From positions 6,594,153 to 6,658,152 of the forward strand of contig CAJINV010000005.1 of the NCBI GenBank assembly GCA_905178155.1: a stretch of 64,000 bases of DNA. Direction: 5' to 3'. The translations under genes were made by a program, and so were the position numbers. The notes beneath the pieces are model-generated. The model did not search any database, was not told the DNA's origin, and saw nothing but the letters and a program-made list of their open reading frames with translations. Below, piece after piece: positions 1 through 64,000 of this stretch (positions are counted from its first letter, which is position 1; each line of letters starts with the position of its first letter). Source of the stretch: Amoebophrya sp. A120. Its lineage: Eukaryota; Protista; Dinoflagellata.

Positions 1-192
1 GCCCCGCCGAGGGGGGCAGAAAAGGGCGCACTTTTCCAGGGGGGGCGCCGGCTCCACGGGCGGCAGGGCCATCCCGTTCTGTCGCAAAAAAAATAAAAAT
101 CCTGCCGCATCATGGGCAAGAAAAGCCACCGCGGGTGGCTCTTCTTCGCTGCAAGGTCGCAGCGCGGGGACTCTGTCCCCGCGCCATGACCT

Positions 193-419
193 TGTTTGTC
201 ATGCATATTTTCCATGAGCGGTGATGTCTGTGATGCATGCCGTAGCATCACAGATTTTTAGGGGGCTTTGCGATAGTACCTCTACCGCATGAGAAATGCC
301 TTCTCCGCGCTGGACAAACCCGACCCCTCTTGCTGGTCATGCACTGCAAATTTTTTTAGAATCCACCGACAGCATCACAAGTTGTGACCTTCCAGACCCA
401 GACATTTTTGCAGTTGATA
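193..419. mobile_element. Introner family A, right part only
   Basis: Right TIR TTCCAGACCCAGACATTTTTGCAGTTGATA; left end replaced by GC-rich sequence. Confidence 0.75.
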
Positions 420-3173
420 GCTGTTCGCTGGGAACTACCTGCCGTTATCCACAGCGGACGTGGAAAGCCAAGCGCCGGAGGCCCCGGGGTCGTGCTGCTG
501 AGAAGGGATCCGAAGTCAACCACAAGTGAAATTTTCAGAAGAGAAAAACATTATCAGACAAATATGAGACTTTTAGAGTGAGACAGATCTAGAAGTAAGT
601 TGTGCTTTTGGACAGATAAAAAACTACGGAAGATTTTACGCACGGAAGTAGTCTTCACATGTTGTACTTACGAGAAATCAATATTTATAGCAAGATGGAC
701 ATATAACTTTTACCTTTAGAATGAGATTTTTGGAAGATGTCAGCAATAGCTTCCGCAGCATGGGTGGAGAAATTCGGGCAGGAGGTGATCGTGCGCTTTC
801 GCCACTCTATCAGCAACGCCACCACTTTTTCTTCATCAGTTCATTTACACACGACCGCCCAGCATGTGAGACTCCGCAGTGTAAAAGTGTTGCTTACTTT
901 GAAGATGCCAGAAGAAGCAGCACATCGGAGCGGTAGTTGTTTCTCCGAGCCGCATTTCGAAAAACCGTTTATTCAGACACTGTAACCTTGTTTTATTTGT
1001 TTGCACATTTGACAGATCATTGGTTTCTTATTTGATTCATTGTTTTTACAACAGCATCAGCAATAGAAGATAACGAAAATTGTTCTGACGAGATCGACGA
1101 GACCGGCTTTTCTATGAAGTTATTTTTGGCTAACAAGTGGCAAAATGTGATCAGCCTGTGTACATTAAAGATTATGCTACTTCATCTTCATTTTGAAATG
1201 TATGACAAAGCGGAAAGACGATTACCCCGCCACCAAGAGTACTACTACTTCTCCCGCCAGGTTGCTCGCTTGAGAGCAAATACAAGCGAGCTTATTTTTG
1301 TTCTTGTTTCTCCCTAGAATCAACAGCTCCTGGCGGTGGAGGACACGAAGCCATAAAATCATACGAAAAAAGCACTGATGAAATCGTACGACAACTTCAC
1401 ACGCTCTTTTTTCGAAGTATTATCTCGGTCCGTTTTTTCGACGTCGTGGAGAAGCAGGATCCCGCTATAGAAGTCGGTTACCATTTCAAAAATCGTCCAC
1501 AACGACCAAGTTTTTTTCCTAGGAAAATAAGCACTGGACAGGCGTCAGCTTGTTTTCATCAAAAGCGTATCTGTGTATTTGTCTATGCAGCGGAACTTGT
1601 AGTTACTTTTAGAATTCGTCCGCTTTGACTAGTATATCTGTACGGCTCATGATCTTGCAGAACGAAGGACAGGAAGAAGTCCACATTTATCTTTGTGGCA
1701 AAGCCTAAAAATTGTCGTCCATGCCCGCGAGGAAAGGCGGTAATTATAGGTATTGTACAACAGTACAGAGCTCCTGCAGCAGCCAATACGTTCAGCGCAG
1801 AAAGCACTTGTCGCTTCAATAAGTTATGCAACAAGACTAAGTACAAATAGCGAATCGAAAGCTTTGACGACGTCGAATACGTTTTTACTTTGCATGTGAG
1901 AGTCTCGTCGTGTCTACAACGTTACAGTTTCGGATTGCATCAAGGTGATTTATTTCGTCGAAAGCATACTCGTCTACTCTAAGTACAAGTTCGCAAGAAC
2001 AACTCTGCAAGGAGGAGTTGTCGTCGGTTTTCTTTTCGTTGTGAAGATTTTTTCGTCGAAGAACTGTCGTGAAAAGCTGGCACGTGCTGCCCACCGAAAA
2101 GAGAAATAAATATTCGGTCGTTTTACTATGAGAACTACGGTAGCATTATATGCGTAGGCTGTACTTCGTTACTTGCGCAGCTACCGAAGCCTATCGATTT
2201 GTCGTTTTTTTCGCAGATGAAGTGGTCTTAGCGCTGCTCGTCCCGTATAACGAGCAGGGTCGTCAGAAGTGTAACGTCAATACGTGCTGGCTATTGTATG
2301 CTGCTATTCGTCGTTTTTTCCTACTCTAGCCTGCCAGCGACAGGCTGTGCTGGTTGTACCTACCTCGTTCGTCCGCGGAAAGATACGGAAAGAGAAAACG
2401 TTTTTATAGTCGCATTCATACTATGCGTAAAATGTGTAGTTGCTCTGTGGCGTCTTTCAGTAATCTACTAATAGTTCATTCTACGGTCGTGCTTTTCATT
2501 GTGGCAAGAAAAATTCATCACCCCGCACATCAAAGACAGTTGCAGCAAGAAGAAAATCGGTTTGGAAGTGTCACTCTGAAGAACCACTTTTTTCCGCAAG
2601 ATAGAACAACAAACCTCCTGGATAATTAGACCTCTCTAGTCGAAAATTGTCACTTCTGACTCCTATTGCGTTTGATATTTAGCTGCATAAGACACCTCTC
2701 GTGCGTAAAATCTTTATTTTCGGCGTCAGTTCGTGCGCCAACAAATTTACCTTTACTTCTTTTTGGCTCCACAGAAGAGATCGGTGTATTGCATTTCTTG
2801 TCGTCTGAACGAGCGTTGCCGTCTTTTCAAAGAAGATTACAACTGGAAGATATTAAGTTGCACGACCTACAGTAGCACAGGGACGCGAAAAAAGGAAAAT
2901 TGCATGGTCTACAAGTACAACGAACTGCAACTACACGGAAACAAGCATTTTGTTTCGCACACGTACCAGGCACACGGAAACAAGGCACAGGACGTCGCAC
3001 ACGCAGTTCTTCTGCAGGCACTTGAGTAGTATCTACCTCAAAACAAGTCGACGCCGACCACATCAAAGTGCCGCGGTTCCTCTACCCGGCAACCCCGCAG
3101 AACTGGGTTTTGAACCTTGTCAACATCTACGTCGCAGCTTCACCAACAGCAACGGCACCAACTTCCTTCAACC

Positions 3174-6100
3174 ATGACGGCGGGCGTGGAGGAGAAAACG
3201 GCGGCCGTGGCGGCGAAGAACACCGTGGAAGTGAAAAAGAACACCGCGGACGCGAAAATCAGTAAGAACACTGGCCTGCTCAAGGAACAAGCCAAGAAGA
3301 AGAAGAAGAAGAAAACGAAGGCTGGAGTTGTCAGCGAACCTGCACCCTGGCATCTGATGCTCGCGACCGAAAGTGGAACTTGTGATGCAGAAAATAACCA
3401 AATAACCGGCGCACAAGAACTGCAGTCCGATAGCAACAAAATTGACGCTGGAGAAGATGGAGTGCCGCCACCGCTGCTGACCACCACGTCGGAAGCGAGG
3501 TATCCTAGTGAAAAAAGCGGGTAGAGTCAGGGCCTTTTTGTCATGCAAAAATGAAAGTCATACTGAATTGGAAAATCTGTAATGGGCACAGGACCAGTAG
3601 CGTCCTGGGCTGCTTTTTGCGGTACTATAATGCAAGAGAGATTCATTATTTTTCGTGGACATGGACTTGGTTTTGGATATACAAGCATGGCCCGCCACAG
3701 CTGTTTTCTCTGGGATACGAGAACCTTGAGCACTATGGATCTGTCAGGATCGAAATCGTCAAAGTTGAAATGATTTTTCATGCATAAAATGCAGCCCACA
3801 AAGTGCCCGTCTTGCAGAGTAGGCAAGTGAGGCAGATTGTAAGCCTGTTGAGGGGTAGAAACTGAGGCGCTAAACTAGCATGACAAAAGGCGTCTTCCTT
3901 ATTCAAACAGCATGACAAACTGGATACCGGTTCTACCCAGATTTATCATGCGCCACTTGGAAACTGGATTTCAAGTGGCATCCATTTTATGCATTACAAA
4001 CTATTTCCACTTTGACGATTTCAAACCTGACGCTTCCATAAGCACCACGACGCCGTCCTCGAGCTCCTCGTCGAACAGCGGCTCCTGCAGCGATATCAAA
4101 TGCAAATATCGATCTGGGTCTGGAAGCGTGCAAGTTTGTCATGCTCGGTTAGCATGAATGTGAATCTCAAGGCCTCTGTCATGCGCATTACCCCAAGGGG
4201 AAGGGCCCCAACTTTCTGTCATGCAAAAACGCAGTTTGTCATTGACTTTGTCACACTGAAATCACCTCAGAAAATTGTTATGCTGAGCCGCCACTTGATC
4301 TGGCATCGTCCTCGTGATCTTTCGCCATGCAGCAGCACAGGTTCTTTCCAGACCCAGGTCGAGATTTTCATTCGATAAGCGAAGAGCTGGCCGCTGGCGG
4401 GAACTACGTCATGTCTACTTCTTCCGGGAAAGAAGTTGAGCCCGGTTTTCTAGTAGTTGGCACTTCAACTTCTGACGCTGGTAATACTTCTTATTCGGCA
4501 TCTAAAAACGCGGTTTCCTTTTCCGTCGAGATCATCCACTGTGCGTTCGAACCCGAGCCAGTGACGTTTGGGCCGCTGCGTGTGGAGATTCCCAAACCCT
4601 TTGAGACGAAGCTTTTCGGACAAGGACAGAACAATGATGATACAGCGGGAATATCAAATGCAAAAATGTCTGGGTCTGGAAGAATACAACTTGTAATGCG
4701 TATTTCAGAACACAGAGAAGTCTCTCATGCATACGTAGCAAAAGCTCCCCACTTTCTGTCAGCAAAATAGGGGACTTGTCATGCGGATTCGGCATTGCGG
4801 AAGCTTCTCGAAACCTGTGATGCTAGAGCTTCCATGCCAGACCTTCTGTGTGATGCAAAAACAGCATGACTCTTCCAGACCCAGACACTTTTACATATGA
4901 TAGGGACGGACAATCATCCACTGCGCGTTCGAACCCGAGCCGGTCACGTTTGGGCCGCTGCGTGTGGATATCAAATGTAAAAATGTCTGGGTCTGGAAGA
5001 CTGCAACTTGTCATGCTAAATCTGAAGCATGTAAAAATCTGTGTTGCATGATTACCAAAAGTCGTCCAGTTTTGACCAAGTCGGGAGGGAGTTTCTCATG
5101 CAGGATAGGCATGAGAGAGATCGCACAGAATCTGTCATGCTAGGCCCTGCATTCCAGACCTCATGGGTCATGGAAAATCTGCATGACAAATCGCGCATTC
5201 TTCCAGACCCAGACATTTTTACATTTGATAGTGGAGATTCCGAAACCCTTTGAGACGAAGCTTTTCGGACAAGGGCAGAACAATGATGATATTTTTACAG
5301 CGGGACGAACAACAACAGTTGGACTTGGAGCAGCCACTACTAGTACACCTTCATCAACCTCCTCCGCAGTAGATGAACTAGAAAAACTGCAGCAGCGAGC
5401 GCTGTATGCATTGCCAATATGTCTGGGTCTGGAAGGATGCAAGGTTTGTCATGCTTGTCTAGCATGACTCTGAGCTCTGTATCGCGTGCCCGCAAAGAGC
5501 TCCTCTTTCCTGTCATGCAAAAACGAAGATTCTCATGCGGATTACGCAACTCAGAACCACGGAAAAATTTGTCATGCTTGGCAGTGCATTACAGTGAGCG
5601 CATTGTAGTTCCCTGACTTGCATCACAAGTTTCCAGACCCAGACATATCTGCAACCCATACGCTGGAATTTTGTGCGAATTTGAAGCCAGCGGAGATAGA
5701 AGAATTGCTGGCCGCCGAAAGGAAAAGGAGAACTACTTCTACCCGTAAAAATGCAGCTGATATCCACAGGCACAGTAAATCTAAATTTGCCGCACACGAC
5801 GTACGAATGCGGTTTCTGCATGACGAGTGCTTTCTACAATGCTAATAGCAGCATGACAAGTTGTACTTCCTAATATGCTCAATAAAATTGGGAAAGTCAA
5901 CATTTGTGATGCATTTTGATGTACGTGCAGTACGGCAGATTTGTATTGCATAACAGCCAGTACAGGGGAACAGCAGCAAGGCGAGGAAGTGGATGAGATT
6001 ATGGAGGAGATTGAGAACTACTATCAGCAAGAGTCCGGTACTATCAAATGCAAATATGTTGTCATCTGGGTCTGGGAGATTGCGAGATTTGTCATGCAAG

Positions 6101-6988
6101 CTTGGCATGACTCTGAAATCTGTATTGCGTGGCCGCAAAGTAGAGCTCGTCTTGCCTGTCATGCAAAAACGCAGTTTCTCATGCGGAGTAAGCAACTCAG
6201 AATTTTTCCATGGAAAAACTTGTCATGCTTGGCAGCGCATTACAGTGCGCTCCCTATTCCCTTTCTTGCATCACAAGTTCCCAGACATCCAGGGATATTT
6301 GCGATGCATAGGTACCAGTACCATCAGTGCCGTCACCCGGCAAACCATGGCGGGCGATCAGATCCGAATCTACTTATCAAATGCAAAAATGTAGTCTGGG
6401 TCTGGAAAAGTGCATCGTTTGTCATGCACGTTTTGCATGACGCGTGAGGTCTGTGATGCATGCCCTAGCATCACAGATTATGTGAGATCTTTACCATGCC
6501 TTTTCCGCATAAGAAACTACCTCCCGGCCTTCTCAAAAGTGAACAGCTTTATTGGCAATCATGCAACACAGATTTATGTATGATTCAGATTTAGCATGAC
6601 AAGTTGTACTCTTCCAGACCCAGACATATTTGCATTTGATACTACTACGACGGGAATGATTTGTCATGCACTGGCGGACGCGAAGGCGAACAGTCAACAT
6701 GCGGGTTTCATGATCCCAGCAACAAGAACAGCATCAAGCAATGGACCATCACATGGGAGGGGTTTCATATCGCAAGAAAAAACTGTTTCACTATAAATTT
6801 GTGATGCATTTTCCCTTTGGAGGCTGGCATGGCGAATTTTCTTTGTGATGTAGTGGGACAAACTTGCGATGCAAAATCTGCAAAGTAAGTGTTTTACAGT
6901 GGAACAGTTTTTTCGTTGGATATTGCAGGAAGTGGCTGTTGGAACGGTGACCAGCTGCACGGACTTGTTCGGGGATTACTTTCTGTGA
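3174..6988 (+). CDS. Hypothetical protein with 10 introner-type introns and an internally duplicated ~37-aa segment
   Basis: ORF pieces (MTAGVEEK..., SEELAAGG..., LEFCANLK..., EEVDEIMEE..., WTITWEGFQEV...DYFL*) join in one frame when each TIR element + 5 nt is removed. Start codon uncertain; no recognisable domain. Confidence 0.7.
3501..3717. mobile_element. Introner (TATCCTAGTGAAAA type)
   Basis: Imperfect TIR; TSD CGAGG/CGAGA; frame restored. Confidence 0.8.
3734..4040. mobile_element. Introner family G (TATGG..GTCAGGATCGAAATCGTCAAAG)
   Basis: ~35-bp TIR; TSD AGCAC. Confidence 0.88.
4094..4377. mobile_element. Introner family A
   Basis: TATCAAATG..CTGGGTCTGGAA TIR; TSD AGCGA. Confidence 0.88.
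4652..4902. mobile_element. Introner family A
   Basis: TIR; TSD GGGAA/GGGAC; inverted relative of 30960-31214. Confidence 0.88.
4969..5230. mobile_element. Introner family A
   Basis: Near-perfect 30-bp TIR; TSD GTGGA; empty site at ~4582. Confidence 0.93.
5405..5660. mobile_element. Introner family A (TATG end)
   Basis: TIR; TSD CGCTG. Confidence 0.88.
5761..5952. mobile_element. Degenerate introner
   Basis: TATCC...GCATA, weak TIR, TSD lost; +5 removal restores frame. Confidence 0.6.
6042..6310. mobile_element. Introner family A
   Basis: TIR; TSD GGTAC. Confidence 0.88.
6375..6641. mobile_element. Introner family A
   Basis: TIR; TSD CTACT. Confidence 0.9.
6768..6922. mobile_element. Introner family B (TATCGCAAGAAAAAA)
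   Basis: TIR; TSD TTTCA/TTGCA. Confidence 0.82.
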
Positions 6989-7685
6989 AGACAAAGAGCA
7001 ATACTGTGAGCTGTTAAAAACAATAGCAGCCGCCTTGTACGGCTCATCCATTGTCCTTTCAACAATATGGCGCAACAACTTACGCCCTGGTGGGTGTAGG
7101 TAACTACTTGCTGCGTTTTGAAGAGTAGTTTTCTCGAAAGTTTAAGTAGTTTGTGATAGTAAAAGATCAAAGTTTCTCAGAACGCGCAGCCCCCGGTTTT
7201 GGCAGATAGTGTATGCGTTTGTTTCGTTTTGACTGTTTGAACCCGTATTTGATTCTCATTTTCCTTTATACAAGTGCTACAACTTCTGCTACTGGTACAT
7301 TAAACCCCCCGCATCGCGTTCTGTTTTCTACCCACAACGTAATCATCAATGCACTTGTAACATCAGCTCTATTTTTGTCCTCACCACAACTCAAATAGCT
7401 TTTTGCCCCTGGTGTCTCGCTGTTTGCGATATCAGTCTTGCGAACTGACAATCCCACAGTGGTTGTTCTTGAGTTCCGCTTCTTGTGCTTTCTATTCGAC
7501 GAGAGAGATGAGGAGCAATCCGAGGAGAGAAAAATTGTCATTTTGTCTCGGCCGTGCAAAATCGTGCTCGTGTTGCCTCTTGGTCAACCACAAGACGAGA
7601 AGATGACAACTTTTGTCGTGTCAATTCGTCTTTTTCTCCTGAGTGCTGTTGCGAGCGCCACTTGACGTCTGAGCAGTCTTGCGTT

Positions 7686-7783
7686 TCATAAATCGTTGTA
7701 GGTTCTTCTTGTCGGGTCCCGTCACTTCATAAATCGTTGTTGGGTCCCGTCACTTCATAAATCGTTGTTGGGTACCGTCACTT
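7686..7783. repeat. Short tandem repeat, ~27-bp unit, three copies (intergenic)
   Basis: TTCATAAATCGTTGT...GGGT(C/A)CCGTCAC three times. Confidence 0.75.
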
Positions 7784-7924
7784 GACGAATCTCGTGGCCG
7801 CATACTAGAGGCAAAGAAAGACCAACCTAGTTCTTGCCGCAAGAACTGTTGTTCCTGAAGATTTTCCAAACGGCGAGGACGACAACTACTACTGCTCTCC
7901 TCGTTGGAAGAGAAAATAAACGTC

Positions 7925-10900
7925 ATGGCAACTGCACCAGCCGCGACCTCATCCAGTGCCGCTACGCTTCCCATGCCAATGCCCGGGCCGGCGCCACTTC
8001 CCACCGGCTCTGAGCAGATCGGCGGCTCTGCGTCCTCAACCAGCGCGGCTGGAGTATTACAATGAAAAATGCCCCCACGCCCACCCCCGAACTTGAAAGC
8101 ATTTGTATTGCAAACCTTTCCAAATGAAACATTCGCCCTCTTGCATGTATCAGCATCACAGATTTCCGATCGTGAATAGCAAAAATTTGTATTGCAAAAG
8201 ATCCCAGCAAGAGCGGTGCTTGTCATGTAAGCGATGCGAAACACAACTAGAATCTGCATCAGAAAGATTCATACTCCTTTCATGCATGACAAAAAGTTTT
8301 CATTTGGAAACTTCGCATCACAAATTTTTGCAACTTTGGGGTGGGGGGCACTTTTCACTGTAATATGGAGGTGCGCGACCCGGTTCTCTTGCGGCGTCTT
8401 CGAATGTAGCGGCAGCAGGTATGCATCGCAAAAGCACCTGTTATCGTGCTCGTATAGAATTGGCCATCGCGCATGACAGATCTGGGTTCTTCCCTATATT
8501 TGGAATTAATTATTTCGTGCTGTGGAAATGTGTCGTGCAAGAAAACAACTCTAACTCACTACCTGCACGATCACAGTAGTACTTTTGCAATGCATAGCAG
8601 CTGGGTTCCGGCAAATCAACACCAATGTGCGAAGGTGTGGCGACTTTGGCGACTACTTCTTTGACGGCAGTTGGAAGGCCAGTTCCTTCGTTTCACCCCC
8701 AGGCCACCTGGACACGGAACTGCGAACGCCATGGGTACTACTTAGAGTCAGAAATTTAAACATGTAGATCAGTGGGAACGAACAAGTTTGTGATGCGCGT
8801 ATGACCACAGGGAAATACTGTGAAGAAATCGTGGATAAACATAAAGAGTTTATTCATCTTCATCTTGATGTCCTTTCACAGTACTATCATGATTAAGTAC
8901 TTACCTGCTCCGGTAGATTTAGTTGTGCCGATCTTGTTCTCTCAATACCTTACAGACGAAGACCCTGAACTTCGTACCGAGATCGGGAAAGGCCGGCCCG
9001 CCCGCTTTGTGGCCGATCGATCACGTAACAAAGACCCCGACCGTGCCGCAGGAGCCGGTTTGGGGCTACGACAAATTATCGCTGCGGGGAAATCACGTGC
9101 CGGGATACTCGGGCTTTATTCCAGGCGAGAAAGCGGAGACGATTTATGGGAGTTTACGGTCGGGAATAAGTGACCACGCGGAGGGAATTATCCTGAGTAA
9201 AAACGTACCCACACCAGAGTCAGGATGGGGATTTTGCAACACAAACCTCGGAGTTTTGTGAGTCACGCATGACAAGTTGCACTCTGCAGTGTAGTGCAGG
9301 TTAGCAAGTACAGCCGCATCACAGACTCATCTGCTCATCCTGTTCACAGCATCACAAATTCCAAAACACGATTGGAAATGGCTCTCATGCGGATGCGCAT
9401 TACAAGTCTTCCTGTCTTTGCAAATCTGCATTACAACTCTGGTGTGGGAACGTTTTTACTCAGGATAGGAATACGGCCCTACGAGGAGAAAGACGTCAGC
9501 TTGAAGCCGATTCTGGTATTAGATAGAGTGAATTTATTATCTTTTACGCAGTTCTTGCAAGACAGAGCTGGTAATCATGCGTTTATTACGTAGTTGTTGC
9601 AAGACAGATCTCATGCGCACAGGAGGGACATGATAGTCTTTCCTTCCTTCCTGCTTAGATTCCACCTTTTCCAATCCACGAGTTTTTTCTCGTTATACAA
9701 CACACAGACTTCGACGTCAAAGGATAAACAAATTTTTACAGTACAACAATCCCACGATCGGGCGGATGCCCCTGAAGAAAATCCTGAAGACCACGGATTT
9801 GATTCACACGGTGAGCGTATCACAGTCGGAAAAATCGGAAATCCTCGACGTTACATCTCTCAATCGATACAGAAAGATTATGTGCTACGTTTTTGCTCTG
9901 GCTGGGTCTCTCCGGCAATGTGAACGTAGCATATAATCGGAGTCATGGCTTTTACTATCGGAAGAGGATTTGCGTTTTTCCACTTGATTCCCGTACGGAA
10001 ATCTGGAGCCCAATCCTGGGAGTCGGTTGAAGCAATACAAAGACCACGTTCCGCCGCCAAGGATAACGCGTACTATATTTAGGTTTGGCATGCAGAAACT
10101 CTTTCAAAAATCGCATTTGTGATGCTGGATACGACCACGCATGGTTGATGACAAAAAAAAATCACCCTTCAGCAAACTGCTCCTCCACCGGTATACTTGG
10201 ATGGTCGGGTTTATCCCAGAAGAAAAAAGATACGTCTAGATCACATTTGTAATGCAAAAAAAAGTAACCACTGCAAGCACGTGCATCTAGACCTACAGCA
10301 CGACGAGACAAAAAATTTTATTGCCATAGTGTATCCCAGCCAGCATGATGCTACGGGCTCGCCCATGACAAACTTTTATTCCGTATCCGTGCATCTACTT
10401 TTGCATTACAAATGTGAAGATCTTTTTTCCGCCTGATACGATTTCCGACCTGTGGTGAACCGGAACCTAGATGGACGGAAACCGAGCTACCTGTCCCACG
10501 ATGTTTATCCAAGATAAAAATTGTCAATTAGTGTAAATCTGCGATGCAGAACATGTAAGGTAGTTGCACTTGTCATGCTGGATGAAGCGCGTCCCAGGCT
10601 GCCTGCTTTTCCATGCGTGTTTGCAACACGTGGTAACTATGCATCGCAACTTTTCTCTCTCATCCAGTACAGATTTGTGATGCTGTCAGCCCAAGATGAA
10701 AGCTGCACTAGGTAAACAGTTTTTTTCTTGGATAATGTACAGATGATCACCGGGAAAAATGTATGGAATGCTGAAGACGCAACACAAATTCTCACTTCTA
10801 TACTGAAGACGCAATATTACAAATTTTCACATCCTCTACTTTCTTCAGCATGAGGATATAAAATCGTTTGTCATGCTAAAAGTAAAAGGCCAAGGCTGCT

Positions 10901-11045
10901 AAGAGGCCAAGGGTCCTTGTATGGTTTCGCATGTCAAGAAGTACCCGAAGAAGATATAAGCAAAGTGAGAATTATGCTCAAGCAACGGCTTCGCCTTCCA
11001 TACACCAATCCGGGCTACACGGGCTACCGGCCGGGGCATATTTGA
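7925..11045 (+). CDS. Putative axonemal microtubule-inner protein with PGY(S/T)G(F/Y)xP repeats (FAM166/CIMIP2-like)
   Basis: Spliced frame MATAPAAT...; motifs HVPGYSGFIPGEKAETIYG (~9095), ILGWSGFRP (across 10212-10438) and NPGYTGYRPGHI* (~11010). Five introners plus GT-AG introns (e.g. 8735-8955). Some internal exons approximate. Confidence 0.6.
8055..8365. mobile_element. Introner family E-like (TATTACAATGAAAAATGCCCCC)
   Basis: TIR; TSD TGGAG. Confidence 0.88.
8420..8596. mobile_element. Introner (TATGCATCGCAAAAG type)
   Basis: TIR; TSD GCAGG/GCAGC. Confidence 0.82.
9189..9467. mobile_element. Introner family C (TATCCTGAGTAAAAACGTACCC)
   Basis: ~32-bp TIR; TSD GGAAT; near-identical to 60376-60654. 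Confidence 0.92.
10212..10438. mobile_element. Introner family B-like
   Basis: TIR; decayed TSD GGGTT/CGATT; restores GWSGFRP. Confidence 0.78.
10506..10734. mobile_element. Introner family B
   Basis: TATCCAAGA...TCTTGGATA; TSD ATGTT/ATGTA. Confidence 0.85.
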
Positions 11046-12078
11046 GGGGAAAAAGACCTTTCGTGATGGGAACAACGAGAGGTTCGGGTAGAAGTTGGGT
11101 TTCTAAAATATGGTAAGCGCCGGACGTTGTTAGTAGATTAAATGATTAAACAATTGTTGTAAGATGTTAGAGTCACCTACTACTCCACCTACTGCATCAC
11201 TGCTTTCTTCAAAGCAGAACTAAGAGATTTTTCCATCAGGAGTGCACTGAGAAGGTACCACTAATGTCTTGTTCAATACCATTTGAAATGAAAGTCTTCT
11301 CTCATGTAAAAAAAGGGTGGAGCAGGATGATCTGAACACAGGTAACGACCGTGAACTGCTTGAGCTGGTTTGTACAAATTTCGATTGCCATTGCATCAGT
11401 ACCCAAGAAACTAGCTGTTATCCGTGTGACCGCAGTATTTGTACACGATCGCAGCCGTGCCGCTTGCTGTAGCAAGGACCACAGACTCTAGAGCAGGGGT
11501 GGGAGGTGAGTGGGAAAGGAGGGAAAGGGGAAGGCAGCGAGCGGGACAGGGGGGACGCAGAAAAGAGGGTGGTAGCCGGAAAGGAGGGGGGGAAGGGGAG
11601 CAAGGTGGAAGGAGGGGGGGAGCCGGGAAGGCGGTGCCAAAGAGAAGGAGAGAAAGCAGCAACTCGCGAAAAGGAAAGGGAGAAGAGGGGCAAAGAGGAG
11701 GAAACAGGGGAAAACGCTTCAAAGGGGGGTGAGCAGCAGGGGGGAAACGGGGGGAAATGCGAAAAAAGACGGGCATGCCAGGGCAGAGAGGTAGAGAGAA
11801 GAGCGGAAGCAGGAAGCAGGCGGCATTGATGGGAATTCGTGGGGTTTGTTCCGCACGGTAGAAGAAATTCTCCGGACATGGGCTTCCCAGGTGATTTCTG
11901 GGAAGCAGTCTACGGCGTACTGCTTCACAGGAGGAAGTTTGTAGTAGAATTCCGTGCTTCACCGGGTGATGAAGCTGTGTGGATGCCCGAACCGGGCCCG
12001 GGGCCCTCGCCGGACCCCGGGGTCCCCCCCCCCCTCCCCCCTCCTCGAGGGGGGGTCCCCTCCCCCGGACCCCGGGGG

Positions 12079-12212
12079 NNNNNNNNNNNNNNNNNNNNNN
12101 NNNNNNNNNNNNNNNNNNNNNNNNNNNNNNNNNNNNNNNNNNNNNNNNNNNNNNNNNNNNNNNNNNNNNNNNNNNNNNNNNNNNNNNNNNNNNNNNNNNN
12201 NNNNNNNNNNNN
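12079..12212. other. Assembly gap in GC-rich, purine-skewed sequence
   Basis: N run flanked by C/G homopolymer tracts. Confidence 0.95.
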
Positions 12213-13138
12213 CCCCCCCCCGGACCGCGGGAAGGGGGGGGCTTCGAGCAGTTGCGGCTGCAGAAAGCAAGGCTCCCTGTGCACTGGTCTGTTCTTTTTT
12301 TCACTGGTTCTTTATAAATAGCCTTTCTAGAGGACGAGCAGGGCGAGTGTTTCGCTTTTGATCTGGTGAGAGTGCGTTTTTTCTCCCCGCGTTATAGAGC
12401 AGCTTTGGTTTATATTTGCAGCTGTGAGCGACTGACTTCGTTTTTTTCCAAAGGAGAGCTCTTGCGTTTTCGCAAGCGGTGAAGTTTTTTTTTTATCGTG
12501 TGATGTCTGTGGTTTTTTGGTGTGTGAGTTGCTTGCTGCTACTCCATCGGGTTCTTCGCCGCGCTGCGCTTCGGTTTTATTTTTCGTGGCCGATGGTGTG
12601 TAAAGTAAAAGAAAAAGTAAAAGTATTGATGTCACGGTCAATTGTTTCATCGACGTGCAGCCCGCCGACATGAGACCCTCCAGTTTTGTATTGCCGTATC
12701 GGTATCTCTATCTTCTAACGGCCATCAAAATCTGTCTTCACCCGGAGGCGTTTCTTTGTTTTTAAGCATTTTTTTCCACGTCGCGAAAGGTTCTACTAGG
12801 TCTCTACCAATCTTCAGAAGTATCGACTGAACACGAGCGCGTTTATTTCCCAAACATTGGATTTAGACTTCGGAGGTTTATTCAGCTCTGCAACCAGTAG
12901 CATGAGTGTAGTTACAAGTTTTTTAAAGTCATATTTAAGTCCTTCGACGGCTTGAAGACGAAGACGCACTCGTGATGTGTCAGTGATGTAATGAAGTGTC
13001 GAGCAGTTCCTGAGTACTGCAACAATTTATAGATAAAGTTTTTGAAGAAATAATTCTTGATGGTGCGGGAACAACATATCAGATTGAATCGGAGTAAGAA
13101 GCTAGCGTTCTTGCTGTGCAGCTGCGACTCTTGCAAGC

Positions 13139-16100
13139 ATGCACCAAGAACAGCAGGGGCCTGCTCCCAGGATCATGGAGACCGGTACCATGACTCCTGA
13201 GGGCAAGAACACCGCGTCGTCATCTGCTGATGCTTCTACAAGCGGAAAAACCGGGCCAGAGCGGGAGGAGCAAGAAGTAAAGAATCCGAAGCTGCCAGCA
13301 GAACTAGAAGTACATGTACACCAGCCGCAGAACAACAACGGGGCTACAGCTACCACCGTAGAGAGTACACTAGTAATAGAGGGCGCAGCGGCGCGGGCCC
13401 CTGGTCCGAAGCGAGAAAATGGTGCTGAACAAGAACAAGCCGACACTTCCTCCACCGGAGAAGTTGTTGTCACGAGGTCTACTGCAGGAGCCGAAGCGGG
13501 GGCGGCCACAGCTGGTAGCACCGCGCCAGAACCACCGACGGCTGCAGAAGGAAGCACGAGTGGTGTGGCCGCGGCACCATCTACTGCATCAAGTGCAACA
13601 AGTTCTGCAACTCCTTCATCACCGCACCACGCGCAAACCGCCTCGGAGTATTTCTACAAAAGGGACTTGGAATATGACAGTGCACAACTCCCCCTCCCGC
13701 TCATTTGTATAGCATGAACGGCAATACACGCATCAGCAAGAATGCCGGTTTTGCATGACAAATTTGCACTGGATTGTAGTGCAATTGGGGCCAGCAGAAC
13801 CTGGTCATGCAAACAGTGCCAAGAGGTAACGGGCGGATTGGGTATTTTGCATGACAAAGGAGGGGGAGGGGGAGTTGTGCGCTGTCATATGGAAATCAAG
13901 AATTCCAGCCCGCTGTTCCACAAAGTCTCCTCTTTCGAGTTCGCAGAACTCGCGAAAGCGACGCTGCAGAAAGTTTCCAGCGAGAGCAACCCGGGACTCT
14001 TTGGGGGATCCGCGACAGGAGGAAGGGATTGTGGTAGTAGTGCCACTTCTCCCGGAAACCCGGTGGGAGAAGCAGAGGGTGTTCCTTCTTCCGGTAGTAC
14101 AACAGGAGGCGTGACTTCTATGGCAGAGACGGGTCTTCGTGGTGGACCATCAGCTAGTAGCACCTCTACTAGCCGCGGAAAAATTAACGAGAGTTATAAC
14201 GTGACCACTTTACTCCGTGATGATTTCACGCACCGGTGCTTTGTGGCGAACAAGAAGCAGCAGATGGTGATCATCCGAAATCCGTATAACAACACCATGC
14301 AAGACGTGGAGCAGAGCAGCTTTCTCACCGTGGCTGCAGGGCCAGGTACTACGAGCAGTGGCGCGACAGGACAAGCAGTGGACGCATCTTCACATGGACT
14401 ACCACCAGGAGCTGGGGGCGCGGCTCCTGCAAGTAGTGCATCTTGTTTCAGTGGGACGACTTCCACCGGGACGACGCAACTAACACCAGGACATCAAGGT
14501 ACTACCACCGACAGCTCTAGTACAACTGGCCAGCCGCCAGCGCCAGTAGCTCTAGTACAACTACCGGTAGCTCTAGTACAACTGGCCAGCCGCCAGCGCC
14601 AGTAGCTCTAGTACAACTACCGACAGCTCTAGTACAACTGGCCAGCCGCCTATCGAAAAGAAAAAGTTCGTCACAGTCACAATTTTTCATTTTTCGAAAA
14701 ATTGAGAGGTGAAAAAAAAGAAATCTTCTGATGTGGAGGAAACGCGCGACCTTTTCCCCTTCGACTGCAAGGGCCTTGCATTTTGCAGAACTGGGGTGTG
14801 ACTATTTGCGGATCGGACCGCGACATAAGAGCTTTGGGGGCAGCGTGACAGGCCGAGGGAAGTACTGCCGCCGGCTTGCGCCATGTCAACCCGCAGGGGC
14901 CCCTGCGCGCTTCCCGCGCCTTTAGGCGCTATGCGCAGGGAGCAACTGCAGCGAAGCTTGGGGGCGAAGAAAAGCCGCCGCGACGTAGGTGCCGAAGCAG
15001 AACGGGGACCTCGCTGCCCTTTTTTGATCACTCTCCCGCGCCCGCCCATCTGATTCCCAGGCGGAAGCTGTGGGCGCGGGGGTGGCGCGAGAGGATGGCG
15101 CGAGAGGGTGGCGCGAGAGGGTGGCGCGAGAGGGTGCGGGCCGACGCATGAAAAAGCCCCAAAAGAATCGACCCTGTCCCGGGCGGATTCGGCTTCTTTT
15201 ACCCCTCTCGCAGACCCTCTTTTTCACCTCTCCCGAGAAGTGTTGCTAATAATCCGGCTATACTCGCCGGTAGAGGTCTACAGAGGTGGCCGAGAGGTGG
15301 CCCAGAGGGTGCGCGGGGGGTTCGCCCTTATTCGCGCAACCTCTCGGCACCTCTGTCCCCCTCTCGCGATTGCGAGCCTGTTGATTGCAGCGCGTTACCG
15401 CTCGCGCCACACCGGGAGGAACGCTCTGCCACACTGCCTCCATCAAGGTACTACCACCGACAGCTCTAGTACAACTGGTCAGCCGCCAGCGCCGGGCTCC
15501 AGTGCAACAGCTTCTAGTAGTACTTCTACATTACCTTCCAAAGCCGACCTCACCGTGTACGCGGTCCACCAAATTGTGTGCGATGAAGCGGTATCAACTG
15601 TAAAAGTGTCTGGGTCTGGAACATTCTGACACTTGTCATGCACGTTTTGCATGAGCCCTGATCGATCTGTGATATGCATGCCCTAGCGTCACAGATTTTT
15701 TCAGAGCTTCTTGATGCCTATTCCGCATCACAAATGCCCTCGCCGCGTAGCAAAAATTACATTCCTTTTCGTACTCATGCAATACAGATTTTTCTGGAAT
15801 CCAAATGCAGCATGACAAGTTGCACTCTTCCAGACCCAGACATTTTTACATTTGATAAGCGGTGATCCAAGCGCGGAGGCGGTCACAGGAGCTTGGGTGG
15901 CGAAAACGGTCCATCCTGTCGAAGGAACTGACAAAGGGGAATGGTTTGAGAAACCGGAACATTTTGTTAAACGTATTGAGAGGAAAAATCTCTCTCCCCA
16001 TATTGAAGGGGTATGTCTCCGGAAATTTGTGTTGGTGATTTGAGGTCACAAATCACATTGGTCTCGCAAGAAGACAAGGGCAGAAGCTTCCGCCATATTA

Positions 16101-19100
16101 TTGACGCGGTTTGTCATGCCGTTGGGCCTAAAGGGGGGCCGTTTGCCATGCTGAGCAACTAGACGCATACGCCCCCAGCTAGCCTGGGGATCTGGCCGCA
16201 ATGCCTTTCTGCTAATCCAGCATCAGAAATTTCGTTTTGATATGGGCAGGGGGGATTTTTCCTTTTGATAGAGCGGAAGGCAAGTTGTGATGGGTACTAG
16301 TGCCACTACTTCTCCTACGAACAACATGGGAGGGGGCTCGCAACTACAGTCCGCTTCTTCCAAAGAGAACAGCGCGACCGCCTCGGAAGTTGCGTCCGTG
16401 GACCTCGTGCGGAACAGCAGCAACGAAAGTCACAGCAGAAGTTCTGCGGGGCAGCAGCAGGTGGCGAGTAGTTGTTCTGCAGGCAATGACAAGGAGGTTG
16501 GTGCTACGACAGTCGATGCTCCACCTCTTCAGGGATCAACATCCGCACGACCCACGCAGGACGCCGGAATCTTGAAGGGGCTGCAATCAACATCATCACC
16601 ACCGGATGCAACATTGCCAGCAGAGCAGAAGGTTGCTCCAAGCGCTGTCGTGCAAGAAATTGCGCAGAAGCAAGAAAAAGGAGAGGTTGCGCAGGAACCA
16701 AAGGAACTTGCCGCTGCTGCGCCGGTGCAAGAGACGAGTGTTGAAACAAAAATAGCACCCTCTGCAGAAGATGACGAACGAGATCGCGCACTGATCCTGC
16801 AACAACCTGGAACGGCGTCGGGACCATCGAATAGTTCTGTGGCCACAAGAACAAGCGGAGTACTTCTTGGTGAGGCGCAAGAACATGTAGCAGGAGGCCG
16901 CGTTGAAGCTAGTGGAAGTGCGGAAAACGACCACCGCACCTCCGTTTTGGAAGTACAACCTTCAACATCCGGGCCCACAACAGTCGCTGCTTGTGCCGCT
17001 CCTGGAACGAAAGACCAAGAGCCATCCGGAGTAGAGCGCGGTGCAGAGGGAGTTCTAGTGGGACGAGAAAATGCTGATCTTCATGTGGGCCATGGCGTGA
17101 AGATTGACGAGATCATCGTCCACAAACCTGTCCTCGGCCATATCCAAAACGGGAATATCAAAAGAGACTACAGCCAACGCGAGCTCTTATTTCCCCCGGC
17201 AAGAATCAGCACTGACGATACGAGAAACAAAAACGAAAATTCTACAAGTTCCAGGCCGACAACCCCTCACGTTGTCCCGCGCTTTCCCGAACGGCATTCC
17301 GAAGTGAACATGTACGTCGTGCAGCATAACTTCGACTTGGAGTGGCAGAAGTCAGATTCGGTTTCCAACCATTCTTCCCACCTGAACAACAACGGGAATA
17401 ACAGCTCGGCGGACGGGATAGACTCGTTGTTAAACAGCTGTCCCGCCGAGGTGGAGAGCTCGCAACAGAATTCGCCGGTTTTGTCGCGACAGGTGACCGC
17501 CAACACGTCCGGTGGCGGCAACAGCTCCCGGTCGGTGTCCCGGCAGTTAACCGCCAACAGCAACACAAGTTTTCCCCGGGCGTCGCTCGTGGCCGGGTGT
17601 ACGATCGAAGACCAGGAGGAACAAGAAAATGTCGCGTTCAACCTACTTCCTGCCCGGGGAGGCAAGATCAGAACGAAGCAGGAAGAAGAAGAACTGCAGG
17701 GGGCTAATATTGCCAAAAATGGAACAAAAAGTTTTGATACTGCTAGTACAACCGAAAGAACGTCAATAGCCACACCTAGTACGTCACCCGATCACGCTTT
17801 TGCCGCTAATCGAGCAAGCAGTCGGTCGCGACTAGGTGCAGCTCCCGGGGAGACATCAATTCTACACCAGAATGGGGCTGCAGCTAGTTCGTCTGTAGCG
17901 ATCCCAGAGCACCGAGAGCAGCTGGAGCAGCACTACGGAGAGCAGTTTTTAATGCAACACCGTCCGGCGCACCATTTCCACGGGAGTAATGGCTTAGTTT
18001 CGCAACATCATGGCGACTCGTTGTACCACTACACCTCGTATCAAATGCAAAAATGTCGGGGGCTGGAAGAATTGGAACTTGTGATGCTGTCTATGGATTC
18101 TAAGAAAATCTGCATTGCATGACCAGCAAGAGGAGTCCAGTTTGTGCTACGCGGAGACTGCGTTTCTCATGCGGAATAGGCATCAGAAAACCCTCTCAAG
18201 ATCTGTGACGCTAGGTCATGCATTACAGGCGTCGCCGGTCCTGCAAAATATGCATGACAAAGCTGGAGATCTTCCAGACCCAGACATTTTTGCATTTGAT
18301 ACCTCGCAACTCTCCAGCGGCCAGCAGACTTCAAACTCCCTGAATTGGCAGACCTCGGGGTTTCAAAGCACGTATGTCATCACCCGGGAGCAGGCGAACG
18401 TGACGAGGAATTCCAATTTTTCGTCCGGGGATCAGGAGCAGAATTTGAAAAATTGTAATGCGGACGAGGAAGTAGAGGACAGCTACGAAATTTTTAAGGC
18501 CTTCGGAAGTAGGTCGGATGCTAACGCCGAGGTGCGAGAAGAAACGGGGCTGAACACGAAAAATTATACAAACACCCTGGTAGGAGGCAGTGGTGGCTGT
18601 GTTCCTGGTGGGAACAAGCATCCTGTGCAACAAACATCATCATCTTCATCACCACAGATTCCGAATTACAACACGACAGCAGCTGCTGGTGCAAGGACTT
18701 CTACCTTTCACGGGACAGTACTCTCTCCGGTGCTGCAAAGTCGGAGGACGACGGAAAGTTTGCTATCGCACAGCGCGGAGAGCAGCAGTTATGGGCAGCA
18801 GGGCCAGAAGCAGCTGGAACAACATCAAATTGTGCAGAAAGAGAACAAAGAACACCAGCAGGAAGGAACGGAACCACCGAGCCAGAGCGGGGCAATTCCA
18901 TTTATTCCACCGCCCAGTCGTGGAGGCGACGAGGAAGGAGATTATGCGACAACAGAACATGTTCATGGTCTACCAGCAATGCAACTACCTCCAACTTATA
19001 GTACACCGGCCGGCAGCACGCCCGCCGCATTAACCGCTGTCTCCTCCACTTCCACCGCAAGGCAGTGTTTGTCCTCCCGGAGGCAGTCGTTTACAAACAA

Positions 19101-22100
19101 CGCTGATTCCGTCGTTTCGTCCACCACTACCGTCGAACTGTTCCGCACGAGCGCGACGAATTCCCAAGCGCTCGGCGGGATGGCGCAGGCTTTCAGCGAA
19201 TTTCGGCGCGACCAAGAACTTCTTCTAAATGGGGAGCAGCACCAGCAGCAGCAGGTATTAGCGGCGTCTCCGCAGGGAGGAGAACAAGGGGTACTAGCCG
19301 GAGCCACTACTACGTCGGATCCAAATCGAAGTTTCGATGTGGAGAGCCATTCGCTGAGGTATGAGAGTGCACATAGCTCGCTCTCGTTCTCATTTCTTTT
19401 GCAAAACACCAATTCCACACTTTTCCTACTATGCATAACAGGTTCTAGCACGACCCCAACTAGCACTCGAATCCTGTCGTGTCGAAATTTGTGATGCAAA
19501 ACCTGTTGTATTCTGGCCGACACTTGTATTGCTGTTTATGTCATACAAATGACGGGAGAGGGAGCTATGTGCACTCTCATATGAGGACGTACGACAGTCG
19601 GAGAACAAGTACGACCAGCTATAGTAGGAGGACAACGCAGGGAGAACAGGAACAGGAGATTTATCGCCAGAAAAAACTGTTTCACTGTAAACTTGTAATG
19701 CAGAAAATGAAAATGTATCTCACAAGTGTTTGTCTTGCTACACATGCAAGACAGTGGATTTTTAGCTGTGTTTTCCCTTAGGAACCTTGCATGGTAAGTA
19801 AATTTTCTCTGTTATGTAGAACAAACTTGCGATGCAAAACCTGCAAAATCCTTACAGTGAAACACTTTTTTCGTACGATAGGATTGTAATGGAAAATATT
19901 AATCCTGAAGAGACTGGAATAGGACAGCAGGCGCCCTCTATGCATCGTCCAGCAGATATTAAGGAACGACAAGAAACAGAAAACCACGCAGGAACATCAA
20001 CGACCAGCAGTAGGCGCAACACAACAACAGGCAGTCGAAAAACCAGCATCATGCCGGGGAACAGTAGTACAACGAATCGAAACGGTATTGAAAGAAAAAA
20101 GTTCGTCACAGTCACTAATTTTCATTTTTTGAAAAAAAATCAGGGCAAATTTGATTTGATGGCCGAAAAAGCAACCAGCGTAAAAACTTCAGGCCTCGCG
20201 TGGCATGCTGAAGTCATGGCCTGGCTGCGTTTTGCGTGCCCGGGTTGTCTTGACTCACTGAAGCTTACCCGCTGCGCGGCTCCACAGCCCATTAGAGGGA
20301 AGGACACCTACCAGGAAACGGGGCAGACCGCGTGTCTTGGATTACACGGACCTAGCGCGCAAGTGGTCGCGCAGCGCCTCCATGGCCTTCCGCTTCTCCC
20401 TTGATAAAGCAGGCCGCCTTCGTTCCGTTGACCTGTTTTTCTCCGAGTGACTATGGCGCGCAAGAATCAAAATTCCCATTCTTGGCTTCATGCAGTCGGA
20501 AAGAGTTGGGGCTTTTGCGCATTCGCGTAAGATGCTTCTGCCTTTAGACAAGGTAGTTGACTGCCCTGGTCCGCCCAGTGACATGTGCCGCACTCAGCCC
20601 CGTGGTTTGGGTATTTCGTTAGAGGGGCGCGCGTAAATGCGTTGTCGTTCATAGCTGGCATATATTTTTCAAAAGTTCGTGGCGCAGTGGCTGCGCTAAG
20701 AATTCTTTGCGTAGCCAGGAAGGCGTAGGAGCTCTTGCGGAGGCATGCGTGCTTCAGCGCGTCTGCCCCGGAAATGGCTAGAATTCAGCTCCGTCAAGGC
20801 GTCGAGACTAGTTCTGCAAAATGCGAGGCCCTTGCAGTCGAAGGGGAAAAGGTCGCGCGTTTCCTCCACATCAGAAGATTTCTTTTTTTTCACATCTCAA
20901 TTTTTCGAAAAATGAAAAATTGTGACTGTGACGGGGGAATCCACATCATGCCGGGGAATAGTAGTACAACGAATCGAAACGGTAGGACTTCTACCTTTCA
21001 CGGGACAGTACTCTCTATCAAATGCAAAAATGTCTTGGTCTGGAAGATTCTGAGACTTGTCATGCACGTTTTGCGTGGGCCATGGTGTCTGTGATGCATG
21101 CCCTAGCATCACAGACTTTTTGAGGGTTTCTGGATACCTATTCCGCATGACAAATGCCCTCTCCGCGTAGCCAAAATTGCATTCCCTTTGCTGGTCATGC
21201 AATACAGATTTTTTTGGAATCCACATGCAGCATCACAAGTTCGGATTCTTCCGGACCCAGACATTTTTGTATTTGATACTCTCTCCGGTGCTGCAAAGTC
21301 GGAGGACGACGGAAAGTTTGCTATCACACAGTGCGGAGAGCTATGCACTGCACAAATGTCTGGGTCTGGAAACTTGTGATGCTGTTTGGCGAATCATGTG
21401 GACGCCTTCATTGACAGCCAAGCATGACAAGTTTTGGAGTTGCTATAGTGTTGCCTATCTGCATGACAAACTGCGTTTCTTAGACATCGTGTTTGTCATG
21501 CTGGACACACCAACCTTGCTGTTTTTCTGGCCATTTGCATGCTGGTCCCTGGACTTGGACGTTGGCACCACGATCGCAACCCCATTTTCCAAACCACAAT
21601 GTTTTTCTTCCCTGCTAGAAATTCGAGATGCCACCTTTAGGATGGTTTTTTCGGTAGGTGGGACTGTGTCATAGTTAGCTGCTTCGCGCCTTTTTTACTT
21701 TTTATTTCTGTTCCCTCGGTGCTAAGACACGATTATTGCACAGCGCTATTTCTACTCAGATAACAACAAAACTCACGCCGCAGGAGCCGTCCCAGGAGTT
21801 TCGGTTGTTGTCTCTCGGTAGCAATCGCGCTATTCAATTTTCTGTTTTTAGAGTTTACCGGGTATGCGGTTTCAAGTTTGTAGCTTTGGTTTATAAAAGG
21901 GACGCCCTGCCCTTAGTTTCCCAACATGACAAACTGCGTTTCTGCATGACAGAGAAGTGTGGCTTTTGTGTGGCGCGCATGACAGACTTGAGCGCCATGC
22001 TAGCTGTGCATGACAAACCCTGCATTCTTCCAGACCCAGACATTTTTGCAATCCATAAGAGCAGCATCATGCCGGGGAATAGTAGTACAACGAATCGAAA

Positions 22101-25100
22101 CGGTAGGACGTCGCACGACGCGCAGACTACAGGCTTCCTCAGACGAGAACCGAGCGGTCGCAGAGCTCATGAAGATCCCGTGACACACGACCACCGAGGG
22201 CTAGTAGATACGACACGTACAAGCAGCCCGATAAATAAGCGCGATGGAAGACTCGATGAATCAGACTGGGGAAATAATCCTCGCAATGTAGTTCCAGGCC
22301 GACCCCCGTCCACCCTACTGGTCGCGCCGGCGCCCACTCCCCGGCGCCAGGTTTCCACGAACAGCAACAGCAACTACCATATTACAATGAAAGATGCCCC
22401 CTCCCCATATCAAAACGGAAATCTGTGATGCAGATTTGTGGTCACAAATCAGCTTTGTGATGCTAGAAGGCAAAAGATGCGGACTGTAGTGCTGTCTAGC
22501 GTGGGAAAGCCTTGCAGCTCCAGGATGACAGGAGGCAACTGGAAGTGGGAAACAGCATGACAGATTGCCTGCAATTTAGGCCGCAGCTTCGTCTCTTGGC
22601 CTTCTAGCAATACAAGTCGATTTGTGTACTCAAATACAGCATCACAAATTCGCGCATCTTCTGTTTCCGATATGGGGTGGGGGCTTTTCTCACTTTGATA
22701 TACCAACTTTCCTCCCAGCCGTCTTCTAATTTGACCGCCACCTGGGAGCACGACGGGGTGCTGATAGGGGGTGCGGGCCACCAGGTGGTCGTGGGTAACA
22801 ATCCAAACTCCGAGGACAGTGTACAATCCATCATGCCGGGGAACAGTAGTACAACGAATCGAAACGGTAGGACGTCGCATGTCGCGCAAACTAGAGCCCA
22901 CCCGAGACAAGAGCCGAGCGGTGGCAAAGCGGATGAAGATGTTGATCCTGTGACACACGAGGACCACCGAGGGTCGTCACGAGATACGACCACACTTACT
23001 CCAGAAAGCAAACACGATGGAAGATTCTTTGATAAACAAGTCCGAGAAATAAATCCTCTCATCCCAGCCCGACCCCCGTCCACGACCCTACTGGTCGCGC
23101 CGGCGCCCACCCCCCGGCGCCAGGTTTCCACGAATAGCAACAGCAACTACCAACTTTCCTCGCAGTATCCTGAGTAAAAACGCCCCCTCCCCATAGTCCA
23201 GATGGCGAATCGGCTAGACAATTCCACAAGCTTTGGCTGTCTTGCATGACAAATTTGTACTCGTAGCGTAGTGCTGTTTGAGCTAGCTCAGCAGCGTCAC
23301 AGATCTAGTATATCATGCTGATTGGAGCATGACAAATCGCAAAACGCGCCTAGAAAATGCCTCTCATGGGGCTCCGCATGAGAAACATTTTCAGCATGCA
23401 GATTTGCATTACAACTATGGGGTGAGGAGGACGTTTTTAAATACGATACCCAGCCTTCTTCTAATTTGACCGCTACCTGGGAGGTGCACGACGGGGTGCT
23501 GATAGGGGGTGCAGCGGGCGGGGTCATCGTGGGTAACAATCCAAACTCCGAGGACCGTGTAGTTCTACTCGCACAGGAGAACAAGCCCAGTTCCTCGACA
23601 GTACTAGGAACAAGCTCTCCTGATGGTAAAACCATAAACGCGCTGAACAATAAGATCCCCCCGTCGACGTCAACGACATCAGGTCAGCAACACCAAAATC
23701 GCTACAACGCACGGGCGTCCGTTCCCAAAGATTTGTTTGCGATCGCGAAGGAATCGGAGAAGATTCAACTGAAGAACTCGTTGCGACGGGCACGATCTGC
23801 AAACGCCAGGAGCACGTCTAGCAGTTCCGCCAACCAGGTGCGGGCTGTTTACGCAACAGAACATGTTGGGGGTAGTAATGCTGGTTTTACAACAGGTTCA
23901 ACATCTCCACCGCGGCCCGCGACCGTGACAAACGCCAGCCGCAAAACGGTTGCGGACCTGGTCCAGGAAGTGGTCAACGAGAAAGGAAACTCGCCTTTGT
24001 CCAGCAGCGGTAGGTTTCTCTTTGTCAACCACAAAGAGGTGAATCGGATTCTCCGGTCGGCGGGAAAAATTTCGGAGAGCGGAACGTCCCGGAGCGGGGG
24101 GGAACAGGAAAATTATAAACAGCGCAGTGGAGCAGGAAATCTAGCTTGTTCCAGCAGTACTTTCAGCAGTAGGGAACACGACCATCACGGACAATTAGCG
24201 CAGGGTCGTGACGGTCGTGACCCGAACGTCATTCGCGAATCCGCTTCTGATAAGCTGGCGCACGACGGCCAGGAACCTGCCACGCCCGAGCAGCCAACGG
24301 ATCTTCAATCGCACCAGCACCAGCTTCATACCACTTCGGACGAGCACTACACTGAGTCGGATAAGAATTTGGACAACCATGATCATGTTGTCACCACACG
24401 GAAGCGGCAGATCTTCACCCCAACCGCGCGGAGAAACGTCAATGTGCCGGTGAAAATTACAAGTACAAACAGAAATAGCTCCTCCGTGGTCCACGTGGAT
24501 GAAAGTATCTCTTCGCCACCTCCTCCGAGTCGTGCGATGATGGTCCCAGCGGGCGCTATCGTAGACGGTTTCTATTCGTCTTCCTCCGAGCGCGCGTTCC
24601 TCGACGGCACGCACGACAGCTCCGGCCCCATTCCGGATTCGGATCACAGTGCTTTCCCGACCAGTGGCGAGACGACACTGTCCGCGGCGAATTCACCGGG
24701 GGATGTGCTGGGGTTGACGTGGCCTCTGAATGGAAGTAGCAGTTCGATGTACGGGTTTGGTGGCCCTGTTGTAGCAGGAAGTGGCCGCTCAGAAACCAGG
24801 TCGAAGTCGAAGGAGAAGCCGAAGACTGTGGTGCAAGACCACCACCGACGGGAGGGGGACTTTGACGACCTGCTGCTCAATTTTCATAACTATGCATTCT
24901 GCAAAAGTAGTGTTTCTACTCGTACTTCTCGTGCTGGAAATCGCAGTACTGCAAGGCATACGAAATGATCAACGCAAAATTTCTTATGCTGCTGTTTCTT
25001 GTATAAGGATCATACATGTGTCATGCGTGCTTGCATGCATAGAAGTCCGTCTACCAGTGCGATTACTTTTGCGTAGGATAATCCCTCCGAGTTAAATTCT

Positions 25101-28100
25101 CCGATTCGTTCGCTTTCAGAGGTCTATCGCGGTAACACCGGCGAGTCGGAGGTTGTTGTTGTGCCAGCGGGAGGTGTTAGAAGTAGACACGACGTTGAAG
25201 AGAGAACCAGCTCCTCTAGAAGTGGGCGGGGAGACCATCGTCACCAGCGTGATGTTGATGAAAGTTCCGCGCCGGCGGGCCGACGAGAACAACTTTTGAA
25301 CAACCAGAGCTGCGCGACAAGTTCCTCAGCATTCGTTCCTGCTGATCAAACCCACCGATCGCGACCGTCGCATCTTCAATTAGCAGCGAGTACCTCGAGC
25401 GCGCAACAAGAAGGGGTACAAAAACCGAGCGCAGGAAGCAGGTCAGCGTCTGCGCAACGGCGGGGTCGGGGAGGTCTTGGGTCAAATAATGCAGAAGTCA
25501 CTGGTTCCACCTCTGCGAGCGGATTAGTGCAAGGACGACCGCAGGTGGCGCACAACCAAAACAGCGATGGAGGAGGTGCGCCGCCGCGAACACCAGCCTC
25601 TTCTTCCGAGGTCCGGAAAGTGAGCAAGGAGAAGGTTTCCCCCGAGCGCGCGGTGGAGATTGAGGAGGATTTGCGGAAATTTGTGGAAGAACTGAAGATC
25701 CTCGACGAAGAATTTCTTCTCGGCCGGACCGGAAGTTTCGGGCACATCAACCGGCAGCGCACCACGAACAGCAGCAGTACAAACGAGAACAGCAAGTCGC
25801 GGAGTAGTTCGAAAAACGCGATGAACACACACACGGTGGGAGTGCAGACGAGCGGGAACAACAGCTCTGCCACGTCGTCGCAGAGAAACCTGCAGCTGGG
25901 GAACATCATGCCGAATTATCACAGCCAGGCCCGCGAGTCCTTTAACTCCAACAAGTCCAGCTCTGGAGGTCCCCGCGAATCCTTCCACTCGAACAAATCA
26001 AGTTCGGGCGACAGTGCTATTTACGCGGTCGACCACCAGCAATTTGCGTCTGCCGTCGCGAATCGGCCGCAGGCGGCAACTCTTTTGGAGGAGGAGGACG
26101 AGTACCACAAAACGCAGCCCGCGACGAAAGTTAACCGGGTGAAACAAGTGTTAGAAGAGATGAAGCAGCGGAAGATTCAAATCAAGAAAACAGTGCGGAA
26201 TGTGAGGAATTCGCACGCCAAACTGCTGGAACCGAACTTGCCATTGCCGTGGACGAACCATAATCGAACGAGGTTCCTTTTAGACGGGCAGGAGCAACTA
26301 CACAAAAATGCAGGCGCAACCTATAATCCCAATTTTGACACCAATCCGACGCCCTGTAGCAGCCCGGTTTCTGGGGTGGTGTTAGAGGTCGGTGGCCAAC
26401 AGCATCAAATCGGCCTTAACGGGGAGCAACAACACAAAACCAGCAAGGTTTCCAGCGTGGATATCAATTCCTCAAACGAAGCTCAAATGTTGAGCAGCTC
26501 GGATGCTAGCAAGGAGAAGACAATCGTCCTTGTGCGGGACGATGGTCAACAGGAGGATACCAGGGCTGCAAATGGTGTCACTTCTCCTTCTGCTGCTGCC
26601 AGAAATGTCGACAGTGCAGCCTCTGTGCTAGGGATGGAGCAGGACGCGGTGGTCATGTTGCAGCATCAAAGCAAAGTGATAGAAAGTTCTTCCGAGACCA
26701 CGTTGGTCGGATTGCTCGAAACCGCGTCGAGTTGTGATGTTGACAATGCTGCACAATCATTTTCAATCCGGGGGAATAAAAATGGAACAACGACCTGTGA
26801 ACAACAACCGGCGCAAGAACGACCCTCCGATAATAGTACTAAAGCTGCGTCGGATAGTTTTAGAACCGCTGCCGGAAAAAATGAAAATCCATCCACTTTA
26901 ACAGTTGCTGGGGCCCCGCACCAAATGGAAGTAGACTCCGGGGCGATGTTGGTGACCATGGGCGGACAGAAAAATAAATCGGCGTTGTCAAGTGGACGGA
27001 ACAAGGGCAGCGACAAAGAGAAAAATATGTTCTCAACATCTACTTCCGAAATTAAATACGGAAAAAATACAAGGGACGACAAGAAGCATCAAGAAGCCCC
27101 TGGCCATGACACTTTTCAACAAGAACCTGATCACGCTGCCGGTGCTGTCACGCTCACGACAAAGTTGACAATGAACAACCAAAACCTCCTCCCTAGTAGT
27201 GACCGCCTCCCCGCCGTCCAGCAGCAGCAGCAGCAGCAGATTCCAGCACTAGGAGCAACATCGTCAAACGAGCAGCAGCAGGAGGATTTCTTTACGTCGG
27301 TGATGCAAAGATTGAAGAAACTTTCGAACCAACAACTGGAAGAGGAGCAACACGCGGAGATTTTGAAACGCGAGCTCGCGGCGGAGGAAGGCAGATGCGT
27401 GATTTTGCGGCCGCTGCCCGTGCAGTGGTTTGTCGCGGACATTTTAGAGTTTTTGAAGAAGGAATTCGTGAACTATGGCGGCGACAGTTGTAGTACTACT
27501 AGCATGAGAAATAGAAGTAGAACCTCCGAACAAGAAGAAGTGAAGGACCTGTTCGACCGGATCCGGGTTTTGGACTTCGCGGGGGAGTTATGAGAGTTCA
27601 CAACTCCCCCTCCCCCTCATTTGTATGGCATGCACAGCACTACAAACGCCACCACACGTGTATGCTGTGCATGACAATTTTATGCGCCGACTGTAGTGCT
27701 GTTTGGGCTTCCAGAATTTGTGATACAAACAGTGCTACAAGGCAGCAGCTGGATTTGGGATTTTGCATTACAAATGAGGGGGAGGGGGAGTTGTGCACTT
27801 TCATAGGAGTGTGTCGAAGACTCTTTAGAGCCGATCGTATCGACGGCAAGTCGGAAGGAGCAGTTTGGGATTGGAAATGCCGCGACTCAGGGTCATGTAG
27901 CTTCTTGCGCAGCAGGAGAACAAGTCGAGATGAATCTTCAAGCGGCCAGCGCGGCGATCGCTGTAAATAACCAGGAGGGCACTTCTGTAGGTGACGCAGC
28001 ACCGGCAGCTTTTCTAAACAGCCGAAACAGCAGCTCAAATCACCTCGTCGCACAGGACAGCGTAGAAAAACAACATGATCATCAAATCAACGCCAGCCAC

Positions 28101-31100
28101 AGCGCCAGTTGGGCCGAAGAACGGTCGGAGCTGCGTGAGGCAGAGGAAAATGACGTCACGCCCGAGTGCGGCAATAACGGCGAATCGGTCTCGAGGACCT
28201 CCCAACAACTACTAGCGGCTCATCTCGACTTGCAAAATTCACGGTCCACCCGGGAAAACTACTCCGAAACGAATGAAACGCAGTCGCAGTCGCTCTGCAT
28301 GAGTTCACTGTCTCTCTCCATGTCGAGCTATTTTGAAGATATTCCGGCCAGGTGGGCGTTAGTGGAGTGTGTCACCAGGGACATCGCTGAGAAACTGGTC
28401 TTTATGATCAAAAACCGAGGCGGCGGTGGTGGTGGTACTTCTAACACTAATCTTACCCATTCGTCAGTAGGAGCCGCGGCAGGAGGAACTTTGTCGCAAC
28501 AGAGCCTCCCGCAGCAAGTTGCTTCGAACAGTGCGATCACTACCTCGGGTTCCAAAAAAGATCCGACAGGTGGAACCACAGGTCGGGCGATCGAAGATAC
28601 GAAAATTGTTCCAAGTAGTAAAGACATAAGTAGAAGTTTCTCTCCCTCGGAACTTTCACACGAGAAGGGTGCTTCGAACTTTTACCGGACGTATAAGAAG
28701 CAGAGTAAGGAGAACTCCAATAACTGCAACGCGAACAATTCTATTGTTCGTGAAAACCACGACAACTGCGAAAACAACAGCAATTATAACAGCCGGAAAA
28801 ACAGCGGAGCGATCATGAATAATTCCACGACGGACAAGTTAAGTGGGTCGATGCTGGCTTTGCACTACCTTGACGCCAGTTTGGTGACGGAAGAGTGGCT
28901 TTGCGAACTGGGGTACGATACGAGTAATCAACGAGGGGAAAACGTCGACGCTGCAGAGGGGAGCTGTGGTGAAAACAGTCCTGGATCCCTTGCGAATGAT
29001 GCTCCACCACTCAAGGACAACAGCTTTGGGCAGAGCAAGCTGCTACACCAGGACTTGCACTCTGAAAAAGACCACCCGCTGCTTCCGCCCTTGAAAACCA
29101 TCAGCCAAGAGTCCTTGGCAGATTACATTCAGAGGCAATGGAGTGGCAGCACCAGCTTAACGGCGAGGGATAGTAGAACAAATCCGCAGCTAGTAGAACT
29201 GCAGGTTCTGCAAGATGAAGAAAACGAGGACGAAATTGTCTATCCTGCCAGAACGTCCTCGCGGGAATTGCAGACGAAGAGCACCGAAGTTCTGACGCAG
29301 CAAATATGTAAGACATCAGAACCAGAGCCAGTTCGTGGAACAGCAGGAATAAACGACGACGAGAACAATCCCAATGGTGAAGATCCGGCGCACAACAATT
29401 TCTGCACCCTCAACACCGATGACGAGTTGGAGTTGTCGGACGAAATAATCGAGATGTCGGTTCCAGCCGAGAAGACTGGTTCTCGTGACAACAAGAAGTT
29501 ATTCCTCACGCGGGATAATATTGATTCGAACCTGCTTGAACTGAACAACATCGACTTGTACATTTTGGACGACGACGACGACGAGGACGATTTCTCTGTG
29601 CAACACGCAAAGTCCGATCCCCTGCCAGAGTATAATAGCCGTCGACGTGGAGCAGGTGGTAAAGTGAGTGTTCCAGCGATGAATCATGATCCCCGTCGTC
29701 CTGACCGCTCCTGCATGGAGGAATTCGACATCGTGGAAACAGCGCACTCGGTGGAACTGTACAGCGTCAGACATGTGCAGTCCGATAAAGGACCCCGGCG
29801 TGCTGCTGGTGGCTCCTCTGCCTCGAAAAGCAAGAAGAAACGGAGACAGACACTACCACTGGGAGGGAACAACGAGGATCTGCCTGTTACAACGGTATAG
29901 TGGATTTTTTCTCTGTTGCTGCTTTACAGGGTTCGTTGTCGTTTCCAGAATGATCTATCATCTAGCACTTGAAGCACCGCGTGCATCACAAAATTTGTCA
30001 GCTGCATAGCGTGTAAGTAGTTCCAGCATGACAAAACACTGCCTCGAAATAAAATTCTATCAGGTGATGATCTCGAACCTGGATCGCTCGCTGAGAAACG
30101 AAGATCTGCTCCAGTTGCTGGAGAAGCATTACAAATTCCTCCCGGCGAAGCACTTCGATTTCCTTCATTTGCCGAAAGACTTCCAAACGAAACAGAATCT
30201 TGGGTATTGTTTATCCTGTGTAAAAACGTACCCACACCATAGTTGTCATGCTACTCTGCATGCTTAAAATGTTTCTCATGCGGAGCCCCATGAGAAGCAT
30301 TTTCTAATGCGGTTTGGAAATCTGTAATGCGCCAATCAGCATGAGATACTAGATCTGTAATGCTGCTTAGCTAGCTCAAACAGCACTACACTACGCGTCC
30401 AAATTTGTCATGCGAAACAGCCAAAGCTTATGGATTTGTCTAGCGGATTTCCCATCTTGACTCTGGTGTGGGGACATTTTTACTCAGGATATTGTTTTCT
30501 CAACTTCAAGCAACCAGAGTTCGCGGAGAAGATGCTTTGTATGCAGCAGGGGCATATGCATTGCAAATATGTCTGGGTCTGGAAGACTGCAACTTGTGAT
30601 GCGGGTTCTGGAACAGGCCCAAAATTTGTATTGCGTAGTCAGGAAAAGGTGCCCGATTTTTGTCTCCAGAAGGGGGCATTTGTCACGCGGAATAGGCATG
30701 GAGAAGCTGTCACAGAGTTTGTCATGCTCTGTGTGCATTCCAGACCTTTTTGTAGATGTAAAAAATGCATGACAAATGTCTGATTTCTTCCAGACCCAGA
30801 CATATTGACATTTGATAGGGCAGCAGCATTTCCACCACAGAAACAGCAGCGGTAGTCGCAGTTCTTCTAGTTCCGCTAATTTCCCCGTGATGAATAACAG
30901 CAATTTGAATTTCGTCGTGAAGAAAGCCGACCGACAGGGATTTGCGGCGAATGTCGAACTATCAAATGTAAAAATGTCTGGGTCTGGAAGAGTCATGCTG
31001 TTTTTGCATGACACAGAAGGGCTGGCATGGAAGCTCTAGCATCACAGGTTTCGAAAAGCTTCCGCAATGCCGAATCCGCATGGCAAGTCCCCCATTTTGG

Positions 31101-31767
31101 TGACAGAAAGCAGGCAGCTTTTGCTACCTATGCATGAGAGCTTTTTCTGTGTTCTGAAATACGCATCACAAGTTTGGAATCTTCCAGAGGACCCAGACAT
31201 TTTTACAGTTGATACGAACCGTGGCTGTTGGAGAAGAATTGGAAGGGGAAAAGAGTCTCCAATCCCTTCTTTCGATATCGTAAGAAAAAAGTGTTACAGT
31301 TACACACATAGTCTAAGTCTATGCAGACCAAGCAACAGAGACAAGCTCTGTCATGCGCAAACTGCTTTTACGCCTCAATTCATACGTGTTTTCCCTTATA
31401 GTCTGCGCACCACAGGTTTTCTGTGCCATGTCGAACAACTTTGTGATGCAGAGACTCCAGCAACAAATGTATAACTGTAACACTTTTTTCCTGTGATACT
31501 CGACCGGTCATTTTCAGTAGTTCCAACACGACCTCCAGGCGTTCTGGAGCTGGTCCATCTGAGGGGGCGGTTACTGATGATCTTGCGGGGGACGAAAGGA
31601 AACCGAGCCAGAGAAGTAGCGGTCAAGGTAGCAATCAAAGTTCTGGCGGTAGTTGTACTAGAAACGGTTCGGGTCATTTGAGTAGTTTCTCAGTCGCCCT
31701 GGAACTGAATGCGGAAAACGCGGCCCGGGTGATGCAGGAGCTACAGCAGTCCCAGTCGGGAAGATGA
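13139..31767 (+). CDS. Very large (~4,000 aa) low-complexity protein with C-terminal Mei2-like RRM
   Basis: Long ORFs 13139, 13742, 16287, 18115, 23466, 25161 and 27930 link in frame after intron removal. C-terminus reads TTVMISNL...FDFLHLPKDFQTKQNLGYCFLNF...ADRQG...FRPVIF, matching the Mei2 RRM3 pattern. Continuity needs two long direct-repeat-flanked inserts to be removed. Confidence 0.7.
13673..13889. mobile_element. Introner family D (TATGACAGTGCACAACTCCCCC)
   Basis: TIR; TSD TGGAA. Confidence 0.9.
14492..14650. repeat. Local tandem partial duplications of AGCTCTAGTACAACT(GGCCAGCCGCC)
   Basis: Five copies of AGCTCTAGTACAACT within 140 bp; the 53-bp unit 14492-14544 recurs at 15441-15493. 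Confidence 0.85.
14651..15440. mobile_element. Long TIR-type element fragment (TATCGAAAAGAAAAAGTTCGTCACAGTCAC end)
   Basis: First ~140 bp is the reverse complement of 20810-20932; no matching right end. Confidence 0.65.
15592..15857. mobile_element. Introner family A
   Basis: TIR; TSD AGCGG. Confidence 0.9.
15974..16270. mobile_element. Introner family E (TATTGAGAGGAAAAATC)
   Basis: TIR; TSD AAACG/GAGCG; frame restored (LLNGRQVV). Confidence 0.85.
18039..18301. mobile_element. Introner family A
   Basis: TIR; TSD CCTCG; empty site at ~36162. Confidence 0.93.
19360..19581. mobile_element. Introner family D-like (TATGAGAGTGCACATAGCTC)
   Basis: 20-bp perfect TIR; TSD TGAGG. Confidence 0.9.
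19662..19880. mobile_element. Introner family B
   Basis: TIR; TSD AGATT/GGATT. Confidence 0.85.
20086..20943. mobile_element. Long (~850 bp) TIR element flanked by 41-bp exon duplication
   Basis: GTCACAGTCACTAATTTTCATTTTTTGAAAAA at left and TTTTTCGAAAAATGAAAAATTGTGACTGTGAC at right; direct repeat 20047-20087 / 20944-20984. Confidence 0.75.
21016..21278. mobile_element. Introner family A
   Basis: TIR; TSD CTCTC; empty sites at ~18721 and ~36602. Confidence 0.92.
21342..22057. mobile_element. Introner family A with nested 444-bp insertion
   Basis: TIR; TSD AGAGC; internal 19-bp duplication 21462-21480 / 21925-21943. Confidence 0.85.
22380..22700. mobile_element. Introner family E
   Basis: TIR; TSD TACCA; empty site at ~23148. 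Confidence 0.9.
23166..23448. mobile_element. Introner family C
   Basis: TIR; TSD CGCAG/CCCAG; empty site at ~22714. Confidence 0.88.
24891..25080. mobile_element. Introner (TATGCATT..GCAAAAGTA type)
   Basis: Imperfect TIR; TSD ATAAC/ATCCC; frame restored. Confidence 0.75.
27589..27805. mobile_element. Introner family D
   Basis: TIR; TSD GGAGT. Confidence 0.9.
29895..30063 (+). other. Canonical GT-AG intron with introner-like internal motifs
   Basis: ACG|GTATAG...TATCAG|GTG restores TTVMI at the start of the RRM. Confidence 0.8.
30212..30491. mobile_element. Introner family C
   Basis: TIR; TSD TTGTT; splits RNP1 GYCFLNF. Confidence 0.92.
30555..30817. mobile_element. Introner family A
   Basis: TIR; TSD GGGCA. 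Confidence 0.9.
30960..31214. mobile_element. Introner family A
   Basis: TIR; TSD CGAAC. Confidence 0.9.
31276..31498. mobile_element. Introner family B
   Basis: TIR; TSD TTCGA/CTCGA. Confidence 0.88.
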
Positions 31768-33193
31768 TAACGCGGCCCGGAAAGTTGAGAAGTGTACATG
31801 GATGTTGAGTTGATTTCATGATCGACAACAATTTTTTTGTATTCGAATATCAATATGTAAGATGTTGAAAAGCTTTGTGCCACCAGCAGCCATTAGAGAC
31901 GGCAGGGCACCATATGACCACATTGATGTGTAGCGAGTAATTGCAAGCACAATTCGTATATAATGACCTCCGTTTTTCCTTGAATGATAATGATTAGAAC
32001 AAAAAACCGTTTTTACACTTTTTCAAATCTTCGCTGTTTAATTTGTCGCAACATCACTAGCAAAGTGAAAGTCGAAATTCGAGAAGGGAACCTCAACGCA
32101 GAAGCAGATTTTTTCGTAATTGACATGGTAATTTTGGTTTTTATCCACAGTAAAACAAAAACTTCTAAATACAACTAAGTAGCGGACCTCTAGCAACCGT
32201 TTCAAAACAAAGCGAAGTAGAGCTCTATACTATTGATTGGTTTGTTTCGTAGGAACATTTTGCGCATTCTTGGTTTCAATAGCTGTACTAAATTTTATTG
32301 AATGCGGCCTTTGCTACGGGGGCATAGAAATCATTCTAAACGACCTATTGCAAAAATGGGATATTAAAAGAGCATCAGTGTAGCCCCTGCTACTCGGAGG
32401 ATAAGATGAATAAGCCTTTCGGAAAAAAGGCAACCTCCAAGTCCAAAACCGTTGCATGAGTACCTAAGAATTTCCTCCATCTGCCTGAATACGCATCTCT
32501 ACTGAACTGAACAAAGAGAATCCGAGGCTTTTTAGTCTGTGTGTGTTTGTTAATACGGATACTAGTTGATGCTGTTGAACACTGGAATATTGAAACTACA
32601 CGAAAATAAAACTTGATTGACTCATGGATCGGGGACCACAGTAAACAATCTTGAAAGCGGCCGACGAGCTATACTTATATATACAGGATCAATTTTTTGC
32701 CCGCTTCATGCAACTGCTTGCGTGTCAAATACGAGTACGCTGCTGGACTTCGCGGAGTTGTTCTGCTGCGATGTTAGCGAAGTCGTCCAATCGTGTCGGT
32801 AAAAATGTTAAAAGGGTGCATGTTGTAGTCGTCCGTGACTGTCTATTCGCTGCAAGAGAGTTGCTTTTAGCGAAGAGGCGCAAAATTGCTCGGTTTGTAT
32901 CTATAAAGATGTTGCGATGTTGCGCGAGAACGAGAAGCGTAAGTCGCTTCTTAGCCGGGGGAAAATCGCCACTTGCAAACAAAAGTGTAGCTGTACAAAT
33001 CGCCACTTGCAAATCGCTTCATAGTCGTGGAAAATTCATGTGCTGCAAAGTCTGATCTACGTCGTTGATGATTCGTTGTCCACAGAAGAGGAAGAACGAA
33101 CACTGAAAACTGAAGACGCAATTTGAGAGTGAGAGGAGAAGACTAGATACTGTCGTGTGCAAGTTTCTACAGGAGCAAACTCCAACAACTACA

Positions 33194-36100
33194 ATGGCGC
33201 AGCAGCACCAGCTCCCGCACAGCCACCGGGCCGGGGATGTGGAGTACTTCAAATCTGCGCAGGGCATGACGGAACCGGAGAAATCTGTCACTGAGTTCCT
33301 TGCCATCGCGCACCTGGTGGAGCAGTCAGGCGATGGATCACAGATTTCCTTCAAGTTGAAGCAGGTGATGTTCATTACAAGAGCGCTTCCTTTTTTTGTC
33401 ATGCGTCATTTGTCCTCACATGCACTTGCATTTTTCGACCGAGAAACTTGTTTTTTTTTGTGTATGCATAAACAAAGTGAAAATTCATCATCCTAATTTT
33501 CACCAAACGTCACAGGCTATTTTGACCGACGACGAGGTGGCAGTCGCCACTTTGGCCAAGAACCCGTATGCATTGCAAAAGTAAATCGCACTGGCAGTAC
33601 AAATTGCATTTGCAAATTTTCTTAATAGCTGCAAGAATGGAGTTTATAATGCTGACGGACGTAAGGGTAAGCGGTGAGAGTGAGACTGCAATTTCTGCAA
33701 GTGCGATGCTTATCGTTTTGCAGAGGATAACCACTACCACAATGCGAAATCCGTAGTAGCGCTGTGTGTCGGGGTTGCGAGTAAAGCGGGGGAGGAAGTT
33801 TTGAAGGTTCTGTTGGAGAAAGTTGGAAAGGCGGAACCGCTGGACAAGGACGAGGTGTGCAAAAGCGTATTTGAGTTCGGAAAGGAAACGAAGACGGGAA
33901 GGGGAATACGGTACCAGGAGCCCGTCGTCATCACATCGAGTAGTCACTCCAAGCTGAATCGCTGCCCGGTGTCAATTGCCAAGCAGATGGACAACCGGCT
34001 AGCACTTCGGGTTTTGAAAAAATCCGCGAAATTCCGCGCCCCGGTGCACAATCACAGCTCCGCGGACGTGAAGAGATTTCGAGACGCCGAGACTATGCCG
34101 GAGCCGCGCAAAAGTTTAGAGCAGTTCCTGGCGGTAGCAGACATCTTAAAGGACGGGGGGAGCTCGGGCGCTCACTTGAAGGGCAGAATCAATTCAGCGT
34201 TGAAGCGGGCGATTCTGAAAAACGATTTGGCAGAAGTGAAGAAGGAAGACGTGGGCACTTCCTTCGTCGCCCTGTGCGTTGCGGCAGCGAGCAATTGTAG
34301 CAAGGAGGTGCTCGAGCATTTAGCTCGAAGATTCGGGCCACGAGCAAAAGGCGCAGACTTGGTCGAGCAGACGAAGGCTTTTAATCTCGAAGTGAACAAG
34401 CGCGTGCACATGTTCGGACTGGAGCTTGCCGGTGAGGAGCATACGACGACGAACCGGTACTACCACGGAGCAGAGTACTCCTTACTCGGCGCATGCCCAG
34501 TCGCAATTGCGATCCAAGCGGGGAATTACGCGGGGCTGGACTTGCTCTTGAAGAAGGGGTTTCCAATCGATCGCAAGCCGTATTACACGTCCGTCAGCTT
34601 CCAGCCCAGTCTGCTCCAGAAAGCGCTCTGCACAGCCGACAATGGGCAGCGTAAGTTGATGGAGGCCAAGGCGTCGGCGGTTACCATCGCGATCGAAGGC
34701 GGGGACCTGAACGCGCTGCAATTGATGCTAGACAACGGCGCGCTGGCGCGAGCGGATGTGGCGGAGCTCATCCTTGTCGCGATCAGAACCTCCGGCGCGA
34801 GAGTTTTGCGGTTTTTTTTGCAGCACAATTTCGCACGACGTCACGGCACTTTTCTCGATGCTGCTAACTTTTTCGACGCCGCGCTTCGGCGAAGCGAGTC
34901 CTCCAACCTGGAACGGCGTCAGGACCATCGAGTAGTTCTGTGGCCACAAGAACAAGCGGAGTGCTTCTTGTTGAGGCGCAAGAACATGTAGCAGGAGGCC
35001 GCGATGAAGCTAGTGGAAGTGCGAAAAACGACCACTGCACCTCCGTTTCGGAAGTACAACCTTCATCCGGGCCCACAACAGTCGCTGCTTCTGCCGCTAC
35101 TGGAACGAAAGACCAGGAGCCATCCGGAGTAGAGCAGCGCGGTGCAGAGGGAGTTCTCGGGGGACGAGAAAATGCTGATGCTCATGTGGGCCACGCTGTG
35201 AAGATTAACGAGATCGTCCACAAACCTGTCCTCGGCCACATCCAAAACGGGAATAAAAGAGACTACAGCCAACGCGAGCTCTTATTTCCCCCTGCAACTA
35301 CCAGCAGAGAGAGAGACGGCACGAACCAGAACGAAAACTCTACAAGTTCCAGGCCGACAACTCCTCACGTCGTCCCGCGCTTCCCCGAACGGCATTCCGA
35401 AGTGAACATGTACGTCGTGCAGCATAACTTCGACTTGGAGCGGCAGAAGTCAGATTCGGTTTCCAACCACTCGTCCCACCAGCACAACAGCTCGGCGGAC
35501 GGCATTGACTCGTTGTTAAACAGCTGTCCCGCCGAGTTGGAGAGCTCGCAGCAGAATTCCCCGGTGTTGTCCCGACAGGTGACCGCAAACACGTCCGGTG
35601 GCGGCAACAGCTCCCGGTCGGTCTCCCGGCAGTTAACCGCCAACAGCAACACAAGTTTTCCCCGGGCGTCGCTCGTGGCTGGGTGTACGATCGAAGACCA
35701 GGAGGGGGAGGAAGAAAATGTCGCTTTCAACCTACTTCCCACCCGCAGCGCAACTTCTCCTCGGGCAAAGGAAGGAACGGAACGGGAAGAACCACAGGGC
35801 GGGGGTATTGCAAGAAATGGAAACAGTTTTGTTGAAACTCAAAGTCAAACTACTAGTAGCGAAAGAACGTCGTCCGAAGTGGCCGCATGTAGTGCGACAA
35901 CCGATCACGTTTTATTTTCCGCTAATCGTGCAAGCAGCCGGTCGCGGCTAGGCGCAGCAGCAGCTCTTGCTGGGGAGACAATTCTACACCAGAATGGAGC
36001 TCCTGCAGCTAGTTCGTCTTTAGCGATCCCAGAGCACCGGGAGCAAGTCGAGCAGCACTACGGAGAGCAGCACTTAATGCAACACCGTCCGGCGGCGCAC

Positions 36101-37182
36101 CATTTCCACGGGAGTAATGGCTTAGTTTCGCAACATGGCGACTCGTTGTTGTACCACCACACCTCGCAACTCTCCAGCGGCCAGCAAACTTCAAACTCCC
36201 TGAATTGGCAGACCTCGGGGTTTCAAAGCACGTATGTCATCACCCGGGAGCAGTCGGATGTGACGGGGAATTCGAATTTGTCGGGGGATCAGGAGCAGAA
36301 TTTGAAAAATTGTAATGCGGACGAAGAAGAGGACAGCTACGAAAATTTTAAGGCCTTCGGTAATAGGTCTGATCTTGGCGCAGGAAGTTGTACGGAGCAG
36401 GGAGCTATTAACCCCGAGGTGCGAGAAAAAGCGAAGAATTATAACAACACCCTGGTAGAGGGAGGCAATGGTGGCTCTGTTCCTCGAGGTGGGATGAACA
36501 AGCATCATGAGCAACAAACGTCATCATCTTCATCACCACAGATTGCGAATTACAACACGACAGCAGCTGCTGCAAAAACTTCTACCTTTCACGGGACGGT
36601 ACTCTCTCCGGTGCTGCAAAGTAGAAGGACGACTGAAAGTTTGCTATCGACGCCGCGCTTCGGCGAAGCGAGTCCTCCTGCCTGTCGCTGCTGTTGCACC
36701 ACTTCGGCGGGAAGCTTCTCAACAGCTCCCACTTGCAAGCTTCTATTTTCACGCCGTGGGCGCAGAGTGCTGCGAGTCTGATCCTCAGCCACGGGTGCGA
36801 AAATTTGGTAAATCAGAAGCACAACTCCATGACCACGCTGATCGCCCTAGCTTACTACACCGAGACCCTCTGCATCAGCGACCAGAAGGCCACCGCCATT
36901 GCGAAGATTCTACTGGACTTCGGAGCGGATTTGACTGCTACCCGACTGGGGGAGACAGCCTTGGACTACGCAGTGAAATCCGGCAAAACGGAGCTTGCGT
37001 CTCTGCTAAGGATGGAGGAACTTGCGGCGAAATCCACCCGGGATGAGCTGGACAGATCTCTTGCTCTTGGCGGTGCAGGAGGGGCGTCAGCTGGATCGGG
37101 TTCGGGTGCTGCGGTCGGGAGCTCTGGGAGCGGATCGGGTGGGAGTGGGGGCACGGATCCGAAGCGGCGCCGGGTTGGGTAG
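33194..37182 (+). CDS. Ankyrin-repeat protein interrupted by a 1.74-kb insertion (possibly pseudogenised)
   Basis: Ankyrin-like motifs CPVAIAIQAGNYAGLDLLLKKG, SAVTIAIEGGDLNALQLMLDNGA and ILLDFGADLTATRLGETALDYAVKSGKTELASLL. GT-AG intron 33365-33515, introner 33567-33729. Frame restored by removing 34905-36678. Confidence 0.7.
33567..33729. mobile_element. Introner (TATGCATTGCAAAAGTA type)
   Basis: Imperfect TIR; TSD ACCCG/ACCAC; frame restored. Confidence 0.78.
34905..36646 (+). repeat. Diverged, introner-free copy of coding segment 16803-18768 inserted into the ankyrin gene with a 32-bp direct repeat
   Basis: ORF 34940 closely matches ORFs 16287/18115; TCGACGCCGCGCTTCGGCGAAGCGAGTCCTCC at 34873-34904 and 36647-36678. 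Confidence 0.9.
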
Positions 37183-38130
37183 AGGTGAGCGGAGTCATTC
37201 CTGTGGTTGATACTTCTTTCACACAAGACGATGTCGAGGGATTTGGATGGGTTGTTGGGGGCTCTGTCCGTTTTTTATATCCATTTTTTATATCCATTTT
37301 TTTTACATCCATTTTTTTGAGAAGCGCAAATGTTAATGTAGGGAAAAGAAGGCCCGTGTCGGTGTCCGTCCCTTTCCGGTTAAGGGCACAATTCCATCAG
37401 AATCAAAACAAAGTTTGCGAAGGATGTCTCTCACTGTTGGAGGACCAAAAATCGACGATCCTTTTATTTTCAAAATAAGTCTATCGCATCCTGTAAATCA
37501 AAAATAAATCCTATCCGCACAACATGGTGATGTGATTGCGTGAGGGACTGCACTTCCTCGTTCGGTTACCCTTGGTGGTCCTTCTTCCTTGTGATCACAG
37601 GTGTTGCCCATCTTCTGTTACTTCGTTCATGATGAAGAATTGCGTTTGAAGAGTTCGAGAGGAAAGAGAGAGGAAGAGTGGTAGTCGATAGTGCAGCAAA
37701 AGGAAGAACATCGTCAAAAGTGGCGTCGTGGTCGTAATTATGCGGAGCAAATAGTAGAAGTTCCGAGACCGCGACTCCGCACGAGCGAAAAATACCTCGT
37801 GCAAACGGAGGAATGCTTGTGCTTCTCGGATGAAGCGGAGTTCTTTTGCTTTTCTCGTGTGCAGGATCTTCGGGCTCCGTGTAGATAGTTGTGCATCAGG
37901 CTGTAATGTTGATTTGTCTTGTGCGATGGCATGATCGTGGTTCTGACCACAACTTCTGTTCTTGGATTCATCAGTGTCAGTCATCCCTGAAAGTAGTCTC
38001 GTCCTGCAGCGAGCGTTTACCTCGCTATAGTACAGGGCTCGTGAGGTTGAGTTGTGCGGAACCAAACGAGAGAGAGAGAGTTTAAAGGTCCTTCTATCTT
38101 TTGCACCGCGCGCGAAGAAAGATCAACTGA

Positions 38131-41100
38131 AATGTCGAATCCCCAGTGTGACCCGTACAACAGACAACGCCGCGGGGCTGCGCCAGGTCCAAACCCCATC
38201 CACCCTTCCTCCCGCACGACGACTCGCGACAACTACTCTGAGACCGAAGTGGAGTCCAATGCGGAGCAGAGCTTATGCGTTGCAAAGATGGGTGGGTCTG
38301 GAAGGTTGCAACCTGTCATGCTAATTTTGGATAGTGCAAATCCAAATGCAAAAATCTGTGTTGCATGATTACCAAAAGCCGTCCACTTTTGACAAAGCTG
38401 AGAGGGAGTTTCTCATGCAGACGAGGCATGATAGAGGTCGGACAGAATCTGTCGTGCTGGGTCATGTATGACAGACCTCACGCGTCATGGAAAACCTGCA
38501 TGACAAGTCTTCCAACCTTCCAGACCTTTTTACATTTGATAGAGCTCCTTGCTCGATGATTTCGAAGACCAGGAGGATTACCTGGGCTTCGGCACCTACA
38601 ACTTTGGCGGCGGAAGTCGGAACAACAGCAAAATAAATCCGGCACAATCTAATTTTCGAAGCCTGCAAGAACAACAACAAGCGACGCAACTTCAAAGCGG
38701 AAGTCCAGCGGGAAGAAGTGTTAATCCGTTCTTCAACAAAGCCAGACTGCAGCTTCCGAAAAACACCGTGACCGGCGAGCAAATCTCCCAGTGGCTGCTC
38801 AAGCTCGGGTTCTGCCACAGCTACGAGGACTGCGTCGTGGCGATAAAAATTTTACTTAAGGACGAATTTCTGCTGCCATTCAACTACAACAGTGGTTCTG
38901 GAGATTTACTACAGTCAGCCACCAAGTCGTACTACAGCCAGCACTTTTACCGGCCCACCGGCGCAGCTCCTGCTAGTACAACGCGTGACAGCAGGGGAGA
39001 TGGGACGCGGTTCGAAGACGATGAGGAAGAGGATTTAGTTGTGACAGACGAACTGTTAGCTACTTCGCAAGATCATGCTGCCGGTAACAACAACAACAAC
39101 AGCAACTCCACACCTCCGACCACTGGACCCCAGTCGCTGCGGAGGGAAAACCAGGAAAGAAGAGGTTTTCTCGAGCGGTCCATCATAGAACCCGTGTTGC
39201 ACTCGATCTTTGTCGGTGCGGACGACAGCGGTTCAAGTATCCTGAGTAAAAACGTACCCACACCAGAGTCAAGATGGGGAATCGGCTAGACAAATCCACA
39301 AGTTTTGGCTGTTTTGCATGACAAATTTGGATTCGTAGTGTAGTGCTGTTTGAGCTAGCTCAGCAGCATCACAGATCTAGCATACCATTCTGATTGGAGC
39401 ATGACAAATTGCAAAACACGACTAGAAAATGCTTCTCATGGAGCTCCGCATGAGAAACATTTTCCGCATGCAGATTTGCATTACAACTCTGGCGTGGGTA
39501 CGTTTTTGCTCAGGATATCAAGTTCCTCCGAAGACGAACCCAAAATCACCGCTTATGGGTGTGTCAGGATCGAAATCGTCCAAGTTGAAAGAATTTGTAT
39601 TGCATATAATGCATGACGCGAGGCACGTGTGTTGTAGAGCAGGCAAGTGAGGCCGATTGTAAGCCTGTTTGGGGGTAGAGCTCGAGCTGCTAGAGTAGCA
39701 TGAGAAAATCGCTCTTCTTTGCCTAAACAGCATGACAAACTAGATTTAAGGACCGCCAAAATTTGTCATGCGCCACTTAGAAACTGGGTTCCGACTGGCA
39801 TCCATTTTTTGCATGACAAATCATTTCACCTTTGTCGATTTCGATCCTGGCAGTTCCATACCGCGTCCTCCACATCCTACATGTCCGCGCTGTGGGGCTT
39901 TTGCCGGCGGAACCCGCTGCCGGGGAGCGGGGCGTTTGCGAAGAACTTGAACGTGCGGCTGTACCACATCAACCACGTGGTTGGTCATGCAATGACAAAC
40001 AAGAACAAAACCAACCTGAACAAACGAGTAAATAAGCCACAGATGGTAAAATTGGGAAAATCGTTGGAGAACACGATTGTCGTCGAGGTTAATAACAGAA
40101 GCCAAACTTGTTCTTCTACCTTTGGAGGATCTGCTTCACAGCAACGAAACTACACGTCGTTGATCAATGATGAGAAAGAGAACTGCTTCCACATAGAAGA
40201 TTTGCCGTACCTCTACCACATTCTCTCCACCGCGTTGGGCTGGAACGTAAACAGTTTCTTCCGGGATAGGAACGCGGCGGCTCCTGCGGAAGATGTCGAA
40301 CTTGCGCCAAGCGAAAACGGGAAAGGTTCAACGAGAAGTCAGCATAGCTCACCTTCCACGATCGCTGGAACGACGACAGTTCTAGCCCAGCAGACCGCCT
40401 TTTTCACCTACAAAACAGTCCCGATCCTTGACAGCTTGCAAGAAGAACGACACCTTCTAGAACCGGACAACGCATCAACAACGAGAACAACGCACGTGAC
40501 GCCGAGGACGATCCACACCACTGCAGACAAGAACAGGAATGAACTTCTGCCAGACTTGTTGAACGATGCAAACGAAAGTAAAGATAGGGAAAACAGTAAA
40601 GAGTCCGCAAAATCTCTTACCTCTACTTCTCAACATCAACCGGCGCAAACTAATTATTCGGAGTCCGAGGGGATGCTGACTGCGCGCGACGAGATTCTTG
40701 CAGATAGTATGAACCACGTGCAGGCCCAGGCCAGTTCCGGCGCGGACGAGCAGAGTCAGGAAGAAATGTTGACCGCGAGGGAAGAGTTCAGTCAATTCGG
40801 TCCGCGTATCAAGCACAAAAATGTCTGGGTCTGGAAGAATGCATGTTTGTCATGCTTGTCTGGCATGCCTCTTAGATCTGTCATGCACGTTACCCAAGAG
40901 CTCCATTTTTCTGTGATGCAGAAACGCAGTCTGTCATGCAGAATAGGCAACACCTAGAGGCTCAGCAACTTGTCATGCTGAGCCAGCATTTGTGGCCTCA
41001 TCATGAGACGCCACCCAGCATCACAAGTTTCCAGACCCAGACATTTTTACATTTGATACCGCGAGGCGAGGAACTACGTGGGTCTTTCGGCGACATCCCC

Positions 41101-44100
41101 GAGGAGTTTTCGCCTGTGAAACGGAATATCAGTGCAGCTGGGTCGACGTCCCCGTTCTTTGATAGAAGTAGTTCTCGCATTTCTTCTGACAACTTTCTCC
41201 GGTACAACACGCCGCTCTCCCTCGTCGCGCACGGAAAAGTGGTGGAATTTTCCAAGAAGGTCGACTTTTTGGAGCCGAATGGCGTGCGGAAGTCGAAGCT
41301 CCAGCTGAAACTCCGGGAGGACTATTCCGAACTTGACCCTCAGAGTAATCCAAGCTTCGGCCAGGGAGCGCCCGGGCATTTGTTCACCTTCTGCAAGGTG
41401 CCGAACCAAGATTTGTTGTACGATGATATTAACCCCCACCACGTCGGGTCCCTCCGTGGTTACTACGGAGGTGGAACATCAGGTGGTCCTTGCACGCAAT
41501 CCACAACGGCTACTTCCGGATCGGAAGCGAGTGAAAGAGGGCGGAACAATTATCGCGGTACTACTTCTCCCAGCGAAATAAACGACGTGATCCACTACGG
41601 CGATTTACTTCTGCTGCAACCCAAAGTCGCCAAGGCGTCGGACGAGCTAGATTTCCAGAACTTCGGCACCTACTGCATGTTGGTGTCGGCCCGGTTCGGG
41701 GTCAGCGGCCCGGTGGACCTGAGCGACGAATTCAATTCCGGAGTGATTCTGCTAACGTCCAACGCGGTAATAAAAGACCCGGACATCGACGAACACGCAA
41801 CCGCGTCGGTGCCGCTGGTGCCCACAGACCTCACCGCCCTGTCCCTAATCAAGCGCAACGCAATTCGGCTTGGCGGCTACATCGGGTTCTACAGTGACGG
41901 CACGGTGAATTACCTGGAGCCGCAAACCGCGACAAACAAGGACGCGGCCAGTAGTACCCTATGTAAAAACGTCCCCACCCCATGGTCAAGATGGGGACTT
42001 TGCAAGACGAACCTAGGAGTTTTGGGAGTTACGCATGACAAGTTGCACTCCGTAGTGTAGGGCAGGTTAGAAAGTGCAGCCGCGTCACAGATCCATCTGC
42101 TTATCCTGTTCCCAGCATCACAAATTCCAAAACACGACTGGAATGGTCTACCATGGGTATGCGCATCACAAATGTCCTTGTCATTGTAAATCTGCATGGC
42201 AACTCTGGGGTGGGGACGTTTTTCCTCAGGATAAGTAGCGGCGGGTCGACACTGTTCACGAAAACGACGACGGTAGACCAGCGGATTTTGCATCAACTAG
42301 TCCCCTCCACGTTCCAGATTTTGCCGGCTACTTCGCGGTCAAGGTCTCAGCAACACTACCAGCATTTTGGAAACAATGGTAACCACAGCGCCAGCAGCAC
42401 ATCACCTGCTCTACAACAACTTCCGGACGCAACCTCTTTCGAAAGTTTTTACTCGGTCGGGAGCGAAAATTTTTATAACGGAAACCACAGAGACGGAGCA
42501 ATGGTAAGTAGTAGCACCACAACCTCGTCCACACAAGAAGAAACGACAACTTTTTCCCTCTTAGTATACAACATTTGGATGATGCCGAAGTTGCTGACCG
42601 ACTGGTTACCCAAAGCGCTGAACCTGTCTCCCGGGAAATTTTACCGGTCTCGCCTGATCCCGCACAAAATTCCCAAGACCGACGTGCTGGTGTTCTGTGA
42701 AGCCTTTTTATCGCAAGAAAAAAGTGGTACAGTTACACATTGTGTTGCAGGCCAAGCAAGACAGGCAATCTCTGTAATGCCGGATCTGCATAGGAGCCTC
42801 GTTTCGTAGGTGTTTCCCGTAGGATTTCTGCATTACAAGTTTTCTCTCTCATGCAGAGAAATTTGTGTTGCTGAATTCACTACAAATGTGTAACTGTAAC
42901 ACTTTTTTCGTGGGATACTTTTGCGACTTGGAGATGGACCTGATCGGGCAGATTCTGCGGATATGCAAGAAAAAAAGAAGAATTGTAAGTTTGTGTTGCG
43001 AAGGAGACAAGACAGTCACACTTGTCATGCTGGATGTGCGTCATAGGCTTGCTCCATACGCGTTTTCACGCACTCGCTGCGCTGCATTACAAGTTGTTTC
43101 TGTAATGCAAAACAAATTTGTGATGCCACTCTCATACTAAGTACACACTTACACATTTTTTTTTTCGGGCATAGTGGAAGCAGTACGGCTACTGCTATGA
43201 CACCGTGGCGCCCCTGTCCGCGATCCTGAACTCGGGCGTGAAGATTTACTCCAAGCTATCCTATGTAGAAACGTCCCCACCCCATAGTCAAGCTGTACAC
43301 ACAAATTACATGATCAAGCATGACACACATAGATCCGTACACCTTTGCAAATGCTTCGCTCTAGTGCGTTGCATTCTGGTTTTTGTTTTACATCATTTTC
43401 ATTTTCACATACTCATTATAAAAATACATACACATAAGTAGATTATAGTCATTCTAATTGCGCGAAAGTAGTTGGTTGCGGACGGTAGTAGTTTCAGCGA
43501 ATGGTAGTGAGCCGGCACCCTCGGTGTGCCATTCGCATGACCTTGATTCTACTTACGCGAGCACCCACAGGCTCCGAGTTGCCTATGTTCTAGGTCAGAA
43601 CAGCGACCCGACCAGAGCCTGCGGGACCCCGAGGGCAGAAGTCCCCAACCCCTACAAGCACGCGCATAGCAATAAATACAGTACTATATATTAACAATGG
43701 CCACATAGAATAGCACGTTTTTCTCTTCTCGTCGTAGTTGGTTCTCCACACTCCTTTCCTGAAAATTTGAAGTTTCTCTGTGCTTTATTTTGGTCTCTTC
43801 CAGTACATAAACACCCCATAGTCAAGCTGGGAAATGTGCTAGACAAATCAATTACCTTTGGTCGCTGCGCATGACAAGTTTGGCCTCGTAGTGCGATTCT
43901 GTTTAGCTAGCGTCAGCAGCATGACAGATCTAGCACATCATGCCCATCCGAGCATCACAAACTCGAAAGCACGACTGGAAAACGCTGCTCATGGGGTTCC
44001 GCATGAGAAACATTTTTACTATGCAGCTTTGCATGACAGCTATGGGGCGGGTGCGTTTTTGCATAGGATAAATGCACAAGATTTTGAAAGCGGAATCGAA

Positions 44101-46648
44101 AATTTTTGAAAAGTGGAGCGGTGACGTATCATATGTAAAAACACCCCCACACCACAGTCAAGATGGGAAGTCTGCAACACAAATCCCCAAGTTTTGGGAG
44201 TTCTGCATGACAAATTTGGCCACATGGTGTAATCCTGTTTGGCTAGTTCAGCAGCATCACAGACCTAGCGCATCATGCCGATTGGAGCATGACAAATCTC
44301 GCAACACGACTAAAAAATGCCTCTCTCGGGGCTCCGCATGAGAAGCATTTTTACCATGCAGGTTTGCATGACAACTCTGGGGTCGTGGGGGCGTTTTTGC
44401 ATAGGATATGACGAGGGCGCTGCGAGCAAGGGCGTTACGTACGCGGAGATTGTGATGCACCAAAAGAGTTTTCACGTGTTCGCGGCGCACTTGCAGGCGT
44501 GGGAGAGCGCCAACGCGGTGAAGGCGAGGGAGTCGCAGATTTTAGAAATTCACGACTTCATCCAGGCGCAGGACATTCCGGAAACGGAGCCGGTCTTCAT
44601 CGTGGGGATATGCAAAAAGATACAACTTCTGCGCAAAAGTTGACTTTGTCATCATGCTAGAAGAGATCAGGGCAAATTTCTACGGCAATTTCAAAATTAT
44701 TGTTTTTGTCATGCGTTCGCGTTTAGGTTCACTTCGAGAGCAGCAACTTTTGCCATGCATACAGGGATCTGAACATCGACTTTTTTGACCGGAGTGGGGA
44801 ATACGAGTTTTTGATCTCCTCGCTCGACGCCGACAATTATCTGAACAACAGTATTTGGCAGACGTACCAGAAAACTACGCGACCAGGATTTCCGCCGAGT
44901 CGGATGACTCCCATATCACAAGGAAAAATCCCCCCTCCCCATATCAAAACGAAGTTTCTGATGCTGGATATGCGTACACAAATCCGACTTGTCTTGCAGT
45001 AGAGCACTGCGGCCGGATCCGCAGCCTAGGTAGGAGCGTTTTGGTCTAGTTGGCATTGCAAACGGCTACCCTATACCTAGGACCAGCAGCATGCCAAATC
45101 GCTTCCGCAATTGGTTGGATGCCTCTGCTCTTGTCTTCTTGCAAGACAAACCTGATTTGTGGTCACAAATCAGCAATGCAAATTTTCGCAAAGAGAAAGA
45201 TACCTTTTCAATATGGGGAGGGGGGATTTTTCCTCTCAATATCCCAACGCGGCCGCACGTGTGGAGAAAAAAGTGCAGCAGTACTACGCGAAAAGCATGG
45301 TGGCCGCCGGCGGGGAGGAAGTGAAGCAGCTGGAGACGGATCATTTGTTAAAGAACAACGAGTATGGATTGTAAAAATGTCTGGGGCTGGAAAATTGCTA
45401 CATTTGTCTTGCATGTCTGACATGACTCAAGAATCTGTGATGCATGGGCACGAAGCGGTCCTCTTACCTGTCACGCAAGAACGCAGTTTGCCATGCGGAA
45501 CACGCAACACATAGGAGCCCAAAAATTTGTCATGCTTGGCTTCGTATTGCAGTGGGCCTCTCATTCACCTCTAGCATTACAAGTTTCCAGACCCAGACAT
45601 ATTTGCAATGCATAACGAGGAAGAGAATTCCGACGGCATGATCAACAGCAACGACGAGGAAGAAGCGGAAGAGATCATTACCACCAAACCGGCGACCGAA
45701 ATGGGCATGGACGCCTTGAGTTCCGTGAAAATTTTAACCAAGACAAGCCCAGCGAAAAACAAGAATTTGAAAACCACGGTGGGCGGACCTTCGGGCGGCA
45801 TGCCGAGCCAGGGCGAGGGAGAGGACGAGGAAAATTTATTGAACGCGGATTTTGCAACTGATGCAACCACCGGTCGTAGTTCAAAAAAGGAGAAAAAGAA
45901 GAAATCTTCAGCGAAAAAATCAGAGGGTGATAATTCTCACCCCGTGGTCTCCTCTTCTTCCGGTTTGTTGAACGACAAAACGTCGGGAAATAAACAAAAT
46001 ATGAACCAACGTGCGAAGGAAAACGAGGTTTTTTCTTCCCCGTTGTTCCACGACCGGTTCGTGGAAGTGGGAAATCTTGCGGAAAACAAGAGTCCTGTTT
46101 CTGGATCAACTTCCAGCAGTACTAGAACCACCTCCAAGCAGCAGAATAGTTGTACTAAACCACATCTGCTGCCGCACGACTGGGCCTTTTCCGTCGATCC
46201 GGCGCTGAATCAGTGGATGCAGCTGGGCTCCATCAGTGCCGATGACAAGGCCCAGTGCTTGGACCACATTCTCGTGTCCCGACGACATCTCCAGCCCAAA
46301 CTGGTGAGCAGTAGAGATCATCAGGATCCCGCGGTAGTACCGAGCGGCGCCCAAGCAGCTGTAAACACCGTAAAGGTACTCCGGCTGCGGGCGCGAGAGG
46401 ACGAAGCCTTCCCGCACGATGCTGCAACAGGAGCAAACACGACCACCTCGGGAGGCGATGGAAACAGTGGGAGGAGTAAAAATGCGGTCGCGCCGGAGAT
46501 CATGAGCAGAGACGAAAACAACTCTACGAATAATTCATTGTCGCCAAGCAAGGGATCAAGGGCGGCGCGGAGGAAAGACGGCATTGAAGTAATGGAAATG
46601 CGGGATTTGTCGGACCACTTTCCTATCATGGGAACTTTTCGCTTTTGA
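38131..46648 (+). CDS. DEP-domain + neutral sphingomyelinase-like EEP-superfamily phosphodiesterase
   Basis: DEP-like NTVTGEQISQWLLKLGFCHSYEDCVVAIKILLKDEFL...FYR. EEP motifs LLVYNIW, DVLVFCEAF, NSGVKIYSK, KGVTYAEI, HVFAAHLQA, PVFIVGDLNID (after splicing), LDHILV and LSDHFPI. Twelve introners. Confidence 0.8.
38274..38541. mobile_element. Introner family A
   Basis: TIR; TSD GAGCT. Confidence 0.85.
39238..39517. mobile_element. Introner family C
   Basis: TIR; TSD TCAAG. Confidence 0.92.
39554..39860. mobile_element. Introner family G
   Basis: TIR; TSD CCGCT/CCGCG; similar to 3734-4040. Confidence 0.88.
40807..41058. mobile_element. Introner family A
   Basis: TIR; TSD CCGCG. Confidence 0.9.
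41955..42233. mobile_element. Introner family C (left end TACC)
   Basis: TIR; TSD AGTAG. Confidence 0.88.
42709..42917. mobile_element. Introner family B
   Basis: TIR; TSD CTTTT. Confidence 0.88.
42962..43173. mobile_element. Introner family B-like
   Basis: Imperfect TIR; TSD GCGGA/GTGGA. Confidence 0.82.
43257..44070. mobile_element. Introner family C with nested 516-bp insertion
   Basis: TIR TATCCTATG.../...CATAGGATA; internal 18-bp duplication 43278-43295 / 43812-43829. Confidence 0.85.
44127..44408. mobile_element. Introner family C
   Basis: TIR; TSD TGACG. Confidence 0.88.
44609..44761. mobile_element. Degenerate introner splitting the GDLN motif
   Basis: TATGCA...TGCATA; +5 removal restores VGDLNID and can be read as a GA-AG intron. 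Confidence 0.75.
44914..45241. mobile_element. Introner family E
   Basis: TIR; TSD TCCCA. Confidence 0.9.
45363..45614. mobile_element. Introner family A
   Basis: TIR; TSD ACGAG. Confidence 0.88.
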
Positions 46649-47581
46649 TTTGAAATGATTTTTTTTGGCCCGCGTGGCAACAGTTTCCAATTGTCATGTC
46701 GTGATGTCTTGACCTTGAATCAGTTTCGTTTCTTGAAAAACCAATGCGCGACTTGTTCTACTTCTTTCAGCAGTTGTTGTGTATAATGTACAGAAAGAAC
46801 GAGGCAGCAGGGTTACTTTCTTTGTGTGCATCTTCGGGTTGTAGACGACTTCGAATGCACGGAGTTGTAATGCTACTTCTGTATGATTTTATTTTCGCCG
46901 CCATTTTTCCGGTAACCAAACCTATACCATACTGCAACTTGGACAATGAAAATGAATCGCTATGTTTTGAACTTTCGTACAAAAAGGCAAATTTGGATGC
47001 GCTGTATTTTGTATGGCAAAGGCGAGGCGAGAAGGAGAAAATCATGAAGCAAAATCCCAGCGACTACTTACAGCAGCACTCCTTGTTAGTACCACGGCGT
47101 CGGTCGTTGTCGTTCTGTATTGAGCATCCGCATCTTTACCCTTGTCGTGGACTATGAGTCTTGTCTTGCCCCGACGAGGCCCTCGAGAGTGAGCTGCTAC
47201 ACTCGCACCCCTCAATTTCACAGACCACTACGCCCCTGAGCAGACGGGGTGTCTACTGCAAAAAAGTTCCTTATACGAGTGCAAAGAAATAATCGAAAAA
47301 AAAGGTCGTTTCGTCTTTATGTGAAATTATCGAAAGAGGACGAGAGAAGTTGTGAGTAGAGCTGCAAAGAAATGGTCGTCGCTGCGCTGCAGCATCAAGC
47401 GGGAGAGTTGAAAGTAATCCACATACAAGCCACTTGCTTGATGTTGTACAAGATCTTTAGCAAAATAAAAGGAGAGCACGAGTAGGAGTACACCTGCTCA
47501 ACGCTTCATATTGAACGTTGAAAGGTGGTTTTTCACAACGCCTACTTTTCTTGGAGTGTTAGCTAGAACTAACCCAACATC

Positions 47582-49629
47582 ATGCCTAGTTCCTCGAGTA
47601 CGTCTAACGCGGTCCCCGCGACCCCCGCGGTAGACAAGCGGAAGCGCAAGACAACCTCCCACGACGACACGATCACCTCCGGTGCTGGTGCAGCCACGAC
47701 GGGTAGTAAGAAACAGAAACAGCAGCAGAGCACCAGCAACGCAGGGACAACTGGGACATCTTCTGCAACCACGCAGGGGAACAACAGAGAAAACAAGCAG
47801 CAGTCTAAAGCCACAACCTCTGCTGGTGGTGCGGCCGTGGCGGGAACTACACACGGGCACAAGAACAGTAATAAGCAGGCGCAGATGCACCAGCAGCAGC
47901 AGCAGAACATGGATAATTTTCTGAACAACGACATCAACCTGCAGCACGAGCTGGCCACCGTCTCCGCGCCCGATCCCATCGCCTTGTTGCCCCAGTTGGC
48001 AGACGAGTTCCAGCGGTCGAACGGGAATGCGGGCAAACAGGGCGGCACGGTGAAGTTTACCAACGCGGACATCAAGGAACTCCGGACCAGCGGGTTCACC
48101 ACCATTGACTCGCTTCACTACCCACCCATGCGGAAGTTGCTCGCGATCCGGGGCATTTCCGAACAGAAAGCGGAGTTGCTGTGCAAGATCGGCCGCCAGT
48201 GCGCCAACTCGAGTTCCTCTTCTCGGCTGGAGTTTCAGTCGGCGCAGGACCACCTGGTCCAGGTGCGGCAGCAGTTTGTGAAGAAGATTTCGACCGGCTC
48301 GAGCAAGCTGGACGCGCTGTTGCAGGGCGGCATTGAGACCTCGTCGATCACGGAGATCTTCGGCGAGTTTCGGTCGGGCAAGACCCAGCTGGTGCACACC
48401 TTGTGCGTGATGGCCCAATTCCCCGTCGACCAGGGGGGCTGCGAGGGAAAAGTCTGCTTCATCGATACCGAGGGCACCTTCCGTCCGGAGCGGCTGCAGC
48501 AGGTGGCCGAACGGTTCGAGGTCGACAAGAACGACGTGCTGGATAACGTGGTGGTTTGCCGGGCGCACAACACGGAGCACCAAACGCAGTTGCTGACGGA
48601 GGCCGCGATTCTGATGGCCGAGCAGAAGTTCGGCCTGTTGGTGGTCGACTCCGTGACGAACCTCTACCGGACTGAGTACTCCGGGCGCGGTGAACTGGCG
48701 GACCGGCAGCAGCACCTGGGCCGCTTTCTGCGGTACATCCAGCGGTTGGCGGACGAATTTGGCATCGCGGTGGTCTTGACAAACCAGGTATAAATGTGAT
48801 GACTTGTTGAAGCGCTGTTTGCATTGTTTCTCATGGGAGGAAGCAGGAGATCAGATCTCTTGCTAGACCTCTGTTTTGTGATGCACAAACGAACCGTGTG
48901 CTGGCAGCGACGGACTGAGATCTTTGTCATGGATGCTTAGACACAATTGCAAGCATTAGCATTGACTAAGACGCGATCGTGAGATGAACAACCACTAAAA
49001 AATCAGGTCTGTGCGAAAGTCGACGGCACGGCAGCTTACGGTCCGAGTCACTGCCCGATCGGAGGGCACTATCCCACGAGAAAACTGTTTCCCTGTAACG
49101 ATCATTTTGCACTTTCACTTTCAGCATGATCACAATAAGTTTGTGACACACGACAAAGAAAAAAGTCCGCCATGCGTCCTTTCCAAGGGACGAAATCAAC
49201 GCGGATAAGGATGATCCCGTGGTGTCGTGTATCAATGTCTACTAGCAAGACAAATACGACTTGTGTAGGGCGTAATACTTTGTCCATCACAACAAGTCTG
49301 CACAGGGAAGTAGCAGTTTTTCCTCGTGATAGCCACGTGTTGGCGCATGCGTGTCAGACCCGGCTGTCCTTGCGGAAGGGGAAAGCGGAGGGACGGTTAT
49401 GCGAGTACACAACTACTTTTCCTCTCTCTCATTTTTGTCATGCGGAAGCTACATTTCTGTAGATTGTTTCTGTTGCTGTCCATGTCATGACACTTAAGTA
49501 CAAATGAAAGGCAGGGGAAGTAGAAGTTGTGCAGTCTCATAAAGGTTCTGCAAAATCTACGACTCACCCCACCTGCCCGAAGGGGAAGCGCCGTTTGTGA
49601 TCAGTGAGGGGGGAGTGGCGGACGACTAA
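47582..49629 (+). CDS. RAD51: DNA recombinase RAD51 with long low-complexity N-terminal extension
   Basis: Walker A GEFRSGKTQ, FIDTEGTFRPER, LYRTEYSGRGELADRQQHLGRFLR..LADEFGIAVVLTNQV. After splicing 48788-49006, 49070-49331 and 49398-49541: PIGGHVLAHACQTRLSLRKG...CKIYDSPHLPEGEA...GVADD*. Confidence 0.93.
48788..49006 (+). other. Canonical GT-AG intron in RAD51
   Basis: AACCAG|GTATAA...AATCAG|GTC restores TNQVCAKVDG. Confidence 0.88.
49070..49331. mobile_element. Introner in RAD51 (TATCCCACGAGAAAACTG)
   Basis: TIR; TSD GGCAC/GCCAC; restores PIGGHVLAHA. Confidence 0.9.
49398..49541. mobile_element. Introner family D-like in RAD51
   Basis: TIR; TSD ACGGT/AAGGT; restores GRFCKIYDSP. Confidence 0.88.
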
Positions 49630-51090
49630 GTCAACAGCATGTTGGGGGATTTGTTTACAGAGATACGACTTCAAAGTTCTGTATCTGTGGAGCTTTTCTA
49701 TGGTTTTTGACTCGTTGAGTTAAGTGTGCCAGGTGCAGATCGTGATATACCTTCCTAGAAAATCAACATTTTTATCTCGTGTTTCGTTTTTCTTTATTTT
49801 ATTGCCAAGAACTCACTTGTTCATCAGCGAAAAAGAAAGTCGTTCGTTATGACAGCCAAGAAAATGAAATGCACCAGAAACGAGAAATCATTGTCGTTTA
49901 TTGTCATCCTACTTTTCAGTCTTGTTGAGCTTGATTTTGTCTTCGTCCTGGATCTACTTTTCACTCTTGTACGATCTTGATAGAGCTAGATTTTGGTACG
50001 CGGAAAATCAAATGGCTTCATCGCACCACCTGAATTTGCAATGCTGATTGCCTATCAGTATACACAGAGTTTCTATAAAAATATTCTTAGATGTTATTGT
50101 TTGACTCGCCTCGGATTCAGTAGGATTTCGTCTTCTTCTTGGCGTTGCCACTTCACAATTCAAACACTCACTGTGTAGACGAGCTTATTTCAATTTCCTT
50201 CTACTAGTAGGTGTAGGATGGGGAAAGACTATTGCAATCATGTGTTGTGGCACAACCCTGAAGACTTGAGCTGCACTTGCCTTTGTCGTGAGGAGCTTGT
50301 CTAGATTTATTTTCACGACACGGGGCAGAGGACAATTTGAATTTTCCGGAGCTCCTGTGTCATCTCTGATGCAAACTCGGAACCAGAACTTCCTCCGCTT
50401 CGTGTGATAGACTTGAGATTTTTGTCTACAAAAATGATTTTCAAGCTTTTCGAAGTTTCTTGAACTTTTGCAACTTATGCCCGATTGTCTTTGACGATCA
50501 ACCACAGTAGGGATCCGCGTCCCCGCAGCAAAGACCGCCGGGCCAGCATGCAAAGCTGCGATAGTCAGTTGATACATTAATTGTTCGGAAAATTAGTCTT
50601 TTCGAACATGGTTTTATTTGTGCGCGGAAAGCTGCACCCTGTAATGGCGTTTTCTATTTTGTGGTCAGAGTTGCACGCGACATGGCGCGGACAGAGTCGA
50701 GGTCCACTTTTCACTCGATTCATCCGTCGAGAGCCATGTTTGTACTGTGACGAGCGATGGTCGTGATGGCGAGAGAGAGCGAGAGAGGGCGTAGTATCGA
50801 AGTAGGATTTCACAAGATGTCCGCGAAAAATAAGGGCGTGGCTGCGACCAAGATATTGATTCGTCTCACAGCCTCGTTCGCATGCCGCTAGAAGTCGTGA
50901 TATTGTTGCTTCACGGATGAGCAAAAAGCAAGGTCTATAAGCTTCGTGAAGCCGAAAAACTACAAAGCAAATCTGCGGCATCAAGTGCAGCGTGATGGAT
51001 ACTTATACCAGTTTGCGTGATGGTTGAAAGTTTGAAAGTAAGCCGAGATAGTGAAGTTACAAAATCTTGAAGTGAAACAACCACCAACAA

Positions 51091-54000
51091 ATGCAGCCTC
51101 CGCAGCAGAACCGCAACCGGCCCGGCACGGCGGTGGGACCGCGCAGTGCCACGCTGGTTCGCGCGGGGTTGCAGGACCAGCGACCGAGGTCCGCGTCCGG
51201 GACCAAACTACCGCAGCGCCCCCGATCCGCCGCCGCCGCGGCCGTGCTACAAAATCGCGTGAATCAGCTCGAGCAGATGCTGGACCTGCAGCGCAACGAG
51301 TACAAGGAGCGGGTGGAGCGGTGGGACCAACTGCTGAATCGCAAGTTCACCATGCCGGTTCTGGGCGCATCCGGTTCCGGTGGTCACGCAAGTGTGAAGC
51401 TCAAATCCCTCGAAGAATACGTGGCCGACGAAGAAATGAAAAATTCGACCGAAGCAGGTGGCAGGAATAATAGAGCAGCGGGCACTAGCAACGGTAAGAA
51501 CAAGGAAAACAGAAATACAGCCAACGTGGGTAATCACAACAATATCGCTATTGCTCGAAACAATAAGTTGAATCGCAACAAGTCGGCCGGGCGAAAGGGA
51601 AACAAGAGGAGTAAGCAAGGCGGACTGGTAGATGGGGGCGGAGCTGCAGCATCTTCCCGAAACAAACAATCGCACAACCAGCAGCAATATCTTGGGCAAA
51701 AGTGAGTATCGTACTCGTGTATGCAATTCTTGCGACCGTGAACAAGGTGAACCTTCTTGACAGATTTGACTTCTCGAAACATTTTAGCATGCTATTTGCT
51801 TACGCTAGTCCGATACTTTTCCTTTTGCAATGCATAAGGAAAACACGACGACCCATAATAGGATGCGTGTGGAAGGGAACAACGAGCTAAACTCCAACAC
51901 AACCTCCGTCGAGGACTCTACCAGCACCGAAGAAAACGCCGTCGCTACCATCGACGCGCTGAAGCCGCCGCCCGATATCGTGCAGCACCACTCGCACTTA
52001 TTGCTTGACGTGGAGGGTGTATCCAAGAAAAAAACTGTATTAGTGTAAGTCTTTTGGGAAAACAGCATCACAAGTTTGTCTGCAATGACAAGAAACGCTT
52101 GCTATGCGCAGATAGGAAGGCAAAACACATAGGAAGCGAGCCGATCATGCATGTCGAGCATGACAAGTGTAAACTCTTTTGCATTTTCTGCATAGGAGAT
52201 TTACACTCGCACTGTTTTTCTCTTGCATAGGGTGACGAGGAGGATTCCGCTGGAGTAGAGCAGCGGCAGATGGAGGACGGAGATCGGAATAACCACCACC
52301 CGGGGCGGCCCTACGGAACAAACACCGCGCCGTTGGGGTCCTTCACCTTCTCCAGAGACGGGCGCGACACGGATGTCGAAAACGGTGGTCTTCACACTGC
52401 TGGTGGCAACGACAACATGCAGATCGAGCAGAACAACTACGATGTTGAACCGGAATTCGGGATGGGCCCAGCGGCAGGAACTACTTCCAGTAGAAATGCT
52501 GCTACAGCAATATTACAGGGAACAGCAGCAATAGGAGGACAGCAACAGAACAATATTTATCCTGCAGCGACGTCTCAACACCTCTACAACCTCCCCTCGA
52601 GCGCCGGAAATACAACAAATAAAACGCCTTCCTCGCCAAGCTCCTACCGTGGTCAGCAGCACTTAGGAGGTGCAGGCACTGTTCCGAAATCGCAGTGCAC
52701 CACCGCCCGGTTTTCAAACGGCGCAGGGGCTATCAAATGCAAATATGTTTGGGTCTGGAAGGATGCGAACTTGTGATGCGTGTCGCGGATCAAACAAAAA
52801 TCTGTGTTGCATGACTTGCAAAAGGTCCCCATTTCTGGCCATGCTGAGTGGGCATTTCTCATGCAGAATAGGCATCACTAAGGGGCTGCAGAACCTGTGA
52901 TGCTAGGTCCTGCATTACAGACTTGGCGGACCTTGGAAAAACTGCATGACAAATCTCGGAATCTTCCAGACCCACACATGTCTGCATTCCATAGACGCGC
53001 AGGACGAGCAATTCAGCTACCGCACCCCGACGAGCGGGGCAGGAGGGGGATTTGGAGGAGCAGTAGTGGTTCCAGCTCTTATATCCAAGAAAAAAACGTT
53101 GTTAGTGTAAATTTGTGATGCGCAACATGCAAAGTAATTGCGTCTGTCATGCTTGGCATGCATCGTAGGGTCCATTAAAGGGCGTTTTCACGTACTATCT
53201 GCGCATGACAGGTTTTTGCTGTCATGCCAGACAAATTTGCAATGCTGTTCCTCCAAGAAAGTTACACCTACAATGTTTTTTTCTTGGATATCTTACAACT
53301 ACACTTGGGACAAATGTTAAAACCGCCACCAGCAGTAGCAGCAGCGCTGCGGCAAAACCGCGTGGGCAGGACGACCAGCAGGAGGCGCAACACCAGCCGG
53401 AACCGAGTCGGACGAGCAGCAGTCAGTTTCTCTTCAACACGTACGAGCCGCCTGATGAGAACAGTGCGACTTCGGATCTGGACGACGACGTGGATCCTGA
53501 CGATAATCCTGGTCAACGAAGACCTACTAGTGGAAGAAACGCTAAAGGCGGCAGGAAGAAGAAGCAGTCCTCGTCTGCGCAGCTGGCGAACAAATACCAA
53601 GCCACGGGCATCGATTTTGACAAGAAAAACAATCCCGCACAACTCGCGGCGACGCAGCGGTCCGCGGCGCGAACATTGTCCCCTAGCCCCGACACCCGTC
53701 GAGGAAGGGCCGGCCGGCCGTCCTCGAGTTCCCCTAGGGGGCCCGCGGGTGCTGGTGGTAGTAGTTCCGCGCAAAAAATGAATGGCGCCAGGGGGAGCAG
53801 TGCGAACAGGAACTCAAACTCGCCGAGTGGAGGTCCTCGTGGAGGGACGAACAAAACGGACAGGACGAACGACGACCCTGGGCCGATGCTGCGGTCGCCA
53901 CCGGGCATGCGAGACCACCGGTTGGGCAGTAATTCGCCGCCGCGGAGTATCGCAAGAAAAAAGTGTTACGGTTACACAAATAGTCCATGCAGGCCAAGCA

Positions 54001-57000
54001 AGACAGACCAGCTCTGTCATGCCGGATATGCATAGGAGCTTCGTTTCATGGGTGCTTTATTCCCTTAGGATTTCTGCATTGCAAGTTGCATTCTCTCTCA
54101 TGCAGAGAAATTTGTGTTGCTGAATCGACAACAAATGTGTAAGTGTAACAGTTTTTTCCTGTGATACGGAGTCACCGGGCCTTGCACCAAGAGCGCATGG
54201 AGGACCTATGCATTGCAAAGATGTCTCGGTCTGGAAGCATGGAGCTTGTAATGCTAGTCGTGCATTCCTGTAAAATCTGTATTGCATGACTATACAAAGA
54301 AGACGCCCTCTTTAGTCATACAAAGCACAGTGTCTCATGCGGACTGAGCATGAGAGAGCGTTCTGCAAACTTGTCATGCTTGGCTGCATTGGCAAATATT
54401 TCAGTCATCCACAGTTCAGCATCACAAGTTTCCAGAGCCAGACATATTTGCATTTGATAGGACCACTTTGCGCACAATTACAATCCCGGGTTCTACGGCT
54501 CCAACAACCACGGCCACGACGTGATGCACATGAATTTCGCGTCTACCCTATCCTGAGCGAAAACGTCCCCATTGTCATGCAGATTTGCAATTACAGGAAA
54601 ATTTGTAATGCGCACTCTTATGGAAGACATTTCCAATCGTGTTTATTTGGAATTTGTGATGCTGTAAACAGGATAAGAAAAAGGCTTTCTGATGCAGCTG
54701 TCCTTGCTAAACTGCACTACAATACACAGAGAAACTTGTCATGCGTGACTCGCAAAAGTTCTGAATTTGTGTTGCTAAGTTCCCAACTTGCCTATGGGGT
54801 GGGGACGGTTTTTCAAAGGATACACCCGACCGCAGTCGGCCGCGCCCGCGAAAAATCGGTGGACGGTGCACGCGCACAAGGAACAGATGCTATGCGTTGC
54901 AAACATGTCCTTGTCTGGATCTGGCAGATTGCAAGTTGTCATGCTGAATCTACACCATGCAATCGCAAAATAAAAATCTGTGTTGCATGAGTACCAAGCA
55001 AAAGGTGTTCGCTTTTGACCAAGTTGAGAGAGGGTTTCTCATGCAGGAAAGGCATGATAAAGACCTCAAAGAGTCTGTCATGCTGGGTTCCCCATTCCAG
55101 ACCTCACGGGTCATGGAAAACCTGCATGACAAGTTTTGCAACCTTCCAGACCCTGAAGTGTTTGCATTTGATAAAAGCAGGCCCTGAGCAATCGACCGCG
55201 GACCGCTCCCTACGGGTCGTCGGCGCACCAGGTGGCCAACCAGCGGGACAAGGACGAGTCCTACAATGCGCTCAGCAACCTGCAACAGATGTTCACCAAA
55301 GTGCACAAGGAAAATCAGGTCCTGATCCAGCAAAAGCTAAACGTGGAAACGGAATTGCGCGAGTATTTGTCGACGAAGGAAGGCCACATGGCCAAGCATA
55401 TGGATTGCAAATATGTCTGGGTCTGGAAGATTGCGAAATTTGTCATGCTAGTCTGGCATGACTCTGAACTCTGTGTTGCATGGCCGCGAAGAGCTCCTCC
55501 CCCCTGTCATGCAAAAACGCAGTTTGTCATGCGGAGTACGCAACTCAGAACCATGAACAAAACTTGTCATGCTTGGCAGCACATCATAGTGAGTTCACGA
55601 CTCCCTTTCTTGCATCACAAGTTTCCAGATCCAGACATTTTTGCATTTGATAAAGGAAATATTCGAACAACGGGATTTGGTGAAGTCCTTGCGCACTCGA
55701 CTTTACAACATGGAGCAGGATAACGTGCGCGCGACGGCGAAAGCTAAGCGGTGTGAAATATCAAATGCAAAAATGTCTGGGTCTGGTTCTGGAAGAACGC
55801 AACTTGTGATGCTGCATTTGGATGTCTAAAAAATTTGTGTTGCATGAGCAGCAAAAGGATTCTAATTTTTGCTACGCGGAGAGGGCATTTGTCATGCGGA
55901 ATAGGCATCAAGAATCCCTCAGAAAACCTGTGATGCTAGGGCATGCATCACAGATCGATCATGGCTCATGCAAACCGTGCATGACAAGTCTCAGAAAAAT
56001 CTTCCAGACCCAGACATTTTTGCATTTGATACGAAAGAAGGGCATACGAAGAAGAAATGTTCCTGAAGCAAGCGTATTTTTAGATTCTTCTTTTTGTTGT
56101 CATGCGGGATGACAAGTATAAATGCAAAAATGCATCACAAGAAAATTGCTTACTGGTGTCATAATTTTGCGCATCAGAAATCCACATCTTATATCAGCAT
56201 GAAGGAGATTATCGAAGCGTCAGGATTGAAATCGTCAAAGTTGAAATAACTTGCAATGCATAAAATCGATACCAGTTCGAAGCCCAATTTCCAAGCGGCG
56301 CATGACAAATTTCCCGAGCACCGGAATCCAATTTGTCATGCTGTTTGGGCACAGACGACTGCTTTTGTCATGCTACTTTAGCAGCTCTATTTCAAACCCT
56401 AAACAGGCTGACAGTCGGCCTCACTTGCCATCCCGGCAAGACAGGCACTTCATGCCTTGCATTTCATGCATGACAAATCATTTCAACTTTGTCGATTTCA
56501 CACCTGACGCTTCCATAGAGATCGAGACTCTGAAGCAAGTAACGGTGGAACTGCAGCGCATGAATTTGGAGCTACATTTACGAAAAGTTGCGTTGCGGGC
56601 GAGCCAGGACATAAACTGGTTGTCATGCGAATTGTCATCATGCTGGATCTGGAAATAAAGCGCCAGCCGCTTTTTTTCTCTCGCGCGCGTGAGCAAGAGA
56701 GCACCAGCAACCGGCCGCTATTGCATAGACATGACAGCAAGTTTGCTATCTATGTGTTGAAAATAATAAATTTGATGTTCTGCCTCTCGTCCGCTTTCCT
56801 CCCTTCCATACACGGAATCCCCCCAAATGAAGCTGATTGAGCAAAAGCTGTACAAGTTTCAGAAGGGCCTCACCAAACGCACGAAGGAGCTGAACGACCA
56901 GAACGATGCCCAGGATGAGGCGGTGCAGGAGATTTGGGTCCGGGTAGAGAAGGTGAACACCAAGGTGGACGGGCTCTACGCAATGACGGAAGCGGTATTT

Positions 57001-58249
57001 GGTTTGTGTTGTAGATGGGAATTGCAAAAGAAAGGCGCTGTATCATGCACTAAGATCGAAGAAAATTTCATTGAAAAACAAAGATCTGAATCAGTCTACC
57101 AAGAAGAGATACTTAATTACTTGCCCGAGTCTCGACCTACTTCTCCGTGAAACAAAATCCAGCTGCAGCAAGACCGGAATGAGGCGGGCGTGTTGCTGAA
57201 GGTCGGGCGGGAGCGGATCAAAGAGTGCAAGCAGACGTTGCAGAAACTGGCCCAAGACTTCCATACGAACTGCAACAGTATCGTACTCGTAGTATCTATT
57301 GCAACACAAATTAGCTCAGCACGACAAATGGGATTTCTCATGCTGATCGAGCTTGAAAAAGAAATTTGTCTTGCATGACTGCGATCAGTACGACGAGTGC
57401 GATACTTTTGCACAGGATGTTCCAACAATTGAAGCAAAACGCGGACGACTCGGAGCGAAAATACCAGCGAATCTTGAAGCGTCAAGACGAGGAAACCAAC
57501 AAGATCAACGCGCTGCAGCGAACGTACAGGGAGATCCTGGAGGAGGTGGTGGGCAATAACAAGTGGTACAAGCGAACGAATAAGGATTTGGAAAACGAAA
57601 ATGCGCAGTTGAAAAAGGAAAACACGGAACTGCTAGAGTCGCTGATGGCCTACTTGATGCTGAACCAGCAGTCTTCGCTCCTGAAGGGCAAGGCGAAGAA
57701 AGCGCTAGATCCGTTAACCGTCACCGCGGAAAAGAAGCGGGTGCCACCCCCGTTGGACAACCGGAAAGCGATATGCATTTTGCAAATACTTGTGTCTGAG
57801 GCTGGATAATTTGTGATGCGAAAGTTGAAGGACAGGAAGATCTGTGATGCATGGCTAGGAGTGGCGGCGCCTTTTGTGTCGTGGTGGAAGAGAGTTTGTC
57901 ATGCAAAGCCCGGTACTAGAAATCGCTTCGCAATGCTGGGATCCGAAAAATTTGTGTTGCGCTAATGCCGTACAAAGCATCGCCCTTTCATGCCACACTC
58001 AGCATGACAGGCGGCGCACTTTCAAGTATCCAGGCCCAGATCGTCGAAGATATTTGCATTGGATAAGCGAACGAGAAAGACGATGACGGCAACGCGCACA
58101 AGAGCAGCATCTCCACGCAGCCCTACCCCATCCACGAGCCGATTGACTTGCCGCCGCCGCCGGAGGGGGCGTTGCTCAGTCCACGGGTCCTGGTGGAGGG
58201 GAAAAACGTGCCGATTTTGCTTGGGGAAATTGTGGATGTGAACTGTTAG
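51091..58249 (+). CDS. Large coiled-coil/low-complexity hypothetical protein with at least 12 introners
   Basis: Coiled-coil-like exons (LQNRVNQLEQMLDLQRNEYKERVERW, LQQMFTKVHKENQVLIQQKL, NKDLENENAQLKKEN). The last exon ends GEIVDVNC* after element removal. Some introns at 56-57 kb not resolved. Confidence 0.65.
52020..52229. mobile_element. Introner family B
   Basis: TIR; TSD GGGTG. Confidence 0.87.
52731..52993. mobile_element. Introner family A
   Basis: TIR; TSD GGGGC/GACGC. Confidence 0.85.
53082..53290. mobile_element. Introner family B
   Basis: TIR; TSD TCTTA. Confidence 0.9.
53948..54166. mobile_element. Introner family B
   Basis: TIR; TSD CGGAG; similar to 42709 and 31276. Confidence 0.9.
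54207..54459. mobile_element. Introner family A
   Basis: TIR; TSD GGACC. Confidence 0.88.
54549..54822. mobile_element. Introner family C
   Basis: TIR; TSD TACCC/CACCC; inverted relative to 9189. Confidence 0.86.
54891..55173. mobile_element. Introner family A
   Basis: TIR; decayed TSD GATGC/AAAGC. Confidence 0.82.
55399..55652. mobile_element. Introner family A
   Basis: TIR; TSD AAGCA/AAGGA. Confidence 0.88.
55759..56031. mobile_element. Introner family A
   Basis: TIR; TSD TGAAA/CGAAA. Confidence 0.9.
56210..56517. mobile_element. Introner family G, inverted relative to 3734/39554
   Basis: TIR; TSD GAGAT. Confidence 0.88.
57264..57419. mobile_element. Degenerate introner (ends TACG...GATG)
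   Basis: Sub-terminal IR AGTATCGTACTCGT/ACGAGTGCGATACT; TSD TTCCA; restores DFQQLKQ. Confidence 0.78.
57772..58065. mobile_element. Introner family A-like
   Basis: Imperfect TIR; TSD AGCGA. Confidence 0.83.
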
Positions 58250-59620
58250 ACCTAGAAATGTATAGAATTTTATCGAGCTGATATTTGCCGTAGTACTTAC
58301 TTCAGAAGGTTTGATGTACCAGGTCGGTGGATCATACCTCAATTTCAACGTATCTGTATCAACGATTAGAACAATGACCAATAATTTAACAACAACTTAA
58401 AGAATTAGTGAAGACAGACTCCGAATCCAAGACATCTTGTCGTGAAGAATGGTAAAAAATGGACGACGGCAAGTTGAAAAACTACGTCTTGAAAAGTTGT
58501 AACTTGAAATGTACTCTCTGTATCACCTGCTGTAGTGGACAGCTTGCCTTCTGCTCCTGCGGAGTTGCAATATTAAAGAAAGAATCTTCCAGGGAAAATG
58601 TTATGGCTTGTACCCACCAATGAACGAATGTATCAACCGAATCAATATGTGATGAAATTCTTCTATCACAGTCTCAAGTGCTGAAAATAAATCATCAACT
58701 CCTCCTGTTGCAAACGGAGTGCCGGAACTTCTTCTTTTTCTATGTACAAAAAGAAAACGTCGAAACTTATCTTCGAAATAAACGCCTCCCGCGATATCTT
58801 CGATGTCGTAATTGTCTTTCAGAACTTCTTATTTCCACTTTATTGCTACCACTGTTCCTGTTTCACTGTAAGTAGAGCAGTTTCACTGAGATGAAAGTAG
58901 ACAATGCCTCGCTCCTGGCCTGACACGAATTCGAATGCTGGTGAAGGTAGAGAGCTACAGGTGAAAGCCAGTAACAAACTGTACCTACGCACTAGAAGTG
59001 CGACAAAATCAGGGAAAAAAATTACGAGGGCTTGTGTTGCTGATTTTGGTTGATTGAGCAGACTTACACAGCAGCGGCGGCGTAGTGTTCTACTACAGAA
59101 TGTCGTGTTTCAGATGTAATTCTCTCTGTTCTTGATCGTAGATAGCTTAGAAGTCCGGGGAAAACGTCGCAAAAAAACCGCCATCGCATTGATAGTCACC
59201 AGTTACTTCCGTGGACACAAACCTACCGTAAGTACAAGGGTTCGGCCTCGAAGAACTGTATCGAGTCTTAGCACACATCCAACCGAGGTCGAGAGGGGTC
59301 GGGTGCGGGGTTTTAGCTTGAAATTTCGTGCCTAGTAGTTCCTCTGCGATATCGTCCATGATATTCGTCGACAAGATCCAAATCGATTTGTACGGGCGTG
59401 AGCGAAATTCTTTCATGAGCTGTCGTGGTAGTGTCAAAAGTACTTTTCTTCAATTCCAATTGTGGTTGCTTATGGGCACTTTCATTCGATCAGATTCATA
59501 TGATTGCTGTGCTTCATCATCCGAAGTAGAATTGGGCGAGATTTTGAATATCGTGTTCGAAATCGAGACACGACAAGTTTGAGTTTCACAAAACTTAAAG
59601 TTTCGTCTGAGAAACAAAAT

Positions 59621-61539
59621 ATGCGAATCGCAAAGCAATCTTCCCGTCTCACACTCCTCCGCGAGCTGTTTCTGTTGCAGCAAGCACACGAGCAGGGCGG
59701 CAGACCAGTCGTACACGGTTACCAGGAAAACAAAAAACGACTTCGGGGAACCGCGAGAGAAGCGCGCGAGACGGAGGAAAACGCTTTCTCCGTTGTTGCG
59801 GAAGGCAATAAAAAAGGCGGTGGCAAAAAAGAGAAGAACAAGGAGGGACGAGGTAGTAAAAGAGACAAAAAGAAGGATCCAGATGAAAATCAAGAAGGCG
59901 GAGCAGGGGATGCAATTGCGGACGCGGTGGACACGCAAGATGAGAACAAGAAGACGAGGAGGAAGAAGGCCAGCAAAGGCAAGCCAACAGAGGCGGCGAC
60001 CACAGATGCAGAAATAGGGCCCGACGGCGGGGTATCAACTGTAAAAATGTCGGGGTCTGGAAGAGTATTAAACTTGTCATGCAGGTTTTCCATGACGCGT
60101 GAGGTCTGCGTCTGGAATGCGGGACCTAGCGTGACAGAGTCTGTGAGGTCTCTGCTATGCCTATTCTGCATGAGAAACTCCCTCCGAACTTGGTCGAAAG
60201 TGAACAGCATTTGGCCCTCATGCAACACAGATTTTCGCACTATCCGGATTTAGCATGACAACTTGCAATCTTCCAGACCCAGACATTTTTGCAATCCATA
60301 CGGGGCCGCAGCGGAAGTAGACAATGGAGCCTCAGCAGATGCCGATCAAGAAGCGGATAGCGATGAAAGCAGCAATATCCTGAGTAAAAACGTACCCACA
60401 CCAGAGTCAGGATGGGGATTTTGCAACACAAACCTAGGAGTTTTGTGAGTCACGCATGACAAGTTGCACTCTGCAGTGTAGTGCAGGTTAGCAAGTGCAG
60501 CCGCGTCCCAGATTCATCTGCTCATCCTGTTCACAGCATCACAAATTCCAAAACAGGATTGGAAATGGCTCTCATGGGGATGCGCATTACAAGTCTTCCT
60601 GTCTTTGCAAATCTGCATTACAACTCTGGCGTGGGTACGTTTTTACTCAGGATATAGGCGGCCGGAGGTAGGGAGAACGAGAAGAAGCAGCGCCGCAAAG
60701 CCACTACCGATAGTGGTGACGAGAACGCGAATATCAAATGCAAAACAAGTGTCTAGGAGGTCTGGAAGAATGCATGTTTGTCACGCTTCTCTGGCATGAC
60801 TCTTAAATCTGTCATGCACGTTACCCAAGAGCCGCCTTTTTCTGTCATGCAGAAACGCAGTTTGTCATGCAGAATAGGCAACACCTAGAAGCTCAAAAAC
60901 TTGTCATGCTGGGCCAGCACTTGTGGCCTTCTCATGATACGCCACCCAGCATCAGAAATTTCCAGACATCCAGGGATATTTGCATTTGATAGCGAACGAC
61001 GATCAAACGGAACGAGAAGGAGCTGCACCAGCAGCGGACGAAAACTCCTTCGCAGCCAAGTGGCAGAACGTGCGGAAAAGAGCGAGTGAGGGTATGACCT
61101 GCTCAAACGTTAGAATCTCAAACGTTACAATAGAATCTGAGACTTGTCTTGCATATGTGTATAAGCATGACAGACTCGCAGACCGTTCCACTTTCTGCAG
61201 TACAAATTTCGGCATATTGTAGTGCGGTTCGGGACTCCGGAACTTGTCGCGCGCAGTCCTATGAGACTCGGCTAGATCATGCACTTCTTGCATCACAGAT
61301 TTCGACATCGGGGATGAAGAAATACTCGCGATGTTTTCGCGGTTCTGACCCGATGCCGCTCCAGCGCCTGCGGAGGCTTGCTTCCCCAGTGATAATGGAC
61401 AATGGCAATGTCGGTGCGGTTGTTTTAGCATCACAGATTTCGACATTCTATTGCAGCGTTTGAGATTGTAACGTTTGAGCAGGTCATAGGGGGCTGGCAG
61501 TCCTTCAAGGACAGCGCGTTGTCCAGGCTCGGCAGCCTG
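59621..61539 (+). CDS. 5' part of a hypothetical Lys/Glu-rich protein with hydrophobic N-terminus; continuation lies past the retroelement
   Basis: MRIAKQSSRLTLLRELFLLQQ... continues across four introners to EGWQSFKDSALSRLGSL, then meets a fifth element end. Confidence 0.6.
60033..60300. mobile_element. Introner family A
   Basis: TIR; TSD CGGGG. Confidence 0.9.
60376..60654. mobile_element. Introner family C
   Basis: Near-perfect TIR; flanks AGCAA/TAGGC do not match, but +5 removal restores frame. Confidence 0.88.
60732..60991. mobile_element. Introner family A
   Basis: TIR; TSD GCGAA. Confidence 0.88.
61093..61488. mobile_element. Introner family F (TATGACCTGCTCAAACGTTA)
   Basis: ~32-bp TIR; TSD GAGGG/GGGGG; internal repeat GCATCACAGATTTCGACAT twice. 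Confidence 0.9.
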
Positions 61540-61563
61540 TATCCATTGCAAATATATCTGGGC
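61540..61563. mobile_element. Left TIR of a family-A introner interrupted by the LINE
   Basis: TATCCATTGCAAATATATCTGGG directly followed by RT coding sequence. Confidence 0.72.
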
Positions 61564-64000
61564 TCACCCGCGAAATTAACAAACGAGTAAGAGACGACCG
61601 GGCAGCATGGGTGCGCGAAAAAATACAAACCTTGAAGCAAGCTGACTGCAGCGGGAATACGAAGCTGATTTTTGAAACAGTGCGGCAGCTTGCGGGAAAA
61701 GGGCGAAAGCGGCCGCAGGAGCTGCCGGGACCAGCAAAATTGTGGACCGACTTCTGGGGGGACATCTTCGGCAAGGAAAGGCCGGAGCCTCCAGCAGAAA
61801 CGAAGCAGACAAAAACCTGGGCACGGTGTGAAGCAGAAATTCAGAAAAATCGAGAAGGCCCAACATGGTGCGAGGGCCTCGGCGAAATCCCCACAGAGGG
61901 AGAGGTGGTCGCAGCGCTTCGGGAGCTGAAAGCGGGCAAAGCATTCCACGGGCCCTGCCCGGCGGAGTTTGCAAGGGAATGCCCAACAGTTCAAGCAGTG
62001 CTGGTGTCTCTCGTGCGTCGAATTTTTCGGGGAGACGAAATCCCCGAAGAGTGGGGCGAGGCAGTAGTAGCCATGCTCCACAAGGACGGCGTGAAACACG
62101 ATCCGAAAAACTGGAGACCGATCGCCCTGATTTCTTTGGGCGAAAAATTGCTGGGCCTCGTCATCCTGAGAAGAGTAGAAGAAGGGGCCAACAGAGAAAT
62201 GGACCCCCGGCAGAAAGGGTGCCGGCGCGGACTGTCGACCCGACACGCAGTGTTCGAGCTGCTGAGGGACATCGAAAAAGCCAACAAAGAAGGGCGCCGC
62301 GCCCTGTATGCCTTCATCGACTTCGCGAAGGCGTTCGACAGCCTTTCATGGCCCGCCATGGAGGCCATCCTGCGACTTCAAGGAATGCCAGAAAATATCT
62401 GTCGCGTGCTCCGCGACATGTACCGGCGCAACGCAAAGTGGAGCATCCGGCTGGGGAAAGACCGGAACACCGAACAACGAAAACAAAAGAGCGGCATAAG
62501 GCAAGGCAGCGCGCTTTCGCCGTTGTTGTTCGCACTTTGCGTCGATTGGGCCCTAAAACAGTTCGCAAAAACGATGGAGGAGGAAATGAAGTGGACACAA
62601 GACCAAGCCCTTGCCCAGGCCCTGGCCTGGCTTGGGTATGTAGACGACCTGGCCGTCAAGGCCTCCAGTGTCCCCGACATTGAGTTTGCGATGCGCGAGC
62701 TCTCCAGCGCGTGTCGCTTCATAGGCCTCGACTTGAACATCCGAAAAACGAAAGTTTTGGCGGTTAACCAAGAAGCAGAACAGAAGCAGAGCCCCACCGC
62801 CATGATGGAGAAGTGCATCATGGACGGGGAAGAGGGGTGGACGATCGACTACTGCGGGATTGACTGGGATAAAGAGTGGCAGACAGCAGCAAAATCCATC
62901 CCGCTTGCCGGGCTCGGCGACCTCGCGCCAACTCATCTGGTTGTCTGGGACAACCCGGCGATCGGTGTGCAGATCATCGCGTCCAAGCCGAGTGGGTGGG
63001 CAACCGCTCATTGCGGCACTAGCATCCGGCTTACGAGATTAGGCCTGCGGAAATTTGTCCTGGAAGAGAAAAATAGTTTTACTTGCGAGAAGTGCGGCGA
63101 TGTCCTCGCGGACGAGACCGCGCTTCATTTTCACAAAACGACCGGGTTTTGCCGGCCGAACAAGTCGGTGAAAGAATTGCGCACATTGCGGGTCGCGCGA
63201 ATGGTGGAGCAAAAGAAGAAACGAAAAGCCCGGCCGGACGCCGCGGCCGGGCTAAAGGCGGTCAAGCTCCATGGCAAACCGGTGGAGTGCGTGGGGTCGT
63301 TCAAGTACCTCGGCACGGAGGTAGGGTGTGACGGCTCCACCGATGCCGAGACGCATCGCAGATGCGGTCTAGCTCTCGGTGTCGTCCGCCAGGTCTCTCC
63401 CGTCTGGAGGGACAGTAGCGTCCCAACCCACCTGAAAGCCGACTTGTTCCGTTCTCTCTCCCTCAGCGTTGCTTTGTACAACGCTGAGACATGGACTATT
63501 TCCCCAGCAGCAGCTACTTCCTTGCGACAGTTCCAGGACAGTGCCCTGCGGTACGTCCTGGGGGGACACTACAGAAACGCAGAGAAAAGTAGGGAGGAGC
63601 TGTGCGCCGAGCTAGGCCTGCAGGCGATCGAGGACGAAGTAAGATGCAAGAGAATCGGATGGATCGCGCACACATGCAGGGGGATGCAAATGAGGGGTCG
63701 ATGCGCAGAATCGAGCAAGAGATAAACCGCAAAACAGCATGGGGAAAACAAGCAGGAGACGATTTGGATTTGTTCAACATACCCTTCAGCGAACTGAAAA
63801 ACACAAAGCCGACCGGGGAAGCAATACGGGCGACGCTGGCGCAAAGAAGAAAAATACAGCCGGTGCAGCGCAAGAGGGGCGTGGAAGCAGGCAGACCGAA
63901 GTCGAGAAAGCGCACAGAGATGGAAGAAGAGAGAAGAAAACGACTAGAGCAACAAAGACAGGAGACTGAGGCAGCAAATAAAGTTTTACTATTGCGGATC
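61564..64000 (+). mobile_element. 5'-truncated non-LTR retrotransposon (LINE, RTE-like), runs off the window end
   Basis: RT motifs NWRPIAL, QKGCRRGLST, FIDFAKAFDSL, GIRQGSALSPLLF, YVDD (~62637), FKYLG and WIAH. No endonuclease domain upstream; starts abruptly inside an introner TIR. Confidence 0.9.
61611..63725 (+). CDS. Reverse transcriptase ORF of the LINE (N-truncated, probable frameshift near 63680)
   Basis: 704-aa ORF with non-LTR RT motifs. A shifted frame stays open from ~63683 to the window end. Confidence 0.85.
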   Translation: MREKIQTLKQADCSGNTKLIFETVRQLAGKGRKRPQELPGPAKLWTDFWGDIFGKERPEPPAETKQTKTWARCEAEIQKNREGPTWCEGLGEIPTEGEVVAALRELKAGKAFHGPCPAEFARECPTVQAVLVSLVRRIFRGDEIPEEWGEAVVAMLHKDGVKHDPKNWRPIALISLGEKLLGLVILRRVEEGANREMDPRQKGCRRGLSTRHAVFELLRDIEKANKEGRRALYAFIDFAKAFDSLSWPAMEAILRLQGMPENICRVLRDMYRRNAKWSIRLGKDRNTEQRKQKSGIRQGSALSPLLFALCVDWALKQFAKTMEEEMKWTQDQALAQALAWLGYVDDLAVKASSVPDIEFAMRELSSACRFIGLDLNIRKTKVLAVNQEAEQKQSPTAMMEKCIMDGEEGWTIDYCGIDWDKEWQTAAKSIPLAGLGDLAPTHLVVWDNPAIGVQIIASKPSGWATAHCGTSIRLTRLGLRKFVLEEKNSFTCEKCGDVLADETALHFHKTTGFCRPNKSVKELRTLRVARMVEQKKKRKARPDAAAGLKAVKLHGKPVECVGSFKYLGTEVGCDGSTDAETHRRCGLALGVVRQVSPVWRDSSVPTHLKADLFRSLSLSVALYNAETWTISPAAATSLRQFQDSALRYVLGGHYRNAEKSREELCAELGLQAIEDEVRCKRIGWIAHTCRGMQMRGRCAESSKR

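Follow-up and report, generated by a model that had tools for sequence, protein, structure and literature searches.

The genes in this stretch of the Amoebophrya sp. A120 genome are interrupted by short inverted-repeat elements that leave the transcripts as introns, each together with exactly 5 additional nucleotides and mostly without GT-AG ends. Mismatched copies of the flanking repeats are all compatible with a single cut register, the intron likely having the form N-TAT…ATA-NNNN. The window (the whole 64,000-nt stretch of DNA that was analysed) was identified as A120 DNA from its EEP-domain gene: removal of element+5 nt at register k=3 or 4 (see below) yields A120 protein P0001 at 1606 of 1606 amino acids.

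Curation of the window yielded 68 TAT…ATA elements in eight genes (3501-61488; Table 1) and a truncated one at 61541, in agreement with a preliminary description that had counted about 64 such elements with 5-nt target site duplications (TSDs). Both ends are exact in 61 of the 68 (64 start with TAT and 64 end with ATA), and 53 have a terminal inverted repeat (TIR) score of at least 8, a value attained in 0.6% of random TAT/ATA pairings. When the complete window was scanned blind for TIRs alone, 52 matches came up, 28 with a perfect 5-nt repeat; the same scan of ten shuffled windows gave 2-11 matches and no perfect repeat. BLAST grouping defined eight multi-member families and 20 singletons, bearing out the earlier figure of at least seven families; multi-member families number 13 once loci from a metagenome assembly are added. 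Both orientations occur within plus-strand genes (16 versus 6 in the largest family). The direct repeat is specific to 5 nt: it is perfect in 33/53 elements, other lengths being at chance, and TSD identity reaches 89% for a repeat of 5 nt but 26-32% for repeats of 2-4 or 6-9 nt. Four or five of the five repeat positions match in 54/68 elements; element 60376 has no TSD (0/5). This specificity was replicated in 417 elements of the metagenome assembly. Moreover, five pairs of filled and empty paralogous sites in the window (element 4969 of gene 1, with its empty site at 4567, and elements 18039, 21016, 22380 and 23166 of the RRM-like gene) agree only after removing element+5 nt: 35 nt then differ at 0-4 positions, against 7-15 when another length is taken out, as expected of a duplication made on insertion. 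A sixth pair (4652) gave no alignment.

A TGTNWTGC motif with a spacing of 31-33 nt is common to 36 of 38 families. Neither the window nor 550 kb of metagenome loci yielded an autonomous partner with a transposase. Six long TIR pairs were inspected; those read had paired by chance or were elements carrying inserts without coding capacity. The long TIR pair L045 (2331-8527), a candidate autonomous element, proved to be two separate short elements flanking ordinary genes. The TIR motif had no match in viral contigs, and Rfam gave no hits. The elements are non-autonomous inverted-repeat introner elements of Amoebophrya A120, as initially proposed, and belong to the system published for this organism by Farhat et al. 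(2021; PMC7789003): introners of about 240 nt whose inverted repeats start with TAT, with direct repeats of 3-5 nt overlapping the intron boundaries, in many families, supported by RNA-seq and devoid of an internal transposase. They resemble MITEs and TIR DNA transposons in being short, non-coding, bounded by TIR and TSD and present in both orientations (Gozashti et al. 2025; PMC12130899); the A120 rows among those listed in that study give the superfamily as Unknown.

Table 1. Elements and related features of the window (window positions; k, cut register; a slash marks an exon joint).
Feature	Positions	Strand	Basis and remarks
Gene 1	3501-6922	+	ATG 3175; 10 elements; TIR/TSD
Gene 1 elements	3501-3717, 3734-4040, 4094-4377, 4652-4902, 4969-5230	+	TIR/TSD
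Gene 1 elements	5405-5660, 5740-5952 (weak, uncertain ends), 6042-6310, 6375-6641, 6768-6922	+	TIR/TSD
Gene 2 elements	8055-8365, 8420-8596, 9189-9467, 10212-10438, 10506-10734	+	TIR/TSD; span 8055-10734
Large RRM-like gene	13673-31498	+	17 elements
RRM-like gene elements	13673-13889, 15592-15857, 15974-16270, 18039-18301, 19360-19581, 19662-19880	+	
RRM-like gene elements	21016-21278, 21342-22057 (composite), 22380-22700, 23166-23448, 24891-25080, 27589-27805	+	
RRM-like gene elements	29896-30059 (decayed, GT-AG), 30212-30491 (GYC/FLNF), 30555-30817, 30960-31214, 31276-31498	+	
Ankyrin-repeat gene element	33567-33729	+	TIR/TSD; direct repeat 3/5; family match to metagenome elements
EEP-domain gene	38132-46648	+	12 elements, 38274-45614
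EEP elements	38274-38541, 39238-39517, 39554-39860, 40807-41058, 41955-42233, 42709-42917	+	
EEP elements	42962-43173, 43257-44070 (composite), 44127-44408, 44609-44761, 44914-45241, 45363-45614	+	
RAD51 intron 1	48789-49002	+	decayed element-like GT-AG intron; start GTAT; repeat 4/5; GT-AG at k=4
RAD51 element PIGGH/VLAHA	49070-49331	+	RNA joint 49066 to 49334; skip 267=262+5
RAD51 element GR/FCKIYDSP	49398-49541	+	RNA joint 49394 to 49544; skip 149=144+5; GT-AG possible at k=3
Coiled-coil gene elements	51688-51836 (k at least 3), 52020-52229, 52731-52993 (k at least 3), 53082-53290	+	
Coiled-coil gene elements	53948-54166, 54207-54459, 54549-54822, 54891-55173 (k at least 3)	+	
Coiled-coil element	55399-55652	+	RNA joint 55397 to 55657; hairpin z=-5.0
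Coiled-coil element	55759-56031	+	RNA joint 55754 to 56033; skip 278=273+5
TIR-less GT-AG intron	56075-56193 (intron 56074-56197)	+	TAT at +2, ATA at -7 to -5
Coiled-coil 3' elements	56210-56517 (RNA), 56579-56810 (decayed, TT..CG), 56996-57158 (decayed, GT-AG)	+	
Coiled-coil 3' elements	57264-57419, 57772-58065	+	span 56210-58065
Gene 8 elements	60033-60300, 60376-60654 (no TSD), 60732-60991, 61093-61488	+	TIR/TSD; open frame
Further family-0-like element, 5' end	61541-61563	+	truncated by LINE; sequence

Removal was followed in assembled contigs from two samples (X1 and X2) of one study, the RNA label of which is presumed. All 13 contig joints within 48700-56150 skip exactly element+5 nt rather than retaining the element; these include both RAD51 junctions and eight joints across 51688-55173 of the coiled-coil gene. 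The proposed excision rule and the two RAD51 junctions were thereby confirmed. At element 40807 the contig skip is 257=252+5, and two gaps in the contigs, over 2 and 8 more elements, have exactly the expected lengths (30=30 and 1095=1095). RNA support thus covers 26/68 elements, 11 of the 12 in the EEP gene being backed by contig pieces and length sums; the other 42 are assigned from reading frame, orthologue or TIR/TSD. Raw RNA runs X8 and X9 contained 110 and 118 partial reads matching element sequence. Restoration of the GDLN motif in the EEP gene was verified by the A120 protein and a length sum, and that of the RNP1 junction GYC/FLNF by frame. Subtraction of element+5 nt leaves open frames of 427 aa in gene 1 and of 1117 and 2531 aa in the RRM-like gene, for which a homologue search gave no match and which also has two candidate long insertions, at 14651 and 20086; in gene 2 the frame agrees for elements 8055 and 8420. 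The 3' junctions of the coiled-coil gene agree with the A25 orthologue (P0002), returned by a protein search along with two distant matches; the A120 coiled-coil protein was not among the results. Two presumptive GT-AG introns with inner TIRs, 57279 and 51707, have their true ends at 57264-57419 and 51688-51836. A LINE-like reverse transcriptase ORF occupies 61479-63725 (PF00078, E 3.6e-26).

The cut position was expressed as a register, k, the number of intron nucleotides following ATA, with k=4 corresponding to 1 nt before TAT and 4 nt after ATA. RNA-like joints require k of at least 3 at 51688, 52731 and 54891, and at least 4 at 55399, where the repeats differ at position 4 and the transcript retains the left copy's 4th base (the A25 orthologue carries the same Q). 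An upper limit of 4 applies at 39554, where the repeats differ at position 5 and the transcript retains the right copy's 5th base, as judged from X2 contig piece 39860-40801 (0 other letters) and the gap sum. From comparison with the A120 protein, k is at least 3 at 43257 and 2-4 at 44609, within GDLN, where k=0 or 1 would yield R and k=5 N instead of G-D. The TIR-less intron at 56075, for which folding revealed no hairpin (z=+0.4), has k=4 exactly; a loose contig end lies behind 56073 in X1 and X2, and one such end spans both 56075 and 56210. A value of k=4 is allowed at every one of the eight informative junctions and is the one that they have in common. Against a fixed register, none of the elements that have TIRs and lack GT-AG fixes k=4 on its own; the value rests on one case with k of at least 4 and two with k of at most 4, so that registers 3 to 5 are admitted, and k=3 would produce GT-AG at 49398 and GA-AG at 44609. 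Codon-likelihood polarisation of 27 mismatched TSDs from the metagenome favoured the left copy at position 5 in 7/9 cases, by small differences, which runs against the k=4 expectation; other positions were about half. GC-to-AT drift in the intronic repeat copy was flat.

At k=4, GT-AG ends are found in 7/68 elements, including 8420-8596 in gene 2; the count is 9/68 if any equivalent register is allowed and 14/68 if GC-AG and GA-AG are also counted, leaving 54/68 with no GT/GC/GA-AG register. The GT/GC-AG termini of U2-type introns are therefore not a general property of the elements. Of the RNA joints, 10/13 lack an allowed register with GT/GC/GA-AG ends and 11/13 one with GT-AG ends, RAD51 element 49070-49331 among the latter. 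The description of these introns as non-GT-AG accordingly holds for most, the exceptions being the seven above and at least one plain GT-AG intron (33365-33515) that is not an element. Composition tests on the metagenome used 164 elements (repeat of at least 3/5) out of 173 orientable among 417. Target sites showed no G/AG bias in a total of 228: G at +1 (74/228) and GT-AG (9/228 versus 6 expected) are at background level, and therefore no spliceosomal signature persists except U at +2. This U is present in 68/68 elements at the inferred register, in part because of how the element start is defined; it belongs by definition to the transposon end, and its chance of landing at +2 is about 1 in 6. 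A at -2 is in weak excess (68/228, p=0.045), and the exon start (R5) is unbiased, with no purine requirement. C is commoner than G at +5 (38 versus 23 of 68). A C at this position is a poor match to the standard pairing with U6 ACAGAGA. No branch-point consensus emerged from a sequence logo. The 5' splice site of the elements sits inside a stable hairpin; TAT is paired with ATA in 53/66 folded introns and the ends are paired in 60/66, which makes the guidance by structure suggested earlier plausible. In 14 consecutive RNA-observed introns, k=4 gives GT-AG ends in 2/2 that lack a TIR versus 0/12 that have one (Fisher p=0.011).

We favour, at slightly better than even confidence, removal in a fixed register (1 nt before TAT, 4 after ATA) by a U1-less, hairpin-guided spliceosome. 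The U at +2 and the coincidence of k=4 with the RNA-confirmed GT-AG introns 48788 (joint 48784 to 49004) and 56074 point to a relaxed spliceosome rather than to a system separate from it; the initial interpretation, a structure-guided system independent of GT-AG, is partly supported. A shared register is weak evidence for shared machinery, since GT-AG at k=4 needs one lucky 5' base. In A120, 83 of 89 spliceosomal proteins are present together with U2, U4, U5 and U6, U1 not having been detected (PMC7789003), and in Fritillaria a U2 spliceosome is able to process non-canonical introns with TIR and TSD (PMC11282704). The introns of AT5 and Kv are canonical. A DDE-type transposase or integrase making a 5-nt staggered cut would insert the elements, probably by binding the shared TGTNWTGC sites, three helical turns apart. 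In the pre-mRNA the TIRs would pair and so present the intron ends; the element's first T would become +2, the sole 5' splice-site base kept, with +1, -2 and -1 supplied, unconstrained, by the target site. Since 1+4=5, the exon would be restored exactly whatever the site and orientation of the insertion, explaining the invasion of coding sequence. As a TIR decays, the intron would persist mainly where the target read NNAG/G, and would then be a regular GT-AG intron with its register unchanged. It seems conceivable, at somewhat less than even odds, that one code, N-TAT…ATA-NNNN, applies genome-wide: a U1-less machine would measure 1+4 bases from the hairpin, ignoring +1, -2 and -1; one transposase acting through the TGTNWTGC array (31-33 bp) would turn exonic insertions of any family and orientation into perfect introns; and decayed copies would be the genome's GT-AG introns.

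The same elements and register might instead be served by a separate, non-spliceosomal endonuclease/ligase of the Euglena type that measures from the hairpin, a reading we regard as possible but rather unlikely. The unbiased target sites, the paired ends, the function of both orientations and the failure to find U1 in A120 (PMC7789003) are all in its favour, as is the Euglena code N3-CDG…CH'G-N5-6, in which a paired motif likewise sets constant distances to the cuts and other factors are suspected (PMC12501133). Against it stand the retained U at +2, the register shared with introns 48788 and 56074, the spliceosomal nature of an identical geometry in Polarella (bioRxiv 2020.10.14.339549) and the hybrid ends (GT-only or AG-only), common in the window and rare in Euglena (PMC12501133). 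A cut sliding within the 5-nt duplication, as drawn by Farhat et al., with only the total length fixed, is improbable. Several registers are allowed at most junctions, the k=3 ends noted above are joined by GA-AG at 54207 with k=1, and automated annotation of A120 families yields mixed TSD/splice modes (rows of the PMC12130899 Dataset); but the informative junctions meet at k=4, mismatched positions show no alternative letters in contigs (20% share threshold), and the nine predominant non-canonical A120 ends of Farhat Table S4 (GT-AC, CT-AG, AT-AG, GT-CG, GT-AA, CT-AC, AT-AT, AT-AC, TT-AG) all have T second (PMC7789003). For A25, five rows among those listed there begin with TT. Excision from DNA before transcription, as for ciliate IESs and as the preliminary description had entertained, is largely refuted and very improbable: despite the transposon-like TIR/TSD anatomy, and with 807 joints of the DNA-like run lying outside those examined, run X5 carries an unbroken 6480-nt contig (0 differences) with four introns absent from RNA contigs, other DNA-like contigs continue from exon into element, and the second, metagenome assembly keeps its 417 elements, so that removal is by RNA splicing. 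Amoebophrya is not known to have a separate somatic nucleus, which also counts against it.

The elements and their removal as introns were already published, the cut position being left "variable" (PMC7789003). New here are the compatibility of the mismatched repeats with a single register, the unbiased targets and the TGTNWTGC motif, of which Farhat Fig. 3 and S19-S25 may show part; no fixed register or motif was found in the literature outside subscription papers, theses and figure images. A close parallel is class 12 of the Polarella glacialis introners, which, according to the Roy et al. preprint (bioRxiv 2020.10.14.339549; Amoebophrya unmentioned there), share the 5-nt TSD, a 3' site inside it, and a last TSD base at +1 followed by the first element base at +2; they differ in NNAGG/NAGGH targets, G(C/T/A)-AG ends and a single orientation, whereas the A120 elements have no target requirement and function in either direction. 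Euglena nonconventional introns likewise have a paired terminal motif, fixed spacers, free terminal bases and a suspected MITE origin. Paired ends at a fixed distance from the cuts are found in A120 too, without membership: the Euglena code N3-CDG…CH'G-N5-6/R is absent here, and the Euglena introns require an exon-start purine, leave as circles and belong to an unrelated lineage (Nomura et al. 2025; PMC12501133). Fritillaria borealis also has MITE-derived non-GT-AG introns with TIR and TSD in bulk, but these end preferentially in AG-AC/AG-AT and U1 is retained, versus N-T…NN ends and no detected U1 in A120 (PMC11282704, PMC13326754).

Over 40,000 introns of A120 are spliced without GT-AG and apparently without U1, and how this is done is the question posed by Farhat et al. 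(PMC7789003). A single register turns "variable borders" into a testable code predicting every intron end in the genome, and indicates which bases to mutate, where to search for lariats or circles and which changes to seek in U6, U5 and Prp8. The cross-family motif offers a handle on the missing mobiliser, and the agreement of the splice geometry with the TSD (1+4=5) would account for the cost-free invasion of exons.

Elements with terminal inverted repeats (TIRs) were listed by self-BLAST and TIR scans and then curated with the use of gene models. The curated set comprises 68 elements of 119-814 nt; 64 start with TAT, 64 end with ATA and 53 have a strong TIR score. A blind scan of the window returned 52 matches, 28 of them with a perfect 5-nt flanking repeat, as opposed to 2-11 matches and no perfect repeats in 10 shuffles. 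Flank identity was 0.89 at a repeat length of 5 and 0.26-0.32 at the other lengths from 2 to 9, as anticipated by the preliminary description of TIR elements with 5-nt duplications. Within the window, five empty paralogous sites fit only a deletion of the element plus 5 nt, so the repeat represents a genuine duplication of the target. Eight families in the window have several members and 20 elements are singletons; most families are represented in both orientations. Scanning of metagenome contigs from another assembly revealed the same families: 287 of 417 TIR-defined elements had a perfect 5-nt repeat, other lengths being at chance. Unrelated inserts of 450-700 nt are carried by elements 21342-22057, 43257-44070 and, at metagenome locus L047, 5001-5972; since 43257 is still removed whole, insert included, the interior length is flexible.

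In the gene-model-aided curation, all 68 elements lie in coding regions (28.3 kb of exon) and none in 11.8 kb of intergenic or UTR sequence; the blind scan gave two weak intergenic matches, both without repeats. This apparent deficit outside genes, odd for a DNA transposon, may reflect targeting, or loss outside genes.

Features of the window, with associated observations
Feature	Position	Strand	Observation
RAD51 gene	47582-50514	+	long low-complexity N-terminal extension; 3' UTR of ~890 nt; poly(A) at 50514
EEP-domain gene	38132-46648	+
Ankyrin gene		+
Coiled-coil gene		+
Very large RRM-like gene		+
Three other hand-modelled genes (8 in all)		+
LINE-like reverse transcriptase ORF	61479-63725		PF00078
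Element	61541		broken off where the reverse transcriptase ORF starts: retroelement inserted into introner
Element	60376-60654		96.8% identical to 9189-9467; target duplication absent (0/5); frame survives loss of 284, 281 or 287 nt
Partial family-0 element	194-419		near window start; lacks 5' TIR
Two related long insertions in large gene	14651-15440, 20086-20943		element-like start; one TIR end only; 41-70 nt direct repeats on both sides
Copy inside ankyrin gene	34904-36649		84% identical to 16803-18768, without element 18039; bounded by repeats of 38 nt in direct orientation (34873-34910, 36647-36684); possibly captured long ago by a retro- or repair-mediated route

The elements are inserted with a 5-nt duplication, in either orientation, and are removed from RNA together with one copy of the repeat. 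Contigs from sequencing runs X1 and X2 (two samples from one study) were taken as RNA by guess, a choice backed by the poly(A) at which they end (50514) and by their lack of coverage from 50692 to 50940. All 13 of their joints between 48700 and 56150 skip the element plus 5 nt. When a joint at 40807, two base-exact contig gaps over 10 elements and a loose contig end spanning two further introns are added, 26 of the 68 elements have RNA support. The EEP-domain gene stripped of 12 elements plus 5 nt each yields P0001 (1606/1606 residues), the one protein retrieved with a window exon and an Amoebophrya sp. A120 entry; the window DNA is accordingly that of A120 or identical to it. GT-AG is readable at two of the 13 joints, GA-AG at one and neither at 10. 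The proposal of element-plus-5 removal, mostly at non-GT-AG ends, is thus borne out. The raw RNA runs X8 and X9 gave no match to window exons; their reads, with the same species label, matched element sequence only, at 95-99% and with foreign flanks, implying that these families are also present elsewhere in the genome or in a different strain.

A perfect duplication lets the cut slide over six positions; mismatched repeat copies narrow its position. With k as the number of bases of the left copy that stay in the exon, k is at least 3 at 51688, 52731 and 54891, at least 4 at 55399, at most 4 at 39554 and exactly 4 at 56075. In the EEP gene it is 3-4 (at least 3 at 43257, at most 4 at 44609), by a P0001 annotation not independent of the transcriptome. 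A register of k=4, giving the intron N-TAT…ATA-NNNN, fits all informative junctions as a candidate code, no TIR-bearing non-canonical element fixing it alone. In this register, position +2 of the intron is the first T of the element; T is second in all nine predominant A120 non-canonical ends in Table S4 of Farhat et al. 2021 (PMC7789003). Both RNA-observed TIR-less introns (starting at 48788 and 56074) read GT-AG at k=4 and start with GTAT, as do 29895 and 56995 by frame or orthologue.

No hidden GT-AG signal is present in the target sites. Among 228 oriented sites (64 from the window, 164 of the 417 metagenome elements), +1 is G in 74 (background 33%), -2 is A in 68 (p=0.045) and GT-AG occurs in 9, with 6 expected. 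Fold predictions for 66 introns show TAT paired with ATA in 53 and the ends paired in 60; the fold z was -5.0 for one example element and +0.4 for a TIR-less GT-AG intron.

Removal probably involves cuts measured from the hairpin, at 1 and 4 nt; we give the spliceosome a slightly better than even chance of being the catalyst. It is favoured because the U at +2 is kept, because elements and GT-AG introns have a common register, because Polarella class 12 introners share the cut geometry (bioRxiv 2020.10.14.339549) and because the A120 spliceosome is described as near-complete, with U1 not detected (PMC7789003). Against it count the absence of other spliceosomal signatures, the frequent C at +5, a 5' site predicted to be buried in a stem, and the expectation that rescue by GT-AG would in any case select for k=4, weakening the shared-register argument. 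A separate, Euglena-like non-spliceosomal cutter is a less likely alternative to the spliceosome; the Euglena intron code, like the candidate A120 code, has fixed spacers (PMC12501133), and the kept U at +2 speaks for the spliceosome. A register sliding within the duplication, which perfect copies would permit, seems improbable given the fit of k=4; a codon-based test on 27 mismatched metagenome cases gave no discrimination. Excision from DNA, the other half of the original suggestion of RNA splicing or DNA excision, does not account for most of the removal and is very improbable as an explanation, for the unlabelled run X5 (possibly the assembly's own data, with joints seen only in part) has flat depth across introns and intergenic DNA and an unbroken 6480-nt contig that holds four of the RNA-skipped introns.

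The motif TGTNWTGC (TGT-N-W-TGC) or its complement, absent from the preliminary description, reaches a density of 13.2 per kb within elements, against 0.35 per kb for exons and 0.42 per kb for intergenic DNA, and is found in 65 of 68 elements and 36 of 38 families. Plain GT-AG introns 33365-33515 and 8735-8955, lacking TAT/ATA ends, contain one copy each. When each family is reduced to one member, 12.7 same-strand pairs have a spacing of 31-33 nt, compared with 1.3 in shuffled sequence (maximum 5). This spacing, three helical turns, suggests that one DNA-binding protein recognises every family, and such a protein would speak for a single mobiliser. Neither the window nor 550 kb of metagenome loci yielded an autonomous element.

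The element system itself was already known, and the observation is confirmed. Farhat et al. 2021 (PMC7789003) described such elements in the A120 genome, with TAT-starting inverted repeats, 3-5 nt direct repeats and RNA-seq support, leaving splicing and mobilisation open; Gozashti et al. 2025 (PMC12130899) listed 58 A120 families, with mixed automated duplication and splice calls in the 22 family rows seen. The literature searched, which for Farhat et al. means the text, mentions neither a fixed register nor TGTNWTGC; the figures of that paper may bear on both. Element 60376-60654, devoid of a duplication, provides a natural test of hairpin-measured cutting, and N-TAT…ATA-NNNN constitutes a new, testable candidate splice code.

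Follow-up and report, generated by a model that had tools for sequence, protein, structure and literature searches.

Elements and systems that have been described

Introners of Amoebophrya A120 (Farhat 2021, PMC7789003; Gozashti 2025, PMC12130899) are, in the accessible parts of these reports, elements of ~240 nt with direct repeats, non-canonical borders and an inverted repeat that starts with TAT and passes through seven looser bases into an A-run. Their families have been classed as 'TIR DNA, unknown', and one of them, fam38, is given '5-bp TSD, TA/TA termini'. According to the accessible text of the first report, neither a putative transposase nor U1 snRNA was found in A120 (Farhat 2021, PMC7789003).

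Transposases that bind subterminal repeats in both orientations are known from Hermes (a hAT element with BED sites; PMC10368747) and from Lemi1 and the Emigrant MITE (PMC1636448). The accessible parts of these papers describe short repeats inside the TIRs that are sometimes quasi-palindromes, and cooperative binding of the transposase. The IS3EU/GingerRoot elements (PMC10045372, PMC12730594) have TA..TA termini (TAY..RTA in the fungal members), TIRs of more than 30 bp and usually a duplication of 6 bp. The nonconventional introns of euglenids (PMC12501133), with the signature 5'-N3CDG ... CH'GN5-6|R, are not of the GT-AG type, and their cuts fall at defined distances from a paired motif at the ends.

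The counts given here come from a stretch of 64,000 nt (the window) and from 158 loci of one other assembly. The latter does not represent an independent lineage and may belong to the same species. The search pattern was the TIR of family 0, and this family is accordingly over-represented in the sample.

The elements in the window

A short internal word is found in TAT...ATA elements that measure 110-330 nt and are flanked by 5-bp target duplications (Table 1). These elements fit the published A120-type introners. The end logo of 433 elements has a terminal inverted repeat starting with TAT, followed by 7 nt and then an A-run, and among 441 copies found by profile 416 start with TAT and 415 end with ATA. 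A perfect 5-bp duplication flanks 309 of the 433 elements and a perfect 6-bp duplication none, as counted by an element caller that itself scored 5-bp matches; empty paralogous sites in the window likewise give a 5-bp duplication. The termini and the length of the TIRs are thus like those of IS3EU/GingerRoot, whereas the duplication is of 5 bp and not 6 bp, and no IS3-like DDE transposase was identified in the small sample of ORFs scanned. The accessible A120 literature (PMC7789003; PMC12130899) mentions no internal word shared by the families, no spacing rule and no fixed cut at -1/+4, all of which are described below.

Table 1. Positions of the elements, site units and transcript joints in the window
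Feature	Span	Strand	Positions and remarks
Family 0, ~260 nt, 21 copies	4094..60991	.	4094-4377, 4652-4902, 4969-5230, 5405-5660, 6042-6310, 6375-6641, 15592-15857, 18039-18301, 21016-21278, 30555-30817, 30960-31214, 38274-38541, 40807-41058, 45363-45614, 52731-52993, 54207-54459, 54891-55173, 55399-55652, 55759-56031, 60033-60300, 60732-60991
Family 0, extra			57772-58065 (by profile); long form 21342-22057; copy cut by window start, sites 197-372
Family 1, ~150 nt	8420..57419	.	8420-8596, 33567-33729 (sites decayed, 7 and 9 bits), 57264-57419 (tips TAC..ATG)
Family 1, likely members			24891-25080, 51690-51836 (added by eye)
Family 1, decayed relative			5776-5967, within a hand-placed GT-AG intron
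Family 2, ~210 nt	6768..54166	.	6768-6922, 10506-10734, 19662-19880, 31276-31498, 42709-42917, 42962-43173, 49070-49331, 52020-52229, 53082-53290, 53948-54166
Family 3, ~280 nt	9189..60654	.	9189-9467, 23166-23448, 30212-30491, 39238-39517, 41955-42233, 44127-44408, 54549-54822, 60376-60654
Family 3, long form			43257-44070
Other families and singletons	3501..61488	.
Family 4			15974-16270, 22380-22700, 44914-45241
Family 5			13673-13889, 19360-19581, 27589-27805
Family 6			3734-4040, 39554-39860, 56210-56517
Family 9			8055-8365
Singletons			3501-3717, 10212-10438, 49398-49541, 61093-61488
Convergent dyad, spacer 8	6452..6475	.	G of TGC in the two arms 11 bp apart
Commoner unit	6420..6459	+	two same-strand sites 32 bp apart (6420, 6452)
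Element 55399-55652, unequal duplication copies	55394..55657	+	contig skips 259 nt and retains the upstream copy; 5' cut limited to 0-1 nt before TAT
Old element, TAC 56579 .. ATA 56810	56578..56814	+	no duplication left; one strong site at offset 42; cut unambiguous, -1/+4
RAD51-family host gene	47583..49629	+	one GT-AG intron and two elements, 49070-49331 and 49398-49541, with one strong site each

The word and its distribution

The consensus of the word is WWYY-TGT-V-W-TGC. As TGT[ACG]ATGC or its complement it occurs 200 times in the window (104 + 96), against a mean of 6.6 and a maximum of 12 in 30 dinucleotide shuffles. TIR elements carry 176 words in 16,221 nt (10.9/kb), compared with 6 in 30,684 nt of exons (0.20/kb) and 1 in 11,783 nt of intergenic DNA (0.08/kb), so that the enrichment noticed in the original prediction is borne out. 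All families had been said to be studded with the motif, and it is indeed present in 12 of 12 families with at least 3 copies. Most ordinary introns are without the word, which is not a general intron mark: a site was identified in 3 of 33 predicted GT-AG introns that match no family (15 of 48 when unfiltered). Among non-TIR introns of the window picked by hand, a selection that the motif itself had biased, 7 of 9 have a site. Two long pieces with TAT ends (14653-15447 and 20086-20945), which are not clean TIR introns, have zero sites, and some relatives may therefore have moved without the word.

The eight examples quoted at the outset are all present where they had been placed, the left arm being TATCATGC at 23311 and GATCATGC at 52143; six of the eight come from a single family. 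The dyad named in the heading of the original prediction, TGTCATGC-N5-9-GCATGACA, is absent from the window in its exact form. With relaxed arms, inverted pairs do occur at spacers of 7 (19 cases) and 8 (12), while a spacer of 6 was seen once and spacers of 9-11 never, which leaves 7-8 of the 6-8 nt proposed. Such dyads exist, but they are a minority and not frequent as had been claimed, accounting for 22 of 293 sites and 11 of 61 elements in the window. Same-strand pairs 30-33 bp apart take in 139 of the 293 sites and 42 of the 61 elements.

The description of the families as unrelated holds in that 55 of 66 family pairs cannot be aligned beyond motif and tips, and family 0 aligns in this way with no other family (z <= 2.4); it fails in that TAT tips and 5-bp duplications are common to all families, and an A-run near positions 11-13 to most. 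The first consensus sites begin 32-60 nt inside the element ends. The family 0 consensus has sites F41 F72 F106 F127 R142 F166 R182 R214, and that of family 3 has six, all in one orientation. Overall, the observation made in the original prediction is partly confirmed and its interpretation partly supported.

Spacing of the sites

The spacings are strongly non-random. In the 12 family consensuses, 18 same-strand pairs are separated by 31-33 bp, compared with a null mean of 2.3 (at most 8 in 5,000). Convergent pairs with a separation of 15-16 or 45-49 number 17 (null 3.3), and divergent pairs with one of 16-17 or 48-50 number 9 (null 2.5). Over all consensus pairs the best anchor is the G of TGC with a period of 10.5 bp; the bootstrap gives 10.46 (10.34-10.54) within a searched range of 9-13, and the periodicity of 53 adjacent gaps exceeds 1,000 of 1,000 permutations. 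Without the two dominant spacing classes, a period of 10.5 still gives a fit of 0.47, compared with 0.00 for 11. The first site's G is mostly 39-40, 48-51 or 59-62 nt from the tip.

A 10.5-bp period fits these data and so does a 16-bp lattice, and 11 does not. With family-weighted copies the 16-bp period is slightly better (0.46 vs 0.42 for 10.5). The six least related families are likewise fitted best by it (0.74), as is family 3 (0.91 vs -0.13 for the 10.5-bp period). A pure 32-bp lattice was rejected as it is poor for divergent pairs (R = 0.08). The 16/32 lattice of several families, the weak GCA half-sites midway within 32-bp units and the 11 of 66 family pairs that can be aligned would suit a word that the families inherited from an ancestral repeat of 32 bp (2 x 16) and that has little present function. 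This is quite improbable: the cores are far better kept than the spacers in all the families tested, a unit of 16 leaves the gaps of 21-22, 39-44 and 52-55 unexplained, and family 0, in spite of its lack of alignment with any other family, follows the same gaps.

A candidate array for the mobilising protein

Direct observations are the occurrence and enrichment of the word, the degree to which families conserve it, its spacing, its presence in both orientations in genes and, in transcript contigs, the exact removal of element plus 5 nt. We favour the reading, at a probability of about 0.6, that the word forms a subterminal binding-site array for a putative transposase or helper and is not a removal mark. 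The elements would be non-autonomous TAT...ATA transposons, with candidate sites in a spaced array that is likely to be bound on double-stranded DNA. As the word is common to the families and the spacing is strict, it is likely that one protein serves families with different TIRs, and a single system, transposase or helper, probably moves them all. This protein is suggested to bind TGT-V-W-TGC with an A/T run 5' of the word, and its copies may load at ~1, 2, 3, 4, 5 or 6 helical turns, most commonly at 3 (31-33 bp); the dyads that first drew attention would be the one-turn member of this series. Such an array would help to bend an element of 110-330 bp so that its tips meet for cutting.

As in Hermes and Emigrant, an internal word is repeated in both orientations inside the TIRs, and it is better conserved than its neighbours. 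Compared with the accessible accounts of those systems (PMC10368747; PMC1636448), the word is longer here and common to families with different TIRs, the spacings are strict, the duplication is of 5 bp, the elements double as introns, and the binding is a candidate one predicted from sequence. No transposase or recombinase domain was identified in 144 ORFs (141 of 231 long ORFs, scanned with Pfam, and 3 ORFs of the window). A search of viral contigs gave 0 matches. The word and its spacing supply a defined double-stranded bait for catching this candidate protein.

A host chromatin or bending protein, in place of a transposase, could instead wrap the short element and favour its copying or survival. 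The near-helical spacing, the A/T run beside a G/C step, the single word across families with different TIRs and the ORF scan would agree with it. We consider it unlikely, since intergenic DNA, where sites of a host factor are expected, is nearly without the word (4 sites in 11,783 nt) and since the first sites hold set distances from the tips.

Conservation, decay and covariation

Within families the motif core columns are conserved at 0.85-0.97 and other internal columns at 0.61-0.87, the cores being better kept in 11 of 11 families tested, and private changes number 458 of 12,190 in cores vs 3,788 of 42,987 elsewhere. Nevertheless, with insertion age the sites decay as the neighbouring bases do. 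In copies with mismatched duplications the extra decay is +2.3 points (1.1-3.7) in cores and +2.4 (0.8-4.5) in other columns, and site retention is 0.72, 0.64 and 0.55 at 0, 1 and 2 duplication mismatches. The duplication clock is a crude measure of age; as an absolute rate it was rejected, for it over-predicts the decay even of non-motif columns. The central G mutates least, having changed in 18 of 1,649 cases in young copies. An amplifying family would have to retain the word, with decay after insertion being about neutral.

Fixed arms with free spacers had been taken to indicate a DNA-binding protein, and this is supported by the better kept cores, the strict spacing and the lack of general compensation between arms. 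The alternative offered together with it, that the arms are small RNA hairpins, and its variant of single-strand RNA sites for a protein used in splicing, may draw on arms that are complementary, some of which pair in the predicted fold of 55390-55665, on a mild sense bias in family 0 (109 of 180, p = 0.006) and on one two-sided change among six dyads tabulated (family 2, A-T 24 and T-A 10 of 37). At the variable position, however, the arms are mostly mismatched: pairing is 0.24 (0.23 expected) and 0.21 (0.19 expected) in the two dyads of family 0, and 0.25 (0.45 expected) in the terminal pair. Moreover, one orientation is missing in 76 of 366 elements (39 without a reverse and 37 without a forward site on the sense strand), and family 3, with its single orientation, inserts in both (18:14). 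The lack of general covariation and the single-orientation elements make RNA hairpins very improbable, and the small share of sites in dyads, the misfit of an 11-bp period and 0 matches in Rfam point the same way.

Tyrosine-recombinase sites lie at element ends, without a staggered-cut duplication. The inverted arms and the 7-8 bp spacer had suggested crossover sites of this kind (Crypton-like), which is hardly credible for elements that have TIRs, 5-bp duplications (perfect in 309 of 433) and several sites each at least 30 nt inside the ends. The dyads are internal, their spacers vary within one element, and no recombinase domain was identified in the ORFs scanned. Cryptons lack TSDs, according to the accessible part of PMC12130899.

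Removal from transcripts

Ten joints were identified in transcript contigs, which are guessed to be RNA and come from one sample. All remove the element plus 5 nt, and 10 of 10 fit one cut placed 1 nt before the element start and 4 nt past its end. The best 15 of 842 joints in DNA run X1 were repeat cross-matches, and the raw RNA runs X7-X9 matched element pieces only and did not cover host genes. Under the array reading, the RNA would lose the element in a step of its own, measured from the tips and the TIR stem. Euglenid introns (PMC12501133) are likewise cut at set distances, but the offsets here are 1 and 4 nt from the TAT/ATA tips and the internal word has no counterpart there. The fixed cut is a precise candidate rule for the non-canonical splicing, and with it the borders of thousands of introns would be cleaned up.

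The word had been proposed as the signal that marks sequence for removal, and so far the results speak against this. Besides the decay with age described above, three elements are removed although each has only one strong site; a spaced array is therefore not needed for removal. Elements capable of GT-AG junctions keep their sites equally (retention 0.69, n = 17, vs 0.69, n = 332). A removal role may still hold, as the loss of one site could be buffered by the others in an element. The element might be marked by a host or domesticated protein on the spaced DNA sites, the nascent RNA being severed and rejoined at a constant distance from the tips. No junction sequence is needed for removal (13 of 261 could be GT-AG, and there is no target consensus), the ten joints obey one ruler, each of the ten elements retains at least one strong site, and the old element 56579-56810 has its site at the usual offset. 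Also in its favour are the stability of the central G, the fact that neither of the two long pieces without sites is a clean TIR intron, and the report that searches of A120 yielded no U1 snRNA and no transposases (accessible text of Farhat 2021, PMC7789003). Still, it is rather unlikely: cores decay as their neighbours do, GT-AG-capable elements are not relaxed, the array is dispensable, and element 33567-33729 has no site of 10 bits although its removal is required to keep the frame. If the bound protein did drive removal, the marking of introns on the DNA would amount to a splicing signal of a new kind.

The fuller form of this idea, a DNA-level code in which a domesticated transposase or host protein on the sites directs excision from nascent RNA 1 nt before TAT and 4 nt after ATA, whatever the orientation of the element and with no need of U1 or GT-AG, is a shade less likely again; if true, one protein would both spread the elements and render them harmless introns. 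In the RAD51-family gene, contigs of 3 of 3 runs skip each element plus 5 nt.

Introner-like elements and their removal from RNA

Long genes on the + strand, one of them of the RAD51 family, have been identified in this eukaryotic DNA, and their coding frames are broken by short elements that start with TAT and end with ATA. Long frames are regained once each element is taken out together with 5 nt, as exemplified by 663 codons running over nine elements. The anatomy published for A120-type introners of Amoebophrya, in the available sections of PMC7789003, matches these elements. Scanning with one terminal inverted repeat (TIR) pattern gave 158 loci (486 kb including overlaps) of one other assembly, possibly the same species. 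The window and loci together comprise 433 elements, 56 of them in the window, with a perfect 5-bp duplication in 309 and a perfect 6-bp duplication in none. Twelve families with at least 3 copies take in 386 elements, and a profile search recovers 441 near-full copies. The families, which the original prediction held to be unrelated, are so in part: family 0 is alignable with none, but 11 of the 66 family pairs can be aligned outside the motif and the tips. Both orientations relative to the gene are found for all 12 families among 366 elements placed by gene strand.

At TIR positions 4-10, from the TAT tip to the A-run, the two arms change largely independently of each other in all families, and the tip region therefore looks more like a protein site than a stem. 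No TIR elements were called in the 11,783 nt between genes of the window; about 60 lie in coding DNA.

Contigs from three presumed RNA runs of one sample were aligned to 38100-58000. The 15 joints listed, out of 40, comprise ten that skip an element, three repeat cross-matches, one over a micro-exon and one GT-AG intron. In all ten skipping joints (49066-57420) the element is lost together with 5 nt. Only one cut accounts for all of them, 1 nt ahead of TAT on the 5' side and 4 nt beyond ATA on the 3' side; one joint alone fixes this cut. Where the duplication copies are unequal, the first four bases of the upstream copy are retained in the transcript contig. This decisive joint is that of an old element, in which an inner terminal stem is still predicted to fold. 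A GT-AG reading is possible for only 13 of 261 elements, and the insertion sites show no target consensus. RNA retaining elements appears abundant in the reads of one raw run (X9).

Coordinates of individual features (window positions unless a locus is named)
Position	Feature	Observation
14653-15447	Long TAT-ended piece	0 motif sites; TIR resembles family 8, ends incomplete; GT-AG intron reading possible via its duplication; part also within a family 6-like element in locus L020
20086-20945	Long TAT-ended piece	0 motif sites; TIR resembles family 8, ends incomplete
L020:505-1608	Long piece	TIR resembles family 8, ends incomplete
36165, 36600, 18718, 4579, 23148, 22711	Empty paralogous sites	Match elements 18039, 21016, 4969, 22380, 23166; 5-bp duplication directly visible
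34860-36660	Diverged copy of ~16814-18760	Lacks element 18039; sited within another gene
56198-56209	12-nt micro-exon	GT-AG intron on one side, family 6 element on the other; retained in transcript contig
53184-53227, 60374-60418	X9 reads	Hundreds of reads with element pieces of other loci
61093-61488	Element	Directly upstream of and in frame with the reverse-transcriptase ORF
61494-63722	Reverse-transcriptase ORF	RVT_1

A shared and strictly spaced internal word

The internal word TGT[ACG]ATGC or its complement occurs 200 times in the window (dinucleotide-shuffle mean 6.6), at 10.9/kb in elements, 0.20/kb in exons and 0.08/kb in intergenic DNA, which bears out the predicted enrichment in introners. 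The cores (TGT-V-W-TGC) are better conserved than other internal columns in all 11 families with at least 5 copies, with private changes of 3.8% and 8.8% respectively; the word is thus better kept than its neighbours, and the opposite outcome, named in the original prediction as refuting it, was not observed.

The convergent inverted pairs (dyads) quoted as examples are all present, and the exact dyad that headed the prediction has no occurrence in the window. Their spacer, expected to be 6-8, is 7 or 8, with 6 seen once and 9-11 never. Dyads exist but form a minority: a matrix trained on the families, giving the wider word WWYY-TGT-V-W-TGC-W, places 22 of 293 window sites in dyads against 139 in same-strand pairs 30-33 bp apart.

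In the 12 consensuses, same-strand pairs favour 31-33 bp (18 pairs, null mean 2.3), convergent ones 15-16 or 45-49 bp (17 pairs, null mean 3.3) and divergent ones 16-17 or 48-50 bp (9 pairs, null mean 2.5). When distances are taken between the G positions of TGC, adjacent gaps (53 in all) group at 10-11, 21-22, 31-33, 39-44, 52-55 and 62-65, with others at 18 (three), 28-29 and 48-49, and none of 1,000 permutations is as periodic. With this anchor, all consensus pairs are best fitted by a period of 10.5 bp (bootstrap 10.34-10.54, searched within 9-13); 11 bp fits poorly. At 19 of 24 ends, the distance between the tip and the G of the first site is 39-40, 48-51 or 59-62 nt. For family-weighted copies a 16-bp period does slightly better than 10.5; it is also the best fit for the six families least related to one another, and it suits family 3, which 10.5 does not fit. 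These fits count against a purely helical reading; the 31-33 bp unit is common to both periods. We infer from these sequences that the word would be recognised on double-stranded DNA.

The word is a real feature and apparently new to the literature. No description of it or its spacing was found in the literature on these introners; Roy 2023 and the supplementary figures of Farhat 2021 fell outside this scope and may bear on its novelty. Neither 8-mer occurs in the main text of the two Amoebophrya introner papers (PMC7789003, PMC12130899), and the word is absent from the available parts of a review (PMC11282704) and a genome paper (PMC12005148). A code for nonconventional introns of Euglena has been described (PMC12501133, available part).

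Removal mark or RNA hairpin

The proposal that the word marks sequence for removal is not clearly supported by four tests. Copies with mismatched duplications show similar extra decay in cores (+2.3 points) and other columns (+2.4); site retention falls from 0.72 to 0.64 and 0.55 at 0, 1 and 2 mismatches; three of the ten elements that are removed carry a single strong site; and a site is found in 15 of 48 predicted GT-AG introns of the loci (filtered from 164 by flanking coding length, a filter partly dependent on the word itself), or 3 of the 33 without family match. GT-AG-capable elements retain sites as well as the remaining elements. Conversely, none of the ten removed elements is without a site, changes are fewest at the central G, seven of nine hand-picked window introns have a site and the duplication-mismatch clock is a crude age measure. 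A DNA-level removal mark is considered improbable.

RNA hairpins, the other form suggested for the dyads, are unlikely. Arm pairing at the variable position is at chance level or lower, without general compensation, a single two-sided change being seen in one family 2 dyad. On the sense strand of the 366 placed elements, reverse sites are absent in 39 and forward sites in 37, and Rfam gave no match. Family 0, over-sampled among the loci, leans in orientation (109 vs 71).

Candidate binding sites and known transposons

The word behaves most like transposase-bound subterminal repeats, and we consider its sites candidate binding sites with a probability of about 0.6. Such binding is established for Hermes (PMC10368747) and the Emigrant MITE (PMC1636448) in the available portions of these papers. 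The search for a transposase or recombinase, as the prediction had envisaged, covered 141 of the 231 long ORFs of the loci and 3 window ORFs and found no such domain.

The TA..TA termini point to IS3EU/GingerRoot; the duplication of that group is usually 6 bp in the accessible parts of PMC10045372 and PMC12730594, as against 5 bp here, and membership is therefore not supported. Among 56 of 58 table rows of PMC12130899, A120 families are mostly 'TIR DNA, unknown', and one is Ginger with '5-bp TSD, TA/TA termini'.

The two long TAT-ended pieces fit neither the transposase nor the removal reading neatly. Beside these pieces lie 40-55 bp duplications of exon sequence.

What the first reader, a model, noticed from the sequence alone, without database searches (positions are those of the whole stretch)
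4652..31214. The same element works as an intron in both orientations
Seen: 4652-4902 and 30960-31214 are reverse-complement relatives, both in + strand genes. The same holds for 3734/39554 versus 56210, 9189 versus 54549, and 15974 versus 44914. Established: spliceosomal signals (donor, branch point, polypyrimidine tract) are directional. Inference: recognition depends on symmetric features (TIR pairing, dyads), or removal happens at the DNA level.
Basis: partly seen in the sequence, partly recalled or inferred. Interest (0 to 1): 0.8.

Follow-up and report, generated by a model that had tools for sequence, protein, structure and literature searches.

The report
Transposon introns spliced either way round
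In a marine parasitic dinoflagellate, small transposons that sit inside genes in both directions are missing from the assembled transcripts, and the cut likely falls at a fixed distance from their mirror-image ends rather than at the usual GT-AG signals, which would explain why direction does not matter.

Summary
Confirmed. The window is Amoebophrya sp. A120 (two 100% protein matches). It holds about 64 MITE-like introner elements (TAT...ATA inverted ends, 5-bp target duplication, five empty sites). 4652-4902 and 30960-31214 are 90.6% identical as reverse complements; all four named sets hold, in + strand genes. RNA-like contigs skip both orientations in 3 families; the title pair is removed in public gene models and by frame restoration, not shown directly in RNA. 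DNA-like contigs keep the elements, so DNA-level removal is unlikely. A second assembly shows no orientation bias (76:70); the window shows a mild one (36 of 48, P=0.017). The elements are published, and two-way introners are known in Polarella and Aureococcus. Not found in print: every junction I could read fits one register, 1 nt before TAT and 4 nt after ATA, with no GT-AG or target-site requirement. The inverted ends therefore supply both splice signals on either strand. A divergent spliceosome is my best guess; a Euglena-like hairpin pathway is the rival. The register is untested on flipped copies.

The parts
4652..4902 (+). Introner element, family 1, orientation A (TIR to TIR); predicted intron 4651-4906; flanks GGGAA / GGGAC
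30960..31214 (-). Same family, flipped (orientation B), in a + strand gene; predicted intron 30959-31218; perfect CGAAC repeat
   Evidence: removed in public model P0001; z -6.1; its joint was not among the rows displayed
3174..6985 (+). Host gene of 4652 (P0002, 434 aa, no Pfam family), 10 introns, holds opposite-orientation 4969 (A) and 6375 (B)
28815..31764 (+). Host gene of 30960 (P0001, 580 aa, RRM_1/RRM_2); flipped element 30212 lies inside the RRM-matching stretch
3734..4040 (+). Family 3, orientation A
   Evidence: removed in P0002
39554..39860 (+). Family 3, orientation A; imperfect repeat gives cut register <=4
   Evidence: X1 contig pieces and length arithmetic 31=31
56210..56517 (-). 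Family 3, flipped; skipped in RNA-like contigs
   Evidence: joint 56073-56518 with 7 letters between, X1 and X2, none in X5/X7
9189..9467 (+). Family 2, orientation A; host frame weak, not tested with reads
41955..42233 (+). Family 2, orientation A (close relative of 9189); skipped in RNA-like contig
54549..54822 (-). Family 2, flipped; skipped in RNA-like contigs
   Evidence: joint 54544-54824, skip 279
30212..30491 (-). Family 2, flipped
   Evidence: removed in P0001
52020..52229 (-). Family 4, flipped; same transcript contig as 53082
   Evidence: joint 52013-52229
53082..53290 (+). Family 4, orientation A
   Evidence: joint 53076-53291
15974..16270 (+). Family 6, one orientation; frame restoration only
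44914..45241 (-). Family 6, other orientation; skipped in RNA-like contig
   Evidence: length arithmetic
33567..33729 (.). Element whose imperfect repeat (ACCCG / ACCAC) pins the cut at register 4
   Evidence: X1 and X2 pieces begin at 33734; coordinates
55399..55652 (+). Family 1, orientation A; imperfect repeat gives register >=4
   Evidence: joint 55397-55657
56578..56814 (+). Decayed non-canonical intron (TT..CG), no direct repeat, weak TIR, cut exactly 1 nt before TAC and 4 nt after ATA
   Evidence: joint 56577-56815, both=0
56074..56197 (+). GT-AG intron with the same geometry (G+TAT ... ATA+TCAG)
38012..46817 (+). One 5110-nt RNA-like contig lacking 12 elements
   Evidence: start inferred from record coordinates
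51000..58400 (+). One contig per run (4234 and 4332 nt) lacking 16 introns, both orientations among them

Best explanation
These are Amoebophrya A120 introner elements, small non-autonomous DNA transposons that sit in exons in both orientations with a 5-bp target duplication and are missing, together with one duplicate, from RNA-like contigs; they are likely cut out of the pre-mRNA by a divergent spliceosome that reads signals carried in the inverted ends. Shown: both orientations, 5-bp duplication, empty sites, removal of element+5 nt, non-GT-AG ends. Shown for the junctions that can be read: the cut lies 1 nt before the 5' TAT and 4 nt after the 3' ATA. Inferred: the donor is N-U-A-U (first base free), the acceptor is a U-run followed by AUA and a measured 4 nt, perhaps with the branch A inside AUA, and end-to-end pairing may help. 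Because a TIR writes both signals on both strands, a flip changes only the interior. Inferred: a transposase not seen here moves them.
For: All 22 RNA-derived junction constraints fit register 4; it is exact at 33567, 56578 and 56074, >=4 at 55399, <=4 at 39554. P0001 and P0002 are reproduced letter for letter at register 4. GT-AG at any register: 6 of 64, 7 of 203. 5' and 3' TIR logos are alike in transcript sense; T-run in 48-59 of 64 at the 3' end. 4 of 4 GT-AG introns backed by RNA or a gene model begin GTAT and have the weakest TIRs, so one geometry covers both classes. 56578 is cut in register with little TIR left. No G-U excess in the sense stem. Farhat supplement Table S4: 9 of 9 leading A120 non-canonical types start NT; U2, U4, U5, U6 and nearly all spliceosome proteins are reported present. 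Precedent: Fritillaria TIR introns handled by a U2-type spliceosome.
Against: No lariat, branch point or spliceosome dependence was tested. U1 was not detected in A120. No gain of AG at the intronic 3' copy (0 vs 4) and only a weak gain of G at +1 (9 vs 2 in loci; 4 vs 3 in the window). No flipped copy with RNA cover had an informative repeat (54549 allows 1-5; 52020 and 56210 are perfect), so the register is untested on flipped copies. Three junctions pin it exactly, and for two of them (56578, 56074) I assigned the TIR ends after seeing the joint. TAT/ATA ends were part of my detection rule. Farhat call the splice position relative to the hairpin variable. X1/X2 are only guessed to be RNA, one study, contigs not reads. 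Table S4 may carry aligner bias, and 8 of its 9 types end in AN, which my set does not show.
Confidence: 0.55

Rival explanations
1. The elements are cut from RNA by a non-spliceosomal, structure-guided pathway as proposed for Euglena: the two TIRs pair, a nuclease cuts at fixed spacers from the stem base (1 and 4 nt) and the exons are ligated. The stem forms on either strand.
For: Terminal stems are predicted on both strands, median 17 pairs each, 59 and 58 of 62 elements with >=10 pairs; z -5.7 and -6.1 for the title pair. Euglena's tested code has the same logic, N3-motif ... motif-N5-6. U1 not found. No target-site preference for G or AG.
Against: G-U equals A-C in TIR mismatches (41:41; 173:166), so no sign of selection on an RNA stem, though power is limited. 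TIR positions 4-8 pair in only 34-42 of 55. Decayed 56578 and the GT-AG introns keep the register without a stem.
Confidence: 0.33
2. The elements are removed from DNA in some life stage, like ciliate IESs, so that transcripts come from element-free templates.
For: TA-starting TIRs, precise removal with one duplicate, indifference to orientation. Only one DNA-like sample was laid (X5 = X7), and contigs drop rare variants.
Against: X5/X7 have no contig on any of the 14 exon-exon joint rows or the 3; X5 contigs run unbroken through 48789, 49070, 49398 and 51688. X1/X2 contigs are gene-sized with depths that differ between samples. The cut is asymmetric (1/4); both TA ends are removed. Introns were validated from RNA-seq against this genome.
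Confidence: 0.05
3. Ordinary GT-AG (or GC/GA-AG) sites are recruited from the target duplication in either orientation, as in Aureococcus and Polarella.
For: Described for those species. 49398 can be read GT-AG at register 3 and 54207 as GC/GA-AG.
Against: GT-AG at any register in 6 of 64 and 7 of 203 elements; most RNA joints allow no canonical reading.
Confidence: 0.03

Closest known systems
Amoebophrya A120 introner elements (Farhat et al. 2021, PMC7789003; abstract, sections 10, 11, 12, 16, 32 and supplement passages read)
   Same: Same organism label, TIR TAT + 7 + AAA, 3-5 nt direct repeats, non-canonical ends, repeated families. These are those elements.
   Different: In the parts read and the term searches, orientation refers only to gene blocks; splice position is called variable (1-5 nt from the IR). 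Orientation independence and one register are not stated there. Figures were not visible.
Two-way introner-like elements of Polarella glacialis and Aureococcus anophagefferens (Roy et al., bioRxiv 10.1101/2020.10.14.339549; passages read. Aureococcus primary paper not seen)
   Same: TIR/TSD transposons that make introns in either orientation.
   Different: They use GT/GC/GA-AG sites recruited from the element or TSD and show orientation bias; here no such sites are needed and bias is absent in the larger set.
Euglena nonconventional introns (Nomura et al. 2025, PMC12501133; abstract, section 5 and passages read)
   Same: Inverted motifs near the ends, direct repeats that blur junctions, fixed spacers longer at the 3' side, proposed MITE origin.
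   Different: Motif CDG/CHG with N3 and N5-6 and a purine at exon start; here TAT/ATA with N1 and N4. Unrelated lineage. Euglena keeps the two intron classes apart; here GT-AG introns share the geometry.
Fritillaria borealis TIR-derived non-canonical introns (review PMC11282704 passages; bioRxiv 10.1101/2025.08.15.670264 abstract and one passage)
   Same: Non-GT-AG introns from TIR transposons.
   Different: There the TIR ends are themselves the splice sites (mostly AG-AC, AG-AT), with U1 present and U2AF duplicated; here the terminal dinucleotides come from the target site and are free.

Membership tests
Amoebophrya A120 introner elements | Host genome is A120 | tested here: met
   two proteins 100% identical, labelled Amoebophrya sp. 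A120
Amoebophrya A120 introner elements | TIR starts TAT, 7 variable nt, then >=3 A | tested here: met
   logos, (TAT was part of the detection rule; the A-run was not)
Amoebophrya A120 introner elements | 3-5 nt direct repeat at the borders | tested here: met
   5 nt: 28 of 41 perfect in the TIR-only set; 236 of 325 in loci
Amoebophrya A120 introner elements | Non-canonical, RNA-supported removal | tested here: met
   contigs of runs guessed to be RNA
MITE (non-autonomous TIR DNA transposon) | TIRs, fixed-length TSD, empty sites | tested here: met
   5 of 68 elements have an empty paralogous site in the window, all with a 5-nt duplication
MITE (non-autonomous TIR DNA transposon) | Cognate autonomous transposase | not tested
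   no genome held; loci were not searched for transposases; none reported for A120
Aureococcus/Polarella two-way introners | Introns in both orientations | tested here: met
Aureococcus/Polarella two-way introners | G(T/C/A)-AG sites recruited from element or TSD | tested here: not met
   GT-AG 6 of 64 and 7 of 203 at any register; G[TCA]-AG at most 6 of 64 at one register
Euglena nonconventional introns | N3-CDG ... CH'G-N5-6 signature | tested here: not met
   ends are N-TAT ... ATA-N4
Euglena nonconventional introns | Purine at first exon base | tested here: inconclusive
   37 of 64 purine, close to exon composition
Euglena nonconventional introns | Release as circular RNA | not testable with these tools
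   no raw reads covering these genes
U2-type spliceosomal intron | GT-AG ends | tested here: not met
U2-type spliceosomal intron | Branch point and lariat | not testable with these tools
   needs lariat sequencing
Ciliate-type IES (DNA elimination) | Element-free DNA form exists | tested here: not met
   one DNA-like sample only, contigs; other stages untested

The most novel reading that the evidence does not exclude
A120 has one genome-wide splice code, N|UAU ... U-run AUA NNNN|, read without U1 and without G or AG at the ends, and written by the transposon's own inverted repeats. Any insertion, at any exon position and in either orientation, is then silent at birth, and the GT-AG introns are a special case of the same geometry.
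Probability: 0.45. Interest if true: 0.8.

Novelty: new variant of a known kind. Interest (0 to 1): 0.5.

Why it matters
How A120 splices its majority of non-GT-AG introns without a detectable U1 is an open question in the paper that described them. Orientation independence rules out signals in the element interior, and a single cut register turns apparent boundary chaos into a rule that existing RNA-seq can test and gene annotation can use. It would also explain how about 30,000 insertions were tolerated: no target-site or strand filter applies, unlike in other introner systems.

Tried and rejected
No whole genome was held, so no genome-wide count. No listed run is on record as an RNA holder. 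The joint tables were cut (15 rows shown; 371 and 29 more hidden), and the 30960 joint was not displayed; an X2 contig continuing 1629 nt upstream of 31500 fits the 1478-nt spliced coding length plus a leader but does not prove removal. 4652, 3734, 9189 and 15974 lie outside both laid stretches. A 'longer' protein search found nothing. G-U vs A-C test: null. Folding energy sense vs antisense: no difference (P=0.64). AG gain at the 3' copy: none. Rfam: 0 matches. Viral contigs: 0 matches to the TIR. Earlier scan notes: nothing relevant. The Aureococcus primary paper was not held. The window's orientation skew (P=0.017) was not repeated in the second assembly and is treated as local or chance. 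Removal of element+2 or +8 keeps the frame as well but is excluded by contig skip lengths.
Full report
Identity. Two exon queries returned single public proteins, 100% identical over the matched part and labelled Amoebophrya sp. A120. The elements match the published A120 introner description: TIR beginning TAT, seven variable bases, an A-run, and 3-5 nt direct repeats. The elements themselves are therefore known.

Anatomy. I catalogued 64 elements bounded by TAT...ATA (three with TAC, one with ATG), plus four decayed introns; the list was curated by hand and misses some large or broken copies. Each is flanked outside the TIR by a 5-bp direct repeat. In the 41 elements found on TIR alone, flank identity is 0.91 at 5 nt and 0.25-0.37 at other lengths, 28 perfect. 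Five of 68 have an empty paralogous site in the window, each with one copy of the 5 nt, which shows insertion with a 5-bp duplication. A 9-nt motif TTGTNATGC lies inside elements in 119 of 143 hits, pointing inward from both ends.

Orientation. The title pair is 90.6% identical as reverse complements; cores are not self-palindromic, so orientation is well defined. All four named sets hold. Six of seven families have both orientations. The per-family majority is 36 of 48 against 30.7 expected (P=0.017). Host strand was called for 203 of 323 by a codon model that made 115 of 115 correct calls, with 49 left uncalled, on cross-validated window pieces. Of these, 146 could be placed in a family: 76 in orientation A and 70 in B, P=0.68. 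Element+5 best kept the frame in 59 of 76 and 53 of 70 (partly circular). These loci were picked by one TIR sequence and are not a random sample, and I do not know whether that assembly is the same strain.

Removal. Taking out element+5 nt restores long + strand frames and reproduces P0001 and P0002 exactly, including 4652, 30960, 30212 and 6375. Those are gene models, not independent reads. Runs X1 and X2 (guessed RNA, one study, two samples) each give one contig across 51000-58400 that skips 16 introns, with TIR elements skipped as element+5; DNA-like X5 and X7 show none of these joints. A 5110-nt X1 contig over 38012-46817 matches removal of its elements to the base (31=31 and 1096=1096). 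Both orientations are skipped in three families: 39554 vs 56210; 41955, 39238, 43257, 44127 vs 54549; 53082, 42709, 42962, 53948 vs 52020, with 52020 and 53082 in one contig. In the title family only orientation A has RNA support (8 copies). X5 contigs run through elements with no differences, so DNA excision is not seen, with the limits that this is one sample and contigs drop rare forms.

Cut register. Imperfect repeats show which copy the transcript keeps. Let c be the number of repeat letters kept from the left copy. All 22 constraints allow c=4 and no other single value: exact at 33567, 56578 and 56074; >=4 at 55399; <=4 at 39554; >=3 at 51688, 52731, 54891. The intron is then N + TAT...ATA + NNNN. 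Its ends are free: 38 different dinucleotide pairs among 64, GT-AG in 4. All four GT-AG introns backed by RNA or a model begin GTAT and have among the weakest TIRs (I added three of them by hand, so the P of 0.01 is not a clean test). The published table of leading A120 non-canonical types has T second in 9 of 9. A25 types start TT in 9 of 9 and its TIR starts TTA, which would put U and A at +2 and +3 in both strains; that is my inference. Against: no flipped copy had both RNA cover and an informative repeat; no AG gain is seen at the 3' copy and G gain at +1 is weak; 8 of those 9 table types end in AN, unlike my set.

Mechanism. A TIR writes TAT at the 5' end and T-run...ATA at the 3' end on both strands, so a flip leaves the ends unchanged (logos). 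What reads them is open. I favour a divergent spliceosome (0.55): same geometry as the GT-AG introns, register kept when the stem decays, no G-U excess, most components present, and the Fritillaria precedent. A Euglena-like stem-guided pathway (0.33) fits the predicted stems on both strands, the missing U1 and Euglena's fixed spacers. The placement of a branch A in AUA is a guess from recalled spliceosome geometry and comes from no call.

Literature. Two-way introners are reported for Polarella and Aureococcus, with canonical-like sites and orientation bias. One survey method allowed opposite-orientation copies; a later one required expected orientation. I found no statement of orientation independence or of a single register for A120 in searches, nor in term searches of PMC7789003 and its supplement. 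[quoted passage not shown] Other papers seen as passages only: PMC12130899, PMC9860276, PMC11282704, PMC12005148, PMC12621601, PMC11453091.

Verdict. The elements are known and the two-way property is known in kind. The new part is the target-independent fixed register, which is well supported in this window but thinly pinned. Interest 0.5.

Noticed in passing
window 16803-18768 and 34904-36649: A 1.7-kb coding stretch is duplicated (about 84%) and the second copy sits inside another gene (ankyrin repeats downstream); it lacks element 18039, giving an empty site.
   Followed up: partly
window 4572, 18711, 22704, 23138, 36152: Empty paralogous sites for elements 4969, 21016, 23166, 22380, 18039. 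By eye, 5298-5309 is an empty site for 4652 and shows that the changed repeat base is the predicted intron +1.
   Followed up: yes
window 51688-51836, 57264-57419, 21342-22057, 43257-44070: Nested or composite elements: a smaller TIR element inside an older one; 51688 and 57264 are skipped as one unit in contigs.
   Followed up: partly
window 56198-56208 and 3722-3732: Two 11-nt micro-exons between adjacent introns under register 4; the first is seen in contigs, the second in model P0002.
   Followed up: partly
window 29895, 48788, 56074, 56995: All four supported GT-AG introns start GTAT, end in CAG and three carry the element's internal motif; they may be aged elements.
   Followed up: partly
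window 14651-15420 and 20086-20933: A larger TIR family in opposite orientations (124 nt at 98%), each with one end lost, amid short local duplications.
   Followed up: no
window 195-420: A flipped family-1 element with a damaged 5' end.
   Followed up: no
window 61479-63725: LINE-like reverse transcriptase ORF (RVT_1) next to elements 60732 and 61093.
   Followed up: no
window 47573-49630: Rad51-family gene with a long low-complexity N-terminus and three introns; contig depth 46 vs 321 in the two samples.
   Followed up: partly
window 13106-31764: Open frames run far upstream of the annotated start of P0001 (28815); the real RRM gene may be several thousand residues long.
   Followed up: no
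window 30960-30991 joined to 38346-38372: X1, X2 and X9 all hold the same element variant with flanks from another locus, possibly a retained element in an abundant transcript.
   Followed up: no
L001-L125 (contigs JACKZZ01): Another public assembly with hundreds of copies of the same families and no non-element match to the window.
   Followed up: partly
window 12079-12212: Assembly gap (N run) in a G/C-homopolymer region between gene blocks.
   Followed up: no

Follow-up and report, generated by a model that had tools for sequence, protein, structure and literature searches.

In a 64-kb stretch of DNA from Amoebophrya sp. A120, a marine parasite of algae (the window, that is, the whole stretch that was analysed), an ankyrin-repeat gene is interrupted by a coding fragment homologous to part of a neighbouring gene. 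On balance, we favour a recent DNA template switch as its source, with a working, diverged copy of the neighbour as the template; the insertion would truncate the ankyrin protein. The features concerned are as follows (positions are those of the window).

33194..37182, + strand: ankyrin-repeat gene (the target), with exons 33194-33364, 33516-33565 and 33734-34904, and then 36679-37182 past the insert
34873..34904, + strand: left copy of the 32-bp target duplication
34905..36646, + strand: insert, an internal coding fragment homologous to 16803-18768, with an open frame and no introner
34989..34991, + strand: stop codon that ends the ankyrin frame early, 28 codons past the start of the insert; the public model P0002 (492 aa) ends here
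35408..36781, + strand: ORF of 457 aa (public model P0001), which starts at the first ATG of the insert and runs, out of frame, into the ankyrin 3' half, where it ends
36647..36678, + strand: right copy of the 32-bp target duplication, of which the first 3 nt also match donor-like sequence
16290..24968, + strand: neighbour gene, low-complexity, with no Pfam hit in the ORFs scanned; its segment 16803-18768 matches the insert
18039..18301, no strand assigned: introner in the neighbour, absent from the insert, with TAT..ATA inverted ends and an exact 5-bp duplication

Structure of the insert and of the interrupted gene

The first-pass annotation of this DNA had described an introner-free 1.74-kb coding copy inside the ankyrin gene with a perfect 32-bp duplication, and this was borne out: the insert is 1742 bp long (1774 bp with one repeat), and the repeats (34873-34904 and 36647-36678) are identical at 32/32 positions and not extendable (probability of an exact 32-bp pair by chance in 64 kb, P ~1e-10). 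The proposed match to 16803-18768, diverged and with indels, was also recovered (1501 matches and 126 mismatches, or 92.3% of ungapped columns; 31 gaps), and the lack of the 18039 introner appeared as a clean 268-bp alignment gap, which is the length of the introner 18039-18301 (263 bp) and a single copy of its 5-bp duplication together. With the neighbour as proxy donor, the microhomology at the ends was 1 nt on the left and 3 nt on the right, as the earlier figure of 1-3 nt had it, and lengths so short are also given by chance. A 3-nt match at the 3' end is likewise expected from microhomology-primed reverse transcription.

The neighbour has a 1775-aa frame after removal of its introners and two repeat-flanked units; the insert covers codons 172-738 of these about 1775 codons and ends mid-exon. 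It forms an intact ORF (34868-36781) without in-frame stops, in a frame that differs from those of both ankyrin halves. Its 5' part, before the first ATG, keeps this frame too. Terminal inverted repeats were not found in 33 cut registers (best, 10/20 matches), nor was poly(A) (at most 5 A in a row over the last 100 nt) or a spliced-leader relic in the insert. Just one neighbour intron position, that of a young introner, is spanned. The introner-free state of the insert is uninformative (P 0.32). Two further candidates were rejected: a -1 frameshift signal at the left repeat, whose hairpin is no more stable than shuffled sequence (z -0.03 with DNA parameters), and an earlier in-frame fusion of the insert with the ankyrin gene, both joins being out of frame and abutting exact matches.

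When 1774 bp are taken out, the ankyrin frame is stop-free for 557 codons (33735-37179) across the junction, so that removal with one repeat does restore DAALRRSESS followed by CLSLLLHHF, as had been noted. The frame of the 3' half is still open; Pfam Ank_2 and Ank_4 score above the cut-off in this half, and Ank_2 below it in the 5' half. A protein of Amoebophrya AT5.2, P0005, matches the two halves in order (5' half, E 7e-12; 3' half, E 3e-11) without a gap near 580 aa. At the level of sequence comparison, this contiguous relative shows the polarity to be that of an insertion into the A120 ankyrin gene. The public gene models cut the ankyrin short inside the insert. No full-length spliced ankyrin model was present among proteins of 214-683 aa, and exact protein look-ups gave no match for the ankyrin 3'-half model or for the unspliced neighbour ORF.

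Divergence and constraint

Between the insert and the neighbour, 29/31 gaps are multiples of 3, compared with 9/24 in the introner control (10 introner pairs); the two non-triplet gaps (11 and 17) both fall in one poorly aligned block (net +6), and in the first 500 bp of the insert 6/6 gaps keep the frame. The dN/dS was 0.275 (bootstrap 0.165-0.421) for 419/550 codon pairs, with three poorly aligned blocks dropped, and 0.389 for all 550 codon pairs; dS was 0.153. For the 5' part of the insert alone, constraint is weakly shown, because the dN/dS of 0.39 has an interval of 0.14-0.89. One neutral lineage should give a dN/dS of at least 0.5. The frame-keeping gaps, together with a dN/dS below 0.5, show that the lineages of the insert and of the neighbour were both under coding constraint; the template cannot have been the neighbour gene with neutral decay thereafter. 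What the ankyrin gene carries is therefore no decaying neighbour copy, and the donor was functional. The repeats are still 32/32 despite the dS of 0.153 (P 0.007 if neutral; 0.11 if both lineages were coding); from this identity, the open ankyrin 3' half and the frame kept in the 5' part of the insert, the insertion is likely to be recent.

Sequencing-run contigs

Seven of 11 sequencing runs (X1-X4, X6, X7 and X9) were examined. X1 and X2 (DNA) may be reads of the assembly itself, and X9, raw RNA reads under the same species label, gave 0 reads matching the window, too few to serve as a test. X3 and X6 were treated as RNA because their contigs join across the two upstream ankyrin introns, both of which are kept in X1, and X4 was so treated because it shares its sample with X3. 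The RNA evidence consists of contigs, which drop rare variants, and covers two samples of a single study; the same data may also underlie the gene models. The insert-to-repeat join is present in X1 contigs, and both joins are present in X3 and X4, each with 30 repeat letters; since this is one letter short of the bridging rule, no listed piece spans flank, repeat and insert, and the linear order therefore rests on the assembly.

In X3 and X4, one 1802-nt contig each covers the insert with both joins, and the insert is retained in full in RNA contigs from which both upstream introns are spliced out. A joint across the insert was absent from the joint and indel tables of the contigs (two RNA samples covered); in particular, the RNA joint of 34904 to 36679, proposed earlier as a check, was not listed in the RNA contigs examined. 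The graph of X6 lists the repeat joined to the right flank and no piece leading from the repeat into the insert, a pattern that skipping and low cover would both explain; the hole at 34903-35163 in this run could be a low-cover tip clipped by the assembler. The suggestion that the insert might itself be removed as a direct-repeat-defined intron was therefore not supported, because RNA contigs (X3 and X4) hold the whole insert and the public models truncate the ankyrin inside it, X6 being ambiguous.

Contig depths, which cannot rank the parts of one gene, were 13.8 (left flank), 18.7 (insert), 26.2 (repeat) and 16.9 (right flank) in X3, and 5.2, 4-12 and, for the right flank, 14 in X6; those of X3 give no sign of skipping. 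In X1, the depth was 24-27 for the insert, 22-25 for the neighbour and 29-30 for the flanks; in X2, it was 32-36 for the insert contigs versus 44-48 for the neighbour. An indel-rich run, X7, holds both versions. X4 and X6 have zero cover on the neighbour-unique bins 16366-16608, 18796-19038, 20011-20739 and 22927-23160, which serves as a check against DNA carry-over and is not a sign of a silent neighbour.

Origin of the insert

The first-pass annotation had offered a cDNA-templated insertion or break repair as the origin. The evidence favours, as the most probable class, break repair or template switching with an introner-free template; the missing introner lends the cDNA origin no support, because local duplicates here gained introners after copying. 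The nascent strand, having already copied the 32-mer, would have switched to the donor on 1-nt microhomology, copied 1.74 kb of it, and come back on 3-nt microhomology to a position 32 bp back from where it had left, as in FoSTeS/MMBIR or SDSA; the 18039 introner would never have been present in the donor. According to an excerpt of PMC5120786, a fork that switches back to a more proximal locus leaves a duplication at the insertion site. A second insert with a similar signature lies within the neighbour itself.

20944..22109, + strand: second templated insert, with a 94-bp copy of 18694-18787 (2 mismatches)

It is flanked by exact 45-bp repeats (20944-20988 and 22065-22109) with 5-nt microhomology at each end, and now carries two introners (21016-21278 and about 21343-22057), both of which its source is without. 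The window has 42 strict TAT..ATA introner elements; other long repeats in it (41, about 55-70 and about 120 bp) lie beside inverted-repeat elements, and the inverted-repeat DNA elements flanked by long repeats show truncated ends and fillers. Insertions with 32-120-bp target duplications number five or six in 64 kb, two of them copied from the neighbour gene. The second insert and the other 41-120-bp repeats point to template-switch repair recurring in this window, and suggest a route of repair other than that of the 5-bp introners. A description of such a long-duplication route for Amoebophrya was not found in the literature listings searched; the supplements of PMC7789003 may list long-repeat introns.

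A closer source paralogue, which had been proposed as a check, did not turn up in any of the sets searched. The DNA contigs (X1 and X2) contain no third copy of the insert/neighbour sequence: in X1, the variants listed inside the insert correspond to the neighbour, as do the loose ends at 34904 and 36149, and in X2 the neighbour flanks are single contigs (16242-16900 and 18738-19687) at likeness 86, some X2 differences having gone uncounted because introner contigs flooded this run. In metagenomes, two scans gave 492 and 174 pattern hits, of which 0 were confirmed as the donor, and protein searches, including a longer-protein search, gave none beyond the window's own models. The donor is likely to be another allele or a lost paralogue of the neighbour, and the missing introner therefore says nothing about cDNA. 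We lean towards another allele; a lost paralogue is a serious possibility, and its loss explains the missing donor equally well. The simplest route to a missing donor would be a copy made in cis in one lineage and a later crossover in the roughly 16 kb between the two genes, the crossover bringing in a different neighbour allele. If the donor was an allele, the insert records recombination between lineages 15% apart at silent sites; cryptic species of Amoebophrya have little gene flow. If the template-switching reading is true, the insert is the fossil of a gene copy no longer visible in the genome.

Alternative explanations

We regard an RNA-templated origin as unlikely. In this model, part of the interior of the diverged donor's mRNA would have been copied into a staggered nick by a LINE reverse transcriptase in trans (or by way of an RNA patch), leaving the 32-bp duplication. 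The introner is absent with a clean join, both gene-fragment inserts are exonic pieces, and a possible trans-acting enzyme is encoded in the window.

61479..63725, + strand: reverse-transcriptase ORF (RVT_1, E 3.6e-26)

Non-LTR elements are reported in Amoebophrya genomes (excerpt of PMC7789003), and LINEs with long duplications, R9 (126 bp) and Dualen, exist (excerpt of PMC9977147). Against this origin, the insert has neither poly(A) nor a spliced-leader relic, the copied piece is internal (codons 172-738), and the one intron position spanned is that of a young introner of the kind gained after copying by local duplicates. Moreover, long repeats also occur at inverted-repeat DNA elements with truncated ends and fillers, and the missing donor would still be required.

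An old, selected, dual-coding insert is improbable; under the guidance of the repeats or of a GT..AG pair inside them, it would be removed in some life stage to give the full ankyrin, and otherwise kept to give the 457-aa protein. It would need no missing donor; the ankyrin halves and the insert frame are all intact, the only listed path of the X6 graph runs from the left flank through the repeat to the right flank, and more than 60% of A25 and A120 introns are non-canonical (excerpt of PMC7789003). A frame-restoring GT..AG pair is also present inside the repeats.

34898..36668, + strand: possible GT..AG intron with both sites inside the repeats, restoring the ankyrin frame with one extra codon; absent from the contigs

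However, the scanned range holds 62 GT..AG pairs that restore the frame, so that finding this one is no more than chance would give, and there is no GT..AG register for exact removal; inverted ends are absent at 33 cut registers. The X3 and X4 RNA contigs hold the whole insert with no joint across it listed, a full-length spliced model is absent among proteins of 214-683 aa, and the first 500 bp have no ATG or in-frame translation route, yet 6/6 gaps keep the frame. We give little credence to a related proposal for this lineage, from which U1 snRNA has apparently been lost: the long duplications would mark what is to be removed, and excision of the 1.77-kb insert in some life stage would let one locus make both proteins. 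If the duplications were removal signals, template switching (30-120-bp repeats) would feed a new kind of intron from captured genes.

It is highly improbable that the chromosomal site is empty and that the repeat and insert are a separate circle or a mis-joined contig. The 32-bp repeat does break the contigs, with no flank-repeat-insert piece listed, a circle would give the same graph, and the insert contigs of X2 are shallower than those of the neighbour (32-36 vs 44-48). Nevertheless, both joins occur in RNA contigs of a second study, the depth of the insert in X1 (24-27) lies between those of the neighbour (22-25) and the flanks (29-30), X7 holds both versions, and Nanopore reads were used to check scaffolds in the published pipeline for the named strain (excerpt of PMC7789003). 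Least credible of all is a copy of the neighbour itself, pre-introner or from cDNA as the first-pass annotation had it, with neutral decay in place thereafter: although the neighbour, 18 kb off, is the only homologue detected and a 94-bp piece of it was copied locally, frameshifts are expected (29/31 gaps are triplet; 15/15 in frame, P ~4e-7 at the control rate), as are a dN/dS of at least 0.5 (observed 0.275, upper bound 0.42) and decayed repeats (P 0.007).

Comparison with known systems

The published systems are represented here by excerpts of the papers cited. As in FoSTeS/MMBIR (PMC5120786), a donor segment would have been copied from elsewhere, the microhomology is short, and a proximal return would leave a duplication; the insert shows microhomology at both joins (the neighbour being the proxy donor) and a duplication at the site without element hallmarks, as expected of FoSTeS/MMBIR or SDSA. 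The human cases excerpted in PMC5120786 are of kilobase to megabase size with the donor present, whereas no exact donor was found in the genome for the 1.7-kb insert with its 32-bp duplication. In templated sequence insertion polymorphisms (TSIP; PMC5110952), the patch is likewise templated by host sequence, and the duplication is like that of class 1 and the microhomology like that of class 2. Class 1, however, requires a polyadenylation signal and a TTTT/A site in addition to poly(A), and class 2 is without duplication; the insert has the duplication of at least 5 bp (32 bp) that class 1 TSIPs and LINE retrocopies share but no poly(A), and it has the 32-bp target-site duplication that class 2 lacks, so that it fits neither class.

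R9 and Dualen LINEs and retrocopies (PMC9977147) have duplications far longer than those of typical LINEs, as here; theirs flank the element itself, whereas the insert is an internal gene fragment with no element sequence and no tail. SDSA filler after DNA-transposon excision (PMC4423477) also brings foreign DNA into a break in a genome dense in inverted-repeat elements, but the rice fillers excerpted are 1-123 bp, often with deletions, and no excision footprint is evident at the ankyrin site. In the Daphnia neointrons, ascribed to repaired staggered breaks (PMC4202315), an exon is interrupted and a direct repeat of exon sequence stands at the bounds, as here; the repeats are 4-12 bp and the inserts AT-rich and spliced, whereas ours has a 32-bp repeat, is coding and is present in RNA contigs.

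The introners of Amoebophrya (PMC7789003) belong to the same kind of genome and, like the insert, have a direct repeat within a coding exon. Introners occur in many copies, with inverted repeats of 8-20 nt and direct repeats of 3-5 nt; the insert has neither kind of repeat and no family, its ends are not inverted, it is single-copy by the DNA contigs, and its direct repeat is 32 bp. The comparison marks a limit of the flexible splicing in Amoebophrya: introners with inverted repeats are removed, and an insert with direct repeats only is kept in the RNA examined.

Structure and polarity of the insertion

The features analyzed were as follows.
33194..37182, + strand: ankyrin gene
34873-34904 and 36647-36678: 32-mer, repeated exactly
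34905-36646: insert (1742 bp) between the two repeats
16290..24968, + strand: neighboring low-complexity gene
16803-18768: part of the neighbor resembling the insert
18039-18301: introner of the neighbor

Alignment of the insert with 16803-18768 gave 92.3% identity over ungapped columns; the 263-bp introner and one copy of its 5-bp duplication were absent from the insert. Microhomology, measured against the neighbor, was 1 nt at the left and 3 nt at the right end. With the insert in place, the ankyrin frame reached a stop 28 codons inside it; deletion of 1774 bp gave a stop-free frame up to 37182. The exact repeat, the introner-free match, the microhomology and the restoration of the frame on removal had been described in the first-pass annotation and were confirmed. 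P0002, the public 492-aa ankyrin model (source name: Amoebophrya sp. A120), shared 100% identity with the 5' half of the gene.

The 5' half was searched against 1.84 billion representatives with an E cut-off of 0.001. Four matches were obtained (E <= 0.001), among them P0005 (source name: Amoebophrya AT5.2 g9262.t1), of which residues 3-216 corresponded to the 5' half and residues 307-375 to the 3' half. The global alignment of P0005 with the rejoined ankyrin frame scored 157 (best of 100 shuffles: -45) and had no gap near 580 aa. Because the ancestral ankyrin gene was contiguous, the event was an insertion. The ankyrin N-terminal motif is repeated internally (33218-33331 and around 34047-34160; 42% over 38 aa), and the AT5.2 relative starts at the second copy.

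Retention of the insert in RNA

Contigs of the runs treated as RNA (X3 and X6) were spliced across a GT..AG intron (33365-33515) and an introner-type intron (33566-33733). The first-pass annotation had proposed that the insert could be removed as a direct-repeat-defined intron; no joint skipping it was listed in the X3 and X6 contigs, and X3 and X4 (same sample) contained it whole. Neither inverted ends nor a GT..AG register for exact removal was present. The insert is retained in the RNA examined, and it likely truncates the ankyrin protein. The public gene models split the locus into a 492-aa ankyrin that stops within the insert and, separately, a 457-aa ORF starting at 35408; they may depend on the same RNA as these contigs, and their pipeline is described as designed for non-canonical introns (PMC7789003). 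Two hints suggest that the insert may be spliced: in X6 the repeat runs directly into the right flank and none of the listed pieces leads into the insert, and GT at 34898 with AG at 36668, both within the repeats, would restore the frame plus one codon, but this pair is one of 62 of its kind and was not seen in the contigs.

Introners and the template

The window (GC, 49.7%) is crowded with elements of 209-328 bp, bounded by TAT..ATA inverted ends and by target duplications of 5 bp; a strict rule counts 42 of them. They match the introners reported for Amoebophrya A120, whose inverted repeats begin with TAT (PMC7789003). At 33566-33733, the introner is removed in the RNA contigs from 1 nt before the TAT end to 4 nt past the ATA end (GT..CA), so that position rather than sequence seems to determine the acceptor; the same rule also leaves the neighbor's frame open across four further introners. 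At 21343-22057, 54549-55173 and 60033-60654, an introner-like element with approximately 430 bp of extra internal sequence was observed, together with recurrent adjoining introner pairs from two families.

A 94-bp stretch of the neighbor (18694-18787) was copied into 20984-22066 with 2 mismatches, between exact 45-bp repeats and with 5-nt microhomology at both ends; the copy now carries two introners that have no counterpart in the source. Introner positions differ between the tandem units 22065-22828 and 22829-23561. Introner gain outpaces divergence of local copies, so that an introner-free DNA donor is expected, and the missing introner is uninformative on a cDNA versus a DNA template. An RNA template, copied by a LINE reverse transcriptase in trans, is unlikely: an RT ORF lies within the window (61479-63725) and LINEs with long duplications are known, but the insert has neither poly(A) nor a spliced-leader relic, and the copied fragment is internal to the neighboring gene. 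This RVT_1 ORF, which apparently lacks its 5' part, directly follows an element (61093-61488) whose inverted ends are 44 bp long, and the sequence continues beyond the window end.

Physical integrity and copy number

In contigs of DNA run X1, the left flank ended at 34902, insert pieces reached 36676 and the right flank began at 36649, the pattern expected from a 32-bp repeat. Depth was 24-27 for the insert, 29-30 for the flanks and 22-25 for the neighbor. X1 and X2, the second DNA run, may be the assembly's own data. X3 and X4, from a different study than X1, each gave one 1802-nt contig with both joins (X3 span, 34875-36676), each join having 30 letters of repeat. A separate circle with an empty chromosomal site is a formal alternative, because the joins fall one repeat letter below the bridging rule. 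We conclude that the insertion is real, single-copy and templated, with an unusually long duplication.

Divergence and the donor

The insert is an open frame over its whole length, and 29 of the 31 gaps against the neighbor were multiples of 3, the other two (net +6) lying in one poorly aligned block; in 10 introner pairs chosen as non-coding controls, the frame was kept by 9 of 24 gaps. With 131 codon pairs from three poorly aligned blocks left out, the remaining 419 of 550 gave a dS of 0.153, a dN of 0.042 and a dN/dS of 0.275 (0.165-0.421); over all 550 pairs dN/dS was 0.389. A single neutral lineage would be expected to force dN/dS to approximately 0.5 or above. Given the open frame, the in-frame gaps and the dN/dS of 0.275, the insert is not a decayed copy of the neighbor.

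The insert is out of frame with the ankyrin gene at both joins, the 3' half of that gene is still open, and identical repeats have P = 0.007 to 0.11 at the observed divergence. These data are most simply read as a recent insertion whose source, a working gene, had already diverged from the neighbor. The 152 codons ahead of the first ATG in the insert, where constraint is weakly shown (dN/dS 0.39; 0.14-0.89), count against this reading.

In X1, the variants listed within the insert and the loose ends at 34904 and 36149 were the neighbor's sequence; at a third (35363), a contig joined out-of-window sequence to insert or neighbor sequence, possibly a further short copy of the neighboring gene elsewhere or a chance match. 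In X2, a run saturated by introner contigs, the neighbor's flanks were single contigs (likeness, 86). The closer source paralogue that the first-pass annotation suggested seeking was not found in the X1 and X2 contigs, nor was another homologue as donor in protein and metagenome searches; the donor was therefore likely an allele of another lineage or a paralogue lost since. The allele route across species is less favored because gene flow between ribotypes is reported to be low (PMC7018713).

Long repeats and comparison with known systems

Long direct repeats in the window
20047/20944: 41 bp (40 identical), flanking an element that has inverted repeats, a truncated right end and filler
14492/15441: approximately 55-70 bp
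4531/4913: approximately 120 bp, around an introner
45-bp and 32-bp repeats: around gene fragments

The region 20047-22109 of the neighbor was hit repeatedly, by an 856-bp inverted-repeat element (41-bp duplication), the 94-bp self-copy (45-bp duplication) and the tandem-duplication start (22065/22829). An in-frame 1832-aa reading results if the usual rule is applied to the introners and the element is spliced at 20085-20943; one of three registers works, which is chance level. The 949-bp unit at 14492-15508 contains an element sharing its left end with the 20086 element; removal of the unit, not splicing of the element alone, leaves a 286-codon stop-free stretch. At 4531-5305, the duplication surrounds introner 4652-4902, the second copy acquired its own introner, and splicing both leaves an open frame.

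Because the long repeats are varied, they fit repair synthesis that would re-enter its template behind its exit point; this enzymology we infer. The literature searched, of which coverage was partial, showed no account of inserts of this kind in Amoebophrya. The insert belongs to neither of the TSIP classes (PMC5110952), and the long repeats fit neither Daphnia neointrons, with repeats of 4-12 bp (PMC4202315), nor introners (PMC7789003). They do fit the template re-entry behind the exit described for FoSTeS/MMBIR insertions (PMC5120786).

Follow-up and report, generated by a model that had tools for sequence, protein, structure and literature searches.

The window analysed here, a 64-kb stretch of the genome of Amoebophrya sp. 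A120, carries a RAD51 gene on its + strand, corresponding to the A120 gene GSA120T00009824001 (protein CAD7951669.1, 470 aa). The features of this gene are listed below by position in the window.

47582-48787, + strand: RAD51 exon 1
48784-48788, + strand: CCAGG, putative 5' copy of a target-site duplication (TSD) in the introner register, followed by TAT (48789-48791), as read from the sequence
48788-49006, + strand: RAD51 intron 1, GT-AG, 219 nt, phase 0 (TNQ|V), with no TIR
48795-48932, + strand: four same-strand motif copies or near-copies, at 48795, 48829, 48877 and 48925 (spacing 34, 48 and 48)
49003-49007, + strand: TCAGG, putative 3' TSD copy (4/5 match), preceded by AAA and not by the introner ATA
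49070-49331, + strand: element of RAD51 intron 2, a TAT..ATA TIR introner with TSD GGCAC/GCCAC; RNA-like contigs skip 267 nt
49396-49544, + strand: RAD51 intron 3, a TIR introner (49398-49541) readable as GT-AG, TSD ACGGT/AAGGT
49547-49630, + strand: RAD51 last exon, approximate, its 5' boundary being ambiguous within the TSD

The spliced RAD51 product was identical to the A120 protein CAD7951669.1 (P0246) at 470 of 470 residues. RNA-like contigs of the runs X1 and X2 skip the 219 nt of intron 1, with a joint from 48784 to 49004 at which 5 letters fit either side and the GT..AG cut lies at +3; introns 2 and 3 are skipped in the same contigs. X1 and X2 represent one sample, and the runs X1-X4 were called RNA by guess rather than from their records. 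Raw RNA reads of X9 and X10 matched nothing beyond introner ends, and no splice joints were seen in them. RAD51 intron 1 is a genuine GT-AG intron that is precisely removed. In intron 3, an interior segment of 45-50 nt (49434-49484) matches four other genomic contigs at less than 90% identity, and these matches are a remaining sign that this old, short introner belongs to a family.

All statistics given here were drawn from this one 64-kb window and concern small samples, and its exon, introner and intergenic classes were drawn by hand. A window-wide catalogue comprised 60 elements with TAT..ATA inverted ends (TIR introners), one of which (60376) was excluded from the TSD tests because it has no TSD match. 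The 5-nt flanks of the other 59 were identical in 36 cases, with one mismatch in 17 and two mismatches in 6. Empty sites were found for five elements (six copies, in duplicated exon segments), and each carries a single 5-mer, indicating that the introner flanks are true 5-nt target-site duplications. Single linkage placed the elements in 23 families, whose members can lie in either orientation inside + strand genes. According to the accessible text of Farhat et al. 2021 (PMC7789003), the inverted repeat (IR) of A120 introners opens with TAT and then has about 7 variable nt before an A run, and their direct repeats (DR) are 3-5 nt long. The TAT..ATA elements of the window are the introner system of that study, as far as its accessible text describes it.

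Several further observations were made on the elements of the window. All 60 catalogued TIR introners were genic and none lay in the approximately 11 kb of intergenic DNA (P ~2e-9 by length share, with the classes drawn by hand); enrichment of introners in genes is also stated in the accessible part of PMC9860276. A gene segment at about 16780-18740 is duplicated in the next gene (about 34870-36640) minus the introner at 18039, leaving a clean empty site at 36152. The element at 23166-23448 has an empty site at 22704 that reads CCCAG, so that its upstream TSD copy, CGCAG, is the changed one. The long TIR introners at 21342-22057 and 43257-44070 have unrelated sequence nested within them, and by a length check the latter is spliced as a single unit. 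Two related long inserts in a Mei2-like gene (14652-15440 and 20085-20945) lie between duplicated exon segments, start with TAT..AAAA, have the ends GTCACAGTCAC in common and contain no core motif; they are a different element class. At 61093-63722, an open frame of 748 codons containing a domain of the reverse transcriptase type (RVT_1, E 4e-26) is directly preceded by an element of 396 nt with a TIR of 44 nt, the two overlapping slightly; this may be an introner within a non-LTR retrotransposon. An assembly gap at 12079-12212 (134 nt of N) has purine-rich, low-complexity flanks. A search of viral contigs for the introner TIR gave no match.

We examined RAD51 intron 1 for the marks of an introner. 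No TIR was present (score 10, p=0.80), the end profile (-4 and -20) was at background level, like that of intergenic DNA, no hairpin was detected (z -0.58), and the A run at about +11 after TAT was absent, the TAT itself being present. The intron carries, all on the + strand, TGTGATGC at 48877 (perfect), TGTCATG at 48925, TGTGATG at 48795 and TCTCATG at 48829, and its motif score was significant against 500 shuffles (p=0.016), confirming the earlier note's description of an intron with a TAT start and internal motifs and without a TIR. The 5-nt boundary repeat described in the same note is the pair CCAGG/TCAGG, which matches at only 4 of 5 positions and is not perfect. The perfect 5-nt repeat around the intron is CAGGT (48785-48789 and 49004-49008), which is out of the introner register. 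Both the 4/5 and the 5/5 match are expected anyway from the CAG|G (proto-splice) consensus at both ends, and a 4/5 match of this kind (GCAGG/ACAGG) is also seen at the TIR-less intron 33365, whose start is not GTAT. Alignment of intron 1 with the introners of the window did not beat motif-preserving shuffles (p=0.51), and there was no family match. No second copy of it was found in the DNA run X5 at 80% likeness, a weak result, as the TIR-bearing intron 2 was likewise single.

The internal motif is widespread among the introners of the window. The pair TGTCATGC/GCATGACA was the most over-represented 8-mer of the window, with 110 occurrences versus 3.1 expected. For the degenerate form TGT[CG]ATGC the count was 150 in the 16,089 nt of the 60 TIR introners (9.3/kb), 3 in the exons (27,829 nt) and zero in the intergenic DNA (11,174 nt). 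Same-strand pairs 31-33 nt apart were favoured among 23 family representatives (15 pairs, the null maximum being 10 in 2000 permutations), and the copies tended to point inward (27:16 versus 17:25, p=0.05); a scan for 10.5-nt periodicity gave no peak, the signal being the one 31-33-nt class. The core motif is absent from 14652-15440, 20085-20945 and 9818-10000, all outside the counted classes, and these motif-free intervening stretches indicate that it is not universal.

We then considered the GT-AG introns of the window that, like RAD51 intron 1, have no TIR. This set comprised six introns (9516, 29895, 33365, 48788, 56074 and 56995), four of them with boundaries set by reading frame only. 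The members other than intron 1 are listed below with two related elements.

9516-9707, + strand: TIR-less GT-AG intron, GTAT start, two core motifs; frame-only boundaries
29895-30063, + strand: GT-AG intron of a Mei2-like RRM gene, TIR-less and starting with GTAT, GCATCACA at 29983 and GCATGACA at 30026, repeat 2/5
33365-33515, + strand: TIR-less GT-AG intron, GTGATG start, one motif, GCAGG/ACAGG; frame-only boundaries
56074-56197, + strand: TIR-less GT-AG intron, G|TAT..ATA|TCAG in the introner register, two core motifs, TSD 0/5; frame-only boundaries
56995-57162, + strand: TIR-less GT-AG intron starting with GTAT, without an exact copy of the core motif and weak in motif score (p=0.044); frame-only boundaries
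5761-5956, + strand: ambiguous old element, with a TIR reading (5761-5952 plus 5 nt) or a GT-AG reading (5775-5956), both in frame
44607-44764, + strand: decayed introner in an endo/exonuclease/phosphatase-family gene, TAT at 44609 to ATA at 44761, 5' TIR damaged and 3' TIR intact

Two candidates were dropped from the set, 5775-5956 because of its TIR remnants and second in-frame reading, and 56608-56832 because its ends are uncertain. The six introns hold 6 copies of TGT[CG]ATGC in 1,023 nt versus 0.08 expected, and each outscored its own shuffles for the motif (p 0.004-0.044), including 56995, which has no exact core copy. Five of the six start with G|TAT (p=0.005, assuming that GTAT makes up 25% of donors). 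The enrichments of the motif and of GTAT starts that the earlier note had named as a check are present among the TIR-less GT-AG introns of this one window. Its proposal that the TSD supplies AG|G is poorly supported, since among the five GTAT-starting TIR-less introns only that of RAD51 has the exon context AG|G; the other four, if introner-derived, must have gained AG later.

The intron at 29895-30063 had been described as similar to that of RAD51. Its GTAT start, both motifs (p=0.004) and lack of a TIR (p=0.39) bear this out, and its flanks (AACGG/TCAGG), agreeing in just 2 of 5 positions, amount to no direct repeat. Removal of the intron yields the junction LPVTT|VMISN, which the annotated A120 protein P0248 (RRM_2) also has. 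Alignment with the introners of the window was not above motif-preserving shuffles (p=0.49), and a search with the Mei2-like exon gave no close relative beyond A120's own protein. For the element at 44607-44764, the GA-AG reading that had been suggested is valid, as are GG-CA and AT-GG, all of them giving one mRNA and restoring the frame FIVG|DLN. Its TIR is not lost: the ends read TATGCA..TGCATA, the 3' end scores 12.0 (background 99th percentile 3.1), an inner inverted repeat persists (p=0.03), and the element retains a TAT..ATA inverted repeat. The TSD copies, GGGGA/CAGGG, match at 2 of 5 positions, with CAG lying within the 3' copy, and the intron is exactly 5 nt longer than the element. 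Together with six neighbouring introners it reproduces a 625-nt stretch of an X1 contig exactly, the predicted and observed lengths being equal.

Elements that keep their TIRs and can already be read as GT-AG numbered 5 of 59, about 2 being expected from exon 5-mers. Three of them, besides RAD51 intron 3, are as follows.

3500-3721, + strand: TIR introner readable as GT-AG, TSD CGAGG/CGAGA, the mismatch creating GT; boundaries from sequence only
8419-8600, + strand: TIR introner readable as GT-AG, TSD GCAGG/GCAGC, the mismatch creating GT; boundaries from sequence only
19359-19585, + strand: young introner with a perfect 20-nt TIR, TSD TGAGG, GT-AG from birth

The young element at 19359 is proposed as the starting state of the route discussed below. 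At 49396 an intronic C>A change creates AG, and the RNA-like contigs retain the upstream C, which shows the change to lie on the intronic side. Among the 17 single-mismatch TSDs, the mismatch itself creates GT or AG in three (3500, 8419 and 49396), versus 0.53 expected (p=0.017, post hoc and uncorrected). Gains and losses of AG in the downstream copies of mismatched TSDs, counted by hand, were about 4 versus 2, which is not significant. The association of TIR decay with GT-AG readability held in part. The five readable elements were less similar to their families (p=0.022) and shorter (p=0.045), and had weaker TIRs (p=0.07), all three comparisons being post hoc, uncorrected and small. GT-AG-readable TIR introners tend to be older and shorter.

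The age of RAD51 intron 1 was assessed from its position in relatives. The nearest relatives of A120 RAD51 are P0224/P0247 (93% identical), P0121 (77%) and P0006 (70%), which form successive outgroups; in a tree of 24 rows over the last 150 residues, the node joining A120 with P0224/P0247 had support of 94/92, and the enclosing clades were starred (97/92 and 100/98). All four gene calls read through TNQ|V and through both TIR-intron positions. They lie on contigs of 6217, 3276, 6362 and 2286 nt, three of which (3.3-6.4 kb) are longer than the transcript (2.4 kb), and each of the four calls is truncated N-terminally; the contig sizes and the N-terminal cuts suggest that the calls come from genomic DNA. 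If their origin is genomic, intron 1 was likely gained in the A120 lineage specifically, one gain being more parsimonious than the three separate losses otherwise needed. Of the 26 RAD51 loci recovered in a metagenome scan, none was a close relative of A120 RAD51; 5 (about 3 lineages) have an intron at TNQ|V and the other 21 read through it. The presence of introns at TNQ|V in these distant eukaryotes (5/26 loci) indicates that the site is a re-used proto-splice site. The earlier note had named an ancient, shared position as evidence against its idea; a position that is not ancient within its own clade is supported by the read-through in the three nearest lineages and qualified by the intron-bearing sites at greater distance. 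In a set of 220 RAD51 gene calls, about 14, belonging to distant taxa or taxa without a name, also break at TNQ as judged by eye, and are uninformative on ancestry. One distant eukaryote (L004) has a 92-nt GC-AG intron at TNQ|V (match oriented +, starting after 3036), and four other loci (L010, L017, L024 and L025) show an apparent break four codons downstream (VVAQ|).

Taken together, we regard it as rather probable that RAD51 intron 1 is a descendant of an A120 TAT..ATA introner inserted at CAG|G, which later lost its TIRs and kept the motif. An introner would have inserted at CCAGG (a CAG|G site) in RAD51, where the 5-nt target duplication and the first T of the element would have supplied GT-AG. 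Once GT-AG was present, the TIR hairpin would have been freed from selection and the converted intron spliced by the spliceosome; the TIR ends would have been lost afterwards and the internal motif retained. The other TIR-less introns may also descend from introners, most of them presumably having reached GT-AG through point mutations that arose later in the TSD copies on the intron side and not through a ready-made AG|G.

Simple neutral decay of the TIRs agrees poorly with the motif that is retained. Core-motif density was 16/kb in family members, 7.6/kb in old singletons and 7.8/kb in the six TIR-less introns. In simulated neutral decay at 15-20% divergence both ends were lost in 2-4% of young elements only, and at 30% divergence the motif was down to 1.7/kb versus the 7.8 observed (P=0.002 for 8 copies). 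As decay rarely erases both ends with so much motif left, either the motif would be under selection or the ends would have been lost abruptly.

The second of these options leads to another account, in which the introns are new but arose without stepwise domestication, the interior of an introner having been captured at CAG|GT (for example, in break repair) or its ends deleted at once, with the motif unselected. It would account for erased ends alongside fresh-looking motifs and for the perfect CAGGT repeat on both sides of RAD51 intron 1, and the first bases of that intron, TATAAATGTGATG, resemble by eye the interior of the 6768 element, TATAAATTTGTGATG. However, the interior alignment was not above shuffles, capture alone leaves the GTAT starts of 5 of 6 introns unexplained, and stepwise intermediates are present (3500, 8419, 44607 and 49396). 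We consider this account unlikely.

It is equally doubtful, in our view, that the TIR-less GT-AG introns are simply ordinary and partly ancient, with GTAT as A120's preferred donor and the motif as a general intron mark, gained under selection or via nested insertions and silent on descent. The lack of any TIR, TSD or family trace, the retention of more motif than neutral decay allows, the occurrence of the motif in 33365, which has no TAT start, and the TNQ|V introns of distant eukaryotes all agree with such an origin. So does the figure in the accessible text of PMC7789003 that about 19% of A120 introns lie at positions common to A25, nearly all of them canonical; many TIR-less GT-AG introns should accordingly predate introners, which counts against descent. 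Against an ordinary origin, the read-through of RAD51 in the three nearest lineages would require its loss in each of them, and a motif missing from 14652-15440, 20085-20945 and 9818-10000 is not universal.

Within the favoured descent from introners, the role of the motif admits a bolder proposal. The TGT[CG]ATGC array could be a selected intron-definition mark, used by a spliceosome apparently without U1, that permits splicing of TAT..ATA elements at non-canonical ends in either orientation and outlives TIR and TSD during conversion to GT-AG, so that most canonical introns of A120 would be domesticated introners. The proposal builds on the 31-33-nt spacing of the array, its occurrence on both strands and in many introner families, and its absence from intergenic DNA; we put it forward tentatively, as a possibility well short of even. 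Introner decay normally leaves no trace, and a motif that outlasts the TIR would allow old introner-derived introns to be counted genome-wide. It would also be a candidate signal for how Amoebophrya splices its more than 60% non-canonical introns without detectable U1 snRNA. If the motif is merely a transposase-binding relic, the present case would be one more, modest illustration of a route already in print.

MITEs and hAT elements carry subterminal transposase-binding repeats, a short motif being repeated within the element. The A120 motif is like these in its internal repetition, inward tendency and fixed spacing, and unlike them in occurring in many unrelated families, spanning the whole element and persisting in TIR-less introns. 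We know of no protein that binds the A120 motif.

The route as such, in which a target duplication gives splice sites and later decay leads to ordinary introns, is already published for Amoebophrya, Polarella and fungi, as judged from the accessible parts of those reports. The new part may be an internal motif that outlasts TIR loss: a text-only search, lying mostly outside the subscription literature, found no published description of TGT[CG]ATGC in Amoebophrya introns or of its persistence. The accessible text of Farhat et al. (PMC7789003) gives 35% of A120 introns as GT-AG and 1.5% as GA-AG, states that 15% of the canonical introns retain IR and DR, and reports that U1 snRNA was undetected in A120. 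Their A120 introner elements (IEs) match those of this window in organism, in the TAT-start IR, in direct repeats and in the canonical introns with IR and DR. TIR-less descendants, TSD mismatches that create GT-AG and the internal TGT[CG]ATGC array do not appear in the accessible text of that paper and come from the present analysis. Set against the A120 IE definition, RAD51 intron 1 lacks the 8-20 nt IR and further copies and resembles an IE end state.

Splice sites supplied by the TSD (NNAGG/NAGGH), signatures that fade with age and donor conversion are described in the available text of Roy et al. (bioRxiv 10.1101/2020.10.14.339549). The Symbiodinium splice-site conversion reported there runs from GA to GC. 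Class 12 of the introner-like elements (ILEs) of Polarella glacialis has GH..AG ends from birth, in contrast to A120 introners, which are mostly non-canonical and of which only some turn GT-AG, as far as the accessible accounts go. Further context is found in the accessible parts of PMC11282704, PMC12130899, PMC12005148 and PMC6482013. Fungal ILEs, according to the available text of Collemare et al. 2013 (PMC3609843), shorten, lose structure and end up indistinguishable from ordinary introns. They are spliceosomal from the start, with no shift from non-canonical to canonical ends described in that text, unlike the introners of A120; the likeness between the two systems lies in their degeneration into regular spliceosomal introns.

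What the first reader, a model, noticed from the sequence alone, without database searches (positions are those of the whole stretch)
60371..60659. Young element with no TSD match still obeys the +5 rule
60376-60654 is nearly identical to 9189-9467, so recent, yet its flanks are AGCAA versus TAGGC. Removing element + 5 nt still gives an open frame (SSKAGGRENEKK). Mismatched flanks also occur at 5761, 10212, 43257 and 54891. TSDs seem to mismatch more than element bodies do. Inference: the 5 nt may be filled error-prone, or carried from a donor site, and cleavage is measured from the TIR rather than guided by repeat homology.
Basis: partly seen in the sequence, partly recalled or inferred. Interest (0 to 1): 0.7.

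Follow-up and report, generated by a model that had tools for sequence, protein, structure and literature searches.

The report
Transposon intron spliced without flanking repeat
In a parasitic marine alga relative (Amoebophrya), a recently copied jumping-DNA intron has lost the short repeat that normally flanks such introns, yet it is cut out of the RNA exactly one base before and four bases after the element, which likely shows that the cell measures these cuts from the element's ends and not from the repeat or the usual GT-AG signals.

Summary
60376-60654 differs from 9189-9467 at 9 of 279 bases, has perfect terminal inverted repeats (TIRs), and its flanks mismatch at 5 of 5. It is a copy of an Amoebophrya sp. 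A120 introner family. Spliced contigs in 4 of 4 runs (one sample) skip exactly 284 nt, 60375-60658, with no ambiguity. So element + 5 is right, but the register is -1/+4, not 0/+5: the protein reads SSTAGG, not SSKAGG, as in the public A120 protein. The cut needs no target-site duplication (TSD) and ignores an adjacent AG. -1 is the only register compatible with all informative sites, and it fits the NT- starts in the published splice-motif table. The general claim that TSDs mismatch more than element bodies is not supported: 4 of 230 TSD positions against 4.4% sibling divergence in relatives, and 8% against 16.7% in the window. This site is a rare one-off. It likely arose by imprecise integration (about 0.4); capture of a donor's flank, a crossover between copies and refreshing of an old intron remain open. 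Misassembly and neutral decay are rejected. The elements are known; I did not find the fixed register in print.

The parts
60376..60654 (.). 279-nt introner element (non-autonomous TIR element); 24-nt perfect TIRs at 60376-60399 and 60631-60654
   Evidence: 97.5% identical to copies in L021 and L022; folds as a long hairpin, z -6.9
60375..60658 (+). the intron actually removed: 1 nt + element + 4 nt, ends AT..GG
   Evidence: joint 60374->60659, skip 284, no ambiguous letters, 4 of 4 runs of one sample; only register compatible with P0001
60371..60375 (+). left flank AGCAA; first four bases exonic, last base is intron position +1
60655..60659 (+). right flank TAGGC; TAGG intronic, C exonic; its TAG is a stop in the gene's frame and its AG is not used as acceptor
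59621..61538 (+). host gene (five exons in the window), low-complexity protein without Pfam match, annotated in Amoebophrya sp. A120 (P0001)
60033..60300 (.). neighbouring introner, perfect TSD CGGGG, removed with +5
   Evidence: piece start and loose end at 60301
60732..60991 (.). neighbouring introner, perfect TSD GCGAA; skip 265 = 260 + 5
61093..61488 (.). neighbouring introner, TSD GAGGG/GGGGG; skip 401 = 396 + 5, registers 0 to -3 fit
9189..9467 (.). sibling copy with perfect TSD GGAAT
5761..5952 (.). old element, flanks GCTGA/ACAGC; the annotated protein allows registers -1 to -4 and excludes 0/+5
54891..55173 (.). old element, flanks GATGC/AAAGC; +5 fits the transcript length sum
43257..44070 (.). 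old, probably nested element, flanks CAAGC/AATGC; frame open with +5
56579..56810 (.). inferred very old intron with no TIR and no TSD (ACATT/CACGG) that keeps TAC...ATA ends and +5 geometry
   Evidence: position solved from the transcript length residual, open frame results; no sibling found

Best explanation
This is a young copy of an Amoebophrya A120 introner family that has no target-site duplication and is spliced out as one upstream base plus the element plus four downstream bases, likely because the splicing machinery measures both cuts from the element's TAT...ATA ends, and its missing duplication likely comes from a one-off imprecise insertion. Shown: the junction at this site (-1/+4, 284 nt), the absence of any repeat, and the bypass of an AG one base away. 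Shown less directly: the +5 length at many other sites, and -1 as the only register that all informative sites allow. Inferred: at a normal site the 5-nt TSD and the -1/+4 cut cancel, so an insertion in either orientation at any sequence is silent. That would explain how these elements fill coding genes. Inferred: the -1 register turns the TIR start into N-TAT[C/G], which matches the window's three GT-AG donors (all GTAT) from position +2. A U2/U5/U6 spliceosome that no longer reads +1 G or the final AG would therefore fit; the A of ATA at -7 is a candidate branch point (untested). Inferred origin (about 0.4): the target was cut with a 2-nt overlap (AA), or 3 nt were lost, and one base was filled wrongly (A to T); the site survived because the net change is a multiple of three.
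For:: unique junction in 4 of 4 runs; neighbouring skips 265 and 401 are also element + 5. P0001 fits only -1 here; P0002 is identical over 434 aa to the -1/+4 translation across 10 elements, with 5761 allowing -1 to -4 and 6768 allowing 0 to -2; transcript-contig gaps of 174, 80, 124 and 1234 nt close with +5 per element; all 58 curated elements lie in + strand frames that stay open under -1/+4; +5 gives the longest downstream frame at 51 of 58; no sequence preference at the cuts (G first 18 of 58, AG last 7 of 58; p 0.41 and 0.17); 9 of 9 predominant A120 motifs in Table S4 of PMC7789003 begin N-T; siblings lie in both orientations (69 same-strand and 46 opposite-strand pairs). Origin: L007 carries an 8-nt duplication (5 + 3), the mirror case. 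The in-frame TAG shows that the right flank was never exon in this frame as it stands.
Against: Only one junction is mapped to the base, from contigs of one sample whose RNA status the tool calls a guess. The annotated proteins may rest on the same reads. Contigs drop rare isoforms, so other registers at low level are not excluded. PMC7789003 calls the splice sites variable relative to the hairpin. Elements were found by requiring TAT/ATA, so their conservation is partly circular, and 57264-57419 (TAC...ATG) and 41955 show tolerated changes. The 2-nt-overlap model rests on one matching base (chance 1 in 4). No empty orthologous site was found. At L007 both downstream frames are open, so +5 is not proven there.
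Confidence: 0.6

Rival explanations
1. Origin by donor carriage: the whole intron (A + element + TAGG) was copied from a site whose TSD was TAGGA, either by gene conversion running past the TIR or by reverse splicing of the excised intron RNA, with no change to the host protein.
For: It needs no point mutation and explains all five mismatches and the in-frame TAG. Bodies do get replaced at fixed sites: L019 and L027 share flanks (250/255 and 141/144 identical) but their bodies are 75% alike. An RT-encoding element lies at 61560-63698.
Against: No TAGG flank among the other 138 of 139 family ends (weak, about 0.5 expected). The L019/L027 swap kept the TSD intact, so it was not whole-intron replacement. 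42 of 48 family sites have perfect TSDs and both orientations occur, as for DNA transposition. Two bases of this copy look private in the DNA run, so no identical donor is evident.
Confidence: 0.2
2. Origin by crossover between two near-identical copies (deletion inside the gene or exchange between loci), so that the left and right flanks belong to two different insertions.
For: Copies are abundant and mosaic (L013, W41955). Hybrid flanks occur in the related loci: L053 has the right flank of L003, and L054 breaks a conserved SMC-like reading.
Against: 60376 shows no mosaic: L021 shares both of its non-private minority variants at positions 130 and 255. An in-gene partner would have needed one more change to give the in-frame TAG. 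Both halves of the protein share an EN.KK.RRK..ATTD-like motif. L053 and L054 may be assembly joins.
Confidence: 0.2
3. An old intron whose TSD had fully decayed received a fresh body by gene conversion from a young sibling.
For: Old TSD-less introns with the same geometry appear to exist (56579-56810, and the GT-AG intron 56074-56197 that also reads G-TAT...ATA-TCAG). Body replacement is seen in L019/L027.
Against: It predicts a continuum of 2-4 mismatches on young bodies. The family shows 47 sites with 0, 6 with 1, none with 2 or 4, and three outliers among 56. Fully decayed introns offer no homology for conversion.
Confidence: 0.15
4. TSDs are generally filled by an error-prone process and mismatch more than bodies, or this site is ordinary neutral decay.
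For: 28 of 285 TSD positions mismatch at the other 57 window elements.
Against: Young family copies: 4 of 230 mismatches against 4.4% pairwise divergence, which fits half that divergence (p 0.43). Window: 8.0% against 16.7%, and 0 of 15 at the three youngest copies. P(5/5) is 3e-9 at 2%.
Confidence: 0.03
5. Assembly chimera: two loci joined through the repeat.
For: Such joins are likely in the related metagenome loci (L053, L054). The DNA contigs of X1 do not span the element.
Against: Spliced contigs that lack the repeat join both flanks in 4 of 4 runs, with four exon pieces on one contig.
Confidence: 0.02

Closest known systems
Amoebophrya A120 introner elements / non-canonical introns (Farhat et al. 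2021, PMC7789003)
   Same: Same organism (P0001 and P0002 100% identical to A120 proteins); IR = TAT + 7 nt + A-run; repeated; non-canonical ends; 5-nt direct repeats at most copies.
   Different: This copy has no direct repeat. The paper leaves the border position unknown and calls it variable; here it maps to -1/+4.
Polarella glacialis introner-like class 12, NNAGG form (bioRxiv 10.1101/2020.10.14.339549)
   Same: 5-nt TSD; donor made of the last TSD base plus the first element base; acceptor at TSD positions 3-4, which is the same -1/+4 geometry.
   Different: Polarella needs the TSD to supply G and AG; in this window any bases serve (G 18 of 58, AG 7 of 58).
MITE-type non-autonomous TIR DNA transposons (as discussed in PMC7789003 and PMC11282704)
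   Same: Short, TIRs, constant 5-nt TSD in siblings, both orientations.
   Different: Removed at RNA level; no cognate transposase identified; this copy lacks the TSD.
Euglenid nonconventional introns and Fritillaria non-canonical introns (passages of PMC11282704)
   Same: TIR-derived stem joining the intron ends; non-GT-AG borders; TSD-like repeats.
   Different: Different end motifs (euglenid CAG/CTG stem, Fritillaria AG-AC/AT). Here the fixed signal is N-TAT...ATA-NNNN with free border bases.

Membership tests
Amoebophrya A120 introner element | Inverted repeat beginning TAT, seven variable bases, then three or more A | tested here: met
   definition
Amoebophrya A120 introner element | Repeated in the genome as a family | tested here: met
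   8 family copies in the window and 53 full copies in 71 related loci
Amoebophrya A120 introner element | Removed from mRNA with non-canonical ends | tested here: met
   AT..GG, 284 nt
Amoebophrya A120 introner element | 3-5 nt direct repeat at the exon/intron borders | tested here: not met
   absent at this copy; perfect at 47 of 56 family sites. Hence filed as a variant, not a plain member
Amoebophrya A120 introner element | Hairpin joining the ends | tested here: met
   prediction only: -129 kcal/mol, z -6.9
MITE / non-autonomous TIR transposon | TIRs and constant-length TSD in the family | tested here: met
   (60 of 73 sites in the related loci have a perfect 5-nt TSD)
MITE / non-autonomous TIR transposon | TSD at this copy | tested here: not met
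MITE / non-autonomous TIR transposon | Cognate autonomous element or transposase | not testable with these tools
   no whole genome held; PMC7789003 reports none in A120
Polarella class 12 ILE (NNAGG) | Donor from last TSD base plus element start, acceptor within a 5-nt TSD | tested here: met
   geometry; class described
Polarella class 12 ILE (NNAGG) | TSD supplies G and AG | tested here: not met
U2-type spliceosomal intron | GT...AG ends | tested here: not met
   AT..GG, adjacent AG bypassed
U2-type spliceosomal intron | Lariat with branch adenosine, U2/U6 dependence | not testable with these tools
   no raw RNA reads of this strain covered the site; snRNA sequences are figures not held
Intron transposition by reverse splicing | No TSD, with border bases identical to those of a donor intron | tested here: inconclusive
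   no TSD, but no donor among the other 138 of 139 ends; test underpowered

The most novel reading that the evidence does not exclude
A120 has a U1-less spliceosome that reads neither GT nor AG and cuts by ruler from the transposon ends (N-TAT...ATA-NNNN, branch A at -7), and rare TSD-less young copies such as this one are whole excised introns re-inserted with their donor's border bases: natural intron transposition by reverse splicing, traceable to a donor with TSD TAGGA.
Probability: 0.1. Interest if true: 0.9.

Novelty: new variant of a known kind. Interest (0 to 1): 0.55.

Why it matters
About 65% of A120 introns are non-canonical, U1 snRNA was not found, and the cut positions were left undefined because TSDs blur the junction (PMC7789003). 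Sites with mismatched TSDs are natural markers that map the cut to the base. Here they point to one fixed, sequence-blind register that exactly cancels a 5-nt TSD. This would explain why an element can land anywhere, in either orientation, without harming a gene. It gives a simple rule for re-annotating tens of thousands of introns and a concrete prediction (free +1 and free acceptor, branch near -7) for how this spliceosome works. The rare TSD-less young copies are also a ready test set for intron transposition, a long-open question (PMC3443670).

Tried and rejected
No whole genome is held for this window, and the records behind the related loci are not held, so there are no genome-wide statistics, donor search or reciprocal search. 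No holder was on record as RNA. In one search the joint table was filled by repeat-to-repeat DNA joints. Viral contigs held no match to the TIR. Orthologue searches returned only the A120 protein itself, nothing, or one weak low-complexity hit (P0003), so no empty site was found. Frame openness as evidence for +5 was rejected. Drift of intronic TSD bases towards GT/AG: not seen. Selection for pairing of the two bases next to the TIRs: not seen (19 of 58 against 24 of 58 for the exonic counterparts). Few mismatches at TSD position 4 (1 of 28, p 0.015 before correction for five positions): only suggestive. TSD mismatch rises weakly with TIR mismatch (rho 0.31, p 0.02) and not detectably with nearest-sibling divergence (rho 0.16, p 0.29). 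Earlier scan findings: none. The branch-point idea rests on three GT-AG introns and was not tested.

Full report
Observation. Element 60376-60654 (279 nt) differs from 9189-9467 at 9 positions and has 24/24 terminal inverted repeats. Its flanks AGCAA/TAGGC differ at all five positions, while 9189 has a perfect GGAAT duplication. No other duplication of 3-15 nt near the ends was found. Against a majority line of 25 close copies it has five differences, two of them private. In DNA run X1 the window's base at 60556 carries about 27 of 94,838 summed depth, near the single-copy level of about 30. The copy is therefore young but has no identical twin in view.

What it is. Exon 1 of the host gene matches a protein of Amoebophrya sp. 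A120 at 100%. Farhat et al. (PMC7789003; abstract, sections 10, 11, 12, 16 and 32, supplement legends and Table S4 rows read; figures not seen) describe A120 introner elements with inverted repeats TAT + 7 nt + A-run and 3-5 nt direct repeats. [quoted passage not shown] The window is full of these elements. A scan blind to TSD gave 60 TIR pairs. I dropped 10 (six sub-pairs inside accepted elements, two cross-pairs, two threshold pairs lying in coding frames; all had 3-5 flank mismatches) and added 8 seen, giving 58. That curation was not blind to TSD and may lower the mismatch rate. All 58 lie in + strand frames, up to 1533 codons, that stay open when element + 5 is removed.

The junction. Contigs of runs X3-X6 (one sample; RNA is the tool's guess, but the contigs lack the elements precisely) join 60374 to 60659 in 4 of 4 runs, skipping 284 nt with no ambiguous base. 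The intron is A + element + TAGG. The neighbours skip 265 (260 + 5) and 401 (396 + 5). The mRNA therefore reads SSTAGG, as the public protein P0001 does, and only the -1 register reproduces P0001. This excludes misassembly, confirms +5, corrects the register, and shows that the cut needs no repeat. The in-frame alternative -2/+3, which would end in AG, is not the form seen. Frame openness could not have decided this.

How general. P0002 is identical over 434 aa to the -1/+4 translation across ten elements; site 5761 allows -1 to -4 and site 6768 allows 0 to -2. 61093 allows 0 to -3. Piece ends allow at most two upstream bases at 51688 and 52731 and at most three at 49398. -1 is the only value all share; without 60376 the overlap is -1 or -2. 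Contig gaps of 174, 80 and 124 nt close with +5 per element (the script there prints 175 for the first through an extra +1, the sum 543 - 369 gives 174). The 1234-nt gap closes with nine elements at +5 (including 54891), two GT-AG introns, and a residual that lands on a TAC start at 56579 and yields an open 1145-codon frame; that last intron was solved for, not observed. In the published Table S4 all 9 predominant A120 motifs begin N-T, with all four first bases, as the -1 register predicts. The annotated proteins may derive from the same reads, so they are not independent evidence.

TSD versus body divergence. A scan of metagenome contigs for the exact 24-nt TIR gave 71 loci (biased to young copies, organism not named). 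53 held both ends, and 48 unique sites remained after five repeats of the same flanks: 42 perfect, 4 with one mismatch, L007 with an 8-nt duplication and L053 with the right flank of L003. Without those two, 4 of 230 positions mismatch (1.7%) against 4.4% mean nearest-sibling divergence, which fits half the pairwise value (p 0.43). In the window, 28 of 285 positions mismatch at the other 57 elements. For the 45 with a sibling, the rate is 8.0% against 16.7% divergence, and 0 of 15 at the three youngest (siblings come only from the window and the 71 loci, so divergence is overstated). Counting all families in the loci, 60 of 73 sites are perfect and 3 have three or more mismatches; one of these, L054, breaks an SMC-like reading and is probably an assembly join. 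60376 is a discrete outlier.

Mechanism of removal. Shown: fixed distances from the element ends at this site, and no base preference at the cuts (G first 18 of 58, AG last 7 of 58). Sibling copies occur in both orientations in + strand genes, which fits a symmetric signal in the TIRs. Inferred: N-TAT[C/G] equals the three GT-AG donors of the window (all GTAT) from +2, so the spliceosome is the likely agent. The long stem (z -6.9) may help, but 5761 (TIR 13 of 20 mismatched) and 56579 suggest that the terminal motifs matter more than the stem. All three GT-AG introns have A at -7, the position of the first A of ATA; a branch point at fixed distance is a guess from n = 3.

Origin of this site. 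The right flank's TAG is a stop in the gene's frame, so it was never exon as it stands; frames of 1200-1500 codons without TAG indicate that TAG is a stop here. Imprecise integration (2-nt overlap, or 5-nt TSD less 3 nt, plus one base change) has a mirror precedent in L007 and gets about 0.4. Donor carriage gets 0.2, crossover between copies 0.2, and conversion of an old intron 0.15. L019 and L027 show that a body can be replaced at a fixed site while the TSD stays, so a young body need not mean a recent insertion. No orthologue was found to decide.

Comparison and novelty. Passages read: PMC12130899, PMC11282704, bioRxiv 10.1101/2020.10.14.339549 (supplements not seen), PMC11453091, PMC9860276, PMC3443670. 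Polarella class 12 (NNAGG) has the same geometry but needs G and AG from the TSD. Five library searches gave no paper stating a fixed -1/+4 register or TSD-independent removal in A120. Figures 3 and S19-S23 of PMC7789003, Dataset S2 of PMC12130899 and subscription papers were not seen and may bear on this. The paper's text does note a commonest direct repeat of four bases offset from the 3' IR, and the gene models already encode the right junction. Verdict: a real, informative variant of a known element class; the splice rule is well supported at this site and likely general, while the cause of the missing TSD is open. Interest 0.55.

Noticed in passing
window 61540-64000: A LINE-like reading frame (61560-63698, 713 codons without stop, RVT_1 E 3e-26) sits just inside an introner end at 61540. 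Contigs in 4 of 4 runs leave the window sequence after 61544 into another exon, while the annotated P0001 reads on into the element, so the public gene model is probably truncated. The next exon seems to begin with the same five bases as the TIR.
   Followed up: partly
L019:146-424 and L027:145-424: Same insertion site and TSD (flanks 98% identical) but element bodies only 75% alike, each close to a different subfamily: body replacement by gene conversion, or two insertions at one site.
   Followed up: partly
L007:401-680: Young copy with an 8-nt duplication instead of 5 nt; +5 removal would add one codon.
   Followed up: partly
L053:125-403, L054:684-925: Elements with unrelated flanks; L053 shares 122 nt of right flank with L003, and L054 interrupts an SMC-like gene whose reading does not continue. 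Probably assembly joins.
   Followed up: partly
window 56074-56197: GT-AG intron that also reads G-TAT...ATA-TCAG, so it fits the -1/+4 geometry: possibly an old introner turned canonical.
   Followed up: partly
window 57264-57419: Element with decayed ends (TAC...ATG) and perfect TSD TTCCA that still fits +5 removal.
   Followed up: partly
window 21342-22057 and 43257-44070: Long elements (716 and 814 nt) that appear to hold nested copies.
   Followed up: no
window 47573-49629: RAD51/DMC1-like gene (label from recalled motifs, no family call) with one GT-AG intron and two introners.
   Followed up: no
window 4520-5300: Tandem duplication of a roughly 60-codon exon segment; P0002 carries the repeat twice and introners sit at different points in the two copies.
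   Followed up: no
window 10212-10438: Possible weak element (GGGTT/CGATT flanks) left out of the 58 because of poor TIR match.
   Followed up: no
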